Assembly: GCA_964187785.1 (NCBI GenBank)
Contig: OZ076409.1
Span: 56,296,001-56,360,000, forward strand
From: Amphiscolops sp. MND2022
Lineage: Eukaryota
Reading direction: 5' to 3'
Length of the DNA: 64,000 nt
Positions 1 to 64,000 of this stretch are shown here, piece after piece. The notes under the pieces were generated by a model. The model had not been told where the DNA came from and did not search any database. It saw nothing but the letters and a program-made list of their open reading frames with translations. The translations under genes were made by a program, and so were the position numbers. Each line of letters opens with the position of its first letter. Position 1 is the stretch's first letter.

Positions 1-493
1 ATTTTTACACATGTTCGAACACGTAAAATTGTCTTGGTTGAAGGCTTAAAAAACGCAAAGACTTTTGAGTACGCTGCAAGACTTTTTTTAAAAATCCAAG
101 GGGACTTTTTGGTAGATTAAATATTAGTAAGTCGCACATCGCTGAACAAAAACCAAAGAGGGACTCTTTGGTCTCATGTGGTTTTGTAAATTAAAGATCT
201 CTTGGATAAATTTAGATATTGGGCAAAATTTTTGTAACAGCCTAATAAATTTTGAATTTTGAGGGAGGCTTGTGGTCTGGATGAAAACGAATTCACAGTA
301 TTAGTCGAGCATTTTTCCTACACTCTTTAGGATTGCAGTACGAAGCTTCAGCTTCCAAAACTTCTGACCGTGGCTAATATTAGACATCTCATCAATATAT
401 GTTACACAGAAGATTCATATAACGATTACATCCATGGTATTGATGAATATTTAATCCCAGACTAAGTGCAATGACATACGTGTGATGTTATAG

Positions 494-620
494 AGTAAGG
501 ATTTGAGGGTGCTGGAGCAAGGGTGTGCGAGGGGGGCTCTCCTCAATCTGTTTGCAAACATATCCTCCCGGATGTTCTGTCTGGAACCTGACAACGATGT
601 CAAAGCAGAAGCAATCAAAG
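494..620 (+). CDS. SAM-dependent methyltransferase copy A, internal exon (equivalent to exon 4) with motif I
   Basis: TAG acceptor 491-493; reads SKDLRVLEQGCARGALLNLFANISSRMFCLEPDNDVKAEAIK+G; VLEQGCARG fits class I MTase motif I (VLDxGCGxG); ends AAG|GCAAG; 126/127 identical to 29394-29520. Confidence 0.85.
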
Positions 621-862
621 GCAAGATCCAAAATCGCTTTGAAAAATTAGCTAATTATTGAAATTGGGATAAACTGCCGAAAACTTTTCTTACCATGCAA
701 TCAATATTTTGCGTGTATAAAAATATTTTTTACAAGTTGAACTGACGGAAATGCACGCCATATTTGTTTTCGGAATTCCATTTTTCACTGAAAATCAACC
801 AAGTAGCGTTGCTAATATTCAGTGGACTCAGAAAGTTGATTTTAACCATCATAACCTTAAAG

Positions 863-1053
863 GTAAAGACAGAGAGAAGTTGACCTTGATCAGGTCAGTG
901 GATGTGAGCGGTGACGAGGTGGCAGACAACAGCATTGACCTGTGGCTGGGGTCACACGTGATAGAGCATTTTGCTGACCCAAATCACTTCTTATCTTCGG
1001 CCTATAGGAAGTTGCGACCTGAGGGAATATTATTCCAGGAATTCCCGTTACAG
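863..1053 (+). CDS. Methyltransferase copy A, exon 5 equivalent
   Basis: AAG acceptor 861-862, phase 1 matches the previous exon; GKDREKLTLIRSVDVSGDEVADNSIDLWLGSHVIEHFADPNHFLSSAYRKLRPEGILFQEFPLQ fits the Methyltransf_11/23 pattern (SFD..SHVLEH..DP...L..A.R.LKPGG); donor CAG|GC at 1054, alternatively GGG|GT at 1060. Confidence 0.85.
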
Positions 1054-4000
1054 GCAGGGGTGTTAATACATATCATCATTACCGAAAATTGAGTTTTTAA
1101 AAGCAAAGAATTGTGCAAGACTAGGTTGTGATACGATTTTTCCCTCCGATTGTCATTCTAAATTTTTGATTTTTCGGGCATTAATGCTCAAATTTGCAAG
1201 TTTGACTTTAAAATATTGAAAGCTGTAGTCTTTTGGAATGTACACGTTGATAGCATGAATTACACGGGTCCAAATTCGCCACGAAAAACTTATTGAGTTC
1301 AAATACAATTTACTTTGGGTGTATATTTGTTTCATTGAAAAAGTTTTAGTTTAGTAATTACCACTAAGGTGGGAGTATCAGCGAGGAACTATGTCCAGAA
1401 TTGTGATTATGTACTTGAAGTTTTATTTTGACTAATGCATGATTAATTGCCTTTAGAAATTATTTGTAGCTTAGAAAATGAACAGCAGTTGAAATATTTC
1501 TGTCGGGTTTTCATCTGTCACTTTTTAAACTAAAAGTGGCTCACTTCGGCTACAAACAAATTGTGGCTGTAAGATTTTTGGATGTCAGTAGCTTCAATAA
1601 TTTGTTGAGAATTGCTCCACTACAACTCAAATATACCCGTAAACACCTGTAAGATAAAGACTGGCTGAGTATCTACATAAATGTTTTATTAACTCCGAAA
1701 GAAAAGACGAATCAACTCAATGGAAGACGGTGGGTGTTAGTGTGACCAGGAAATCACGGATCTTGTACTACTTTGGATATGGGCCTTTTTCAGGGGGTTT
1801 GCCTCGCTACTCTTGACCTGTTTTGAAGTTTTTTGCAGAAATGAAAAGAGCCATTTGAAGGTTGAATAAAACAAAATAAAAGTTGAATATTAGACACAAT
1901 CCACTTACACATCCACGAATAATAGAATGAATACAATGATAATTTCTCATGACAATAGTAATAATAATTTTGAGGCGAATAACAAAAGAAAGCATTAAAC
2001 AAGGGTTTCAACAAGGTTGATTTGGTTAACCGTCAGGATAAAGTGTCATTTTAAGGAGAAATCGAAAAAAGCAACAATCCGCAATTCCCCATATCGGTCT
2101 TCAAGTGAAAAGGAATGAGTGAATTCGAGCGCCACTGGAACCGTATTACATGTAAAGACAATAAGCCAACTGCCAACCCTGCTACCGGGTCCGAATTCTT
2201 ACTAAAGGATTGCGAATCGCGATCGAAATGGCAACGTCTAGTAGAAGTCACGGGCGCCAAGGCCAATCAAAAAAATATTCAATTCTTATAATCCAGTGCC
2301 TGATCCGGAACGTATGGACGATGCAAAGTAGCCACCGGATCTCTAGATTCTAACTCGCGTTTATACTAGTAGTAGGCCAGCTGTCAACACTGCTGCCGTG
2401 TCAAAATTCGTACTTGGGGATGGTGGATCGGCGATTGAACTGGCAACTTCTAGAAGAAAGCACGGGCGTCACGGCGTATTTGAAAACTCCTGCGCCTGAT
2501 CCGGAACGTAAAGACTCCGTAAAAACTGCAAACCGTCCTGTAGGGTTGGACTCACTTTGTGCGTCTTCGTATTTGCGCGCTTGGCTGCCAAAGTTACTTT
2601 TTCGGCAGTTTAGGCTTATAGGTATTCATAATTCTAGGTATTCATAATTCTAGGCATAATAAAAACGTTCTAGGTTTTCAAAATCTTTCCTTTTTTGGGG
2701 TCTAACTGAGTCTTGATTAAGGCAGTGTTTCCCGGATTGGAGACGAGGTCTTACTGATTCACCTTTTTCTACTATTGCAAACACGACTTTAACTTCGGGT
2801 CCATTTTTGACATTTGCACTTTTTGTCAAGTTTTTTCCCCCACAACTACTGACAACGGTCTTCAGCAAAAAATGACTGAAGGAAAAACTTTGTGGGTTTA
2901 ACATAGACCTAAAAGACTAGTTGTTCAGGTGCCCGGGAATAAAACAAAGTAAGCCATACGAAAGAACATTCAAATAGCTACAATTAATTTGTTTCATCAA
3001 CTTTCTATTTCCACTCCTTGCTTGGAAGGAAAAGCGTCCTCGAAGTCATGTCAATAAAAATCAGTTTCACATACCGGAAAAGTCTCAATTTTACTCAATA
3101 AATTTGAATGAAAGGTACAGCGTGGGGGCTTATATGCATCGTTAGCCCAAGCCCAAACGATCAGGATTAGTTTGCACTTTAGATGAGGTCTCTAGCGTAT
3201 CTCAAAACTTGGTGGCACTTTTTCCGGAAACAGTCGTTTTATAAAATTTGGTGACCTGACCTCCCGCTTCAGATGTCAATATCTCAACTCCAGGTCTTTT
3301 TTTCCAAAAAACGCTCCCGCTAAGCACTAAGCGCCATACTCTTGTGCATTCTATCTTAAATATTTCAGCTCGACATCGCGCAAAACGCGCAGGGGAGGGG
3401 GAACATTTTAATAGTTCGACTTTGCTGATCGCAAAAAGAAATCTTAACTTTTAGGGGTTCTTAACTAGCGCTCCGCAGCGCTCTTTTTTCTATTTCATTC
3501 GCTCATCCACTTTACCTTTCAGGTAGGCTGCAAAAAGCCTGCTTTTGTGAGCTTGTACGTTGAGTACTATGCGATAACACGCAAAAAACGGCATTTTAAG
3601 CCTTCTTTAGGCCATTTTCAACGTTTGCTTTCTCAATTCTCGAAAACTGCTGAATGTTATTTTTTCCAAAGAACACAAGTTCGTACTTTCTTTCATCTTT
3701 ACTTTATGCTATAACCGAACATTTTTTGACCACTGTAGCGATCACACAAAAGAAACTCACTTTTGGAAGTTCGTCAGAATTCTTCGAGAATTTCTTTTCA
3801 AAGCTCCCCGGTCAAGTTCTTGTTGTTTCACAAGGCTCAAGTTTTCAAGATAAACTCTGCTTTAGACAGGCTATCGATTGCTGAAAATTGTTTGTTGCGT
3901 TCTCTTTGTCTATCGCTGAGAAGTCGGGTTTTAATTTTTGTTTTGGATTAAAAGGGGGATAATTCAAAGTCTGCGGCGGTTGTTTTCTTTTACAGCCACT

Positions 4001-5142
4001 CACAGCGGGTTCACAATGTCACGCCTTTAGCTTTCTAAGACGCGTTGGCGAGTTGCATTCAATGATTTTACCACTCACAGTGAAGTTTTCATTCTCGTTT
4101 ATCCTCAAGCACATGTAATAAAACAACAATTGACTGAAACTTTGTTCCCAGTTAAATGTGACTTCTGGTTCATATTCTGTGGAAATTCGTTCGTCAAAAG
4201 TTCCGACAAAATCACCTAACACGTAGTAAGGTCAAAAGGGGAAATTCATTTGATTTAGTTTTTTTTATACGCTCAATATACATCGAGAAACTCGATGTCA
4301 AAATGTAATAATTTTGTACAAAGTTTTAACGGCGACGGAGGCAGCTGCACTGTTTCAATACGTTGCGCGGCCGCTTCATAACAGCTACGAATGGTTATTT
4401 TGACTGTCAACGGGACTGAAGACAGTAGTATCGCCATTAAAAATTATGCGAGGTACTTTGAATACTTACTGTTATCTTTGCTTTCATACATATCACACTC
4501 GAATAATCTACCCTGCTGATGATATAAATTTTTAATAAATGTCAATATATGAGCGAAAGAGTAAAAAATTTTACAATGGCCCAAAAAAGCCTCAGTTCTT
4601 ACCATCACAGTGACTTATACTTCCTTTGGAACTCACTGCTCATTAATAAAAAGACTTTACAAAACAACTTGTTAACGTCCTACAATTCAGATCAACTAGA
4701 ACTCATTTTGAAAGTTATCAAAAAAGTTTGCTTCCAGATGAATTGTTCAATGTTTAGAAAAATTAACTATTCGATAGGAACTTATCGAATGCGACAAAAT
4801 CAAAACTTCATTCTATGACAGCATTCAGTACGTTGGAAAATCCTTTCTATAAAACAAAGGTTTGTATAGAAAATGATCTTGTGAGAATTGCATAAAAAAA
4901 TTGCAGAGGAAAAATTATAGAGAGTTCCATCTTATATTAAAATGTTTTGATCTGTTCAAAAAACCAAAATCTGGTATGAGTTTCCGCTTGGAATGAGTTG
5001 CCGCTTGATATAAATTGTCTCCTGATAGGAGTTGTAGCTTGGTATGAGTTCTCGCTATGCCGTGAGTATCAACCATGTTATTGACGGAGTTAGAAATAAA
5101 ACGACAAAAAAAGTGGAACATCCCCTGTCTGTCTGCCTGTAG

Positions 5143-5241
5143 TCCAATCTACCCAAAGCTGACATAGCCTCAGATTACCACCTGAACTATTACTCGGGCA
5201 AATCTATTCACGTGGCTTTGACCAAACACGGATTTTGTCAG
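5143..5241 (+). CDS. Methyltransferase copy A, exon 6 equivalent
   Basis: TAG|...CAG|GT, 99 nt, phase 0-0; SNLPKADIASDYHLNYYSGKSIHVALTKHGFCQ resembles the HlxyF..xSL..LL..xGF tail of Methyltransf_23-type proteins; paralog 38040-38138 differs mostly at synonymous sites. Confidence 0.85.
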
Positions 5242-5830
5242 GTTAACTTTCAAAGAAATGATGCGTAAGATGATATCTTACTCTTACATGTACCAAGGCA
5301 TCGAAAAACTCCGTCTTAAGACTTGGAAAACCCAAATAGTTTTGGTTCTCATAATCAGATTTTTGTAACAGTAATACGAGAACGTAACAAACATTTTTCT
5401 AAAACAAGCCATTTAAACAAAGTTGGAATGCAGAAAAGTTTGCTATGTATCCAAATTTGAAACTTCTACTATTTCTTGGCTTTAAGCTCGTCGACATTTG
5501 AAACTTGGCAAATGTTGCGAATTCTCGGCATCGATAGTACTCATGAGATAAATGTGAAAGTTTCTGACGGCGAGCAGAAAAACGTCGAAATTCAAAACAG
5601 AACTCTAAAGCCATGACATACCAATTTATCATCTTGAAAAATCGAATTCTAGATAATTTTCTTTTCGACGTTATACCCAAAGCATCTAAACGTGATCGCT
5701 TCGACGATATTCGCGTCGCTACTTTTCCGCCAGAGATTTTTTTATTTGCATAACAGATTCAATTTGGAAATTAAATCAAAATTCACACGAAACTGAAATT
5801 TCAGTCAAGTATCTTTAATATCTGTTTTAG

Positions 5831-5980
5831 GTAGCGATGTACAAAATCACAGACAGAAGTAATATATTCAAAGGTTACGAATACTGGCCGGAAGTTTCCA
5901 TGTGTGAAATCCACAACACAGTGCAACAACTGTCTTACGGGGTATTCAGAGTGGTCTACAGGAAATGCCGTCCCAATTAG
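5831..5980 (+). CDS. Methyltransferase copy A, terminal coding exon
   Basis: TTTTAG acceptor; 150 nt VAMYKITDRSNIFKGYEYWPEVSMCEIHNTVQQLSYGVFRVVYRKCRPN*; same frame and stop conserved in paralog 45051-45200. Confidence 0.8.
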   Translation, partial: VAMYKITDRSNIFKGYEYWPEVSMCEIHNTVQQLSYGVFRVVYRKCRPN

Positions 5981-6539
5981 GTCCTCAATATACTATTGAA
6001 CGAGCGCAATTTTCTTTTCTATGCTCAGAGTGGTTCTTAACAAAATCTATGAAAGTTCAGAGAGCCAAAAATTATTCTAAGAGAAGTCCATTGGGCTTGG
6101 AAAACGCTCTTCGTTAACAGAAAAAATTGCAAACCTAAATCACGTCCATGAAACATACCGATGGGCCCAAATGATATCCATCTCACAAAACTCACCTCAA
6201 AACTATTGTTTTTCATTACTTCAAAATTTCAAAGTGGGGAAAAGGTTATATATATTTGAGGCTCTGAGTTATGACGTTTTTGTCAAATTATGTGCAACTA
6301 TACTGTAGAGAACTCAGACAATTTACATTAATTAGTCTGCTCTTGTAGTTGTGTTGTCCTATTTATATAATGCTATTTTATTGAATACCTGCCTACTTGG
6401 TGCAGATGAAGCATTGTCCATCAAAAGATAAAGCAAAATAGAATACAGTTGAAATTCATTGAAATTATTTTTTTACCCGATGAGCTAGAATACAACATGC
6501 CGCAGTCAGAATAACCCTAATAGTTATACGTGACCATCA

Positions 6540-8590
6540 TAAAGTTCAAAGACGACATGGAAGAAAAGAAGAAAACATCGAAGTAAACTCAAGAAACAGG
6601 AAAACTACGATGACGTCAGCGGGGACACGGCAAAGTGGACAACTGCTACCAAACGATACACTGAACAGGACGGCAGACCGGATCTGCGCCCAAAAGCTCA
6701 CCATTGCTACATTGGAGAAGCAAGACCAAGCCAACGCGAGCGTGTGGTTGCGAAAATTTGTCCAGTCCTATACTGGACAGTAAAAAAATACTACCACAAT
6801 ACCGTGATCAACTCGAAACAGAAAAAAAGATAAAATTATTTAGGCAATCGGAAAAAATGCTATCACAGAGAAGACGAAAACGGCCGGGGAAAGAGAATCG
6901 AGTTCACTACCACTCTACAACCTATACACACTTTTCCGACTACACTTTACACCAGAGAAGAACGTAGCATCATAGCAGAGCTGATTGTTTCGATCTAAAA
7001 CGGGAAGACGGTGAAACCGCAGCAGATGTATGAAAACGAATAGTAGAAGTAGAAGAGAATAGCGAGTATGAAACAATAACCGCAGAAGATTTTCTGGTAT
7101 CAAAATTTCTGTCTCTCATTGGCAAATCAACCGGTGATTACGACCTGAAGGAAGAGAATAGAAAGACTGACATGTCCGTAAAAGCGCTAACCGACGCAAT
7201 ACTTGTATACGTGTATGAAAAATTTAACGACTTTCCAGAAACGGAGGAGCAAAAGAAGTTCCGATACCTAAATAAACGGAAAACAAGACCCACGAAAAAA
7301 ACTGGACAAACGGGCAAAGTTCAAGAAAATTAATTGCAAGCGTTGCGGAGCACTGAACTGGTCAAGCTAACACGAATGTACCGCCCGAGGAAAGAAATGT
7401 GCGAAATGTAGAAAAATTGGTCATTTCGCCAAATGCTGCCGCGCAAACAGAAAAGTAAACCACGTAATGGAAGGAGAAACAAGTTGCGCGGGTGAATATG
7501 ACTGGACACTGAATACAATCATTCAGTAAAAACAGAAAATACATTCAACACGGTCAATGATTGCCATTGGTGTGGAATTCTCCACAATCACCGCATTAGT
7601 TATTAACCGACCAATCGAATTTAATTTAGACAGCGGTTCACCGCTAACACTAATACCAAAGTCGAACTTTATAAATATAACACCATTACGCCCCTTGGAA
7701 ACATAATACAGGGACGTAAACGACAATCGAATACATTTTGAAGGAACAACAGTAGCAAAGATGGAAAAAGGCGAAAAACAAAAAGAACTGAAAATTTTAG
7801 TAACAACTGAAAAAACAAATCCACTGCTGGGTTTGGACTTGATGAAAAATCTGGGAATAACAATGGAGACCGGTAAAACCGTCCCTCAGATACACCAAGT
7901 AAAAGAAGATCCATGCATAACAACATTGAAAACGAATTTCAAAGAACTCTTCAACGAAAACCACACAGTAATCTGACTGGAAGTAAAAATACAATTAGAA
8001 GAAGACGCGAAACTGATACAGCAGAAGGGAAGATCAATACCGATTCACTTACAACAATCGTTAAAAAAGGATCAGAGGAACTAACAAAGCAAAGCCACAT
8101 TGAAAAAGCAAATAACATCGACAAAAACTGTTTTGTAAGTCCGGCGATCTTCACTGTAAGGAAAAAAAACAAATTGATAAAAATTGCACTAGATTCAGGA
8201 AACGTAATGAAGTAACCTTAAAAAGAAAGTCCCAGATGTTCTACATGGACGATTTGATTCCAAAAATCTCGAGAAAAATAGCAGATGGTCCAGCAGACGA
8301 AAGAAGGATTTCAAAATTTGATTTTGACTATGCATACGAACAGCTAATATTTTTGAGAGTAGCCAGAAACCTGTGAATATTTGCCGCAGCAGGGGAATTT
8401 TACCGGTTACTTTACCGGTGAAAGATTTTTACGGTTTGGTGGACATACCGACAAAATTCCAGAAACAATATGACCAAACACTAGAAAACAAATATCCAGC
8501 GTGGTTAGACAACGTTATTGTAACAACAAAAGGTTTTAAAGAGGAACACAAGAAAGATTTAATTGCTAGAGAATCAAAAAGCCTTGATTA
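6540..8590 (+). mobile_element. Degenerate, 3'-truncated Ty3/Gypsy LTR retrotransposon (gag-protease-RT)
   Basis: CCHC knuckle CAKCRKIGHFAKCC about 7400-7445; protease FNLDSGSPLTLIP about 7620; RT pieces CFVSPAIFTV, IKIALDS, ISKFDFDYAYEQL, FYGLVDIPTKFQ, WLDNVIV; many frameshifts. Confidence 0.85.
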
Positions 8591-8829
8591 AAACTGGTTG
8601 GTGCACTGATTATGGTTTCACTTTATGTGTTATAGCTGAAAACGGTACCTTTTTCATTTGAAAGATAAAGAAATACACCGAACTTCACACCCTCCTTGAC
8701 AAGACATAAAATCGTTTAGATGTAACGTCAAAATGTTGGAATTAGTAAACTTTTACTGTTCCATACGTTTTAATAAAATGGTCAGAACCTATCCAGAATG
8801 TGAACAAACAAGACGTCGACACTGATCAG

Positions 8830-9620
8830 ATTCCACTCACGAAATGTTTCACGAATGTCTAAAAGAAATGACAATCTGCCGGAAAATAGACATGCCATTT
8901 GTTCCTTGTCAAAATTTTGGACTTTTGTAAGTGGTATCAACTCCATGTTACTGGTTTTCGGATTTGAAATATTTCATTTGTTTCAGCCTAGCATGTGAGT
9001 TGATTTGTCAAGAAAACGTCAATGTCTCTTCACTCTTTAATGTTCAAGTTTTATCTGTTTTCAGGCTGAATTTCGTTCAAAATCAATGTTGTTTGTTGTG
9101 TATTTCAAGCTGAAAGTCTGTAAAATGTAGGCATATTTTCATTCATCATGCATCAAGTTCCTTCAAATTAGATTACGATAAAGGTTTTCTGGTTGAATTA
9201 CAAAGCTACATGAGACGAAGGGTTTGTTTTTGCTTTCGCCACTAAGTATCTCTTTCAGATTTCTCAAAGAAACAGCCCCGAGCATATATAGGAGACTTAG
9301 CGAGGCGCTGACTTGGGTTCTTACCAGATCGCTGATTTTTAGCATTTTAACGTGTCATTAGAACTGTGTGTTTTTTAGTGAGAAACAAAGAAACTTGTCA
9401 GTTCTCTGGTCTACCCGAGGTGTGAGATTTACATTTCAACATTTTGTTCAATCAATTAACAACGTGGATTAAACTGAATGGTCATTGTGGTTGATTTTTC
9501 CCCTGGTGTAATATTTTGATATGAAGTAATCACTATAACTTACGTATTTGTTGGTAATTTTTGTCAAAGTATTTATGAAACAAAGGTATTTCAACTTCAA
9601 GTTTCTTCATTTTTTTGTCA
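8830..9620. repeat. Dispersed repeat family, diverged copy of 47845-48650 and 51175-52000
   Basis: Co-linear similarity, e.g. GATTCCACTCACGAAA and CAACTCCATGTTACTGGTTTTCGGATTTG, in all three places. Confidence 0.8.
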
Positions 9621-11049
9621 CTTTAGCTTGATTAGAACTATGGAAGGTAATTCAAAGGTTTGTCATGTAGTTTTGATGGCAGTTCGCTTCTTTTGATTAG
9701 TTGCGAGCGATTTCTCTGATTCGATTAAGGGATAGGAAGATTAAATTTCGCGTTGCTAGCAGATGATGGCTTCAGTTTTCTCACGAGTTGTCACCATTCA
9801 AAATGAAAAGGGCTCACCTGTACTAAATTGTCCATGCGAGATTCTTCAGTAGCATAATATTATCATTTTCCGGCCAAATTTAATATGGGAAAAGAAAATA
9901 TTTAAATCAACCTCGTTTTTTTAAAGGTTGTGATGTTTCAAAATTATCTCCAAGTGAGAAAGTTTAACCAATAGAATTCAACGGACGTAAATGTAGTTTT
10001 CTGCGATAGGTAATTGTAGAGATTTCCGGATTTCTTTTGGTTTACCACAAAGACCCCAGAATGACCCAACAATGGCCCCAAAAATGATGAAACTTTTCCC
10101 GATTTTTAACGTTTTATTCAACTTTTGTCAAATTCTTGAAAAATTTCGTGGTTTTGAAAGGAAAAAACATTCAACAAAGATAGAATTTGTTGTCCAGAAT
10201 GTAACGGCAAGCTGTTATCGGTCGCTTAACGCGTTAACAGAGGTGGAGGAACCTGCAGGAATGGGTGAATCGCTCGGGACAGGCGCCCATCGCCACGGAT
10301 CCATTTTGCCTCCAGGGGTGAAATACGTCCCGGGGCCGCGGGTGCTTCGACGAATACTGTCCAACCGGTCCTAGTCTTTGATTGCTAATAGTAACGGGCA
10401 TCTTTCTGGCTCTCTAAAGACCACCGCTTAACTAGCATATAAAAACAATGCCAAGAATAAGGTAAATTTCCAGTTCCAGGGTGACATGTGAATAAGATCT
10501 AAAATTGGGGAATAAGATCTAAACTAGCGCTAGCGCTACTGAATACAACCAAAATCACTGAAAATACATGAAAACAGGAACGAATATGGCAAACCACACA
10601 GCTACAAGCTGGGGCGCAGGGACTCCAAGCACCAAACAAGGATCTTTAGGCGAAAAGACTCATTTTTACGGTTTCCGCTATATAGGGTAGCATAATGCTG
10701 AAAATCGATAAAACCGGTGTTAGCACCTCAAAAAGAGTCTATTTTCGGATGTTCTTGCCGTCTGTGGCTTCTGTCATGGCGGCGCGCCCGTGTTTTTGCT
10801 CGTTCTTGCTCTTTTACCTGCCAATTTCGTGGAAACAGCGAAAAGAGCAATCACATGCTCAGTGCCACGTCACACATCGGATTAGAATTTTTGACAAAAT
10901 TTCTGAACATGACAAAGTTGCAAAATCGGTTGATATTGCTGTACCAGAGCTTGCCGTTACAGAAAGTTTTTTGGAAAAAAATGTGCAGCATTGAAAAAAA
11001 GCCTCAAATATAGATCGAAGCTGACAAAAACACCAAAAACTACCAATTT

Positions 11050-11270
11050 TTTTTATTTCAAGGCAATTGTTGTCACATTATCGATAGATTTCGTGAATTA
11101 AAATGTATAAAACGTTCAATCAAGCAAGAATTTGTTGTCGAGTATATTCTATAGGCTTTTTTGGAAGATATGAGGGCAGGTATTCAAGAGAAAACGCCTC
11201 ATATTCACACCGAAATTGTCCAAAAAACTCCAAAAACTTCCTATTTTCATAGAATAGAGCTGGCTGCTTC
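11050..11270. repeat. Dispersed repeat fragment similar to 49365-49545 and 52955-53135
   Basis: Shared blocks such as TTCGTGAAT..AAATGTATAAA.CGTTCAATCA..TAAGAATTTGTTGTC and GGCTTTTTTGGAAGA. Confidence 0.7.
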
Positions 11271-11449
11271 GAGATTTGAAGATATCAAGTGGTATGAAAA
11301 CCGAAACGAGTCCCTAGACTAACACACAAGATTGATTAGAATTGAGGCCCAGAAAACAATAGCAAGAGAATCGCCCCTAGAGAGAGCGGCAGAAGAAAAG
11401 AGAGAATACAGTAGAGTGGGCGACGGCTCAACTTAAAACTAGTGAATCG

Positions 11450-11488
11450 TGACGTCATCTAATCAAGTCACGTGCAATATGTCACGTG
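11450..11488. promoter_or_regulatory. Cluster of one CRE-like palindrome and two GTCACGTG E-boxes
   Basis: TGACGTCA 11450-11457, GTCACGTG 11467-11474 and 11481-11488, about 2 kb upstream of the putative copy B start codon; motif match only. Confidence 0.25.
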
Positions 11489-11508
11489 CCGCCGCCGTTC
11501 TGCTCTTG

Positions 11509-11560
11509 GATCGAAGTTGAGATTGAAGCAGTTAGATCGAAGTTGAGATTGAAGCAGTTA
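11509..11560. repeat. Perfect 26-bp tandem duplication
   Basis: GATCGAAGTTGAGATTGAAGCAGTTA x2. Confidence 0.95.
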
Positions 11561-12766
11561 AAAAACAAGGAAGTTCAAGGTAGAGCGGAAACGTTATCTA
11601 GCCGCGGCGTCACATCCAAATACGCCATGGGACAGAGATAGTGTCATTAAAATCACAGTTTTCAAAACTAAATTGAGCTAAAGAGATATAACTAATTGCC
11701 TTCACCGATTGCTGTCTCCTAGAACCTAACAGGAGATACTGTTCGTTTGAGTTCTTTTTCCCAAACATCTTATCACATCTATCGTTATCATATCCAAATT
11801 GTAATTTCTTTTCCTTTGTTTTCTGAATATTCATTCAAACTCAATGACAAAATTTCTGTCCCTTGTTGAAAAAGTTCAACTGATTTCAAACGTTTCATGA
11901 AAGATGAAGTTTGGAGTTTGGCTCAAAGATACAGCGCCTGCATATCAAAAAAGTTTTCAAAATTGTTTTGAAATGTCATTACCTATGGAACTCCGTGAAG
12001 TTATAGAAACTTCGTATTAGGCCGATTTCGACAAAAATGCGACCTGTTGGTGAATGATCTTTCAATGAAACATGGGAGACCAGTTTGTGAAACTCCTCGG
12101 CAGCTCTGAATCTAACCAACTAGTGTTACATTTACAAGTTTCAGGAACAGATACCCCGAAAAGAGAAATAGGAATAAACCTATATTTCTTGAGTGTCCCA
12201 TGGTTTAAGATAGCGCAAAAAGGCAATTTTTTGTTGTTGTGGAAAATCTTAGCATTATCTCAAGCAATAACTTAGTATTTACAAAATTTTGTGAACCAAT
12301 GGTTTCCGGAAAACGTTAAACGTAAAAAGAAGCGTTTGTTTCCTATAAATGTTTTCTATATATGCTGCTATTTCTGATCGAGCTGCAAAAAACATGAATT
12401 TCAAAAACGTGTCAAACGGTTTTCTCAGCATTACAGCAGTAGTTCAGCAAAAAAATGTTAATGTATTCTTTCTGCAGCAGTAAATTTCAAGTTCATGTAC
12501 AGTTTCCGTTGCTGGCACTCAATTGTGAAAGTAGCCTTTTTGCAGCAGTAACTTTCATGCACAGTTTTCATTTCTGGCGCTCATTTTTTCACAAAAGGTT
12601 CCACACACCTGTCTTCTTCAACTAAAATTCTTTTTAAATTATTCCTTAGACGGTATTCAAGCTCGCTGTCTCGCAGATACTAGAAGGGACTGAACGTTCG
12701 GATGCGTTCTTTTTCCAGAACACTTTGACATACCTATTATCATTCGCAAATTGTAAATTCTTTTCC

Positions 12767-12853
12767 TTTCTTTTCTGAAATCTCATCTATGTAGTGCAAT
12801 TTTTGGGACCGTCCCAAAAATTGCACTACATAGATGAGATTTCAGAAAAGAAA
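12767..12853. repeat. 87-bp perfect inverted repeat (43-bp arms, 1-nt spacer)
   Basis: TTTCTTTTCTGAAATCTCATCTATGTAGTGCAATTTTTGGGAC-C-GTCCCAAAAATTGCACTACATAGATGAGATTTCAGAAAAGAAA. Confidence 0.97.
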
Positions 12854-13479
12854 TTTCGTGACGAGTGTGTATGCACGCTAAAAAGCCACTATGATGACGG
12901 CTTTTTCATACATCAAGCAAATATTCATTTCATGATTTTTTTCACAATGATTTGTGGTTCAGTTTTCGTTTTCGTGTGATCTCTAGTTGAACAAAGTGCG
13001 TGAAACAAGTCTTTTTAATTGTCGAGTGTTGTACTATTGGACTGTAATGCGAACTGGAGAAACAATTTTACCAACAAAAAATTCATTTCCACTCCTTACT
13101 TTTTTTAGCGTACCGCTTTAGCTATCCATGCCAATGTAAATTCTTTCCCTTCTGAAATCTCATCTAGGTGGTGCAATTTTTGGTACTAGTGTGTATACGA
13201 CGACGTCTTCTCCATACATCAAGCAAAGATTATTTTTATGAATATTTTCACGATGATTTTTGGTTCAGTTTTCGTTTCCGTTTGATCTCTAGTTGTCAAA
13301 TCTTTTCAACTGTCGAGTTTTGTACTATTGGACTGTACTATGAAATGAAGAAACACTTTTACGAACGAAACTCAAATTTACTTCCATTTCTTACATACCT
13401 ATCTAGCTATTCATGTCAGTGAATCCTGCCATCTACAATTGTGAAACTGCAGTTTCACAACTGTTTCCATGAAGAAAAG

Positions 13480-13615
13480 ATGACAAAAGCCTATAAAAAG
13501 ACCGGTCTTCTTTCGTTTATTCTTTTGATAATTATTCTGCTCGCAGTTTCCCATTTCTACTATGGTTCTTCAATCACCCAGATTCCCAATATAATCAATA
13601 CCACAGTCAGCAGAG
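13480..13615 (+). CDS. Putative exon 1a of methyltransferase copy B: type II signal-anchor
   Basis: MTKAYKK-TGLLSFILLIIILLAVSHFYYG-SSITQIPNIINTTVSR: basic tail, hydrophobic helix, start of stem; donor not certain (AG|GAAAG at 13616 gives the required phase 1). Confidence 0.55.
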
Positions 13616-14607
13616 GAAAGGTTCCCTTATTATCTGGTTTTTCTGAAGGACCAGAGAGTGATACGAGAGCCACCTCGGATCTCTCGAAACTATTACTAGC
13701 AGGCATTGTTGCTTAAACTGTCAAAATTTGGTATTAAACTTGAATTATTACTATTTTTTTTGAAAACATTTGTATGACATTGAAAACATTGAAAACATTT
13801 AAACTGTGAAAACTTTGTATTGAACTTAAATTATTACTAACTTTTTTGAAAACAATTGTTATGCTCAACTAACAAAGATTTATTGAAAGGAGATATGATA
13901 CCTATTTTGTTTTGGAACCTGGAGCTCAATGTGTCCATCTGGCTTCAGTTTGTAGTTGAAAACTTTTAGTTATATAAAAAACTGCTAAGATGGAAAGTAT
14001 CTTATAAAATTTTCATGTACAATGTAGAAACATCGGGAGTTAAATCGTCTGGTAATGATATATGCAACCACCAATGCAAAATTACTCGAAATATCTAGTG
14101 TAAAACATACCGGAGATTCCTTAGGTAAAACAACCCGAGTTTGCAAATTAAAGTCGGCGCGAGAATTAATTACCATAACGTAGTCAACTTACACAGACAT
14201 TCGATGAACGTACTGTCTCTTAATGAGATTTGTGCTTTCTTGCGCTTTTCGGATCAAAACACCAGGCATTTTGCAGGCAAATTTTCCCCGATTTCAGGTA
14301 TTTTTCATGCATTCCAGTTTTTTCTATGGTGCCTTCTTAGGTGTAGTTGCAAGAAAGTTGAGTCAATTTAGCTCAAGCCATTTGTACAACGTTTTATCGA
14401 CTGCAATTGTTCTTTGAATAATTTGAGCTAGCTCAAAGTGATTTTTTCCAAGCGTGTCAGTTTTTGAGAACTAAAAACTTTCAGTTTTTCAATTTGTGGG
14501 CAATTCCACAGAAAATATTACGTAAAAAGAAACAACACTTCTGAGGCTTACCTTGAGTGGGGAAGCGATGAAAAGGTTTTTCTGAACATATTCAAACATG
14601 TCTGTAG

Positions 14608-14758
14608 CAGTGACGTCTAATAATACGACTAACACTAGCAATGACGTCAACACATTAGTGTGTCCAATCTGTGGGGCTACCAAGTCATCACTAATTACTC
14701 TGGGTGCTAAGACGCTGGGCCCCAAATGGAACCCTCACTTTAACCTCTCCTGGGTAAG
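14608..14758 (+). CDS. Exon 2a of methyltransferase copy B (stem plus first CxxC)
   Basis: TAG/CAG tandem acceptor; AVTSNNTTNTSNDVNTLVCPICGATKSSLITLGAKTLGPKWNPHFNLSWV; donor AAG|GTCAGT in phase 2 joins exon 3 to give WVRCSKC. Confidence 0.8.
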
Positions 14759-15377
14759 GTCAGTATCCGGTCAATGGTACAAAAAACGCCATTCTACTCC
14801 AGTTAACCTTCTGTAGACCTTAGGAAACAAAATTGAGCAAAACGTTTATTAGAATTCTATCGAGAGCGAGGCATCAATTTTTTTTACAAAAAGAGGAGAT
14901 CGTACCAAATGAAAACAAGGTTTGGATAAAGTTTTGGCAATTTTTTTTTGCGTGAACGTTCTGTTTAGAGAATACAATGATTCACTGTGTAAACCAATCA
15001 ATTAGTGTATTCTGGTCAAAACGTGTACCAGACTAAAGTTAATTTTAATCATATTTTGTATAGAGATGTTAATGTATTCTTTCTGCAGCAGTAAATTTCA
15101 AGTTCATGTACAGTTTCCGTTGCTGGCACTCAATTGTGAAAGTAGCCTTTTTGCAGCAGTAACTTTCATGCACAGTTTTCATTTCTGGCGCTCGTTTTTT
15201 CACAAAAGGTTCCACACACCTGTCTTCTTCAACTAAAATTCTTTTTAAATTATTCCTTAGACGGTATTCAAGCTCGCTGTCTCGCAGATACTAGAAGGGA
15301 CTGAACGTTCGGATGCGTTCTTTTTCCAGAACACTTTGACATACCTATTATCATTCGCAAATTGTAAATTCTTTTCC

Positions 15378-15464
15378 TTTCTTTTCTGAAATCTCATCTA
15401 TGTAGTGCAATTTTTGGGACCGTCCCAAAAATTGCACTACATAGATGAGATTTCAGAAAAGAAA
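15378..15464. repeat. Second copy of the 87-bp perfect inverted repeat
   Basis: Identical to 12767-12853, carried by the tandem duplication. Confidence 0.97.
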
Positions 15465-16090
15465 TTTCGTGACGAGTGTGTATGCACGCTAAAAAGCCAC
15501 TATGATGACGGCTTTTTCATACATCAAGCAAATATTCATTTCATGATTTTTTTCACAATGATTTGTGGTTCAGTTTTCGTTTTCGTGTGATCTCTAGTTG
15601 AACAAAGTGCGTGAAACAAGTCTTTTTAATTGTCGAGTGTTGTACTATTGGACTGTAATGCGAACTGGAGAAACAATTTTACCAACAAAAAATTCATTTC
15701 CACTCCTTACTTTTTTTAGCGTACCGCTTTAGCTATCCATGCCAATGTAAATTCTTTCCCTTCTGAAATCTGATCTAGGTGGTGCAATTTTTGGTACTAG
15801 TGTGTATACGACGACGTCTTCTCCATACATCAAGCAAAGATTATTTTTATGAATATTTTCACGATGATTTTTGGTTCAGTTTTCGTTTCCGTTTGATCTC
15901 TAGTTGTCAAATCTTTTCAACTGTCGAGTTTTGTACTATTGGACTGTACTATGAAATGAAGAAACACTTTTACGAACGAAACTCAAATTTACTTCCATTT
16001 CTTACATACCTATCTAGCTATTCATGCCAGTGAATCCTGCCATCTACAATTGTGAAACTGCAGTTTCACAACAGTTTCCATGGAGAAAAG

Positions 16091-16226
16091 ATGACAAAAG
16101 CCTATAAAAAGACCGGTCTTCTTTCGTTTATTCTTTTGATAATTATTCTGCTCGCAGTTTCCCATTTCTACTATGGTTCTTCAATCACCCAGATTCCCAA
16201 TATAATCAATACCACAGTCAGCAGAG
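16091..16226 (+). CDS. Duplicated exon 1b (signal-anchor)
   Basis: Copy of 13480-13615; base 16227 is A where 13616 is G. Confidence 0.45.
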
Positions 16227-17218
16227 AAAAGGTTCCCTTATTATCTGGTTTTCCTGAAGGACCAGAGAGTGATACGAGAGCCACCTCGGATCTCTCGAAA
16301 CTATTACTAGCAGGCATTGTTGCTTAAACTGTCAAAATTTGGTATTAAACTTGAATTATTACTATTTTTTTTGAAAACATTTGTATGACATTGAAAACAT
16401 TGAAAACATTTAAACTGTGAAAACTTTGTATTGAACTTAAATTATTACTAACTTTTTTGAAAACAATTGTTATGCTCAACTAACAAAGATTTATTGAAAG
16501 GAGATATGATACCTATTTTGTTTTGGAACCTGGAGCTCAATGTGTCCATCTGGCTTCAGTTTGTAGTTGAAAACTTTTAGTTATATAAAAAACTGCTAAG
16601 ATGGAAAGTATCTTATAAAATTTTCATGTACAATGTAGAAACATCGGGAGTTAAATCGTCTGGTAATGATATATGCAACCACCAATGCAAAATTACTCGA
16701 AATATCTAGTGTAAAACATACCGGAGATTCCTTAGGTAAAACAACCCGAGTTTGCAAATTAAAGTCGGCGCGAGAATTAATTACCATAACGTAGTCAACT
16801 TACACAGACATTCGATGAACGTACTGTCTCTTAATGAGATTTGTGCTTTCTTGCGCTTTTCGGATCAAAACACCAGGCATTTTGCAGGCAAATTTTCCCC
16901 GATTTCAGGTATTTTTCATGCATTCCAGTTTTTTCTATGGTGCCTTCTTAGGTGTAGTTGCAAGAAAGTTGAGTCAATTTAGCTCAAGCCATTTGTACAA
17001 CGTTTTATCGACTGCAATTGTTCTTTGAATAATTTGAGCTAGCTCAAAGTGATTTTTTCCAAGCGTGTCAGTTTTTGAGAACTAAAAACTTTCAGTTTTT
17101 CAATTTGTGGGCAATTCCACAGAAAATATTACGTAAAAAGAAACAACACTTCTGAGGCTTACCTTGAGTGGGGAAGCGATGAAAAGGTTTTTCTGAACAT
17201 ATTCAAACATGTCTGTAG

Positions 17219-17369
17219 CAGTGACGTCTAATAATACGACTAACACTAGCAATGACGTCAACACATTAGTGTGTCCAATCTGTGGGGCTACCAAGTCATC
17301 ACTAATTACTCTGGGTGCTAAGACGCTGGGCCCCAAATGGAACCCTCACTTTAACCTCTCCTGGGTAAG
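17219..17369 (+). CDS. Duplicated exon 2b (CPICG exon)
   Basis: No differences seen from 14608-14758, including acceptor and AAG|GTCAGT donor. Confidence 0.75.
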
Positions 17370-17989
17370 GTCAGTATCCGGTCAATGGTACAAAAAACGC
17401 CATTCTACTCCAGTTAACCTTCTGTAGACCTTAGGAAACAAAATTGAGCAAAACGTTTATTAGAATTCTATCGAGAGCGAGGCATCAATTTTTTTTACAA
17501 AAAGAGGAGATCGTACCAAATGAAAACAAGGTTTGGATAAAGTTTTGGCAATTTTTTTTTGCGTGAACGTTCTGTTTAGAGAATACAATGATTCACTGTG
17601 TAAACCAATCAATTAGTGTATTCTGGTCAAAACGTGTACCAGACTAAAGTTAATTTTAATCAAATTTTGTATAGAGATGCGAAGTGGAAATTAGTCAAAT
17701 GCGTAAATTAATATAGTGTAGATGAGTCAAACCACGAATTTTAACCACTTAGTGAAACGATTAATCAAATAGTGTATTGAGTATCGAAACGTAATGAGTA
17801 TTTTAAAGAAAAACGCGTTGTTATTGGCTATTTATCGAACTAGCACAATTTTCAATGTATCGTAATGTAGAATTGAAAATTGTAAAAAAATCACACGTAA
17901 CAGTTTTGTCCTTTCAGAGCTTGCAATTTCGATATTTTCAAAATTCACAAACTTAGCTTGCAAGAGCGAAATTAGAAGGACATTCCAAT

Positions 17990-19460
17990 AACTGATCCCC
18001 AAGAGTCACTGAAGGTTTGCGTAGCTAGCCAAGTATAATAGCAAATATAGACTCAAGGCCTGCTAGACTGAATGAACATTACAGTTCCAGAAGTGGGTAT
18101 TTTGAGTTTTTGCAGTGGATTTAGGTGGACGGCTGTTTTGGAGGGCATGCAGCGTAATCCACTGACAAATGCTACTACGTCGCAGTTGATTCAAACCTAT
18201 TGACAGATTTCGTTTCAGCGGATTTCGCTGCGTGCATTGGATTCCACAACCAAACACCTTAAACTTGCGAATCTTGCAGTGGATTCCATTAAATGCTGCA
18301 GTGGAATCCACTAAAGGCTCAATGATCTGTTTGGCGTATCTTGATCCAATATTTGATCCAAAAGAGTCACTGAAGCTTGGCGCATCTAGCCAAGTATAAT
18401 AGCAATTTTAAACTCAAGGTCTGCTAGACTGAATAAACATTACAGTGCCAAAAGTGGGTGTTTTGAGTTTTTGCAGTGGAATTCGGTGAATGGGTGTTTT
18501 GGAAGGTATGGACCGTAATCCACTGACAAATGCTTTTATGTCGCAGCCGATTCCGCCTATTGGCAGATTTTTTTTGGCGGATTCCGCTGCGTGCATTGGA
18601 TTTCACAACCAAGCACCCTAAACATCCGAATCTGCAGTGGATTCCAATAAATGCTGCGATGAATTCCACTAAACGCTAAAATGATCGCTGCAGTGGATTC
18701 CACTGTTGACTGCAGTGGAATCCACCGCTGGCTGTAGTGGATTCCACTGCAGTGTTTTAGTGGAAGTCACTGCTGCGTTTTATTGGAATTCGTTGTCTTG
18801 TTTCAATACCATCCAGTAGAATTATCAACCAGTAGAATTTCGGTTATTAATTCGTGTTTCTTTCAGCAAATTCAAACTACCACAACTACCAGACACAGAT
18901 TTTAAAACCACAATAGAGACTTTACAAAGTACAGCAGAAGAATTAATTTATTTTTTAGAAGAAGGTAAACAATTAGTCATAATTTGTTAAATAGCAAAAA
19001 AGCAACAAAAAGTGGATTTCACAAGATTTAAAGGAATGTTTTCAATGTATTTATCCTCAATGCCGAATGGACCTGATGGGACATATATTCAGGAAAGAGC
19101 AAACCATTTTCCAGCTACATCAACGGCAAGGGATTCGCAAAGGCCGACACAGAAAAATGTATGTGATGGAACATCAGAAAAACAAACAAGAAGAAGTCGA
19201 GCAGAGAACAGAACTTTACAAAGTACAGAAGGAGAATTATTTGCCATAATTTTTCAGAAAACAAAGCAACAAAAAGTGGATTTCACAAGATTTGAGTTGC
19301 TTACGAATCTTTCCTCCAACCACGTAGTGGATTCCACTCCGGCCTACAGTCGACTTCACTCGTTTTGGTATTCGATTCATCAGGTTGAAAAGTGGAATCG
19401 ACTGAGCACCAAAGTGGAATTGACTGCGAGCCAAGTTTCGAAGAACGTGAGTGGATTTCG
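17990..19460. repeat. Structured repeat: two diverged 360-bp tandem units plus many quasi-palindromic AGTGGA(T/A)TCCACT motifs
   Basis: About 17990-18350 vs 18350-18700 (GAGTCACTGAAG, TGCTAGACTGAAT offsets about 360); roughly 18 motif variants between 18110 and 19460; internal duplication near 18915-19030 vs 19210-19290. Confidence 0.8.
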
Positions 19461-19566
19461 GTAAATTAAAAGGACAAAGCACAAAAGGATGCTATCCCAC
19501 TGTAATGAACTTTTCAAAGCTCAAAACCTAAGATCTTAAATTGCTTTTCGCTTATGTTGGTATATC

Positions 19567-22500
19567 TATCTTGATCTTATGACGTAATCAAGTAATCTTT
19601 TTCTTTCACCTAAATACCAGACTGTAAATTGGTTAGACTATATATACGTGACTTGAATGTAAAGTATATTCCTCACTAATTCACATTCATATTCACACGT
19701 TGAAGTGTATCTTGAACTGAACAGTCAATTCATTTTAACCATACACTTGTTCTTTTTTCTAGACCTAATACTGCAGCTCTGTTAGCGTCTCGTTTAAATT
19801 ACTTCCTTTTATCTGTTTTCTGAAACGAAATCGTTTTGATCTAAACCGAAGCATGACAACAAAACAAACAGTTAAAAACAAGTATTGTCACTGGTGCAAC
19901 TACGTTCTTCGTTTGCTTTTCCATTTTTTTGTAGGACCTACTCGGAGTTTGTTCGATGTTTCATATAGGTACAATTTCCTCTTTCTTCACTGATCAAAAA
20001 TTCAGTGATGTGGCCTCGTTTTTGGTACATCTCAACTCTGTAATAATCACTTCCGTGATTCGACTTTCCGTCAGTTCAACTATCTCTACTAACCTGAAAG
20101 ACGGTTCTACATTTTGTCGGAAGGGTAGACACCTTCTGTACTTATCTGAAAGACGGTTCGACATCTCGTGTCGGTACATCATTACCCTTTTGTACTAACC
20201 AAACAATTTTGATTCGACTCTTTGTCGGTACACCGTTTTCGTACAAACCAAGATAATTTTTGATTCGACCTATTCGTCGCTACAACTGTATTCTAATGAT
20301 AATTTTCTAACGTTTTGACCTCACTGCATTAATTGCCTTTGTTGTCGACAAATTAATTCTTGATTTCATTCCTCGATAATTTTCGCCATTCATCCCCCAC
20401 TCCCTTTTTTATTGAAATCATGTAACTCATATTCTTTTCATCCCTATATTTTTGCAATGATTGTACTTATAAAGCTCCTCAATGAAAAAATTGTTGAAAC
20501 CTTCTTTCAGTAGCTCCTTTATCCTAAAATACTTAGTTCCTTTGTACCCATATTATTCTCTCTTTCACCTTCACCCATTCTCAAATCTTTTACCAGGTCA
20601 CCACCAGAACATTTCAACTTCTCTCATCTGTTCCACGTTCATCACACCTCTTTCATTGTTCCCAACCCCCTTCCCATGATCCCTTCCTCTTTCAAGTTTC
20701 CCCCTCTCACCTATTATGTCCACCTCCTCTTCATTTCGTTTTTCACTGTCCTCTTCATTAAATACCTATTTCTCTTCCCAGAAAACACCTCCGTACCGAA
20801 GATTTTAATCTCTATCCCCCTACGGCATATCCAGACCTGCATAGCGATTTTCAATTTCACTGCATACTTCTTCACTTTAAACTTCATTGTCATTCTTCAT
20901 CATGACCACTCCTCCATCGTCATAATTAACATCTAAACTTTGTGAAATTAAAACTAGCTTCGGCAAATTACTGAACAATACTACAGTTGAACCACCAAAC
21001 TTTCTTTTGAAACACACCCCGAAGACATTTAAGCTGCTCCTCACTTTCATGAACATCTTGACTCATATCTCTATTTCATAGATTGAACCTCATTCGTTGA
21101 CTGAAACTCCCATTGAACCTCACCTTGCAATCCCTTTCACCCACTCTCTCGTAATTTCGGAACCCATCCGGAAGAATATATATCCTTCCAATAACCATCT
21201 CTCCAGGTTTTAAGAAGAAACTTTCTTTTTCAACATGTCTTCACACCGTTCTCAATTCAAGCACTACCCCGAAAGGAAAAGAAACTCTGTTTGAAGTTCC
21301 AAATTTTGAACAAATCCGCTCTATTGGAAAAATTCTCGATAACTAATCTGGGACACAGAGTACCAGGACGCTTTTAAAATTTTCCATCACATTTTCAAAA
21401 TGAAGGGCTCCTCCCTTTTATCATCAAGAATGATGATTAAAATCCCGAATTTTACAACCTTCATGATTTTCTTGTTGATCATTTCAATTATGTCCAATAT
21501 GATGATGAGAATCTAGATAAAAGTCTTGATTTTTTTTTACTCTTCTTCGTCCATTCCTAACATATACTCCTCATTCACCTAATATTGATCTTACCTCTGA
21601 AGTCTCTCCTCAAACTCGTACTTCTGCCTATAACGTTCTGGTTAACTTTCATGCTATTTCCAATCCTAATCCTAAATTGGATCCTCCCCTTCCACCTCCA
21701 ACAACAAGTCAACCTTCTACCTTTCACTCACCACGAATGTATCACAGCCTTCTACTTTCCGTTCTCGCATTCCTCGAACCACAACGTCACACACTCAAAA
21801 TCCACCTCGTCTCCTTTCATCATTTTCTAAGCCACTTTCTATAATTCAAATTTCTTTTCCTATAACAACACAACCCCACCCGTCCTCATCTACTATGTTG
21901 ATTCCTCCAATTACCTCTTTCACTATTCCTCAATCATTTTCACATCCACCTCTCAATAAAACTATTAACTGTTACAATCTTCACGCTTCTCTCCAATCCT
22001 CCTTTCAAACTTATCCAAACCCTTTTTTCAACAACCTTCACCACCCAATCATCTTCCACCTTCCTATTTACCTTTGATCACTCTATCTGATCCGATTAAA
22101 CTCTTTGGTGTCTTAGATCATGTTTATCATTTAGAAGACATCCTTGCACACCTTAGTGCTTGTGTAACGTTTCAACTTGATCCTGAACCTTTAGAGACAC
22201 AATCCTTATTCAACATCGCACTCTGGTCGTACATCATTTTTATATTGTTCTTTTACAGGCACTGCCTCAAATTAGTTTGATCGCTTACCTCAAAGTTATA
22301 AAGACGATTGGTCCTATTTTTTTTTACAAACTTTCAAGAAACAATTCTTTTCTCAAAAACATGCGCACCATGCTCAACATGACACTCTTTCGTTTGCGAA
22401 ACAAGACAATGAAAATGTTTGCCCTTGTGCCCTAAGTGTTGAAACCCTTGTTAAACAGTGATGTCAAGATGAATACCGATCGACCCTCAATCTCAAATGT

Positions 22501-25500
22501 AATGAAGTTTTTAAACTTTTACACGCAGTAGCCTGAAAAAGATTTTGAAATTTCCAAAAGAATGTCAATCATATCTCTAGTTCTCTTGAACCTTCCATTC
22601 CAATCTTTTCTCATGTCAATATGGATGATTCTGAAGATATCACCCTTTAAAAAACCAGAAGTCAAAAACTTTCTGTATTAATTATTTCACCCTATGACAC
22701 TATAAACAAACCCCTCTATTACAGATAACTCTTATACACCTCAACTTCACTCTGTTCATTCCATTATAAAAAGTAAAACACAATTTAAAATATATCGTCC
22801 ATCTTGTCACAAAATGAACGCTTCTGGATATACATGTTTTCGTCGCCTCAATGCTCTCCAAAGTAACAAACCTCACTCTAAGTCTCTTACACCTACGTTC
22901 TAAAAATATAAATCTCGGGTCACCTCTAGTTGTAACAACTCGAAATTCAACTCCCGCTCTTTTCATTTTGACAGAAATAAATCTAGTTATGATCAATCTT
23001 TACAAAAATCCCAAAGGTTACAAACACCTGGAATACGTTCACGTTCATCATTTTACTATACTTCTCCACACAGTCTTTACAAACACCCTTCACGTTCTCG
23101 TGAACCATCAAATAGTTATAAGAACATACTCTGTAAAAGCGAAAAAATTGTAAACGCTTACTGTCAAAGTCAATCACATTCTGTCTTTTGTGATATTCTT
23201 CCCTCCATCTTAGATCAATGATCTCTTCGACAGAAAGATGTTTCTCATTCGATAACACTTTTTTTCAGTACTAGTATAATTTCCCACGAATTTGAACTGT
23301 CACATCACTATAAAAACTTGAACAGAACCCAACATATTCGAAATTCTGATAGCTTTTCTTTTAAAATCTCTCTGAATTTTTTTTGTAGACATGATTGTTT
23401 CCTGTCACAACTATCAATCTTCGTAGACAAGATTGCTTCTGTCATTTATTTTGCTACTTCTTCACCAAAACAAAATTTGAAAACAAGTAGCTCCAATACC
23501 GTTCTGATATTTAATTTCTTTCACACTTATACTTTCTTCTGACTCACGCTTGATCTCTTCACTACTCTTCTACTCTTCTCCACGAGGACATCTTCTGAAC
23601 ACTCAGATTCCAAGACTGCCTACCCATTTCTCACACAATCGTTGACTTCACCCATCAGTACATTTCTGTCCCTCATTGATTTGACTTCGATTCCACCTTT
23701 GATACAACCTTCTCCATTGTCATCCACATCTTCTGCAACACCCACTACCTCTGTGTCATCCACATCGACACCTGCCTTCACCCACCTTCCACATGTTCCA
23801 CCACAGATACCGTTGCCACCAATACTCGTCAGAACTATGTCCTTGTGTTCGCCAGTTGACAACACATCTCCAGACCCGCGAACCCCGTCATAAAAAACGG
23901 TATCAACTTGCTCCTGGTGAAGCTGGGTCGATCATCAAAAGAATCGTCCACACTGTTGTATATAAACGAAAACTGACTAGACCCTGTTTGAGAAAAAATG
24001 CGTTCCTTGCAAGGATCTTGCAAGATCCTTGTAAAAATGCAATTACTTGTAAGATCTTGCAAGGAAATTTGATTCTCGTCATCGATGCACTGAAGCATAA
24101 GGAACAATACTTAGACTCTCTCATTATTGATCAATTTTACGAAACTAAAGGCAATAGTTTTACTGAAATCTCTAATCAAAGTTTCCGTTTTGTGCTGACA
24201 ATATTTGGAAACCCCCTACAACAAAACTTTACTTTAAATGCGCCTCAAATCAAATCAAATCAAATCAATTCAACCCTCATTCTGCTTGAAATAACTACTC
24301 TAAATCTAATAAAAATAACTTGGCATGCTTTTCATCATTTTGTTCACCCTCCCTTTTTTTTCTAATCACCCTCTCTTGCAAATCATCATATCCGTCACTT
24401 CTTTTGATAAATCACTTAATTCCTTGCGGAATCTAATATATTCTCTGAACGATGTTGATTAGTACTCTCATACACTATGCTATATATTCATTATTGCTTA
24501 TCTGTACAATTTTTTATGTGCTTACATTTACAAGAGTATAATCTTTTCTCATAAAAGGTAAAATGTCCCAATATTCGGCTATCAAAACATTTTGACACTT
24601 GTTCCGATTTTCACTTTTACAAGATAATTTTTCATAATTTTTTTTTCATTTTCTTTCCCCTACCGTTGTAACCATCTTCACTTTTATATTTCACCCTCCT
24701 CATATTCTTTTAAGTCTCCTCACAGTTTAAAATGTTAAAACGTTCCTCCGTTTTTTGAACCCAAACCCAATTATTTTTACATTTTCGTCAATAGTTTCGG
24801 TTCTAATCCAAAGTTTCTCCAAATTTCAAATCTTCTAGTTTCACAAGAAACTTACTTACCTTACTCAATGATATTCATTTGAATGACTCCCCTCCGATTG
24901 TTCTTTTAAATTCTTCACTTTTGTAAAACGCGCCACTTGTTGAATTTTTTCAATGGATGTTGACTGATGATGACTTACGTTTCGAACAAAAACTTTGTCA
25001 TTTTACTAACGAAACGTTTTTAACCCTGCATTTCCGTTCATCTAGAATTAAGAAAACAAGGATTAATGCTAAGTTGACATGAAAACGAAGTCTCTTTATT
25101 CTTCCCTGAAAACGAAAGCCGCTCTTCACTCCAAAATTTAACTTTCTCCTACCAAGTTGGTCCTTTCTAAGTCACTTCAAATGTAAAAAGCCCCCGAATG
25201 AAACATGATGAAAGTATAGATGAAGATCAAACATGGTGGAAGACTTTTGAAATTGGAAATGCAATGCAAAGCTTCTAAGTTCTACCAAACGTTGAATTTG
25301 ACTCTAACATAACAAATTTTGTCCACTGTTAAATTCACCTCCGGATTTAGTAAACTTACCCTCCATGAAGCGAGTACTTTCCGCATAACTCTATGTTAGG
25401 AACGAAGGAATAAAAATTTGCAAAAATACACCTGAAAAAAACTTTGTAAAAAGATTACCTCTTGAATACACCAATTTAATAAAACCACTACCTCTATTCA

Positions 25501-25972
25501 AAACTTCTGAAGAGCCTCTATATCTTAAATCGAACTCCAAACTCATACCTAAATTCGAACTCTAATTCTATATTTTCCACAAACTTTCTGGTTCAACTCT
25601 TATGAATTTCTCCAAGTTGCTAGATAATTTCTCGTCTTTAAAACCCGGTCGGATCACATAACCATCTTAATGCTATGACATTATCATTAAACTTTTTTCA
25701 TTCACCTATTCACCAGACTGTAAAAGGTCCAGACTAATTATATGTGACTTGAATGTAAATGATATTGCTTCATCGATTCACCTTTGTATTCACAAGTTGA
25801 TTTGTATCTCGAACTGAACAGTCAATTCAATCTTCTCTTTAATTTGTTCTTCAATCTGTGCAGCTCTGCTAGCGTCTCGTTCTCTGTCTCAGTTTTCTAA
25901 ATTAAAGTCATTCTGATCTAAACCGAAACATCCGAAACATAACAACAGAACAAACAACTAAACATAAGTACT
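19567..25972 (-). mobile_element. Old, heavily degenerate LTR retrotransposon (probably Gypsy)
   Basis: Diverged direct repeats about 19567-19890 and 25665-25972 (shared CCAGACTGTAAA, GTGACTTGAATGTAAA, GAACTGAACAGTCAATTCA, GATCTAAACCGAA); TGG-start PBS candidate at plus 25647-25664; pyrimidine run at 19905-19929 as PPT; only weak protease/RNase H-like remnants on the minus strand. Confidence 0.6.
23975..24070. repeat. Short array of CTTGCAAG(G)AT motifs, likely DNA-transposon/MITE subterminal fragment
   Basis: CTTGCAAGGATCTTGCAAGATCCTTGTAA...CTTGTAAGATCTTGCAAG; similar style array at 63705-63830. Confidence 0.45.
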
Positions 25973-27869
25973 TTGGTGTTCGTTAAAGCTAATGTAGAAA
26001 ACTGACAATTACGTATGCTCCTGGTTTTTAATTTCCATCAATGATTATCAAAAATAACCTTTTTCCTCGTTTGTGTAGAAATATGAATTTAAAAAGGTAC
26101 TCTCCACATAGCTCAACTTAAATGTAACTAAACGCCCTGCAAAGGGATCATTTACAGACTGTAATTAAATGTTAGTAAAGGTACCTGTCTCAAGGACATT
26201 TAGAGTTCACAAAATTTTGTTCCTTTTCAATCTATATCACACTCTTATAAGTTTATAATTCATGCCCATAGAAATGGGCTGATAAATAATAAAAGTCGGA
26301 CTTACAGGCCAATAATATAAACAGGCTGATCCATATTTGAAATAAAACGATTCTTATTGTACATGCAGACACTTATAATATATAAAGGTTTCTTATATGA
26401 AGAATTCTTGTGTAAAGAATTCTTATTGTATTAGATTAGTTTGACTCCTAGAACACAACAATCCTTCTAATTGAAAAGTTAAAAATCGCTTGTCTGAAAC
26501 GACTGTTTCGTTTCAGGCTTTTTGCGGCCCTCCCGGTCAGCTTCAGTCAAACTATGGGTTTCACCGTTGCATTCAAGCAGTAATGAATAAGTATGGAAAA
26601 GACTGGTTGGACTCTTTTCATAATTTGATGTCATAACTTGGCGGCATGTTTCGCAATCCCAACTTTTTATTTTGCGCCCATTTTCCAAAAATATGTAAAT
26701 CAGACGTTTTTTTTGTTACCAAACAGGCAATTTTCCAAACTTATATCCAATATAAAGGGTTTCACCCATCGAAATCAAGTGATGTGATTTTTTTATGCTA
26801 TATGTTTTTGTAGAGCTTTTGGATCATTTTGGTTCACCCCAAAGACCCCAGAATGACCCAAAAACGAGAAAAGCTGCGAAAGTTTTCAATTTTTGAGAGT
26901 TTTAATGCAACTTTTGTCGAAAAAATGTGTTGCCAGGAGGCTTTTCTAAAGAAATAAACAAAGTTTTCATTTCAAAACAATTCAACATTGAAGGCGTCTA
27001 ATTTTTGGTGGTTTTGCAATCAATTTCTGAGGATATCGATGGATTAGAGGGTTCTAAACGTTCACGGAAGAAAGAATTAGCTATACAATACGCTTTTTTG
27101 ATGACAAAGAAGCAGTGTTTTAATTCAAAAGCACGTTAGAAAGAATCCAAATGAGAAAAAAACTCTGATGAATTTTGTTTTTATTCAAGTTCATCATGTA
27201 ATTTTTGTAACCTTTCTGAACTTTTTGTAAATAGAAAGTTGAAAGTGTTCAGAAGTGAATAAATGGTTCTCAAGTAGGTTTTTTGAGATAACCGCATTCT
27301 TATGTCAGAAAGTCCTTCGACTTAGCCCCAAAATGTCAAAAATATCACACTTGACACTTCCTCAGCTTTTATGCAAACTTGGATGAAATTTGGTAATTTA
27401 TTTCGTTATTTAGGCTCCAAACGATGTGTCTAGCCAGGCAGTAGGCATTTCATAGGAAACTTGGCAGTTTTCTAGGAAAAACAGTACCAGAAAAACAGCA
27501 AGAAATTTTAATTTTGCAAAGGTTGTGAAGTTGTCGAAAAATTTAGTGTTTTAGAATAAAAGATATCCAACAACGAACAAACGCGGTATCAAGGGGTTTT
27601 TTTGCAACAAATGCAGTTTTTTGTAACAAAAGTAACTGGAAATTGTCCCAATTTAAACGAAAATATCCAATATTACTAATTTCTGATGAAATCATTGATT
27701 TTTCCTTCAAACATAGATTACGTTGGTGAGTTGAAAGATTCGAAATGATCCAGACATTACAACTTTGTTCGCTGCATGCTTTTCAAATGGAAGGTAAAAA
27801 CACCTCACAATAACCCAATAAATTAAAAAAACTTTTTTGACGTTAATAAACAGCTTATTTGTAACACGT

Positions 27870-28860
27870 TTGAGCAAATTCGTGGTATACGTTTCATACA
27901 AAAGTGTAAATACTCGAAAGCGACAAAACTTGGTATCCAGTAGTCTTTTTTGAAGGTTATCAACGAACTTTTTTTGAAAATGGCCTCAAATTACCACAGA
28001 AACCAAAACCACAAAAACTTGTTTTTCGGCAACTTAGAACAAATGTTGTGCAATTCACGAAAATTTTTGTAGACTAGGTTTTTCATTGACCCGAAAGTTG
28101 AAGCAATAGGCTGCCTAAGACTCGACTTGGCAAAAATGGAATAAGGTTCCTCGAAGTTGAGAACGAAGCAATCAGATGTGTTTTTCCATCGACGGCATAC
28201 TCTCAATTTTGAACATGATCCGAAAATTTTCCACAAATTGGAAGTTACTCAGAATCAGGGTTGAAACATGTAGCTAGGAGTACGGGTTTCAAACAAATGC
28301 ACAACTGCAAAAAGTTATAAACTTTAAACAAAACTTCCTTGAACTCATGCAATTCTTTTTTTTTCGACTTTTCTGGAAAAATATTTATTATTCATTAAGC
28401 TCCAAACGAACTAAGCCTTTCAAAGGAGAGTTTTGCCCTTTTCCAGGTTAAAAAAGTACGCAGAAATACCCCTAGCAATCCAAAAGTGTTTGACACTTCC
28501 ATGAATTTTTTGAGTGAATTTTTTTTGTAATATTTCGTATGTTATTAGAATGATGTAATTGTTCTCTCTCGACTGAATCTGGTATCCTGAAGGCATTTTG
28601 GAAAACACATATGCATTTGGAAAATCAATTTGGTACTTAGCACATTCTTAAATGAGGTGATCATTCTGATCTCAACTGAAACAACAACAGAACAAACAAC
28701 TAAACACAAGTACTTTGAAGTTCAATAATGCGTTTTCATAGTGTATTTGCTACATTTGAGCCTCAAATCATGTCGTAGTAGAACAGATTGGGGCGGAAAA
28801 TATACACTGGTCAAATAAACGTTGGAAGTTATACGTTGGTCAGTGGGCGTCTCGTTGAAA
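27870..28860. repeat. Diverged copy of the repeat that forms the 1.2-kb units at 55311-57712
   Basis: Co-linear blocks: GTTGAAGCAATAGGCT, GGTTCCTC..A.TTGAGAAC, TTTGAGCCTCAAA.CATGTCGTAGTAGAACAG, GTCAGTGGG.GTCT.GTT. Confidence 0.7.
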
Positions 28861-28880
28861 TGAACGTGTTTGTATTTCAG

Positions 28881-29046
28881 GTGTTCGAAGTGTACCCATT
28901 CTTTTGTATGGCCTTTTTTGTCGGCTGAGAACCTGACTCGAATCTACTCGACCAGCTACTCCAACCAGGCGGCCTTTTCATCTGCAGTACGCAGGGGCCA
29001 AAGCCAATTCGAGTTGCTTGAACACCTACAAATAATCACTCCCAAG
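28881..29046 (+). CDS. Exon 3 of methyltransferase copy B (second CxxC)
   Basis: TTTCAG acceptor, phase 2; (R)CSKCTHSFVWPFLSAENLTRIYSTSYSNQAAFSSAVRRGQSQFELLEHLQIITPK; donor AAG|GT in phase 0 joins exon 4. Confidence 0.85.
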
Positions 29047-29393
29047 GTTTCACTATGTAATTTTTAAAGATGTTCAAACACGTAAAATTGTCTCGGTTGA
29101 AGGCTCAAAAATCGCGAAGACTTTTAAGTACGCTGCAAGACTTTTTTCAAAAAATCCAAGCAGACTTTTCGGTGGATTAAATTCAGGAAGCCACACATCG
29201 CTGAACAAAAATCAGTGAGTGACTCTTCGGTCTCGCCTGGTTTTGCAAATTAAAGATTTCTTGGATAGTTTTTCTATTTTTTGCCGATGTTTGTAAGAGT
29301 TTTTAAACATTGAATTTTCTGTGGGAGGCTTGAGGTCTGAATATTTAATCCCAGACGAAGTGCAATCTTGATGACATACGTGTGATGTTATAG

Positions 29394-29520
29394 AGTAAGG
29401 ATTTGAGTGTGCTGGAGCAAGGGTGTGCGAGGGGGGCTCTCCTCAATCTGTTTGCAAACATATCCTCCCGGATGTTCTGTCTGGAACCTGACAACGATGT
29501 CAAAGCAGAAGCAATCAAAG
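29394..29520 (+). CDS. Exon 4 of methyltransferase copy B (motif I)
   Basis: SKDLSVLEQGCARGALL...EAIK; one base differs from 494-620; donor AAG|GCAAAA. Confidence 0.85.
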
Positions 29521-29758
29521 GCAAAATTCAAAATCACTTTGAAAAATTAGCTAAATAGAAATTGTGACAAACTGCAAAAACGTTTCTTACCATGCAATCA
29601 AAATTTTGTGTGATTCAAAATTTTTTTACAAGTTGAACTGACGGAAATGCACGCCATAGTTGTTTTCGGAATTCCATTTTTCACTGAAAATCAACCAAGT
29701 AGCGTTGCTAATATTCAATGGACTCAGAAGGTTGATTTTACCAATCATAACCTTGAAG

Positions 29759-29933
29759 GTAAAGACAGAGAGAAGTTGACCTTGATCAGGTCAGTGGATG
29801 TGAGCGGTGACGAGGTGGCAGACAACAGCATCGACCTGTGGCTGGGGTCACACGTGACCCAAATCACTTCCTATCTTCGGCCTACAGGAAGTTGCGACCT
29901 GAGGGAATATTATTCCAGGAATTCCCGTTACAG
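29759..29933 (+). pseudogene. Exon 5 of methyltransferase copy B with frameshifting 16-bp deletion
   Basis: Lacks ATAGAGCATTTTGCTG (copy A 961-976) at 29856/29857, bounded by TGA microhomology; removes IEHFA and shifts the frame. Confidence 0.85.
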
Positions 29934-29948
29934 GCAGGGGGTACTTTT

Positions 29949-32900
29949 GGTCGTAAAGTCGTTTTGAAAAGAATTTGTTTTAAACTCAGTTCAATTCAGA
30001 TTCTCGGTTTTATTTTAGTTTGGTCCGTACAATACAGTGAATAGTATTCAAAATAGTAGTTGACACCTGTCTTTTATGTGAGAGTTTATCTGAGTTCTTT
30101 CACCAGTCATCGGTAACGCGTATTAGAAGTTTCCATTCTTTGGTGGTTTATAATGATTCTCGGAACCAATGAAATTAGAATAGCTTCTTCGGTAGCGAAC
30201 GGTAGTTGTTTACCAAAAAACAACAAGCGACGATGACGTCACCACATCCTATCTTTTAGTTGACTCATGCTAATGCTGCTTGATACTTCTGGGTTTAGGT
30301 TCGTAGTCTTTTGGTCTTTCATTGGTTACTGCGGTATGTTCTTCGGCTCAAGCTATCGGTGTTTTTAGTCTCCGGGGTGACTGAATCAAGAATATCAGCA
30401 TGCCCAACGTTTCGGCTGCGATTCTACTTTCACTGCGTCTGAGGATGGTAGCGATGCGATTTGTCCCCGTCACTAGACAAAATTGTTCGGTTTTTGTCAT
30501 GAAGCTAAGCCGTGTTTCGTCCTTTCCGGATAATGAAGGTCGATTCTTTCAGCTCATGGTTTGAAATGGGTTTATGCAGCACCTTTTCACAAATATCATA
30601 AAATCCAACAACAGAGTATCTCAAGTTTTTTCCAAGCAATAGTTTGGCAGGAGTGTTACCTGTAGCATTCGCAGAATTTCGATTTCTGAACAAAACTTTA
30701 TCAATATAAGTAGTCAGTGATTAACCAATGTCTTTTTTGTAGAGTTTAAAACTTCTTTTCAAAGTTTGAAGTGCTCTCGTGGCCAGTCCACTGCTTCTCG
30801 GTGAATACAAAGGTGCGTCATTTTTTGCATCTTTGTGCTGCCAACCAGTCTTTCAGGTCTTTGGATACAAACTCTTTTCCGTTATCGGACACAACCGTAT
30901 ATGGTGTTCCAAACCGAGAAAAGATAGTTCGGAGACATCTGACCACGTTCCACGTTGATCGGTTCGTGCACGGGAAAACTTCCAGTCAACTGTCCCATTT
31001 GTCGGTAAAATCAGTCAGTCTTGGTCGGTGTTTGCTGCATTTGGGACAGTTTTTGACAAATTCTCGGATATCGTTGTCCATGAACGGCCATCAAGCATAA
31101 GTTTCACAAAGCATTGACTCCTTGATGAATGTGAAAGTTTCCAATTACTTGCTTTCGGCATGTATCCGTTATAAAAACTCTCGATCCATTGTAAATCAAG
31201 TCATTTTGTACTGTTAGGGCATTTGAAACACTTCTTTTGGTACAGTTTTTTCAAATACCAGATCGGACTCTTTTCATCATCCGTTTCGTGAATTCATTGG
31301 ATTGCATCTCTTTTCGTAACTTCTCGGAATAAACCACGAGTTTCTCAATTGTAGCCATTGCAACCGCAACTAAATCGTTTTCATCATCTTTGAAGCGTAA
31401 GCGTGACATTGCATCTGCTTGGCCAATATCTTGACGGGGAGTGTTTTGTACATCATAGTCATAAGTCATCAGAGTTATTGCCCATCGCGCAAGTCTCGCT
31501 GATACAATTTTCGGTATCTGGTTGCTCGGATTGAAGATATTTTGTAGTGTCTTGTGATCTGCTCTCAGAGTGAACTAGGTCACCACTAAAAATGTCGAAG
31601 TCGTGTCACTGCAAATACTACAGCAAGCGCTTCCCGTTTACAGTTGCTGTATTTTACTTCTGCCAATGTCACGTTTCGAGATATGTAGATAACTGGGTGA
31701 TCATTATGCGGTAATACAGCACCAATAGTTTTTTCGGGTGCATCCGTTGCGAGAGTCACTTCTTCATCCAGTGTGTACGGTTGTACCAAAGGTTCACCTA
31801 TCAGCTCATCTACAGTAACTGGAATGCCCTTTGACTTTCATATGTCCTCTTGAAAGATTTATCTTTTTCCCGGAGTTCATTCATACACCGCGTCTTTGCT
31901 GCATAATTTTGACAACTTCATTGACATCCTTCGGATCTGAAGAAGTTTTTGAACGTGTTTCTGTTCCGGCTTTACTCCTTCCGATGAAACTTGATGGCAC
32001 AAAAAGGATAACGTTGTCGAGAATGAAACGCACTTGTCTTCATTCACGGTGAAGTTCTTTGCTACCAGCCGTCCTTTGAACGCATTGAATTTTTCCCGAG
32101 TTCGACCTCGATTACACTGTGCAACGGCTGCTTGCCCTTGTTGTACGTGCTGTAGTACGGTAGAAATTTCTGCACTCTCTTGCAGAAGATCAAAGTGCAT
32201 ACTCAAATCTTCCGAATTTTGGTTGCTTGATGCTCTTGTCTCAATTCCGTCATTGTAGAATTAAAGTTCTCTTTTTGCACTATCGAATGCTCATTCATGA
32301 ACAAATGAATGAGCCCTTCTTCCAAACATTGTTTGGCATCCACGAGGAGGGTTTCTGAACGGAACTCTTGCCGACCATTGTCTGCAAAAACGAATCTGTT
32401 TGAACAGTTTTGTATACATTCCACTCTGAGGAGCGTCGAGGTTCCTTTAATCGCAACTGCCACTTCTGGTGAGGTTGCTCCATTTCTGCATGCTCCGTTG
32501 TCAGTTTTGGACTTCTCTTTCCAATCCGATCGCTCATCGGCTTCTGTGGGAGTGGTTGGTTTCTCCAAAGGTTTTGAGTTCCTCATATGTGTGGAGAACC
32601 TTCCTTCGTGAACTAATTTCACTACATTCTGTGGCGATGAATGTTCTGATGGTGCAATGATGAACTTCAGCCCGTTTTCGGCAGTATACGTCTTCTTCAT
32701 ACCTCCTGAGTCTTCCGTGAAACTGTCAACTGATGAGACATTTTGGAAGCTAGTCCCCTGACGGCTCGACGCTTCCGCCATTTCTCTTACTATTTCAGCT
32801 ATTCTAGCTTTGTGGACAAATTCTTCATGCACGTCGGCTATTTCTTTTTGTATTGCTGCGCGCTTCAGTTTCTACAGTCCACTTTCAGTTCTTTTTGCTC

Positions 32901-35841
32901 TTTCAGAGCTTTTAATTTCAAATAGAGAACTCGTCTAGCACTTGAATTTCTCGAAATCATCGAGCTTCGCTTGCTTCTGGTTCCAACCAGTTGTGAATGT
33001 TTGCCCAGTTCCTGTTTGTATTGATCCAGTCTCGCTTCGTTGGTCTTGGAATTCTTTCAAATTCTGTTCCTGTGCTTTCTTTTTGCTAGAAAATCCAATC
33101 GCTCTTCATTAAACTCCTTCGAGCTAACAGTTATTCTGTTATCCATCTGGATTGTTTTGTCAGACACATTACCCTTTTCTTTGAGTTGTGATGCCACATC
33201 GTTGACTAAGTTTTCCACTTCAGATATGATGCCTCCCAAGTGAGGTTCTTGGTGATTGGTCCTTCTTGACCGCGTCATTGATTCATTTTCACTAGCTGTT
33301 TTCTTTATACAATTTTGTTTTGTCTGATCGACACGTCTTTGCCTCACCTTTCTTGTGCGCGGGCATCTCATAGCTGTGTCTGTAAACGTTCCATTTGCTG
33401 TCTGTTGGCTCAGTTTAAGCACCTTTGTCCGTCAATTGGACACTTTACCATTTGCTTCACATCGAGGAACCAGTATCCTTAACTCAATTCCAATTTCGCA
33501 AAGCATTTTTTCCATTCAGTCACAGTTCAACTGAGCTGTCTCTGCGTTTCTTCATTTGTTAGACTCAACATAGTCTTCCCAAAACAGCAACGCTTGTCTT
33601 CTCTCGCGGAATTCAACTGACCAATTAATCAAGTTGCTTTTGGATACAACAGCTTCTTTCTCATCGAGCTCGTCATCCAAGTCTTTCAACAACGTCTTGA
33701 TATGCGACGCAACCATCCATTACTTTGAGCACTTCTTCGATTGCTGGTTGGAAAATCGCCTCTGGTTGTATTCACTGTACACACATGTTGTGATTTTTCA
33801 TAAAGTGGAATTTGCCAATAAGCATTTGATAGATCAATTTTCGCGTAAAATTTTGCGCCTGACACTTTTGGGAAATTCGTTTCAATACAAGGTAGGAGGT
33901 AGACTTCGGAATTATTTTTTATCATTTACATGTACTTTGTAGTCAACACACACTCCTAGTTTACCACCTTTTCTCACTCACACAACCGGAGAACAATTAT
34001 CTACACCACCGGCTTCAACCGTTTCAAGAATTCCCAATAACAGTAATTCATCAATGATTTTGTTGACTTTACGTTCAAGTGGCAATGGTACCTTCCGTGC
34101 CGCGCAAAACATTGGTTCAGCATCGGGTTTTAGTTTAATGGAAGCTTTAGCACCTTCCACTGTTGGTAGCTTTTCGGATACTTCTGTTTCGAAGCACCGG
34201 TCACTGGACTCTTTGTTATGATTTATTAAATCACTTCCCAAGAAACCATAAGTTTTATAAGCATCAACAACAGCAATGTTTACAATAAGATCTTTGTTAT
34301 TATAAAACAATGTTGAGAAGGAAGCACCGAGACATTTCATTTTAAGTTCGTTATATCTTTCATTTCCTGTGATCTTTTCTTCAAGTTTCGGTTGTCCCAT
34401 CTGCCTCCAATCTTCCTTTGAAATCAGCGTCAGTGATGCTCAGAATGCCTTTCATCAATGATATTTCGATACCATCCACTTTGATTTTCTCGATGGTACC
34501 AATCTTGATATATTCGTGATAATGCCCAATAAAAAACGAATAGTTGGAGGTACTGCCATTGGTTTTATCGATATTGGCTTATTTTCCAACAAAATTAATC
34601 ATTGGTTTCTTTACCCGACACACGTTTGCGAAATGGTCCGGTTTTGGCAGTTGTTGCAGGATTTACCGAAGGCCGGACAACTCCTTGGTTCATGCTGCGT
34701 TCTGCGTTTTGGGCATTTCTTGGCTTTGTTGTGGATGCTGGCAGAAATGTTGCTTTTTCCGGTTATTCTTTTTCGTAATTGATCGTTTCGCGCAAAGGAA
34801 ACGGTTTCACTCTGTTTGTTCACGAATTGTACGGTTTGTCCACGGTGCTGAATAACCAACAAAATGTCGTCTGTTATAGCGTCCCGGTTTTGTTGAACCT
34901 GTTCCAAAACATTTAACTTTGTTCGGAATTTTGTAATCCAGCAATAAAACGTAACCGTAACATGTAAGCTTCCGGATCTGCAAACGCTTTCAAATTACCG
35001 AACTCACAATATCGTGCTGCTTCCTTCAGACGTGCCGGAAAACCTTCTGATGATTCTCCATTCCTTTGGGTAATGGCCACGAAGTTTGTTTGTTCGCGAA
35101 TAGCAAGTCTCTTTCTCGGTTGCTGGTAATTTTCCCGGACCGTTTCAATTTCATTGAAAGCCGTTGTTTCCACTGTTGGCGGTGCAACAAGCGATTTGAC
35201 TTTTATAAGACATTCCACACCGCAACGAATATGAAATTGATCCGTTACATGTAAATCGACCGGTATTGTTCCAGCTGCCTGTACAACTGCTTTCTTTTCC
35301 GCCGGACATCGATCGTGCTTTGGATGTATCTATCCAGGTTAGAGCAGCCTCGGGTTCGTGCTGATTCAGTTGCTTTTTTGTATCCGTTGCCTGCATTCAG
35401 ATAAGTCCACCGAACGAATGGAATATATACTTCTCCCATCCGGTTTAAGTCAAACCATGGTACGAAATCTGAAGTTTGTTTTGTAATCAATGTTCAAATT
35501 TAAATGAATTTCGGTGGTCTGGACACCATTTGTCGTAAAGTTGTTTTGAAATGAATTTGTTTTAAACTCAATTCAATTCAGGTTTTTTGTTTTATTTTAT
35601 TATGGTCCGTACAATACAGTGAATATTATTCGAAATAAAAATTGACACCAGTCAAAATACAAGTCTATCATGTAGGAGTTTAACTGAGTTCTTTCACCAA
35701 TCAACGGTAACGCGTATTAGAAGTTTCCATTCTTCGGTGTTATATAACCGTACCTCGGAACCAATGAAATTAGAATAACTTCTTCGCTAGCGAACGGTAA
35801 GTGTTTACCGAATAACAACAAGTGACGGTGACTGCACCACA
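29949..35841 (-). mobile_element. Ty3/Gypsy LTR retrotransposon with both LTRs and 5-bp TSD, internally decayed
   Basis: LTRs 29949-30246 and 35531-35841; TSD CTTTT at 29944-29948 and 35842-35846; PBS TGGTGTCCAGACC two bases inside the 5' LTR; PPT AAAAGATAGGA (plus 30247-30257); gag with CCHC, RT (YAKIDLSNAYWQIPL, AIFQ..YQD), RNase H (LATDAPEKTIGAVL, REALAVVFAV), integrase VVSDNGKEF. Confidence 0.95.
32130..33691 (-). mobile_element. Truncated nested LTR element (LTR, PBS, gag N-terminus; BEL/Pao-like) inside the Gypsy RT
   Basis: Starts TGTTGAAAGAC immediately after TATCAAGACGT (YQD); TGGTTCCTCGA at 33472-33462 resembles the BEL tRNA-Tyr-type PBS TGGTCCTTCGA; basic/coiled-coil gag-like ORFs 33422-33057 and 32832-32203; Gypsy RT resumes with GRTREKF..RL. 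Confidence 0.6.
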
Positions 35842-36236
35842 CTTTTCCTTATCTATATTACCAAAAAGCTGAGTATTTTAGGCTAATGGCACTACATTAT
35901 GTCTCGGAAAACTCAGAAAAACTTAATGACTTGAAAACCAATATGATTTGGCTGTAGATTTGTTACATTGAAAAAGTTTTAGTACAGTAATTTTAGCTCT
36001 AAGGTGGCAAAGAACCGTGATCAGAAGTTATAAATAGACTAATTCATGGTTAATTTGACTTTAAAAATTATGCATAACTTAGAAAATGAACAGCGTGGTT
36101 AAAATAGTCCTGTTGGGTTGCCATTTGTCTTTGTTTTCACTATAATATATATTACTTCGGCCACAAATAAATCGTGACCGAAAAAGTATCATTTCTCACC
36201 ACCAAATGACTTATACTTCCATTGGAACTCACTGCT

Positions 36237-36764
36237 CCCAAGTAGGCACCATATCTAAGGCTCAAAAATAGCAAAAGAACTTCAAAGTGTGAAAATATTC
36301 TCTTCTAGAGTACCCGAAAAACACAAAAGTTCAATTGAATTGGGGAGACTTTGAGATTGTTCATCCATTCTGTCGCAAATCATCAAAAAAATTGAAGGGG
36401 GCCTTTTTGGTGAGAAAAAAATGCGAAAAAGTCCCACAATGCCGACAAAACTGGAAGGGGAAACCCTTTGCGATTTTTCAACATCCGTTCTGTCAGAAAA
36501 CTCCAAAAAATTGAAGGGGGACCCTTTGGGAATTTTTTTCGAAAAAAGTCTCTCAGAGCCAAAAGTTTTCTAAGGGAGTACCCTTTGGTCCCGTTGAGTT
36601 TCTTAGATGATGTAAAAACACTACTTCGTAAGCTTGTGCGCCATTATTTATAATTTTGCTAAGTAAGAATTGTAAGAAAAGTGGACCATTCAGAGTGAAA
36701 TGTCAACTGAAAAAAACTACCCACTGTAATAGTCGGGCTTTTTTCACTTAAGCGCCGACTAAAA
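36237..36764 (-). mobile_element. Non-autonomous Helentron-associated (DINE-1/HINE-like) element, one end truncated
   Basis: Same family as 54543-55213: ends TAGTCGG...GCGCCGACTAAAA, internal GAAGGGG..CCCTTT tandem units; absent from the paralogous intron of copy A. Confidence 0.7.
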
Positions 36765-36835
36765 CACAACTAATCGATAAGAACCTATTGAACTCGATAA
36801 CATCGTTCTGTGGCAAAAATCAGTGCGTTGGAAAA

Positions 36836-37755
36836 CAGGGTTGCTTTAAAATACGATTTTTATTCGCGATTGATATGGTTCAGAGTTTTATTAATTTTCC
36901 TTAATTTAAAAAAAATTATCTTAAAAAACTAGGTGTACGTGCGAAATTACACGTAAGAACACTAGTCTTCCACATTTGTCGATTCCCGGTCGATTTTGTT
37001 GGCTGGAATGAACAAAGAAAGCCGTTCTTATCTAGTTCGTGCTTCTCGTCTTTCTTGGTTGACCTGACGAATTTTGTAATGTTCATATTAGCGCCTAGCT
37101 GTTCGCCTTGTCGCTTTTTGCACGTCTCCTTGTGCTGCCCCAACCGCACGACTATGCCTTGCATCCCCCCCATCGCAAAGGTTTTGCATGCTTATCGCCC
37201 ACGGCCCCGAGTTGCCTTAAGGCACATAGCATTCTTGTTAATTTCTTCTTTCGTTCATAATTGGTTCAACATTTATATCAACATACTTGTTAAGATGAGA
37301 TGCTGTGGTCTAAACATGTTACAGTCTCGAACACTATTGAAACCGTTTTGGAATTCCAAAACGGTTTCAATATTGTTCGAGACTGTAACATGTTTAGACC
37401 ACAGCATCTCATCTTAACAAGTATGTTGATATACATGTTGAACAAATTATGAACGAAAGAAGGACAGAATCACATAATACTGCACTGTACCTTTGCTGTT
37501 CGTCGAAAAAAGGTCGAAACTTCGTCTGTTGGGCGTCCGCATATCAATGTGAAACGCAGCTGATAGATAGATCACAATTTTACTTCTCTAGGAAACTAAT
37601 ATGGTAGATAATTTTGATAAACTAAAGGCAAGCATATGTCAAACTATACTAGCAAAGACATAAAAACCTACGTGGCAATACAGAACCAATAAATCCATAA
37701 AAATCGTTTGATTTTTAAAAATTTTCATTCTTTGATTTAAATCAGCGTAACCTTG
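36836..37755. mobile_element. hAT-type non-autonomous DNA transposon
   Basis: Imperfect TIRs CAGGGTTGC / GTAACCTTG; 8-bp TSD TTGGAAAA (36828-36835, 37756-37763); empty site with a single TTGGAAAA in copy A near 4833. Confidence 0.8.
37245..37462. repeat. 218-bp spacerless palindrome (109-bp arms, 3 mismatches)
   Basis: Centre GGAA|TTCC at 37353/37354; arms compared base by base. Confidence 0.95.
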
Positions 37756-38039
37756 TTGGAAAATCATTTCCCTAAAACACTTTCAAAGGTTTGTCTAGAA
37801 ACTGAGCTTGGGTGGATTACATAAAAATGCATAATAAACGTTTTCGGAAATTCCAATTACAGTCAATATTAAAGAGCTTTGATCTGTTCAAAAATGGCAG
37901 GCATGTATGTGTTTTCGCCTGATACGAGTTGTCACTTGATATGAGTTGTCGCTATGCCGTGAATTTTAACCATGTGTTTGACGAAGTTAGAAATATAACG
38001 ACAAAAATGAGAAACATCCCCCTGTCTGTCTGCCGGTAG

Positions 38040-38138
38040 GCCAATCTGCCCAAAGCTGACCTGGCCTCAGATTACCACCTGAACTATTACTCAGGCAAAT
38101 CTATTCACGTGGCATTGACAAAACACGGATTTTGTCAG
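38040..38138 (+). CDS. Exon 6 of methyltransferase copy B
   Basis: TAG|GCC...CAG|GT; ANLPKADLASDYHLNYYSGKSIHVALTKHGFCQ; open, mostly synonymous differences from copy A. Confidence 0.85.
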
Positions 38139-38329
38139 GTTAACTTTCAATTAAATGATGCCTAACATCATGTCTTACTTACTCTTTCATGTACCGATCG
38201 TCAAGGCACTTGGAAATCCCAATAAGTTATGATTCTCATATTCAGATTTTTGTAGCAATAATACAAAAATGTAACAATAATTTTCAAAAACAAGTCATTG
38301 AAACAATTTCTAAATTCAAAATTTGCTAT

Positions 38330-41300
38330 TGTCATAAATGACTCATCAAACTACTATTTGAACTAACTGAAAAACGTTGTCTTCTAAATGCATGATTCAC
38401 TGGATTACCTAATACTGATGAGAAAAGACTGAAGATATCCCGGTTTCATTGACATCTTTTCTAACAAATGGCGCTCCTGGGAAAAAAAAGAACTTTATTG
38501 GAACCTTTACCCTTGCTGCATTAAAGAGAGTGCTTGGGTAGTTTTTTAAATCTTTTTTCGCAGCTTTCCGCGACAAAAAGGCTGAACATTTGTGTTTTTG
38601 TTTCTTTAGCTTAGTACATCAGGTCTCTGATTAGAGGAGATACAGTTTCAAGTGGTTCTCTCAGAAAGGAAACTTCTAAAATCAACAAACTCAGACTTCT
38701 CTAGGCAAGGAGGTTTACTCGAAGTTTTTTTTGGGTGTAAAGTCAACCTTGTAGATGGTCATATTCTCAAAAGTTCGGTAGAAACCAAAAACGTTGTGTC
38801 CGTCGCCGGTATCTCTACCATTGCATTCACAGCTGGTTTTTTAGGTCTAGGTGCGTCCTGATCCGTCCAGATCTCCATTTCGTTTTCCGGCTCTCGCTAG
38901 CGTCTTGGTTTTCGATCTACGTTTCGCGCGCTTCGTTTCTGTTCCGCGCACTAAAAAATCTACCGCTCCGGGATCTTTTTTTCTCAGACTCGACAGTGTG
39001 TTCGCCTTTCACGCATCTACGAACGGATAAAGCGAAATTCGTGTGCTGTTTTCAATCTACCACTAACCACAGAACAACGAAGATGGCCAACCTGAAAAAT
39101 CAGACCCTGCAGAATCAGTTCAAGCTGCACGACATCAAATTCACGAACTCATCCAACTATTTAGCATTTCAACTGGATCTCAATGGTACCCCAATGCAGC
39201 TGAATGAGATACTTGCAGCACTCAAAACAGTTGCTTCCAAACTTGAAAACCTTGCTGACAGCTCACATGACTCTTGATTACTTAGAGCCATACTTGCAGA
39301 AATCACCTGACGCATCAATCCTTGTCCTTCATTACGCAGACAAAATAAGATCTCGACAAACACAAAGAAACAATGTTTCCCTCAGAAGCCATCTTCCAGA
39401 CTCAGTTACGGGATCTCACCGCCACTTTGAAGAAGAAACGACATTCTCGATGTGACTGCCGCAAAACCTTGGTGTTACTTACAACAATATACTGACCGTA
39501 GTAACTTATGTGCTTGTGTACCTCCTTTTGAATCTTCCAACATACAAATGACTGATACTACTCAAGTAAGTCGAATCCAACCCGAGGAGTTCAAATTCGA
39601 CGAAGACCAAGGAACATTCATTCTGCCGCCCACGGAACAACAAACCATTCTCCCCGCAAACCTAACACAATCGCCACAACTCTATACAACAGCTAACCCA
39701 TACTACAACAGAGGTCACATCGCCTACAATAACAACTTCTTCAGTGTTTGCCATCAACTGTACCGTGCCAGCAACGCCGACAACGCAGAACCATTCTCTT
39801 CATCAAGGCCCGGATGCCCATCAACGCTTCCCACTAGAGCAATCAAACATTATCTCATCACAACCTATCATTTTAGCGCCATTCGTCCAACAGTTTCCAA
39901 CTCTCCACAACGTAGTGGGATGTGTTTTCCATCAAACACAGATTGCTCAAGCTTGTCTCAACTCCGCCAACCGCCCAACTGCTCCGTCTCCATATATCCC
40001 GGCTACTGCTTCGCTTGCTTTTCCTGTACAACCGAACCCAAACATATATACTACCGCTCAACCAGTATCACAGTCTGAAATGCAAAAATCACACTGGCGC
40101 TCCCATCCACCTCGGCAGTTTGTGAGTAATACATGCATCAAACTACCGCCAATCCGAACACCCAAATTCGATGGTGATCCACTTGCTTTCCACGATTGCA
40201 TTAATATCTTCAAGGCCTCCGTTAACGAAAACACTTCCATATCCCAAACACATCGATTTATTTATCTGCTGAACTCAGTCTGTGGAAAGGCTAAAGACCT
40301 TATTCGAGGTTATTCTTGTAATCCTGCATATTACATATTTGCCTTGGTTGAACTAGAATCTTGTTTTGGATCTCCACAACACATCGTCACTGCATACATA
40401 CACCGCCTTGAAAACTGTGCCCTCATCTCATCCCAGAACCCCCATACACTTGTTTCCTTCTTCACATTCCTGAAACAACTCGTCCAAACATTCATTATCC
40501 TCCGATTCACCGCGGATCTTCAATCGTCAACACTACTCACTATTGCTGAAGAGCAACATCCGCATAACTTCCTTCTCAAATGGACAGAACACACTGTCAA
40601 GAACAGCATTCTCTTCGCGAGTTTGCTTTGTATTCAGCAATGGCTGGAGATTCAAGCCAGAGTTCTTCAAACTGTTGAACCGAACCTCCCTCGACCAAGT
40701 AAACCATCATTCCCGCTCTCGGGATCATCGTCTCCTTCGCAAAACACCCAAAAGAAACAAATTGAATGTCCGCTCGGTCACCAACATCATTCGTCCACAA
40801 AGTCTCGGTTCCTCCATCCAAGATCGAACACAGCATGTTCAACGTTTGCATCACTGTTTCAACTGCCTCGGTCAGAGCCATTTGAAAAAAACTGCCATCA
40901 TCCAACCGCTGTTTCAAACCCAATCGCGGTCCACACCTTTGATTCCGAGACGCTACAACGTGAAAAAGACTTATCCGGACAAGCCACAACCTGCTCCGGC
41001 ATCCACGCAAACTACTGAAATCCGATCAAACGCCACAAATGCTGCAAAAGCAATTCACCAGAAAGGTTCTTCTAACAACTCTCGCCAACATCAGTTCAAC
41101 CCCTCACAGTTCATTGCTACTGCAAGTGTTGACCCAGGGAAGAAAAAGAAAACGCCTTTTGACCTCCTTCAAGTGATTCCTGTGTCTCTGCTCAATGGAG
41201 ACTAAGTTTTTGACACTTATGCCTAGATCGACCCTGGAAGCACACGAACATACGTCCTCGATAGCATCAGTCACTCTCTCGATTTAGAAACTGGACACGC

Positions 41301-44300
41301 ATTTGATTTAGATGTTCAGTTCATGAACTTGTCTCGTTCCTTTTCCGTCTGCCCCACAGCATCCAAAAATGCCCCCTACGTCGAAATGAATCACAATTCG
41401 AAGTCAAAAACGCCTATACAACCACTTGCTTCAACCTTCCCCCCGGCAAATATATCCGAACTGAATGGCATCTGCCAATCGAACTCAATGCTCCGCCACA
41501 TCAAATGCTCCGACATTGACAAAGGACGCATTGGCGTCCTTCTTGGAACATCGTGCGTACAGTTTACACACGCTTTAGAAAAGATCCGAAGATCCCCAAC
41601 CGACCTGATGGTCTCCACACTGAAGTCAGATGGACCACCGCCGGTGAGTTCATGCATCGGAAACGAGCAAAATCGTCCTTTAGAAAAAATTTCGTCTTTT
41701 TCGCCGCAACCGAAATCCACCAAAACGATGCCGATCGGATTCCACCTGACATGCTTGAACAATACTGGCCAGTTGAAAAAACCGTCAGTGAACCCACCGA
41801 ATCCTTCGTTTTCTCCGATGTCGACAAAGAAGCAATCCAAATACTTAAAAAAACGTGTCGCCACAACGGCCTACCGTGGAAAACTGACGATCACCTATCG
41901 AACAATTACTACCCGCCCTCAACCGTGTCCGTTCCCTCGAAAAACGTTTGATTCGCAATTGAACTAAAGAAAAGGTTCGACGAAACTGTTACCATTGATC
42001 TTGAGAAACACTACGTTAAGCCCGTTATAATGCTGAATCCGCGGCCTGAAAAAATTTGGTACTTACAGTAGAAAACCCTAACAAACCCGGCAAAGTCCGT
42101 CGCGTAGCAAATGCTGCCTCGAAGTACAAAAATGAATTTTTGAACTCCAATATTCTCGCAGGACCTGATCTTCTTGCAAACCTGCTTGAACTCATCCTCC
42201 GTTCCCCTGAACACGCCGTTGGTGTTCAGCCAATCTTGAAGCAATGTTCATGCAAATCGCAATCCACCCTGAAGATCAATCAGCCCTCTGCGTCCTTAAG
42301 ATGTCCGATAACCATGTACTCCAATAACAAAACACCCGCCTCATCTTTGGTGCCAACCGCTCGCTTCGCGCCTTATTTGTACTCCGTCGTTGCGCTCAAG
42401 ATCTTGCTTCCCAATTCCCTGACGTAATGCAAGCCGTGCTTAACAATTTTCATAAGGATGATTTCATCCAATCCTTTTCAACCCCAGCTGTCGCCCGCCG
42501 ATTGACAAAAGATCTACTTACCGTCCTCCAGCGTGGAGATTTCCGTCTTACAAAGTTCATCTCCAACAACAGTGATGCCCTGTCTTTCATTCCCGCCCAA
42601 GACCGTGTGAAATCTGCATCCGAAACAAAGGTTTTAGGTCAAACGTGGTGTCTTCGCACTGACTCATATACCGAACCGCCACCAAAGTCCGTTAATAATC
42701 CAACAGCACTCAGACAACGTTTCAGCCTGGTTTCATCAATATTCGACACGATCAATTTACTAATCCCGTTAGTGATCCAATTCAAGATAATTCTTCAATC
42801 TCTCTGGAAACTTGGGACCATGCTATTCCCGCTCACATTCAAACCTCCGTGAATAAACTCACTGATTGTTACCGCGCAATGCCGACCGTCTCCGTACCTA
42901 GCCGTGCTTTCCGATCAGCCACAACCGTGGAACTCCACAACTTCACAGACGTATCCAATTCCGCTTTCACCGCTGTCATTTATGCTCGCCATCCAACTTT
43001 TTCGCAAACCTCAGCTCAACAAGTCTTCGTCATCGGAAAGCACCGTGTCTCCCCGATTAAACAAAAAAGCATTCCAGAACTGGAACTTGAAGCCGCGGTC
43101 CTTGCAGTCCGTCTGCTCCGAATAGTCCGTAACGCATTTTCTTGCGCCTTCCCAGTTGTGAAGTTGTGGACCGCTACTTGTGTCGATTTGTACTGGATAC
43201 AGCGACGGAACAAACTTAAGAGTTTTGTCGCCCAAAAAGTCAATGAAATTACTCTACATTCTGACCCGCTCGACTGCAAATATGTTCCAACCAAACAAAG
43301 CCCTGCAGATCACGGTACCTGTGATCTCACCCCCAACGAAAGTTCCGCCAAATGAATCAAAGGTCCATCCTCTCTCAATGAATCGCGCGAATATTGGCCC
43401 AAACGAACATGTAAAGCCATCGTTATTCATCAAAAGTCAGTCTCTTTGACACTCAACGTTTCTCCACCTGGAGCAATCTACTAAAAGTCGCCGCCAACGT
43501 TTTCCGTTTCGTCCGTCGCCTGCGTTCACCGACTTCACCTTCAACACTGACCTCTGAAGACTTTCGCAAAGCCAATCATGCGCTTATCAAGCAATCTCAA
43601 TACCTCTCGTTTGCCTAAACTTTTGATCAACTGCGTCGAAACTTGAATCCGACCTCGCGCGACAAACTCATACCTTTCCGACCGTTCATCGATCAAGGTT
43701 CACTCTTGCGCTCTCATGGCCGCCTCGTATACTTGCCACTCGCAAGAACTTTGACCTGAACTACAAGCCTCTCTGAACGATGGGATTGCCGCTCTTCAGA
43801 AGAGAATTCCTCACGCTGAAGAAATCGTTGGGATTTTCATCCTCGTTCTGCGCTTCATTTTGGTGGTCACTTGGAAAGGGGAATCCAGACAGCAAAAAGA
43901 ACACTTCTGATTATCCTCGCATCTCAATAACTGAAGCTCGATTTTTTTCACGAAAATATTAATTGAAACCGAGCTGATGTTGAACTCGCGACCACTCACC
44001 CATGTCAACGACCAACCAGAAAACGAAGATCCTCTATCACCAAACCACTTCCTTCTAGACCGCCCATTCGCAAACTTACCACCCATTGTTTTTGAAGAAA
44101 GGTAAACCGCTGTCTTTCAATTCCTTGAAAAAAGTTCAAAAAGTTTCCAATCTTTTTTGGAAACGATTCTTGAAGGAGTGCTTGCCAACTTTGGATCGAC
44201 GACAGAACAAAGGAACGCCCTGTCTCAAAGTCAACGATATATCTTGGTTGCTGCAAGATTTCACTCCTCGAGGCATTTGGCCACTGTGAAAAATAACCGC

Positions 44301-44631
44301 CACCCACCCTGGAAAAGACGGAATTACCCGTTTGTGCACTGTTAAATTAGCATACGGAACTTTCGAACGCCCGGCAGTCTCGCTTTCCCCGGTTTTCTCC
44401 CCGTAACGAATCGTTCGCGCAATTATTTTTCTTCACCACATAGCTGCCTTGCCCCTCTCTCCTTCTTGCAGCTTGGGGGGGGGTGGTTGGTTTTGCCTGT
44501 CATAAATGACTCATCAAACTACTATTTGAACTAACTGAAAAACCTTGTCTACTAAATGTATGATTCACTGGATTACATAATACTGATGAGAAAAGATTGA
44601 AGATATCCCGCCTTGATAGATTTTTTCTAAA
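38330..44631 (+). mobile_element. BEL/Pao LTR retrotransposon with both LTRs and 5-bp TSD, frameshifted
   Basis: LTRs 38330-38466 and 44498-44631; TSD GCTAT (38325-38329, 44632-44636) with empty site TTTGCTATGTATCC in copy A; PBS TGGCGCTCCTGGG at 38469; G9 tract 44475-44483; gag KLPPIRTPKFDGD (DUF1759-like), CFNCLGQSH knuckle, protease IDPGSTRTY, RT GKVRRVANAA/LAGPDLL, Pao RNase H (ELHNFTD, IPELELEAA), C-terminal WKRFLKECLPTL/RGIWPL (DUF5641-like); integrase core largely deleted. Confidence 0.95.
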
Positions 44632-45050
44632 GCTATGTATCCAAATTTGAAACTTTTACTATTTCTTGGCTTTAAGCTTGTCGACATTTGACTTTTGGCA
44701 AATGATGCGAATTCTCGGCATCGATAGTATTCATGAGATAAAAGTGACAAGTTTCTGACGGCGAGCAGAAATAACGTTCAAATTCAAAACGGAAATCTAA
44801 AGCCATGACATACTTTATCAATTCTTTATCTTGGAAAGTGCGATTGTAGATGTGTTTCCTTCGACGTTATACCACGAACCAAGGATTATCTTTAGAAGTA
44901 ATCACTTCGATGTTTTGGCGTCGCTACTTGTCTGCCTGCAAATTTTTTATTTGGAAGAAAAGTGCCAATATAACAGATCCAAATGTGGAAATTAAATCAA
45001 ATTCACACGAAACTGGAAGTTCAGTCAAGTTCTTAAATACATGTGTTTAG

Positions 45051-45200
45051 GTGGCGATGTACAAAATGACAGACACAAGAAATAAATTCAAAAGTTACGA
45101 ATACTGGCCCGACGTGTCCAAGTGTGAAATCCACAACACAGTGGAACAATTGTCTCAAGGGGCATTCAGAGTGGTCTACAGGAAATGCCGTCCCAATTAG
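45051..45200 (+). CDS. Terminal exon 7 of methyltransferase copy B
   Basis: TTTAG|GTG; VAMYKMTDTRNKFKSYEYWPDVSKCEIHNTVEQLSQGAFRVVYRKCRPN*; co-linear with 5831-5980. Confidence 0.8.
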   Translation: MAMYKMTDTRNKFKSYEYWPDVSKCEIHNTVEQLSQGAFRVVYRKCRPN

Positions 45201-45419
45201 GTCCTCAATATACTCTTGAACAAGGCTCAAAAAGCGCAAATTTTCATTTGTATGCTCAGAGTGGCTCTCAACAGATTCCATGATATTTCAGAGTGCCAAA
45301 AACTATCATGAGAGAAGCCCACTGGGCTCGAAAAACGCTCTTCGTTAACAGAAAAATTCACAAACCTAAATCACGAACCTATGTCCTCTTACACCTTAAA
45401 AGGTTTTTTTTTCAGAACT

Positions 45420-47830
45420 GAAAACATGAAAAAAGCAAAAAGGTGAAATGATTTTGTTTTCGAAGAGCGTCGCATAGTGCCAAAAACCATATTGTAATCT
45501 AGGTTTGCGAAATGGAAAAAAGATTTTTACACTTACCGACAAATGTCTTGTACATGGCTGAATAAATCCAACTTCTTCAAAATGTTTGTTCTATGTCTTG
45601 TTTACTTGAATTGCAGAACTTTGGAAGACTTGGCATACGAATAAACTTTGAACTTTTGGCAACTCGTTTTTGTTTCACTGTGTTTTATCCGGTAAAAATT
45701 CTTTCGGGTTCAGCTCCCATTTCCAATCTTCGCTGCTTTTCCAAATGATTCCGAGGGAAAGACAAAATTTTGCTGATAATTGCAACTACTTTGTTGAATT
45801 GCTTGACAGCAGCTAAAAGGAACGTAACTGCAGTAAAAGTGACTGTTCATTGTAGCCCGTTTCCACGAAACGTTGGTTTTTTGTCCGTGATACTGTAGGT
45901 TGCGTTAGTTAACAACCCTGTCTTTCAATACCAATTTTTCAAAGTATTTTTCCCTGCTTTTAGTTGAAAAATAGCTATATTCAGCACTTTCATGACCTCA
46001 TTCACTTTGTTTAAACGCTCTTCATTTGCTCGTTTGGTTACATTCAAAATGCTACTAAAAAAAGTGTTTTTTTAAAATAGACATTAAAAACTCACAGGTT
46101 GTGACCCATCAACATCTGGAAGTCGGTAGACATGACTGTAAAGCCATTTTACACCGTAACGAAGCTATGCGTCACGGTGAAATTCCTTCCAAACAATTGA
46201 AAATTTGATGCTGGGTTGTTAACATTTGTACAGGTACTTATCCAATCGCGTAAGTGATATCTGCAGACAAAAACCATGCTACTTTGTTAGTTCTTCATCT
46301 TTTGGCTACCATGGACATCAAATTGAGCTCTACAATTTATTTATCTGGTATTTGTCTAAGCTTTTGATACATTCAAAGTACCTGCATTCAATTCAATTAT
46401 GACGGACATGTCTTTTTCGTACGTTATTACGGCTGGTGGAATAAACTGTCATTTTGAGAATTTCATCAAGTTTCTGAACTACCCCTTCTTTCAAAATCCT
46501 TGCATTTTAACCATTACTTTGATTTTGTAATCGAATTGTTATTCTGCGACATTTTTGTTGTGTGAAGTTAGCATTTTTTGTATTTTTTACGTTTTGTATA
46601 CTTTACCTTTCATGTCTTTTACTTTTTAACTAAGTTTTTCCCGGCAAACATTTTTATAATTTCCTGCATTAGTTGCTGACCCTCACGACCATTTAATCGG
46701 AATATACATTATTAACTTCATTGTTACAGTTAGTTGAATCATTACTTCCTTCGTACCTACATTTTTAAACGCACTGCTTGGTTTGGGTTTCGTAGCGCAA
46801 AGCAATTAGCCAATCACAACTCACTATCAAATTTTTGTTTCTAGCGCTACCAACGCTTTTGCTTTTCCGACTGTCATCCGCGCTTCATCTTATCGTACAA
46901 ATGGATATCCCAGCAGTTCAAGCGTTCTTTTCTAATATTCTATATGGCGTTTTTTTCTAAATGATGATGTTTTGTAACTCTTTCCTTGAAAATGCGGATA
47001 AAAATGAATCTACGTCGACAATGCCTTTGTATATAAAGCAAAAATAAAAACTAGCCATCAAGCCTTCCATAATGAAACGTTTCTTCCAATACCATCGACA
47101 TGAATTGCTCTACATCCTGCTCTTTATTCAGTCTCGTCTTTAATATTATCCACTTTTCTTGCTCTTTCTGAACAATTTTTCACTTTTAGTATCTCCTTTT
47201 GCATTTGTGGAAACGTGTTATCCTAATATTTTCCCAAATGCCTTGTTTTTGCACCGTTTGCAGTATTCATTTGTAGCCGGACAAACGTTTACCTGATTCA
47301 AGGTAAAGATAGATTCCTCGCATCTGAAACACTCCCACTGGTTACACTGGGGTTTAACTGGGAAATTGCTAATTTGGGAGCCTGTTCCAGGTTTTTTGGT
47401 TCGGTTCATAATTTTAATTTTTTGTTGTTCATGTGCAGTATGAGCTTGTTCAGCACCAATGTTGCGATAATTTGGCCAAAATTTCGATGTGCTGTTAGTC
47501 CGTTTAGAGCATGCCGGAAATGATGAAGCAATATGATACGGCTATACGTGTACGTGTTGAGAGAGGAATGTTTTCTAAATGCAAACTTATCCAGTAGACT
47601 TGAACTAATGGTGTTGGACTAAAACACCGTTGCTCCAACGACTTTCAAAGACTACATTCTGGCTACATGCTATCACTGCTACACCTCGAAGTAGCGCGTT
47701 CAGGCGAAGGCTGCTACGAAAGCATCGTCAGACAACCCGTAGACAACCCTTCACTATCCAATGCTGGAAAATCGTTCCTCGGTAATCAGCTTTCGAGCTA
47801 AATAGGTCCCGTCCTGAAGCACACAGACCA
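45420..47830 (-). mobile_element. Highly degenerate Gypsy gag-pro-RT-RNase H remnant
   Basis: Knuckle CFRCEE...CPATNEYCKRC at 47400-47230; RT remnants FIPPAVITYEKDMSVIIELNA and GFYS near 46450-46130 echo the element at 6540-8590; gag-protease part duplicated at 49951-51160. Confidence 0.65.
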
Positions 47831-50800
47831 ACCGACATGTCGGATTCCACTCACGAAATTTTCCACGAATGTCCAATATAAATGACACTCTTCCGGAAAA
47901 TGGACATGCGAGATTTTTTCTTGTCAAAATGTTGGAATTTTATAAGTAGTATCAACTCCATGTTACTGGTTTTCGGATTTGTAATATTTCATTTGTTTCA
48001 GCCTAGCATGTGAGTTGATTTGTCAAGAAAACGTCAATGTCTCTTGACTGGTTACATGTTCCATTTTTATCTGTCTTCAGGCTGAAATTCGTTCAAAATC
48101 ATTGTTGTATGCTGTGTATTTCAAGCTGAACGTCTGGCAAATGTAGGCATTTTTCTCATTTATCATCCATCAAGTTCCTTCAAATTAGCCTAACATAAAA
48201 AATTTTCTGATTGAATTACAGCTACATGAGGCGAAGGGTTTGTTTTTGCTTTCGGTATTAAGTATCTCTTTCATATTTTTCAGAGAAACCGTCCCGAGCC
48301 TAAATAAGAGACTTCAAATCCAAGTTAGCGGTTTTGGGCGCTGACTTGGGTTCATACCAGATCGCTCATTTTTATCATTTTAACGTGTCATCAGAACTGT
48401 GTTTTTTTAGTAAGGAACAAAGAAACTTGTCAGGTCTCTGGTCTACCCCGGAGGTGTGAGATTTACTTTCAACATTTTGTTCGATCAATTAACCACTTGG
48501 GTTAAACTGAATGATAATTGTTGTGGACTTTTCATCTCGTGTAATATTTTGATATTAAGTAACCACTATAACTTAGGTATTTGTTGGTAATTTTTGTCAA
48601 AGTATTTACGAAACAAAAGTATTTATATTTCAAGTATTTTTTGGCACTTTAGTTAGATTAAAACTATGGTACTTAATTCACAGAAGTAATTTACAGAACT
48701 TTTATGGAACTTTTTGAAACGATTTGCAGTTATAATGTTAAAAACTTTCAAGAAGCTCAAAATTGCTCTCAAGATTTTTTCGTATAAACTTTTGTAAATT
48801 AGAAAGAAACTTAAAAAAACACCAAAAACTTCAATTTATTAGAAGTAGGGAAAAATTTTCGACTACTTATGCAATCGAGTCGTTTTTCTTGTTTTTTTCT
48901 CCCGCTCTTTCAATGAAAACTCCAAATTTCTCAGAAATGTTTCATTAAATTTTCATAAAATTTTGCACAGTCATTCTACACCCAAAGGGACCCCAGCGAA
49001 TGAAAGGCTTATCGGTAGAAATTCGTTTTTTTATTCATCTTTTTTCTGCAGTTTTGCGAACTTTTTGAAACGATTTGCAGTTAGAACCTGAAAAACATTC
49101 AAGAAGCTCAAATTTGCTCTGCGGTAGGTTTTTTACGAATAAAATTTTGTAAATTAGAAAAAAAATTAAAAAACACAGAAAACTTTGATTTCTTCAGAAA
49201 CTCTCCATACGAATCGAACGAACTTTTCAATGTCATTCTACACCATATGATGGACAGTTTTGGGCAAGTTTAATAATTTCGTATGACTTGGACTCGAGAG
49301 AGTCAGAAGGAAAAAGACCTAATCCGACTTCTTTACAGCATTTGCGGCTCTGGTTTTTATTTTAGGGCCAATTTTGTCAAACTTTCGATGATATTCGTGA
49401 ATAGAAATGTATAAACCGTTCAATCAGGTAAGAATTTGTTGTCCAGTAGGCTTTTTTGGAAGACATAAGGCCAGCTATTCCGGAGAAACCGCCGCAATCA
49501 CACCAAAATTTCATAAATTTCCAGAATTTTCTACTTTTTTTAGGGTTTTGATGCAATCGTCGTCAAATTTTCGATAACATTTGTGGACGGGAACAAAATA
49601 AACATTCAACAACGGTCAAACTTGGTGTCTAATTGACTTCCCTAAAAACTTTCGTGATACAATTTTTCCACAACATGACTGCAAACATTTAAAAAAACAT
49701 TTTTTTGTGTTTTTTTCAACGCATTTTTATGACATTTACAAAGAATTCGGGGCTGCTTAGAACCACAAAACGGTTCAACATAAACTGAATTGGTTGTGCA
49801 GTACCCTTTTTGAGGTACTTTTTAACTTTTTAACTAAGTTTTTTAACTTTTTTAATGACATTTACAAAGAATTCGGGGCTGCTTAGAACTACAAAACGGT
49901 TCAACATAAACTGAATTGGTTGTGCAGTACCCTTTTTGAGGTACTTTTTAACTTTTTAACTAAGTTTTTCCCGGTAAACTTTTTTATAATTTCCTGCATT
50001 AGTTGCTGACCCTCACGACCATTTAATTGGAGTATACATTATTAACTTTATTGTTACAGTTAGTTGAATCATTACTTCCTTCGTACCTACATTTTTAAAC
50101 GCACTGCTTGGTTTGGGTTTCGTAGCGCAAAGCAATTAGCCAATCACAACTCACTATCAAATTTTTGTTTCTAGCGCTACCAACGCTTTTGCTTTTGCGA
50201 CTGTCATCCGCGCTTCATCTTATCGTACAAATGGATATCCCAGCAGTTCAAGCGTTCTTTTCTAATATCCTATATGGCTTTTTTTTCTAAATGATGATGT
50301 TTTGTAACTCTTTCGTTGAAAATGCGGATAAAACTGAATCTACGTCGACAATGCCTTTGTATATAAAGCAAAAATAAAAACTAGCCATCAAGCCTTCCAT
50401 AATGAAACGTTTCTTCCAATACCATCGACATGAATTGCTCTACATCCTGCTCTTTATTCAGTCTCGTCTTTAAAATTATCCACTTTTCTTGCTCTTTCTG
50501 AACAATCTTTCACTTTTAGTATCTCCTTTTGCATTTGTGGAAACGTGTTATCCTAATATTTTCCCAAATGCCTTGTTTTTGCACCGTTTGCAGTATTCAT
50601 TTGTAGCCGGACAAACGTTTACCTGATTCAAGGTAAAGATAGATTCCTCGCATCTGAAACACTCCCACTGGTTACACTGGGGTTTAACTGGGAAATTGCT
50701 AATTTGGGAGCCTGTTCCAGGTTTTTTGGTTCGGTTCATAATTTTAATTTCTTTGTTGTTCATGTGCAGTATGAGCTTGTTCAGCACCAATGTTTCGATA

Positions 50801-53408
50801 ATTTGGCCAAAATTTCGATGTGCTGTTAGTCCGTTTAGAGCATGCCGGAAATGATGAAGCAATATGATACGGCTATACGTGTACGTGTTGAGAGAGGAAT
50901 GTTTTCTAAATGCAAACTTATCCAGTAGACTTGAACTAATGGTGTTGGACTAAAACACCGTTGCTCCAACGACTTTCAAAGACTACATTCTGGCTACATG
51001 CTATCGCTGCTACACCTCGAAGTAGCGCGTTCAGGCGAAGGCTGCTACGAAAGCATCGTCAGACAACCCGTAGACAACCCTTCACTATCCAATGCTGGAA
51101 AATCGTTCCTCGGTAATCAGCTTTCGAGCTAAATAGGTCCCGTCCTGAAGCACACAGACCAACCGACATGTCGGATTCCACTCACGAAATTTTCCACGAA
51201 TGTCCAATATAAATGACACTCTTCCGGAAAATGGACATGCGAGATTTTTTCTTGTCAAAATGTTGGAATTTTATAAGTAGTATCAACTCCATGTTACTGG
51301 TTTTCGGATTTGTAATATTTCATTTGTTTCAGCCTAGCATGTGAATTGATTTGTCAAGAAAACGTCAATGTCTCTTGACTGGTTACATGTTCCATTTTTA
51401 TCTGTCTTCAGGCTGAAATTCGTTCAAAATCATTGTTGTATGCTGTGTATTTCAAGCTGAACGTCTGGCAAATGTAGGCATTTTTCTCATTTATCATCCA
51501 TCAAGTTCCTTCAAATTAGCCTAACATAAAAAATTTTCTGATTGAATTACAGCTACATGAGGCGAAGGGTTTGTTTTTGCTTTCGGTATTAAGTATCTCT
51601 CTCATATTTTTCAGAGAAACCGTCCCGAGCCTAAATAATTATAAGAGACTTCTTAAGAGACTTCAAATCCAAGTTAGCGGTTTTGGGCGCTGACTTGGGT
51701 TCATACCAGATCGCTCATTTTTATCATTTTAACGTGTCATCAGAACTGTGTTTTTTTAGTAAGGAACAAAGAAACTTGTCAGGTCTCTGGTTTACCCCGG
51801 AGGTGTGAGATTTACTTTCAACATTTTGTTCGATCAATTAACCACTTGGGTTAAACTGAATGATAATTGTTGTGGACTTTTCATCTCGTGTAATATTTTG
51901 ATATTAAGTAACCACTATAACTTAGGTATTTGTTGGTAATTTTTGTCAAAGTATTTACGAAACAAAAGTATTTATATTTCAAGTATTTTTTGGCACTTTA
52001 GTTAGATTAAAAATATGGTAGTTAATTCGCAGAAGTAATTTACAGAACTTTTATGGAACTTTTTGAAACGATTTGCAGTTATAATGTTAAAAACTTTCAA
52101 GAAGCTCAAAATTGCTCTCAAGCTTTTTTCGTATAAATTTTTGTAAATTAGAAAGAAACTTAAAAAAACACCAAAAACTTCAATTTATTAGAAGTAGGGA
52201 AAAATTTTCGACTACTTATGCAATCGAGTCGTTTTTCTTGTTTTTTTCTCCCGCTCTTTCAATGAAAACTCCAAATTTCTCAAAAATGTTTCATTAAATT
52301 TTCATAAAATTTTGCACAGTCATTCTACACCCAAAGGGACCCCAGCGAATGAAAGGCTTATCGGTAGAAATTCGTTTTTTTATTCATCTTTTTTCTGCAG
52401 TTTTGCGAACTTTTTGAAACGATTTGCAGTTAGAACCTGAAAAACATTCAAGAAGCTCAAATTTGCTCTGCGGTAGGTTTTTTACGAATAAAATTTTGTA
52501 AATTAGAAAAAAATTTAAAAAACACAGAAAACTTTATTTTTTAGTAGTCGGAAAAAGTTTCGACTACTTATGCAATCGTGTCGTTTTTTTCTCCCGACCT
52601 TTCAATGAAAATTCCAAATTTCTCACAAACTGTGTATACGATTTTCATTATATTTTGCAACCATTCTACACCCACAGGAAACCCTTGCATGCGCAAAGGC
52701 AATCGTTGTTTGGGATGTGAGAAACATAGCCAAAATTAACCAAAAAATGACCAAAAAGCCATTTCACGACTTTTTTTGATTTCTTCAGAAACTCTCCATA
52801 CGAATCGAACGAACTTTTCAAAGTCATTCTACACCATAATATGGACTGTTTTGTGCAAGTTCAATAATTTCGTATGACTTGGACTCGAGCGAGTCAGAAG
52901 GAAAAAGACCTAATCCGACTTCTTTACAGCATTTGCGGCTCTGGTTTTTATTTTAGGGCCAATTTTGTCAAAGTTTCGATGATATTCGTGAATAGAAATG
53001 TATAAACCGTTCAATCAGGTAAGAATTTGTTGTCCAGAAGGCTTTTTTGGAAGACATGAGGCCAGCTATTCCGGAGAAACCGCCGCAATCACACCAAAAT
53101 TTCCCAAATTTCCAGAATTTTCTACTTTTTTTAGGGTTTTGATGCAATCGTCGTCAAATTTTCGATAACATTTGTGGACGGGAACAAAATAAACATTCAA
53201 CAACGGTCAAACTTGGTGTCTAATTGACTTCCCTAAAAACTTTCGTGATACAATTTTTCCACAACATGACTGCAAACATTTAAAAAAACATTTTTTTTGT
53301 GTTTTTTTCAACGCCTTTTTTTGACATTTACAAAGAATTCGGGGCTGCTTAGAACTACAAAACGGTTCAACATAAACTGAATTGGTTGTGCAGTACCCTT
53401 TTTGAGGT
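46621..53408. repeat. Tandem duplication, about 3.3-kb unit (46621-49816 and 49951-53408) with complex junction
   Basis: Offset 3330 then about 3349; high identity with scattered SNPs; unit 1 lacks about 240 bp present at 52540-52780; junction holds an extra copy of the last about 100 bp of the unit. Confidence 0.93.
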
Positions 53409-53852
53409 GCTGATGACAACTTTTCAAATAAAATAGGTCCTAAGTGACCACAATCGCAAATGCTCAATTTTTCCGTTTTTTGTCGTTTTCATGCAGTTTG
53501 TGAACAAGTGCTGAAATTTTTCGTCAGAAACGTTCAACGCTTAACAAACTAGCTGTTTAGTTTTGCCTTTTTTGAAAAAAAAACTGGAGTGTTTTGCTTC
53601 AAAACTTTTACAGAAAGACTCTGAATGAAATGATTACTGCTAAAAATTCGTTTTTTTTTCATCGTTTTCATGTAGTTTTTGGGAAATTTTTGAGACGTTT
53701 TGCAGGTAGAATGTTAAAAACATTCAAGAAGCTCAATTTTGTTCTAATGTAGGCTTTTTACGTACAAAATTTTGCATATTAGAAACAAATTTAGGCCCCA
53801 AAAGAAACTTCTAGTCAGACAGTAGTCCTTTTCAGGAAAAAAATTTCTTGTT

Positions 53853-54176
53853 ACGACAATACCACAGTTCTAGCAGAACTATCAAAAAACCTAAAATTTC
53901 CAAGTTTGGCGTTTTTATCTTACAAAAGTTACCGAGTGGTTTCTTGTGTTAGATTAGAATAAACAATCAAAAACGACGAACAACGGTATCAAGTAGTTTG
54001 GTTTGAAAAATTTGCAAATTTTTCAAAACAAACTACTTGATACCGTTGTTCGTCGTTTTTGATTGTTCATTCTAATCTAACACAAGAAACCACTCGGTAA
54101 CTTTTGTAAGATAAAAACGCCAAACTTGGAAATTTTAGGTTTTTTGATAGTTCTGCTAGAACTGTGGTATTGTCGT
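53853..54176. repeat. 324-bp spacerless palindrome (162-bp arms, 2 mismatches)
   Basis: Centre TTG|CAA at 54014/54015; arms from ACGACAATACCAC to GTGGTATTGTCGT. Confidence 0.97.
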
Positions 54177-54542
54177 TAATAATGCTTTAACCGAATTTAA
54201 ATTAAATCCAATTTTTGATAAATTCAGTGATTTTTTTCCGAAAAGAGAAAAGAGAAAAAATGGCGAGAGAAAAACTACGTACGATACGACTAGGTTCGCA
54301 GAACGATTTTTGAAAAGTTTGCTGTTTTTCTGTGGAACAATAAATCAGAGGGACACATTGTTTTCAGGAAAAAATATAACGTTCTTTTGCAGCTTTATTT
54401 GTTTAGTTATTGAGCAAATGCGTGGCACACATTACTTCAAACACTCAACAATGACTATACCCGGTATCCAGTCTTCTTTTTTGAGGGTTTTTTCACAATT
54501 AGAATTTTTGTTAGAATTGGCCTCAGAAGCACTCCAAAAACT

Positions 54543-55213
54543 AACAAGCCGGGACCGGCCCAAGTCGGCGCCATATCCAAAGCTCAAAAATAGCAAAAAG
54601 ACTTCCAAGTGTCAAGTATTCTTTTACAGTACTCGAAAATCGAAATTTTTTGAAAAAAATTTTCGAAAAAATTACTCAAAAAAATGGACAGAGTGGCGCG
54701 CCGGGGCTCGCTAGCGCGAGCCCCTAGCGAGCTAAAGTCTCACAATGCCGAAAAACTGAAAGGGGGGACCCTTTGTGGTTTCTCAACATCCATTCTGTCG
54801 CAAAACATGAAAAAATTGAAGAAAACAAAAATTTTCATTTTCGGGAAAAAATCTCACAATGCCGAAAAAAAACTGAAAGGGGGGACCCTTTGGGATTTTT
54901 CAACATACATTCTGTCGCAAAACATCAAAAAAAATGCAGGGGGGACCCTTTGGGGAAAAATTTTTTTTCGAAAAAAAAGTCTCGCAGTGCCGAAAAAAAT
55001 GAAAGGGGGGAGTCTTTGGTCTCGCCCGGTATGGTATGTTACGCGGAAAAACAGGAAAAACCTTTTTAGTTCAGTTCGCTAGACCAAATAGTGCATTTTG
55101 ATGCAATAATATTTTGTAGAACTTTTGTAGAACTATTTTGATCAGTTCGTGTGGATAGAAAAAAAGAGTCACTATAATAGTCGCGTTTCACTTCATGAAG
55201 CGCCGACTAAAAA
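54543..55213 (-). mobile_element. Complete DINE-1/HINE-like (non-autonomous Helentron) element
   Basis: Sub-TIRs AGTCGGCGC (about 54563) and GCGCCGACT (about 55200); short stem-loop GCCGG-GA-CCGGC next to a CTTGTT end; internal inverted repeat TAGTCGCG pairing with the other sub-TIR; central tandem units of about 115-125 bp; no TSD. Confidence 0.8.
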
Positions 55214-55310
55214 TGACACAACCTTAGATTTTTTGGAACTCAGTGTCAGATTTTACTCGATTCGCGAACGCTTTGTATGTGGGAACTTCTGTTGACCGGA
55301 AGGTTGAAAC

Positions 55311-57712
55311 AATAGGCTATTCAAAATGCTATGAGAGGTTCCTCAAAATTGAGAACAATACAGAGATATAAGTTCTGAAGTTTATCGTTTATCGGCAGCA
55401 TTTCCCCAAAAATAGACCTTTTTTGAAAATTTCCTAAATATACAGGCTAAGGATCGAAACCTATAGCTACTAGTACGGTTTCGAGAAAAAGTTATCCACT
55501 GCAGAAATTAAATTCAAAATTTAAAAAACTTTGATGATGTAAGTTTTTTTCCTTGTTTCTTGTGTCATATCTATAATTCAATACGCACCAAACGTAAAAA
55601 CTACTTACGCTATACACCTTTCAAAAAAGGCCCAGTTTCTCAGCAGAAAGTCCTCTAAAATCCAAACGTTTCTGACGTTCCCATGCTATGTTTATGAAAC
55701 TTTCGAGCGGTTTGATAGATTGATGTAAACGCTCAGTATGGTTTCAATCCGGTATTAGGAAGCATTTTAGAAGAGACATGAGCAGTGTATTGTTTCAAAA
55801 GCGCGTCAAATTGACCCAAAGATGTCGATAACATCGAATTTTTTTTTGAATTATTCATTTTTTCGTGTATATAAACATGGAATTTTTGTAGGTTATGTAC
55901 TGATAATCATTTATATCAACAACAAAAATTATCGGTGCTTCGCGTATTCTTGAATCAGGCGATTTTTTAAAATCAAATAAGATGAATCACAAACTGTCCA
56001 AGTTTCCTTCTTTCAATCTTCTATGTCTTTTCATATTATTGTGGCTGCTTTTGAGCTTCAAAATGATGTCGTAGTAGAACAGTCTGAAGCGGAAAATATC
56101 CTGCTTGTCAGTGGGTGTCTTGTTAGTAGTTTTATTGTAATAATAACACCAATGAATGTAATGACTCCTGATAGAATAATATGAAATGATATTAGGAAGA
56201 ACGAACTTCAAGGGTGATTTTTCAATCACTCCAACTGACATTTTCGACAAAAATCGTAACATCAAATTGCACGGCAAAATAGTTCACTGAAAAAAACGCG
56301 AGTTGTAGGTCCTTAACTAACTCTAGTCGATATTTTTTGTTTTTATATCGAACTGCACCTAAATATAATCCAATACAGGAGTAACAGTGGCACTGCGATA
56401 TTTTTAAAACACTGTTACATCAGAACACTTCCAGGGGACCTTTAATTTGAAAAAGCATTATAAAACTGGAAGCATTAAAAAAACTGAAGCAGCTAACCTC
56501 GATTGAAAACAAATAGGCTATTCAAAATGCTATGAGAGGTTCCTCAAAATTGAGAACAATACAGAGATATAAGTTCTGATGTTTATCGTTTATCGGCAGC
56601 ATTTCCCCAAAAATAGACCTTTTTTGAAAGTTTCCTAAATATACAGGCTAAGGATCGAAACCTATAGCTACTAGTACGGTTTCGAGAAAAAGTTATCCAC
56701 TGCAGAAATTAAATTCAAAATTTAAAAAACTTTGATGATGTAAGTTTTTTTCCTTGTTTCTTGTGTCATATCTATAATTCAATACGCACCAAACGTAAAA
56801 ACTACTTACGCTATACACCTTTCAAAAAAGCCCCAGTTTTTCAGCAGAAAGTCCTCTAAAATCCAAACGTTTCTGACGTTTTCATGCTATGTTTATGAAA
56901 CTTTCGAGCGGTTTGATAGATTGATGTAAACGCTCAGTATGGTTTCAATCTGGTATTAGGAAGCATTTTAGAAGAGACATGAGCAGTGTATTGTTTCAAA
57001 AGCGCGTCAAATTGACCCAAAGATGTCGATAACATCGAATTTTTTTTTGAATTATTCATTTTTTGTGTATATAAACATGGAATTTTTGTAGGTTATGTAC
57101 TTATAATCATTTATATCAACAACAAAAATTATCGGTGCTTCGCGTATTCTTGAATCAGGCGATTCTTTTTAAAATCGAAAAGGATGAATCACAAACTGTC
57201 CAAACTTTCCTTCTTTCGATCTTCTATGTCTTTTCATATTATTGTGGCTGCTTTTGAGCCTCAAAATGATGTCGTAGTAGAACAGTCTGAAGCGGAAAAT
57301 ATCCTGCTTGTCAGTGGGTGTCTTGTTAGTAGTTTTATTGTAATAATAACACCAATGAATGTAATGACTCCTGATAGAATAATATGAAATGATATAAGGA
57401 AGAACGAACTTCAAGGGTGATTTTTCAATCACTTCAACTGACATTTTCGACAAAAATCGTAACATCAAATTGCACGGCAAAATAGTTCACTGAAAAAAAC
57501 GCGAGTCATAGGTCCTTAACTAACTCTAGTCGATATTTTTTGTTTTTATATCGAACTACACCTAAATATATTTCAATACAGGAGTAACAGTGGCACTGCG
57601 ATATTTTTAAAACACTGTTACATCAGAACACTTCCAGGGGACCTTTAGTTTGAAAAAGCATTATAAAACTGGAAGCATTAAAAACCGAAGCAGCTAACCT
57701 CGATTGAAAACA
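55311..57712. repeat. Tandem duplication, about 1.2-kb unit (55311-56511, 56512-57712)
   Basis: Offset 1201-1203, high identity with scattered SNPs; TTGAAA(A)CAA microhomology at the junction. Confidence 0.95.
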
Positions 57713-57889
57713 AACAAGCCGGGACCGGCCCAAGTCGGTGCCATATCTAAGGCTCAAAAATAGCAAAAGGACTTCAAAGTGCCAAAGTATTCTCTTCTAT
57801 TGTGGTAACTTCAGGTGTATCGAAAAAAACACTGACGAAAAGCCATGACTATAGTCAACTCTTTTCTCGAGAGAAGCGCCGACTAAAAA
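57713..57889 (-). mobile_element. Short internally deleted HINE-like element, followed by a further partial copy to about 58119
   Basis: AACAAGCCGGGACCGGCCCAAGTCGGTGCC ... GCGCCGACTAAAAA termini as in 54543-55213. Confidence 0.75.
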
Positions 57890-59457
57890 TTAAGGAATTT
57901 TTTACTGGAAACTATTGTCAAAAAAGACGCACAGTTCCGAAAAATTACGAGAGTCGGTCTTTCAGCCTATGCTTTATTGTCACGCACTTTGTAATTTAGG
58001 TCAAGTGACGTTGGAACGAACTAGCTGGTTATAGAAAAATTTATAGAAATGTGTCAGTTCCCTGGTCTTGAGAAAAACCCGACTATAGTCTGCATTTTCT
58101 ACGAATGCGCCTACTAAAACTACTGCTAGTAAGCGTTTATGTATTTTTTGCAAGTAAAAATGTAGCTAAAACACTGCTAGTAAGTGTCAATGTATGTTAA
58201 GTATATTTTTGGCATTTTAATGGAAATGTGAAGGTTTTAAAGAACGGAGAATTTGTAAACGCTCGTTTGATTCATGTCGAGAAACGGTCTCTTTGAGCTG
58301 CTAAGATAGTTAGGAACGAAAAAAGACAGCGCTGTTAAAAAGAAACGGAACCTTGGAATTATTCATGCCAAATATCAATACAAATTGGTCAGTAACAACT
58401 CAAAATCGCCTTTTTGAAAACACAACAGTTTTCGTGAACATTTCCCTGGTTTTTACAATTTTGTGCTTGAAAACATCACATACAACCTTTTTTCCGGAAA
58501 CAACTTTTGCGAACAGTTTGATAAAGTTTAAAGATGATACTCTAATAAAAATTAAGATGAGGTTTTCAACGCGTCAGATCAAAGCATCTGATGTTTTAAA
58601 TGCTCGAATTTTTTTGCTTTTTAAAAAAACTTCCAGATGTTTGTCAATTGTTCCAGCTACAGAAGTTTGAGCTCCTTTAATTAGACAAGGAGAAATAAGA
58701 TTTTTGGAGAATCGATTTATTCTACATAAACTAAGATTAAGTGTAAACGTAATTTTTCAAAGTTAAACTTCTCTAGTATCTGTTTTTGGAGAAAACTGAA
58801 ACTTTTTGAGAGTGAGCAGTAGATGATGAGCATCTTTCAGTTATTTTTAAACCAAGTATTGCATCTATACAAGCACTTGAAATTTCAAAAATCGAGTCAT
58901 CAAATCAAACTCCTAGTTAAACACATGTGAAAATTGAAAATTGAGTTACATTGGTGATAGAAATTCCAAAGATACGTTATTGTAATTTCATGTTTTTCGT
59001 TTTTGATATAAATCTTTCCTCAATAAAAATTTATACCTTCTTTGAAAAGCGTACTCATATGTATAAAGATGAGAAACAAAATCGACGACATATTTTTTGA
59101 ATTTTAAATGATTTTCATGATATTCATTAGCCGTTGATTGTACCTTTAAACTGCCAGTTAGGTTTGATGAATTTTCGAAGTTTTTCTGTACCCAGCACAT
59201 TTGCTTTTCAAATTAACTTCTAGAAGAACGTCTCAACATCTAGCTCTCTAATTCTATAGCGAAATAATAACAAGGTTTAAACCTTGTTGTGACACAGAAA
59301 AACAAAAATGATAATGAATAAATAGTAAAATTCAAAATTAGTCATATCAGGAAATGCATATTGTCTTTTCATTTTCGCGAATATAGCACCTTTCAGTTGC
59401 GGAAACTCAAAAGTTCACATTTTGTATTAAAAACTCAAAATTAGCGGTGGCGTGGCG

Positions 59458-60118
59458 CTACACGTAAGACTCTCTGTTAGGGTCACCGATGGGGGGACTG
59501 GGAATGTAGTTAGACGTTGTGGGGGAAACTCGGTCGGGGGGCAACTGCCAGAAGTTGTCCGGGTGGGGCAATGACCCTGGAGCCCCCGGAGGTGGGCCAG
59601 GGGATCTGATGAACTCCTCCTCGTCCCGGATGCTCTCATCTGTGACTGACTTGCTACTGCTTCCGGCTGCTGCAAAGGCCTGTGCCGCTGCTTTCTTGAT
59701 CTCAATTGTCTCTCCGAAAATCACAGCCGCACTGTTAGATGCATTAGAAATGGGGCTGCTGCGATGAGTCATAGCCACGGCGTTATCCCGGAGGTCTTTC
59801 TCGAATCCAAAGTTCTCGGGGATGGCGTGCCCGCTGTGGCCATTGGAATTGTAATGCCGGTAAGGACTGTCTAGAGTGTTGACGTGTCCGAGTGACTTGC
59901 GACCTCCATTCATGTGAATATGATTGGTTCCCGAAAGCGGGAGTTTTTCGGGTGTCATTGCGTTGTTCGTTTGCGAAGGTAGCAAAGCGTGATTAACTCC
60001 GTCGTCGTAAGCATTTCGTTTGAGCAGTCGGGCGTCACCCACAACATGGGGTTTCATCTCGCCGGCACTGAAGAACATCTTCCACGCGTCTCTAGCTTCG
60101 CGGAGGAGCATGCAACGA
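59458..60118 (-). CDS. Terminal exon of an adhesion/secretin-family (7tm_2) GPCR: end of TM7, helix 8, long cytoplasmic tail
   Basis: Pyrimidine tract plus CTCAG acceptor; RCMLLREARDAWKMFFS matches the (H)C+L...VR..W pattern after TM7; about 220 codons open to TAG; GC-richer than flanks. Confidence 0.75.
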
Positions 60119-60434
60119 CTGAGCAAAAACAGGATTGACCAAATAAAGATTGCAATTCATTAGACTCCAAAATGAATTCATCGTTTTGAGAACCTTATGG
60201 ATCCATTGGTAAAATTTTCATAGTTTTGTTGTTACTGAAAGATCGTATTTAACTTCGAAATAGTCAAAAAAATTTTAGAATCCCTTCCAGAGTTAAATCT
60301 AAGACAACTGGCGTTCCAAGCCTATTTTCAATGAAATCATTATTTAAAGGGACGGAAGTGAAAAAGAACTATTGAGAGAAAAAATTGAAAATGGTAATTG
60401 CAGTCAAGAATTTTTGGTAAATATTTGGTCATTC

Positions 60435-60785
60435 CTGGTGAAGAAACACCAGCTTTGGAACACATTGCCACAGCAGAAGACAAACTCGAATGTGGGCAGC
60501 GATTGTCTGAAGAAGAACTGGGCGTATATCCAGGTGAGGGAGAAGGAGACTAAAACGAGAGTCATGATCAGTAGGTTCATCCGGGTGGACTGGATGAAGG
60601 AGTTCTGGTGCGACTGCTGGAACTGCTGCATCTGCTGGCTCTGGAACTTGTTGTGTTCGTTCGACTGAGTCTGGACCAGCTTCAAAGCTATCAGGTGAAA
60701 GCCCACGCCCACGATAACGATCACAGAGCAAGGCAACACCAGACCTCCGTAGTACGTTGTCTCTAGCTCAGGAGTCAGTCGACAG
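60435..60785 (-). CDS. GPCR exon encoding ECL2 end, TM5, ICL3, TM6 and most of TM7
   Basis: TTCCAG acceptor, phase 2; CRL...YYGGLVLPCSVIVIVGVGFHLIALKL, LLIMTLVLVSFSLTWIYAQFF, FEFVFCCGNVFQSWCFFT fit CWL / LTW.F / F..N..QG motifs of family B2 GPCRs; donor is either TG|GT at 60449 or AG|GA at 60434. Confidence 0.75.
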
Positions 60786-61185
60786 CTGGAACAAAAACAA
60801 CTCACAATGAGAGCCAAACTTTGAGATTGTTAAAGAAATTGTTGAAGCAATGAATCTTGATACCTTTTGATTGATCAAGTTGACAGGACCAGTAATTTTT
60901 AGCTTTCACTTTTCATGTCAAGTTTTGAAAACGATCAAGATATGTTCCTCAAAATGTCCAGTACATAACAACTCAAATAAACGTTTTATATTCCGTTGCC
61001 AATGAAAATAGAGTGAATGAGTCGAATTTGATTCAACTTTTTAGCAAAATATCAAAAGTTATGGTTACTTCGATTTTGATATTTTTATAGGACGCATATT
61101 CAGCCAGGAAAAAACGAGGCAGAAAACGCAACCCACATTTATGAGCCAATAAAATCTCAAGCATGTGTTCTCTTTGAGCTATCAA

Positions 61186-61624
61186 CTGGGGTGTGGAACC
61201 GTACGGGTTGAATTGAAATTACGGTTTACGGGTTATCGTCTACGGTTTACGGTTTCAGGGTACAGTTTGAAAAACACTTTTGCTTCAGAAGTATTTAAAT
61301 TTCTTCATCAAAAATCTTTGTTATGGTGTTATCAAAGCACTCATGTTTCTTGCCCCAAAATAGCATTTGAGGGAACGCCCTCTGCAAATTATAGCGTAAA
61401 AATAGAATATTTTGAACGAATTCGTCTTTTAAAGACGTTCTTATTTGAGAATGAACAATTGAATTCGCCCCAAAATTTTCATAGAAACACTGCTGTTAAA
61501 TGTATAAAACAATTCGCTCGTATTTCTCCAAAGTGTACGGTTCGCTTTTTTCACAACTACGGTTTGCGGGTTACGGTTTGGCACTACGGGCCTCGGTCCA
61601 CGGTCTAAAAATCCCACACCCCAA
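61186..61624. mobile_element. MITE / non-autonomous DNA transposon (hAT-like)
   Basis: TIRs CTGGGGTGTGG / CCACACCCCAA; TSD GCTATCAA (8 bp; 9 bp AGCTATCAA also fits); subterminal TACGGTTT repeats at both ends. Confidence 0.85.
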
Positions 61625-61981
61625 GCTATCAAGTATGGAGGCTCATCATTGTTAACATCGGAAAAACTCTAGTCTCAGCAGAGTCGCTCCTTGATAACAT
61701 TTCGTTGATTCATTATCCATCGCAAGAACATCTCAGATAAAAAAATTTGCTATTTTGAGCTTTAAGGTATAAACTTTGTGATAGGTAACAGGTAAATGAA
61801 GCATCATCGACTTACTATATATCCCTTATATCGTAGTTTCCTTGTTTGATAATGATGGTCGGAGTTGTAATAATTAGAGGCATACCTGAAATGAAAACAA
61901 TATTATGCTTTTCATGTTTTTTTTTCAGTAATGCAACATGTACAATCTACGAAAATACAGTCCCCTACGGCTTAAAGTCAC

Positions 61982-62154
61982 CTTAAAACATCTAAACAGC
62001 ACAGGGTAATTGCGGGAATTGTAGGAGACGAACCGCGGGAAATTGGCGCCCAAAAAGCGGTGGGGGTCACGCTGCAAAATGCGGATGTGGTTGTTAGCGA
62101 TGGGTTTGGGCTTATAACCTGGTAATATTTCAGCAAATGCTTTTTCCAATTCAC
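61982..62154 (-). CDS. Possible coding exon of unknown product
   Basis: CAG acceptor and AAG|GTGACT donor bracket ELEKAFAEILPGYKPKPIANNHIRILQRDPHRFLGANFPRFVSYNSRNYPVLFRCFK; GC-richer island; no family recognised and phase does not join the GPCR exon directly. Confidence 0.3.
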
Positions 62155-63704
62155 CTGCACTGAATAAACGCAACGATCCAGCGACGGTCCAAAGTCGACG
62201 CCGGAAAATTCCAAAAACAAGAGGTGAGTACAATAAAGGGGTTTGGCTTTACTGCTATAGTGGGTCGTACAATATTGTTATGTAGGAGAAACATCGCGAC
62301 AGTCGGGCTTTTTTCATAAGCGTCGAGACAAAGCGAGAAGATCCATAAATTGGTTTAGTGCTTCGTTGACGCCGCAAAGCTACGTCAGTCATTTCACGCT
62401 TTTGCACCCAATAAGGTGTTTTTGTCTGCAGTTTGTACGGATGAATCAACACGACAAAGGTCGAACATGATTTTTAATTTAAAAAAACACGGTTAAGTAA
62501 AAAAAAACGAGACACGTTATTCCATGTGAAATCATTTCTGGGAAGTGAAGTGCCAGAACATAATTGAAAAAATTTTGGGAACACTGGCGTTTTAAATGAC
62601 GTTGAATTGTTCAGATGATATGTTCAATAACATAATTTGAAACCCGATTTTCAGAGTTTGAAAATAACATTTGAAAACTTTTCTGGCAAAGTTGGTCCAA
62701 AGTTTGTGGAAATTTCCAAGGTTAACCCTGGCAACAATGCCAAATGTTTTGTATTAAAAATTCATGGAACTTTAGAAAAGAGTTTATGCTTCAAAGGAGA
62801 AGTTTTATTTAAAATTGCTTTTCAAAATTCTCAAGATTTCTTTGTAAGTTCAATGTTTTTGCTGCATGTGCTTCAAGTAATTCAGTTTTCCCAAGCTCCC
62901 AATTTTATTGTTTAAAACCTTCAATCGCTTGCTGTTGAAAAAATAATTCAAGCTCAATTGAATGAACTCAATAGAAAGTAATTTACATTGAAAATTGTAC
63001 AAAAAAACATTGTCATCAAAAATGTAGGTTGTTCTTTTTTGGAAGTTGCTCTCTTAAGCAAATACTTTTCGCTATCTTTCTCTAGGATTGTGCAACACAA
63101 GCTTGTTTATTTTTGGTTCAGCGCAAGTTTATGCGATTCTGACCACTGAGATGAGAACAAAGTCACAGCGATACGAAGGCATATGGTTGATTTTTCTTGA
63201 AAGGAAAAAAATGACTCATTCACATTTTAGGTGAAAAGCAAGATTCTGACTGTAGTAGGCAAAAAATACACAATTTTCACAAAGTATGTACAAACAATTT
63301 GTACGATTTTGTTAGAACAAGCTTTATTTGTCAATAACTCTTACAAGATTCTTAAAACATTTGCATACCACAGATGAGAATGATGAAGACAATACAGAAT
63401 TTTTTACAAAAATCTTTCAAAAGTTGCGTCGTTCGACGATAAGATTTTTTAGATAAATTGTCGCTACAGCCTATCAATAAAAAGTAATATGAAAGCTGAA
63501 ATAGCTATAGATTGTTCTATTTCTTGGTAATAAAAATAATAGAGATTAATAAGAGAGAAAAGAGAAAAGAATTTCTATTTGTATCTCGTCAACTAATCTA
63601 TCCGGTCTGAAAACTAATGTATCAAATGATTGCGTATCACTAGAAACATGAATACTATGTTTACCAACAACATCTATGGCACAGCCCAGTGATCGAAGAC
63701 ATGG

Positions 63705-63830
63705 AACGCTTGCCAAGAACCATGGTAAATCCCTAGCTAGCCTTGCCAAGATCTTGCCAAGGATACCATGATTATGCAAGATCGTGCCAAGCGTACCATG
63801 TTTTACCATGTTCTTGACAAGGGTTCCATG
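63705..63830. repeat. Short array of CCAAG/CCATG motifs, likely DNA-transposon subterminal region
   Basis: CTTGCCAAGAACCATG, CTTGCCAAGATCTTGCCAAGGATACCATG, CGTGCCAAGCGTACCATG. Confidence 0.45.
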
Positions 63831-64000
63831 GTAGCAAATCCGTTTTTTTTTGGTAACTCTTTTCTAATTCTCTCTATATTTATTGCACTAGTTTCTATTG
63901 CATTCTCGAACTTTCAGTAGCAAGATTTACAAATCATAGCCAGAAAAGTTTGTTTTCACACCGATATCGCAAACCCGCAAGTTGTAATAACTTGATTCGA

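Follow-up and report, generated by a model that had tools for sequence, protein, structure and literature searches.

A probable tandem pair of seven-exon genes for anchored zinc-ribbon methyltransferases in Amphiscolops sp., with lumenal glycan O-methylation as a plausible function

The window analysed here is a stretch of 64,000 nucleotides from contig OZ076409.1 of Amphiscolops sp. MND2022 (positions 56,296,001 to 56,360,000, forward strand), and its features are collected in Table 1. Together with the sequence just upstream it very probably contains two seven-exon genes in tandem, copies A and B, which with a third paralogue elsewhere encode anchored zinc-ribbon methyltransferases of approximately 340-350 residues, copy A being intact and copy B frameshifted. 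The tandem family described in the initial annotation is thereby confirmed for A and B, and extended by copy C, which is found on another chromosome and is partly intronless. The intact copy A specifies 338 or 352 aa according to the donor used at the end of exon 1. Its spliced protein aligned over its full length with the products of three homologous genes that lack introns (54-62% identity, E 1e-102 to 1e-112), and the exon order and the junction positions agree with these three genes and with the partly intronless copy C. Because of this alignment and agreement, the seven-exon structure is evidently not a chance arrangement. Ten other ORFs of the window gave no match in Pfam, and Rfam gave no match across the whole window.

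Table 1. Gene copies, duplication and retroelements in and next to the window. Positions are those of the window unless stated otherwise.
Feature	Position	Strand	Remarks
Copy A exons 1-3	G000:C1:56293215-56295987		just upstream of the window
Copy A exon 4	494-620	+	
Copy A exon 5	863-1053	+	intact, SHVIEHFADP; Methyltransf_11 above gathering threshold from the ORF alone
Copy A exon 6	5143-5241	+	
Copy A exon 7	5831-5980	+	with stop codon
Tandem duplication	12455-17679	+	2.6-kb unit, 99.7% identity; copy B exons 1-2 repeated at 16091-16268 and 17222-17369
Copy B exon 1	13480-13657 (or -13615)	+	start codon, Lys-rich tail, hydrophobic anchor of about 20 residues, stem with NTT
Copy B exon 2	14611-14758	+	NNTTNTS stem and first half of zinc ribbon (CPICG)
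Copy B exon 3	28881-29046	+	second half of zinc ribbon (RCSKC), conserved NLT sequon
Copy B exon 4	29394-29520	+	SAM-binding motif I (VLEQGCARG), CLEPD; ends at GC donor AAAG/GCAAA
Copy B exon 5	29759-29933	+	broken by 16-base deletion; ends at GC donor ACAG/GCAGG
Ty3/gypsy-like LTR retrotransposon, degenerate	29946-35841	-	in copy B intron 5; RT_RNaseH at 31586-31789, minus strand
Copy B exon 6	38040-38138	+	YHLNYY with His near-invariant in a 16-sequence alignment; out of frame here, premature stop inside
BEL/Pao-type retroelement	38306-44632	+	in copy B intron 6; DUF1759, Peptidase_A17; not in copy A
Copy B exon 7	45051-45200	+	C-terminal strand (FRVVYRKC) and stop codon

The seven exons of copy B are collinear with intronless homologues of 336-351 aa. 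An ORF of 339 aa had been assembled here from seven exons in the initial annotation; the exons are all present on the plus strand, but the ORF is chimeric, with exon 5 taken from copy A (863-1053) and the rest from copy B. The motifs described for it, MTKAYKK followed by a hydrophobic stretch, CPICG...RCSKC, VLEQGCARG and YHLNYY, were all found, as were the seven sequons (NTT, NNT, NTT, NTS, NLS, NLT and NIS). The SHVIEH motif, listed for the chimeric ORF, is missing from copy B exon 5, where a 16-base deletion has removed it. Exon 1 has two possible in-phase donors, a canonical GT after position 13657 and AG/GA after 13615; a donor AAG/GT after 13620 was rejected, being of phase 0 with no phase-0 acceptor at exon 2. 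We infer the junction between the anchor exon and exon 2 from sequence. Sequencing runs were searched with 5.9 kb of copy A and with the 569-base stretch of exons 4-5, and the matches were confined to four runs of DNA type from a single sample. An ORF equivalent to copy B exon 1 is found upstream of copy A (L003:7218-7355), and the N-terminal anchor is contiguous with the rest of the protein in the intronless homologues. GC donors are required at introns 4 and 5, and the junction position at exon 4 is pinned by the unsplit copy C together with the intronless homologues. The locus is of interest for these conserved GC splice donors, with positions fixed by intronless paralogues.

Compared with the intact paralogues, copy B exon 5 lacks 16 bases between positions 29854 and 29855, with TGA microhomology on the flanks. 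The loss takes out IEHFA of SHVIEH and throws the reading frame into a stop in exon 6, a frame-disrupting lesion by which copy B would count as a pseudogene in this assembly. With this deletion, copy B as assembled is predicted to yield no active enzyme. A second version of the B locus, 95.5-98.9% identical, occurs on the public contig L010; it shares both retroelement insertions and has exon 5 intact, so the break in copy B is recent, polymorphic or an assembly error. The LTRs of the Ty3/gypsy-like element in intron 5 (29946-30246 and 35529-35841) are 84% identical, and the element begins just 13 bases past the donor of exon 5, since some 390 intron bases found in L010 are missing here.

That copy B is actually a working second gene, with the deletion introduced during assembly or carried by a rare allele, is rather unlikely, and would fit any functional reading of the family. 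Besides the whole exon 5 of the near-identical L010, the divergence between A and B speaks for it, showing purifying selection overall (dN/dS 0.38) and just two replacements in exons 3-5. The deletion is also crossed by none of the unitigs from four DNA runs, but these leave 29569-29910 uncovered, except for one X3 unitig reaching 29651, and a hole of 340 bases carries no evidential weight on the deletion. The 3-base microhomology is typical of a genuine event, and the loss of about 390 bases beside the exon 5 donor on the same haplotype likewise argues for one. The copy B locus may be read as the record of a very recent gene loss, with the intact version at hand on a near-identical public contig.

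Read from its sequence, the encoded protein is a class I SAM methyltransferase (Methyltransf_23/11) that carries a predicted type II anchor and an N-terminal zinc ribbon. From the ORF of copy A exon 5 alone Methyltransf_11 scored 33.7 bits against a Pfam cut-off of 21.2, and the full-length homologues reached 45-50 bits with Methyltransf_23 and 40-45 with Methyltransf_11, both above the cut-offs. Two of the three Pfam families named in the initial annotation were thus matched, while the third, Methyltransf_13, gave no match at E up to 0.1, and neither did Methyltransf_14. The glycine-rich motif I, the acidic residue ending strand 2 and the Rossmann-like seven-strand fold of class I enzymes are all present. 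The four cysteines of CP.C ... RC..C are conserved across animal members, in line with the zinc-motif methyltransferase family first described, and are predicted to bind metal. For the intronless homologue P0003 the AF2 model (pLDDT 84.7) has a helix at residues 3-34, a disordered part at 29-60 and a folded part at 61-336. Its best matches among solved structures were the NDP-sugar C3-methyltransferases MtmC, TcaB9 and KijD1, its top Swiss-Prot model match was NovU, and residues 60-110 of the model superposed on residues 9-60 of the TcaB9 and MtmC chains. Best structural matches to cytosolic enzymes of small molecules or RNA had been named as evidence against a Golgi glycan role; the best matches are indeed cytosolic bacterial enzymes, yet they act on sugars, so that the objection holds by half. 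Generic small-molecule methyltransferases (UbiG, BioC, phosphoethanolamine N-methyltransferases, TleD and RebM) scored nearly as high as the sugar enzymes. NCBIfam gave sub-threshold BioC and UbiG matches only, and the protein-language and ESM Atlas shape searches returned only generic bacterial Methyltransf_23 clusters. Among the Pfam hits of five family members (E up to 0.1) there was neither DUF579/Polysacc_synt_4 nor Methyltransf_29 nor the nematode DUF268 candidates. The family is tiny, unnamed in public databases and unannotated.

The basic N-terminal tail and the single hydrophobic helix recur in the intronless homologues of full length. Over 19 residues the best hydropathy window has a KD of 1.6-2.3 and lies no further in than residue 35, or residue 66 in P0059, a gene call extended at the N-terminus. 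Six of the seven anchored members have more Lys and Arg before the helix than after it, P0053 being level at 3:3. With the predicted exon 1 join, the protein has the short basic tail, one N-terminal helix, flexible stem and globular domain of a type II layout. Sequons of the types NL(S/T) and N(F/I)S in the folded domain are kept across the animal members, and NL(S/T) occurs also in the protist P0019; sequon counts in the anchored animal members are only about 1.5-2.7 times expectation.

A helix serving as a tether for a cytosolic catalytic domain, or an anchor-less cytosolic isoform from the exon 2 ATG as the main product, with the ribbon an ordinary cytosolic zinc site, would account for the same protein but is judged improbable. 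Every solved relative is cytosolic. Cytosolic proteins are where zinc ribbons are usually found, and the ribbon, unusual for a lumenal protein, is a point against lumenal orientation. The in-frame ATG at 14598 is close 5' of the copy B exon 2 acceptor and is kept directly 5' of this acceptor in both copies A and B, so that an anchor-less form could be made, and the join between exons 1 and 2 that would bring in the anchor is itself predicted. Against a cytosolic enzyme, the anchor lies within the same ORF in the intronless homologues, the basic residues precede the helix in those six of seven members, the folded-domain sequons are kept among animal members, and the protist relative P0019 has a hydrophobic N-terminus too.

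The carbohydrate link is consistent with the structural matches, the two conserved sequons, the several AFDB cluster matches that are entries named as glycosyltransferases, and the neighbourhood of one bacterial relative. This relative, P0044 (25% identity, pairwise E 4e-19), is encoded directly after Wzm/Wzt(Wzt_C) genes in an O-polysaccharide cluster. A search with P0044 gave four loci at 23-25% identity, and the three annotated ones had, respectively, a GT4 gene next door, an MsbA-like exporter and nothing relevant. The GT4 gene follows that of a distant bacterial relative. Glycan genes thus occur in just two of four annotated bacterial neighbourhoods, and the three further ones, at 23-25% identity, are probably too distant to be given much weight. 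The present genome has two MFS_5 loci; MFS_5 transporters are also found in animals without methylated glycans, a point against a glycan substrate.

The same topology and fold may instead serve a non-carbohydrate acceptor, in a methyltransferase, lumenal or close to the membrane, that modifies a small molecule, a lipid, a thiol or a secreted metabolite in the manner of membrane-anchored COMT/TOMT or the thiol methyltransferases of METTL7 type, a possible reading though not a likely one. The near-level scores of UbiG, BioC, the phosphoethanolamine N-methyltransferases, TleD and RebM, the absence of an NDP-sugar domain from the family and the lack of glycan genes in two of the four annotated neighbourhoods fit such an enzyme. 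Set against this, only the sugar C-methyltransferases also match the zinc ribbon and give the longest alignments, the closest bacterial relative examined sits in the Wzm/Wzt O-polysaccharide cluster, and there are the glycosyltransferase names among the AFDB matches.

A lumenal glycan O-methyltransferase is the reading we favour, as a plausible one that falls somewhat short of even probability. We infer the Golgi location, the lumenal orientation and the substrate. The N-terminal anchor would insert as a type II signal-anchor and leave the catalytic domain toward the ER/Golgi lumen, where SAM imported by an MFS_5 (SAMT-1/GoSAMT-type) transporter would be used for O-methylation of sugar hydroxyls on glycoconjugates, and the near-invariant His residues of SHVIEH and HLNYY would be positioned beside the sugar substrate as are His181 and His225 of TcaB9. 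Taken as a whole, the gene anatomy together with the lumenal glycan mechanism comes close to an even chance of being the best explanation. More tentatively, and with less likelihood, the animal and protist members would be the first identified eukaryotic lumenal glycan O-methyltransferases, derived by patchy, possibly horizontal acquisition from zinc-ribbon methyltransferases with which bacteria cap or decorate O-polysaccharides; introns, two of them with GC donors, would have been gained after arrival in the present lineage.

Innate-immune lectins target the O-methylated glycans of worms, molluscs, flatworms and microalgae, and such glycans are also a concern where algal biopharmaceuticals are made. 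In a 2023 paper on the C. elegans N-glycome the relevant methyltransferases are still to be identified (PMC7614267), and a 2025 microalgal review names no glycan methyltransferase (PMC12507850). The present family is a concrete and cloneable candidate, with an intronless homologue and the intact copy A at hand, and a good structural model points to two histidines for mutation. Should it act on something else, it would still be a membrane-anchored methyltransferase that is unannotated, restricted to certain lineages and of bacterial affinity.

Among known systems, MB-COMT, TOMT/LRTOMT and METTL7A/B are membrane-anchored animal small-molecule methyltransferases. They have a single N-terminal hydrophobic anchor and a class I domain as in the present family, but they lack the ribbon, belong to a different fold subfamily and were missing from the top structural matches. 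WbdD-type capping is carried out by chain-terminating methyltransferases of ABC-transporter (Wzm/Wzt) O-polysaccharide pathways. The bacterial relative P0044, encoded next to genes of such a pathway, has the ribbon, motif I and the SHV.EH, E.P and HL.Y motifs of the present family, but there is no similarity to the kinase or coiled-coil parts of WbdD, and the likeness amounts to one neighbourhood at 25% identity, P0044 itself being a putative methyltransferase.

TcaB9, KijD1, MtmC and NovU, like the present family, have at the N-terminus a four-Cys domain of zinc-binding type that packs against the methyltransferase domain. They are soluble, cytosolic and C-methylate 4-keto sugars, whereas the present proteins have a signal-anchor and a stem. 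The TcaB9 type also carries a C-terminal NDP-sugar-binding domain of approximately 150 residues (Methyltransf_14) that is missing here, and the alignments to TcaB9-type chains stop at about residue 268 of 416, where the present protein ends. Membership of the TcaB9 family is ruled out by the absence of this domain and of the Pfam matches. His181 and His225 of TcaB9 adjoin the sugar substrate, and Y76, H181, Y222, E224 and H225 are active-site residues that have been probed. In the profile alignment H181 and H225 correspond to the His residues of SHVIEH and HLNYY, near-invariant among 16 aligned sequences; the positions of Y222 and E224 show no conservation, and Y76 falls outside the aligned part.

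The proposed layout is shared by the plant Golgi enzymes DUF579/GXMT and Methyltransf_29/QUA2-like, with a short cytosolic tail, an anchor, a stem and a lumenal SAM-dependent domain. They are without a zinc ribbon and, because neither Pfam family matched, the present family is placed on another branch of the methyltransferase fold; membership of either plant family is ruled out by the lack of a profile match. Both the plant enzymes and the present family would rely on MFS_5 Golgi SAM transporters (10.1101/2021.07.06.451061).

The window carries animal-like DNA from a genome of 1.07 Gb, and a motif scan together with self-comparison of the window showed that the flagged gene belongs to a tandem pair, the 3′ part of copy A being collinear with that of copy B apart from two blocks that interrupt B and are not in A. 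Exons 1-3 of copy A were found in DNA fetched upstream of the window, and contig C9 carries a third copy, C, which bears out the tandem family initially proposed; assembly-wide searches using exon 5 and a family profile gave no locus beyond these three. In copy B, 13 bases past the exon 5 donor, a degenerate Ty3/gypsy-like LTR element begins; intron 6 contains a BEL/Pao element, and the 2.6-kb block with exons 1-2 is duplicated in tandem at 99.7% identity. Recent tandem duplications of 2.6-kb units (98% identity) and 1.2-kb units (97%) lie downstream of B. Pieces downstream of copy A match two further segments, so the A/B duplication unit reaches past the genes. In intron 2 of B, C strongly outnumbers G over 6 kb (GC skew −0.29 to −0.48); neither a tandem array nor a Pfam match was found there.

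Coordinates of the features described (window positions unless a contig or locus is named)
Feature	Position	Matching or second position
Copy A, exons 4-7	494-5980	
Copy B	13480-45200	
Collinear 3′ parts, A and B	1-6144	29060-45375
Blocks interrupting B	29946-35841	38306-44632
16-base gap, B exon 5	between 29854 and 29855	
Stretch without unitigs	29569-29910	one unitig reaches 29651
Sites separating the DNA runs	28600-30300	
C-rich stretch, B intron 2	20000-26000	
Tandem duplication, 2.6-kb units	46617-52539	
Tandem duplication, 1.2-kb units	55304-57714	
Pieces downstream of A	8817-9654	47833-48680 and 51164-52028
Intron 4, A and B	610-880	29510-29775
Unsplit intron 4 site, copy C	L009:4696-4740	
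ATG 5′ of exon 2 acceptor, both copies	14598-14610	L008:985-997
P0003 gene, ENA contig L006	6001-7011	
Packaging ATPase, L006	1-717, minus strand	
Polymerase-like ORFs, L006	10242-11212	
P0053 gene	L011:8142-8963	
MFS_5 (SAMT-1/GoSAMT/MFSD5-type) loci	G000:C5:67469999-67473824	G000:C5:67638493-67647448

With the open frame around copy A exon 5 as query, 1.84 billion protein representatives yielded full-length homologues of 336-351 aa; two, P0003 and P0051, come from intronless genes on metagenomic contigs. These, together with copy C, in which exons 2 and 3 are fused and likewise exons 4, 5 and 6, fix exon order and junction positions in A and B residue for residue. Copy A is modelled as seven exons with an uninterrupted ORF, its product being 54-62% identical to those of the intronless genes over about 273 residues (E 1e-102 to 1e-112), and this anatomy of the gene pair and encoded protein is very probably right. 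AG occupies positions −2/−1 in five of six donors, the exception being the canonical GT option of exon 1. In introns 4 and 5 the homologous residues are kept only with GC donors, AAAG/GCAAG and ACAG/GCAGG, both conserved between the two copies and a related contig and confirmed in position by the intronless relatives. The exon 1-2 junction has one usable acceptor, CAG/TGACG, of phase 1, and two phase-1 donors of exon 1 are present in A and B: a canonical GT after 59 codons, for a product of 352 aa, and AG/GG (A) or AG/GA (B) after 45 codons, for one of 338 aa, close to the 339 aa of the initial annotation. The seven-exon ORF described there holds for copy A, at 338 or 352 aa, but not for copy B, where in this assembly the frame is not open. 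Intron 4 starts GCAAGA after AAAG and ends AAAG before GTAAAGA, with the peptide KGK encoded at both ends, and the unsplit site in copy C reads AAAG GCGCAGA; by its sequence the intron looks as if born by local tandem duplication.

Copy B exon 5 is without 16 bases, TGATAGAGCATTTTGC, and TGA microhomology flanks the gap. The loss takes IEHFA out of SHVIEH and causes a frameshift that runs into a stop in exon 6, so that in this assembly the flagged locus does not encode the proposed ORF, which is a chimera of two loci because its exon 5 was taken from copy A. The divergence of A and B (dS 0.11, dN/dS 0.38, and just two replacements across exons 3-5) argues that constraint acted on both through most of their past. 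A public contig (L010), to which a mis-called protein with 95% identity to the query across the aligned region led, matches the B locus at 95.5-98.9% identity over 17 kb and has both retroelement insertions; it is the B locus from a different haplotype or from a very closely related genome. Exon 5 is intact there, and about 390 bases of intron beside its donor are missing from the window; the intact exon in a near-identical locus suggests that the break is recent and possibly polymorphic. Unitigs of four DNA runs leave the stretch around the gap uncovered, save one that enters it, and we regard copy B as probably broken and an assembly error as unlikely. At many single-base sites the runs fall in two groups, X1/X3 versus X2/X4, which points to two haplotypes, or two individuals, differing by about 1-2% there. 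For further work, the flagged locus is the wrong copy.

Public databases contain very little of this family: 17 proteins were found among 5.8 billion, none of them named, and almost all stem from genes called on ENA metagenome assemblies; diverged relatives are present in protist data. On its contig (stretch 1-12500) the P0003 gene has a Pox_A32-type packaging ATPase on one side and on the other two ORFs with weak matches to protein-primed DNA polymerase B (E 0.003-0.009). Both are hallmark genes of Polinton/Maverick elements, and given these matches on both sides P0003 may lie in or beside such an element.

As claimed for the flagged gene, the full-length animal members begin with a small number of basic residues and then a hydrophobic stretch (hydropathy 1.6-2.3). 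Of seven anchored members, six have more K/R on its N side than on its C side, and P0053 has 3:3; this is a predicted type II signal-anchor signature. Such an exon is present in A and B, and for copy C a candidate lies 2 kb 5′ of the ribbon exon. Two folded-domain sequons are kept in animal members, NL(S/T) past the ribbon, found also in the protist member P0019, and N(F/I)S past motif I; with sequon totals of about 1.5-2.7 times expectation in anchored animal members, they would be consistent with, not proof of, a lumenal domain. A cytosol-facing or anchor-less enzyme is very improbable, although a transcript starting in intron 1 could give a protein without the anchor: in both copies an in-frame ATG follows a stop just 5′ of the exon 2 acceptor. 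The P0053 gene has an in-frame TGA directly after CPIC, which the source gene call read as Trp, and translation of the contig locus does not reproduce the database protein.

A bacterial relative, P0044, has all family motifs at 25% identity (pairwise E 4e-19) and is no farther from the animal proteins than protist relatives are. Its gene lies directly 3′ of Wzm and of Wzt with a Wzt_C carbohydrate-binding domain, in a cluster with glycosyltransferases, epimerases and NeuB genes; a methyl group capping the chain end is known to signal chain length in Wzm/Wzt-type pathways. Among the best AFDB cluster matches, several carry names of glycosyltransferases or glycosyltransferase-domain proteins. 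Among three more distant bacterial loci annotated, a GT4 gene adjoins one, an MsbA-like exporter another, and the third has nothing relevant. An acceptor other than sugar is doubtful, and glycan O-methylation in the secretory lumen is our tentative reading. Two MFS_5 genes, about 170 kb apart on one contig, belong to the family of C. elegans SAMT-1 and plant Golgi SAM transporters (10.1101/2021.07.06.451061), a necessary but unspecific condition for lumenal methylation. That animal glycan methyltransferases are largely unidentified agrees with a 2023 C. elegans N-glycome paper, which still calls the relevant ones so (PMC7614267), and a 2025 microalgal review names no such enzyme (PMC12507850). 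On circumstantial evidence, the family is a good, testable candidate for this open question.

Pfam Methyltransf_23 and Methyltransf_11 exceed their cut-offs; the Methyltransf_13 signature, likewise proposed for checking, is absent. Near-invariant in the family alignment are E-G-C-x-x-G (motif I, its Cys invariant), C-x-x-P-D, D-x(4)-S-H-x-x-E-H, F-x-E-x-P, H-L-x-Y and a C-terminal R, and CP.C ... RC..C is common to animal members. In the AF2 model of P0003 (pLDDT 84.7), an N-terminal helix spans 3-34, its end overlaps with a disordered stem (low confidence at 29-60), and residues 61-336 form a compact domain. NovU was the top match among Swiss-Prot models, and TcaB9 and KijD1, like NovU bacterial NDP-sugar C3-methyltransferases, led the PDB sequence-profile search (E about 1e-9). 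Membership of the TcaB9 family is ruled out, since the C-terminal NDP-sugar domain of TcaB9-type enzymes and the Methyltransf_13/14 signatures are absent, and the proteins do not belong to the plant Golgi methyltransferase families. In the profile alignment, H181 and H225 of TcaB9, which are among the residues mutated in its deposited structures, align with the near-invariant His of SHVIEH and HLNYY. We class the family among the zinc-ribbon methyltransferases, as a new variant that is anchored and truncated.

What the first reader, a model, noticed from the sequence alone, without database searches (positions are those of the whole stretch)
60119..60455. GPCR TM7 is only full length if a GA donor (AG|GAATG) is used
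Seen: splicing at ACCAG|GAATGAC (intron 60434-60119) gives FQSWCFFTSRCMLL, placing Cys nine residues after Gln as in the family pattern [10 protein letters not shown]. The only in-phase GT donor (TG|GTGTTT, 60449) deletes five TM7 residues, and no other AG acceptor lies before the upstream in-frame stop. Established: GA donors are very rare but common in a few lineages (the copepod Eurytemora affinis, dinoflagellates). Inference: this organism may use GA-AG introns, which would break standard gene prediction.
Basis: partly seen in the sequence, partly recalled or inferred. Interest (0 to 1): 0.72.

Follow-up and report, generated by a model that had tools for sequence, protein, structure and literature searches.

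The report
Transposon-like GA-AG intron in a GPCR gene
A 316-base insert with matching inverted ends splits the last membrane helix of a receptor gene, and only its removal as an intron starting with GA instead of the near-universal GT gives the protein that all related genomes encode; the same end motif sits at other odd introns of this genome, so standard gene finders would mis-model these genes.

Summary
On the minus strand, exon 60785-60435 (TM5 to mid-TM7) and the last exon 60118-59458 join in frame as ...FQSWCFFT|SRCMLLREARDAWK only if 60434-60119 is removed as a GA...AG intron.

- Three related genomes (L007, L062, L063/L064) and two paralogues read straight through this site with no intron and the same TM7 length.
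- An RNA contig from a close relative carries the joined form.
- The downstream exon is under very strong purifying selection (omega about 0.014).
- A DNA run reproduces the GA with no differences.

The intron looks like an insertion. Its ends are a 16-nt inverted repeat (15/16; 0 of 20,000 shuffles match this). The repeat's first three bases, CAG, are the last three bases of the exon, so the donor dinucleotide is repeat positions 4-5. The same 16-mer starts other exon-splitting inserts, including GA-AG in a glutamate-receptor gene and GC-AG in another 7tm_2 gene.

The other four introns of this gene that I located are canonical, and the U1 snRNA copies examined are mostly canonical.

Limits: there is no RNA from this species, the transposon superfamily is unproven, and the organism is unidentified. 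The scan has noted similar non-GT introns elsewhere in this genome.

The parts
61816..61885 (-). 70-nt exon (end of TM4 / ECL2: ..GMPLIITTPTIIIKQGNYDIRDIY), acceptor TTCAG|, donor |GTAAGT
   Evidence: Sequence. Conserved in L007. The 255-nt loose end of RNA contig X2 record 6 beyond 60785 starts with this exon's last 30 nt, 29/30 identical.
60786..61815 (-). Canonical GT-AG intron (GTAAGT...TCCAG)
   Evidence: The junction 61816|60785 is seen in a relative's RNA contig. An intron is present at this site in L007 and L063.
60435..60785 (-). Exon coding TM5, loop 3, TM6 and the first part of TM7, ending ...TTCTTCAC-CAG
   Evidence: Translation. RNA contigs of a relative cover it, and X1 record 4 ends exactly at 60435. 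Omega is 0.038 against L007.
60119..60434 (-). 316-nt GA...AG intron (GAATGACC...TTTTTGCTCAG), absent from the orthologous site in three related genomes
   Evidence: No RNA contig depth falls inside it. It is single copy in its own genome apart from its ends.
60422..60437 (-). 5' arm of the terminal inverted repeat, CAGGAATGACCAAATA. Its first 3 nt (CAG, 60437-60435) are the last 3 nt of the exon, and the donor GA is repeat positions 4-5.
   Evidence: I1, 94% complementary. None of 20,000 shuffles reach this. The 16-mer recurs 46 times at up to 1 mismatch against 3 for the reversed control.
60130..60145 (-). 3' arm of the inverted repeat, TATTTGGTCAATCCTG
   Evidence: the only two matches at up to 2 mismatches in 104 kb. 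It pairs with the 5' arm in the MFE and centroid RNA folds.
60122..60129 (-). 8-nt spacer TTTTTGCT between the repeat end and the acceptor CAG. Possibly a decayed copy of the target-site duplication; it now forms part of the polypyrimidine tract.
   Evidence: Element of 308 nt plus 8 equals the intron length of 316. It matches the left 8-mer at 4/8 only. The same 'repeat end + 8 nt + CAG' spacing is seen in L036 and L044.
60438..60445 (-). Exonic 8-mer TTCTTCAC directly before the repeat (putative left target-site copy)
   Evidence: It is conserved as TTCTTCAC in all intron-less relatives.
60119..60121 (-). Acceptor CAG
   Evidence: It is the only AG downstream of the in-frame stop at 60159-60157.
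59458..60118 (-). Last exon: rest of TM7, helix 8 (RCMLLREARDAWKMFF) and cytoplasmic tail ending DPNRESYV, plus the stop codon
   Evidence: Omega is 0.014 against L007. Of the 14 changes assigned to the window's own branch across both exons, all are synonymous, and 10 of them lie in this exon. RNA contigs of a relative cover 59459-60121.
60449..60450 (-). Rival in-phase donor TG|GTGTTT, with exon end at 60450 and the GT itself at 60449-60448. It would delete five TM7 residues.
   Evidence: Its product FQSCRCMLL is not matched by any orthologue or paralogue.

Best explanation
Window 60434-60119 (minus strand) is a spliceosomal intron with a GA donor and an AG acceptor. It arose in this lineage when a short, transposon-like element bounded by inverted repeats inserted into the TM7 codons of a class-B (7tm_2) GPCR gene.

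The element begins CAGGAATGACC. Its own first three bases, CAG, now serve as the last three bases of the exon, and the intron starts at repeat position 4. The donor dinucleotide is therefore whatever the repeat carries at positions 4-5, which is GA here and GC in a variant of the repeat.

The intron ends at a host CAG that lies 8 nt past the other repeat arm. Removal therefore restores the ancestral reading frame exactly (...FFT|SRCMLL...).

What is shown:
- the sequence itself;
- absence of the insert from orthologous sites in related genomes;
- the inverted repeat at the intron ends;
- conservation of the joined product;
- purifying selection on the downstream exon;
- recurrence of the end motif at other exon-splitting inserts.

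What is inferred:
- that the spliceosome of this animal accepts A at intron position +2. The 12 U1 snRNA copies examined mostly keep the canonical 5' end, and none could pair with a +2 A. Recognition would then rest on the exonic CAG, G+1, A+3 and G+5;
- that pairing of the two repeat arms may help by bringing the splice sites together.
For: 1. Exact collinearity with intron-less orthologues.
- L007 aligns to window 60805-60435 and 60120-59304 with the 316 nt missing.
- L062, L063 and L064 read TGGTGTTTCTTCACAAGCCGNTGCATG at this site.
- Their ORFs P0002, P0005 and P0007 read QSWCFFTSRCMLL.
- L007 and L063 keep the neighbouring canonical introns, so they are genomic loci and not cDNA copies.

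2. Paralogues and solved structures.
- Paralogues P0003 and L006 have the same TM7 length.
- A profile of these proteins aligns gap-free through TM7 to ADGRG2 and ADGRD1.

3. RNA from a relative.
- Seawater metatranscriptome contigs, 90-95% alike, cover only the exons.
- X1 record 3 runs 59971-60121 and continues with 17 letters that equal the end of the upstream exon. That is the joined form 60435|60118.

4. Selection.
- For the downstream exon dN is 0.023, dS about 1.7 and omega 0.014.
- Among the listed differences, 14 synonymous and 0 non-synonymous changes fall on the window's own branch.

5. DNA confirmation.
- The DNA contig shows GA with no variant, at diploid depth.

6. Insertion signature.
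- The terminal inverted repeat is 15/16. None of 20,000 shuffles reach 1 mismatch or fewer.
- Element of 308 nt plus 8 equals the intron length of 316.

7. The same 16-mer starts other exon-splitting inserts.
- L010 is a Lig_chan gene with GA-AG, and the Pfam model positions run 3-66 then 70-104 across the join.
- L046 is a 7tm_2 gene with GC-AG, and the model positions run 25-88 then 90-126.
- L036 (MFS), L041 (DUF2053), L044, L022, L026 and L049 keep open frames across the join.

8. The donor matches published GA donors.
- It has the features Robertson reports for copepod GA/GG donors: obligate exonic AG and A at +3 (PMC5714493).
Against: - No RNA of this species could be laid, so use of the GA site here is inferred and not seen.
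- The relative whose RNA shows the joined form may simply lack the intron, as three other relatives do. The bridging contig has only 20 letters on the upstream side, below the tool's own 31-letter rule.
- The putative target-site duplication is poor, at 4/8.
- The interior of the intron has no other copy in the genome, and copies of the 16-mer share nothing beyond it. This is unlike a typical young MITE family.
- No transposase was found.
- About a third of the 46 motif hits are internal parts of unrelated repeats.
- The overall RNA fold is not unusually stable (z = -1.1).
Confidence: 0.8

Rival explanations
1. The spliceosome uses the nearest in-phase GT (exon end 60450, TG|GTGTTT) with the same acceptor. 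This would give a receptor whose TM7 is five residues shorter (FQSCRCMLL), possibly as one of two isoforms.
For: The donor is GT, in phase, and keeps the downstream frame open. All the other introns of this gene that I located use GT. The U1 snRNA copies examined are mostly canonical.
Against: - The site is weak: T at -2, and T at +4 and +5.
- No orthologue or paralogue lacks these five residues.
- Solved adhesion GPCRs align without a gap here.
- The relative's RNA contains the five codons.
- Other inserts with the same end motif have no such GT rescue yet interrupt conserved domains.
Confidence: 0.08
2. The insert is not spliced. The gene is an insertional null or a truncated allele ending ...FFTRNDQIFTKNS*, and the intact downstream exon only reflects a very recent insertion.
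For: Read-through meets a stop after 12 codons. There is no RNA from this species.
Against: - The downstream exon is fully open, with omega 0.014.
- Only synonymous changes fall on the window's own branch.
- The insert appears homozygous.
- It is not young. Its putative target duplication has decayed, its repeat arms differ at one position, and it has no similar copy in the genome.
Confidence: 0.06
3. The intron is ancestral and was lost precisely in the three relatives and in the paralogues. The inverted repeat is a structural feature of an old intron and not a transposon footprint.
For: Intron positions differ a great deal among these relatives. L062 has introns in loop 3 and in the tail, and L063 lacks the TM1/TM2 intron. 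Intron turnover in both directions is therefore plausible.
Against: - It would require at least three exact losses, or one deep loss plus retention only here.
- Own-genome and foreign paralogues also lack the intron.
- The 16-nt end motif is shared with introns of unrelated genes.
- The 308 + 8 = 316 arithmetic fits an insertion.
Confidence: 0.05
4. Excision depends on the terminal helix rather than on normal 5' splice-site recognition. This would be structure-guided removal, as in the non-conventional introns of euglenids.
For: The two arms pair in the MFE and centroid folds. Several other members also have paired ends. A review describes such introns with CAG/CTG pairing near their ends (PMC11282704).
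Against: The intron has an ordinary exonic CAG|G, a polypyrimidine tract, a CAG acceptor and a CTAAT branch-like site. In other members the 3' arms are decayed by 3-6 of 16 positions, yet the frames stay open. This is an animal genome with normal GT-AG introns.
Confidence: 0.05

Closest known systems
GA and GG 5' donor introns of the copepod Eurytemora affinis (Robertson 2017, PMC5714493)
   Same: - GA donors are needed for full-length conserved receptors, including ionotropic glutamate receptors.
- Exonic AG is obligate and +3 is A.
- The introns are lineage-specific and apparently recent.
- U1 snRNA keeps its canonical 5' end.
- Automatic gene models break at these introns.

   Different: Robertson reports no inverted repeats or transposon origin, and notes that no nearby consensus sequence was noticed. 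Here the donor lies inside a 16-nt repeat arm that recurs at other introns. The organism here is unidentified. With a genome of about 1.07 Gb, and earlier scan notes calling it acoel-like, it is probably not Eurytemora. This was not tested.
Introner elements: non-autonomous DNA transposons that create introns (Micromonas, Aureococcus, dinoflagellates, some copepods; Gozashti 2022 PMC9860276; PMC12130899; review PMC11282704)
   Same: A short element with terminal inverted repeats inserts into an exon. It brings one splice site with it and takes the other from host or duplicated sequence, and it is removed exactly.
   Different: Classical introner families have many near-identical copies and clear target duplications. 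Here only the 16-nt ends are shared, the interior is unique and the duplication is degenerate. The acceptor AG is a host CAG beyond the 8-nt spacer and is not inside the duplication. The donor is GA.
MITE-derived non-canonical introns of the tunicate Fritillaria borealis (Henriet 2019, as summarised in PMC11282704; PMC13326754)
   Same: Species-specific non-GT introns with inverted repeats and target duplications coexist with conserved GT-AG introns at old positions.
   Different: In Fritillaria the borders are mostly AG-AC or AG-AT and such introns are the majority. Here the 3' end is a normal AG, only position +2 deviates, and the other four introns of this gene that I located are canonical.
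GA donor of vertebrate FGFR1-3 genes (Brackenridge 2003, cited in PMC5714493)
   Same: A GA 5' splice site is used by the major spliceosome.
   Different: That is a single conserved, alternatively spliced site that depends on a nearby element. It is not a recurrent insertion-derived class.

Membership tests
Major-spliceosome intron with non-canonical GA donor (GA-AG) | Removal restores a reading frame collinear with intron-less homologues | tested here: met
   The product FFT|SRCMLL is identical in length and nearly identical in sequence to three orthologues and two paralogues.
Major-spliceosome intron with non-canonical GA donor (GA-AG) | Exonic AG before the donor, G at +1 and A at +3 (features of the published GA/GG donors), plus a pyrimidine tract and AG acceptor | tested here: met
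   One search shows CAG|GAATGA ... CCTGTTTTTGCTCAG|T. The criteria come from PMC5714493.
Major-spliceosome intron with non-canonical GA donor (GA-AG) | Spliced junction observed in RNA of the same organism | not testable with these tools
   The only RNA runs found are seawater metatranscriptomes of a relative that is 90-95% alike. They show the joined form with 20 letters on one side. Runs X4-X7 hold the intron and are DNA.
U12-type (minor) intron | Donor /RTATCCTT | tested here: not met
   The donor is GAATGACC.
Transposon-derived intron (introner / MITE-like) | Terminal inverted repeats at the intron ends | tested here: met
   16 nt, 15/16 complementary. None of 20,000 shuffles reach 1 mismatch or fewer.
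Transposon-derived intron (introner / MITE-like) | Absent from the orthologous site in relatives (gain by insertion) | tested here: met
   L007, L062 and L063/L064 lack it. The direction, gain or loss, rests on parsimony.
Transposon-derived intron (introner / MITE-like) | Target-site duplication flanking the element | tested here: inconclusive
   - TTCTTCAC against TTTTTGCT matches at 4/8.
- Other copies match at 3/8, 5/8 and 6/8 (L036, L044, L043) and at about 2/8 in four more.
- The spacing 'repeat end + 8 nt + CAG' recurs in L036 and L044.
Transposon-derived intron (introner / MITE-like) | Many copies of similar sequence in the genome | tested here: inconclusive
   The interior has only a self-match. 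The 16-nt end motif gives 46 matches against 3 for the control, but about a third lie inside other repeats and the copies share nothing beyond the motif.
hAT superfamily | 8-bp target duplication, YARNG repeat ends, hAT transposase in autonomous copies | tested here: inconclusive
   An 8-nt spacer is present but degenerate. The end CAGGA fits YARNG at 4 of 5 positions. No transposase ORF lies next to any of 40 motif copies.
Class-B GPCR (Pfam 7tm_2), adhesion type | 7tm_2 profile match over the transmembrane core | tested here: met
   - The TM2-3 exon L002:2146-2601(-) scores 24.7 bits against a cut-off of 20.6.
- The TM1 exon scores 16.9 bits.
- The orthologue's N-terminal ORF in L063 scores 38.7 bits.
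- The TM5-7 exon alone gives no Pfam hit.
Class-B GPCR (Pfam 7tm_2), adhesion type | GAIN/GPS autoproteolysis domain before TM1; closest to adhesion subfamily | not tested
   There is only a weak profile match of TM6-TM7-H8 to ADGRG2 (E = 0.049), ADGRD1 and ADGRL2. The N-terminal exons lie beyond the window and were not modelled.

The most novel reading that the evidence does not exclude
This animal, possibly an acoel according to earlier scan notes (not tested here), carries a class of mobile elements whose inverted-repeat end CAG|GNATGACC... acts directly as a 5' splice site. Exon insertions survive as introns, the repeat sequence dictates GA, GC or GG donors, and the paired repeat arms compensate for the weak +2 position. 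That would give a mechanistic origin for the unexplained 'obligate exonic AG plus GA/GG' donors seen in a copepod. It would also show a relaxed +2 rule in a new animal lineage whose U1 snRNA copies are mostly canonical.
Probability: 0.35. Interest if true: 0.75.

Novelty: new member of a known kind. Interest (0 to 1): 0.6.

Why it matters
**Gene annotation.** Any gene finder or RNA aligner that insists on GT or GC donors will truncate or split this receptor. It will do the same to the glutamate-receptor, transporter and other genes that carry the same kind of intron. Annotation of this genome needs G-only donor rules.

**Biology.** The locus is a clean natural example of intron birth.
- The empty site is preserved in three relatives.
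- The insert still shows its inverted ends.
- The donor dinucleotide can be read off the repeat.

This links two literatures, transposon-made introns and lineages that tolerate GA/GG donors. It also offers a testable reason why such donors always follow an exonic AG.

Tried and rejected
- **Pfam on the later exons.** The TM5-7 exon, the tail exon, P0002, P0003 and P0005 gave no 7tm_2 hit. The GPCR identity rests on the upstream exons and a weak PDB profile match.
- **Copies of the intron interior in its own genome.** Only the intron itself was found.
- **Target-site duplication.** It is weak at this locus and across nine copies, about 40% identity against roughly 28% expected. I do not claim it.
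- **Transposase ORFs next to 40 motif copies.** None were found. The CAGGAATCACCAAATA subgroup lies inside an unrelated repeat with conserved flanks on both sides. One copy (L014) carries what looks, read by eye, like a reverse-transcriptase-type YADD motif; it was not checked against Pfam.
- **U1 snRNA variant able to pair with +2 A.** The 12 best copies were inspected. Seven have ATACTTACCTG. Five differ at other positions (L056, L057, L058, L060, L061), and none could pair with a +2 A.
- **Metagenome scan with the 20-nt exon end.** It returned four chance matches with unrelated flanks.
- **Paper search for the sample and assembly identifiers of the relatives.** Nothing relevant came up. A paper search linking acoels with introners or non-canonical splicing also found nothing.
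- **My guess that the tail intron of L062 also starts CAG|GA.** This was wrong: it is GCTG|GTATGA, a canonical donor.
- **The TM1/TM2 intron of this gene.** It is absent from L063, but it has a GT donor and no terminal inverted repeat.
- **Organism identity.** I did not resolve it.
- **Same-species RNA.** None was available. The single run search and the single read-laying run were used.

Full report
**What is in the sequence**

The gene lies on the minus strand.
- Exon 60785-60435 translates as CRLTPELETTYYGGLVLPCSVIVIVGVGFHLIAL...MNLLIMTLVLVSFSLTWIYAQFFF...FEFVFCCGNVFQSWCFFT.
- The last exon, 60118-59458, translates as RCMLLREARDAWKMFF...DPNRESYV*.
- Between them lie 316 nt that start GAATGACC and end TTTTTGCTCAG.

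I enumerated every in-phase donor/acceptor pair.
- Joining 60435 to 60118 gives FQSWCFFTSRCMLL.
- In-phase GT donors exist at exon ends 60450, 60462 and 60486. They delete 5, 9 and 17 residues respectively.
- An in-frame TGA at 60159-60157, with no AG between it and 60119, fixes the acceptor.

A DNA contig of run X4 (2,103 nt, depth 86) matches 58941-61043 without a single difference. Neighbouring allelic contigs have depths of 38-46. The GA is therefore real and the insert looks homozygous.

**Is it a GPCR?**

- The TM5-7 exon alone gets no Pfam hit.
- A whole-genome scan with 7tm_2 hits the same strand 5.6 kb upstream, at window-equivalent coordinates 66362-66610.
- The two upstream ORFs score 24.7 bits (above the cut-off) and 16.9 bits for 7tm_2.
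- A profile of the orthologue and two paralogues finds adhesion GPCRs as its best solved relatives: ADGRG2 at E = 0.049, then ADGRD1 and ADGRL2.
- That alignment runs through TM6, TM7 and helix 8 without any gap. tfdfvfCfanvtqsWlffsekCiLLseareaWkr aligns with [34 protein letters not shown].

**Other introns of the gene**

The other four introns that I located are canonical.
- The intron before the TM1 exon ends TTTCAG.
- The TM1/TM2 intron runs GTTAGT...TTAG.
- The intron after the TM2-TM4a exon starts GTGAGT and ends TTCAG at 61886.
- Intron 61815-60786 runs GTAAGT...TCCAG.

**Comparative evidence for the GA junction**

An exhaustive protein search with the exon found P0002, which is 304 aa and 89% identical. 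It reads ...FQSWCFFTSRCMLLREARDAWK....

P0002 is one uninterrupted ORF on a 27.7-kb metagenome contig.
- At the DNA level, L007 aligns to window 60805-60435 and to 60120-59304, with exactly the 316 nt missing.
- L007 keeps the upstream intron and the 70-nt exon about 1.9 kb further up. It is therefore the orthologous genomic locus and not a cDNA copy.

A second search added P0005 and P0007.
- Their loci, L063/L064 and L062, also read TGGTGTTTCTTCACAAGCCGNTGCATG straight through.
- L063 has short introns at the gene's canonical intron positions, so it too is genomic.

The own-genome paralogue (L006) and a foreign paralogue (P0003) have the same TM7 length.

In total, five independent intron-less sequences give the product that only the GA donor gives here.

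**RNA**

The one run search found no RNA of this species. It found three seawater metatranscriptome runs from one sample and four DNA-like runs of the source organism.

Laid at 90% likeness, the RNA contigs are 90-95% alike, with differences mostly at third codon positions. They therefore come from a close relative.
- They cover 59459-60121 and 60435-60785, with no depth in 60158-60379.
- X1 record 3 (168 nt, mRNA sense) lies on 60121-59971. It begins with 17 further letters, AGCTGGTGTTTCTTCAC, which are exactly the upstream exon at 60454-60438.
- With the ambiguous CAG, this is the joined form 60435|60118.
- It has 20 letters on that side, fewer than the tool's 31-letter rule. A 17-letter exact match is nevertheless not chance.
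- X2 record 6 runs beyond 60785 into letters that match the end of exon 61885-61816 at 29 of 30 positions, so these contigs are spliced mRNA.

The caveat is that the relative might lack the intron. This shows the mature message, not GA splicing as such.

**Selection**

- Against L007, the upstream exon has omega 0.038.
- The downstream exon has dN 0.023, dS about 1.7 (saturated) and omega 0.014.
- I polarised the 40 listed window-versus-RNA differences with L007. This put 14 synonymous and 0 non-synonymous changes on the window's own branch, 10 of them in the downstream exon. The tool did not list a further 42 differences.
- The tail is therefore still being translated in this lineage. That argues against an unspliced null allele, unless the insertion is very recent.
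- The decayed flank and the lack of similar copies argue that it is not recent.

**What the intron is**

Its ends are inverted repeats: CAGGAATGACCAAATA at 60437-60422 and TATTTGGTCAATCCTG at 60145-60130, complementary at 15 of 16 positions.
- None of 20,000 shuffles of the intron give a terminal pair with 1 mismatch or fewer.
- These are the only two matches at up to 2 mismatches in 104 kb.

The repeat starts three bases inside the exon. The exon's final CAG therefore belongs to the repeat, and the donor GA is repeat positions 4-5.
- The repeat-bounded unit is 308 nt.
- Adding the 8-nt spacer before the acceptor CAG gives 316, the intron length.
- This is what an insertion with an 8-bp target duplication next to a host CAG would give.
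- Splicing from the repeat's CAG to the host's CAG then restores the original message.
- The duplication itself is poor: TTCTTCAC against TTTTTGCT, 4 of 8.

**The same end motif elsewhere**

The 16-mer occurs 46 times at up to 1 mismatch, against 3 for the reversed control. I fetched 40 of these copies.
- About a third sit inside unrelated repeats.
- A dozen have an exon-like left flank, GC-rich with an open frame running up to the CAG, and an AT-rich right flank.
- Most of that dozen have a partner arm 280-1,577 nt downstream.
- Most also have an AG a few bases past the partner arm that keeps the frame open.

Individual cases:
- **L010:** the exact 16-mer follows a Lig_chan exon covering Pfam model positions 3-66. 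A degenerate arm and TGCAG precede an exon that starts at model position 70. The product is ...SVAS-R-VIVNAWGMF..YTANLASF. This is a second GA-AG intron.
- **L046:** CAG|GCATGACCAAATA splits another 7tm_2 gene between model positions 88 and 90. This is a GC-AG intron.
- **L036 (MFS) and L044:** both repeat the spacing 'arm end + 8 nt + CAG'.

Features that do not fit a simple transposon family:
- The copies share nothing beyond the 16 nt.
- The interior of this intron is unique in the genome.
- No transposase was found.

I therefore call it transposon-like and leave the superfamily open.

**How it is probably spliced**

- Of the 12 best U1 snRNA genes, seven keep the canonical 5' end ATACTTACCTG. 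Five differ at other positions, and none has a change that could pair with A at +2.
- The donor CAG|GAAUGA can pair with U1 at -3 to +1, at +3 and at +5.
- It has the two features Robertson found obligate or near-obligate in copepod GA/GG donors, exonic AG and +3 A. U1 was canonical there as well.
- The 3' end has a normal pyrimidine tract, a CAG and a CTAAT about 40 nt upstream.
- The two arms pair in the MFE and centroid folds, which would bring the 5' site next to the branch region. The whole fold is no more stable than shuffles (z = -1.1), so a role for the helix is only a possibility.

**Comparison with what is known**

- Transposon-made introns with inverted repeats are established in algae, dinoflagellates, tunicates and some copepods. 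Some of them have non-canonical borders.
- GA/GG donors at about 12% of introns are published for one copepod.
- This locus is a well-documented new case of that kind. Its particular geometry is that the donor lies inside the repeat and the acceptor is a host CAG beyond the spacer.
- Earlier notes of this scan report GG, GA and GC donors and repeat-ended introns elsewhere in the same genome, and they call the animal acoel-like. I used them as leads only. The repeat family described here was worked out independently. I did not test the organism's identity.

**Verdict**

- My confidence that 60434-60119 is removed as a GA-AG intron is about 0.8.
- My confidence that it arose by insertion of a repeat-ended element is about 0.75.
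- My confidence that the element is a hAT is below 0.5.

Noticed in passing
G000:C2:44492265-44496265 (L010): An ionotropic glutamate receptor (Lig_chan) gene is split by a roughly 1.46-kb GA-AG intron that starts with the identical 16-mer CAG|GAATGACCAAATA. The Pfam model positions continue from 66 to 70 across the join.
   Followed up: partly
G000:C10:16625227-16629227 (L046): A second 7tm_2 receptor gene carries a GC-AG intron, 775 nt by my coordinates. It starts with the variant CAG|GCATGACCAAATA and has a partner arm TGTTTGGTGATGCCTG 17 nt before the acceptor.
   Followed up: partly
L036, L041, L044, L022, L026, L049 (own genome): Further exon-flanked copies of the same end motif occur in an MFS transporter, a DUF2053 protein and unnamed ORFs. 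All keep an open frame across a GA-AG or GC-AG join. No copy with T at repeat position 5 (a GT donor) appeared among the hits at up to 1 mismatch.
   Followed up: partly
window 63685-64000: The right end of the window belongs to a dispersed repeat with at least 50 copies at 72-94% identity on many chromosomes.
   Followed up: no
window 20001-26000 and 38001-44000: These stretches show strong negative GC skew, -0.29 to -0.48 in the first and -0.22 to -0.29 in the second. GC rises to 0.47 in the second stretch. The cause was not examined.
   Followed up: no
L056, L057, L058, L060, L061 (own-genome U1 snRNA copies): Some U1 copies have altered 5' ends: ATATTTAAACCTGG, ATTCTTACCTGG, ATACTTACTTGG and ATACTTACCTTG. 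None would pair with a GA donor. Whether they are expressed variants or pseudogenes is unknown.
   Followed up: no
L062 6001-6726; L063 45-1737; L002 2590-2765: Intron positions in this gene differ among close relatives. L062 has introns in loop 3 and in the tail that the window lacks. L063 lacks the window's TM1/TM2 intron and has very short introns of about 70-90 nt. This points to fast intron turnover in the group.
   Followed up: partly
window 60435 (RNA contig X1 record 4): One RNA contig of the relative ends exactly at the last base of the exon, and the junction-spanning contig has lower depth (2.5) than both flanking exon contigs (6.4-6.9). This could be a graph branch at the junction, for example spliced and unspliced forms, or it could be chance.
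   Followed up: no
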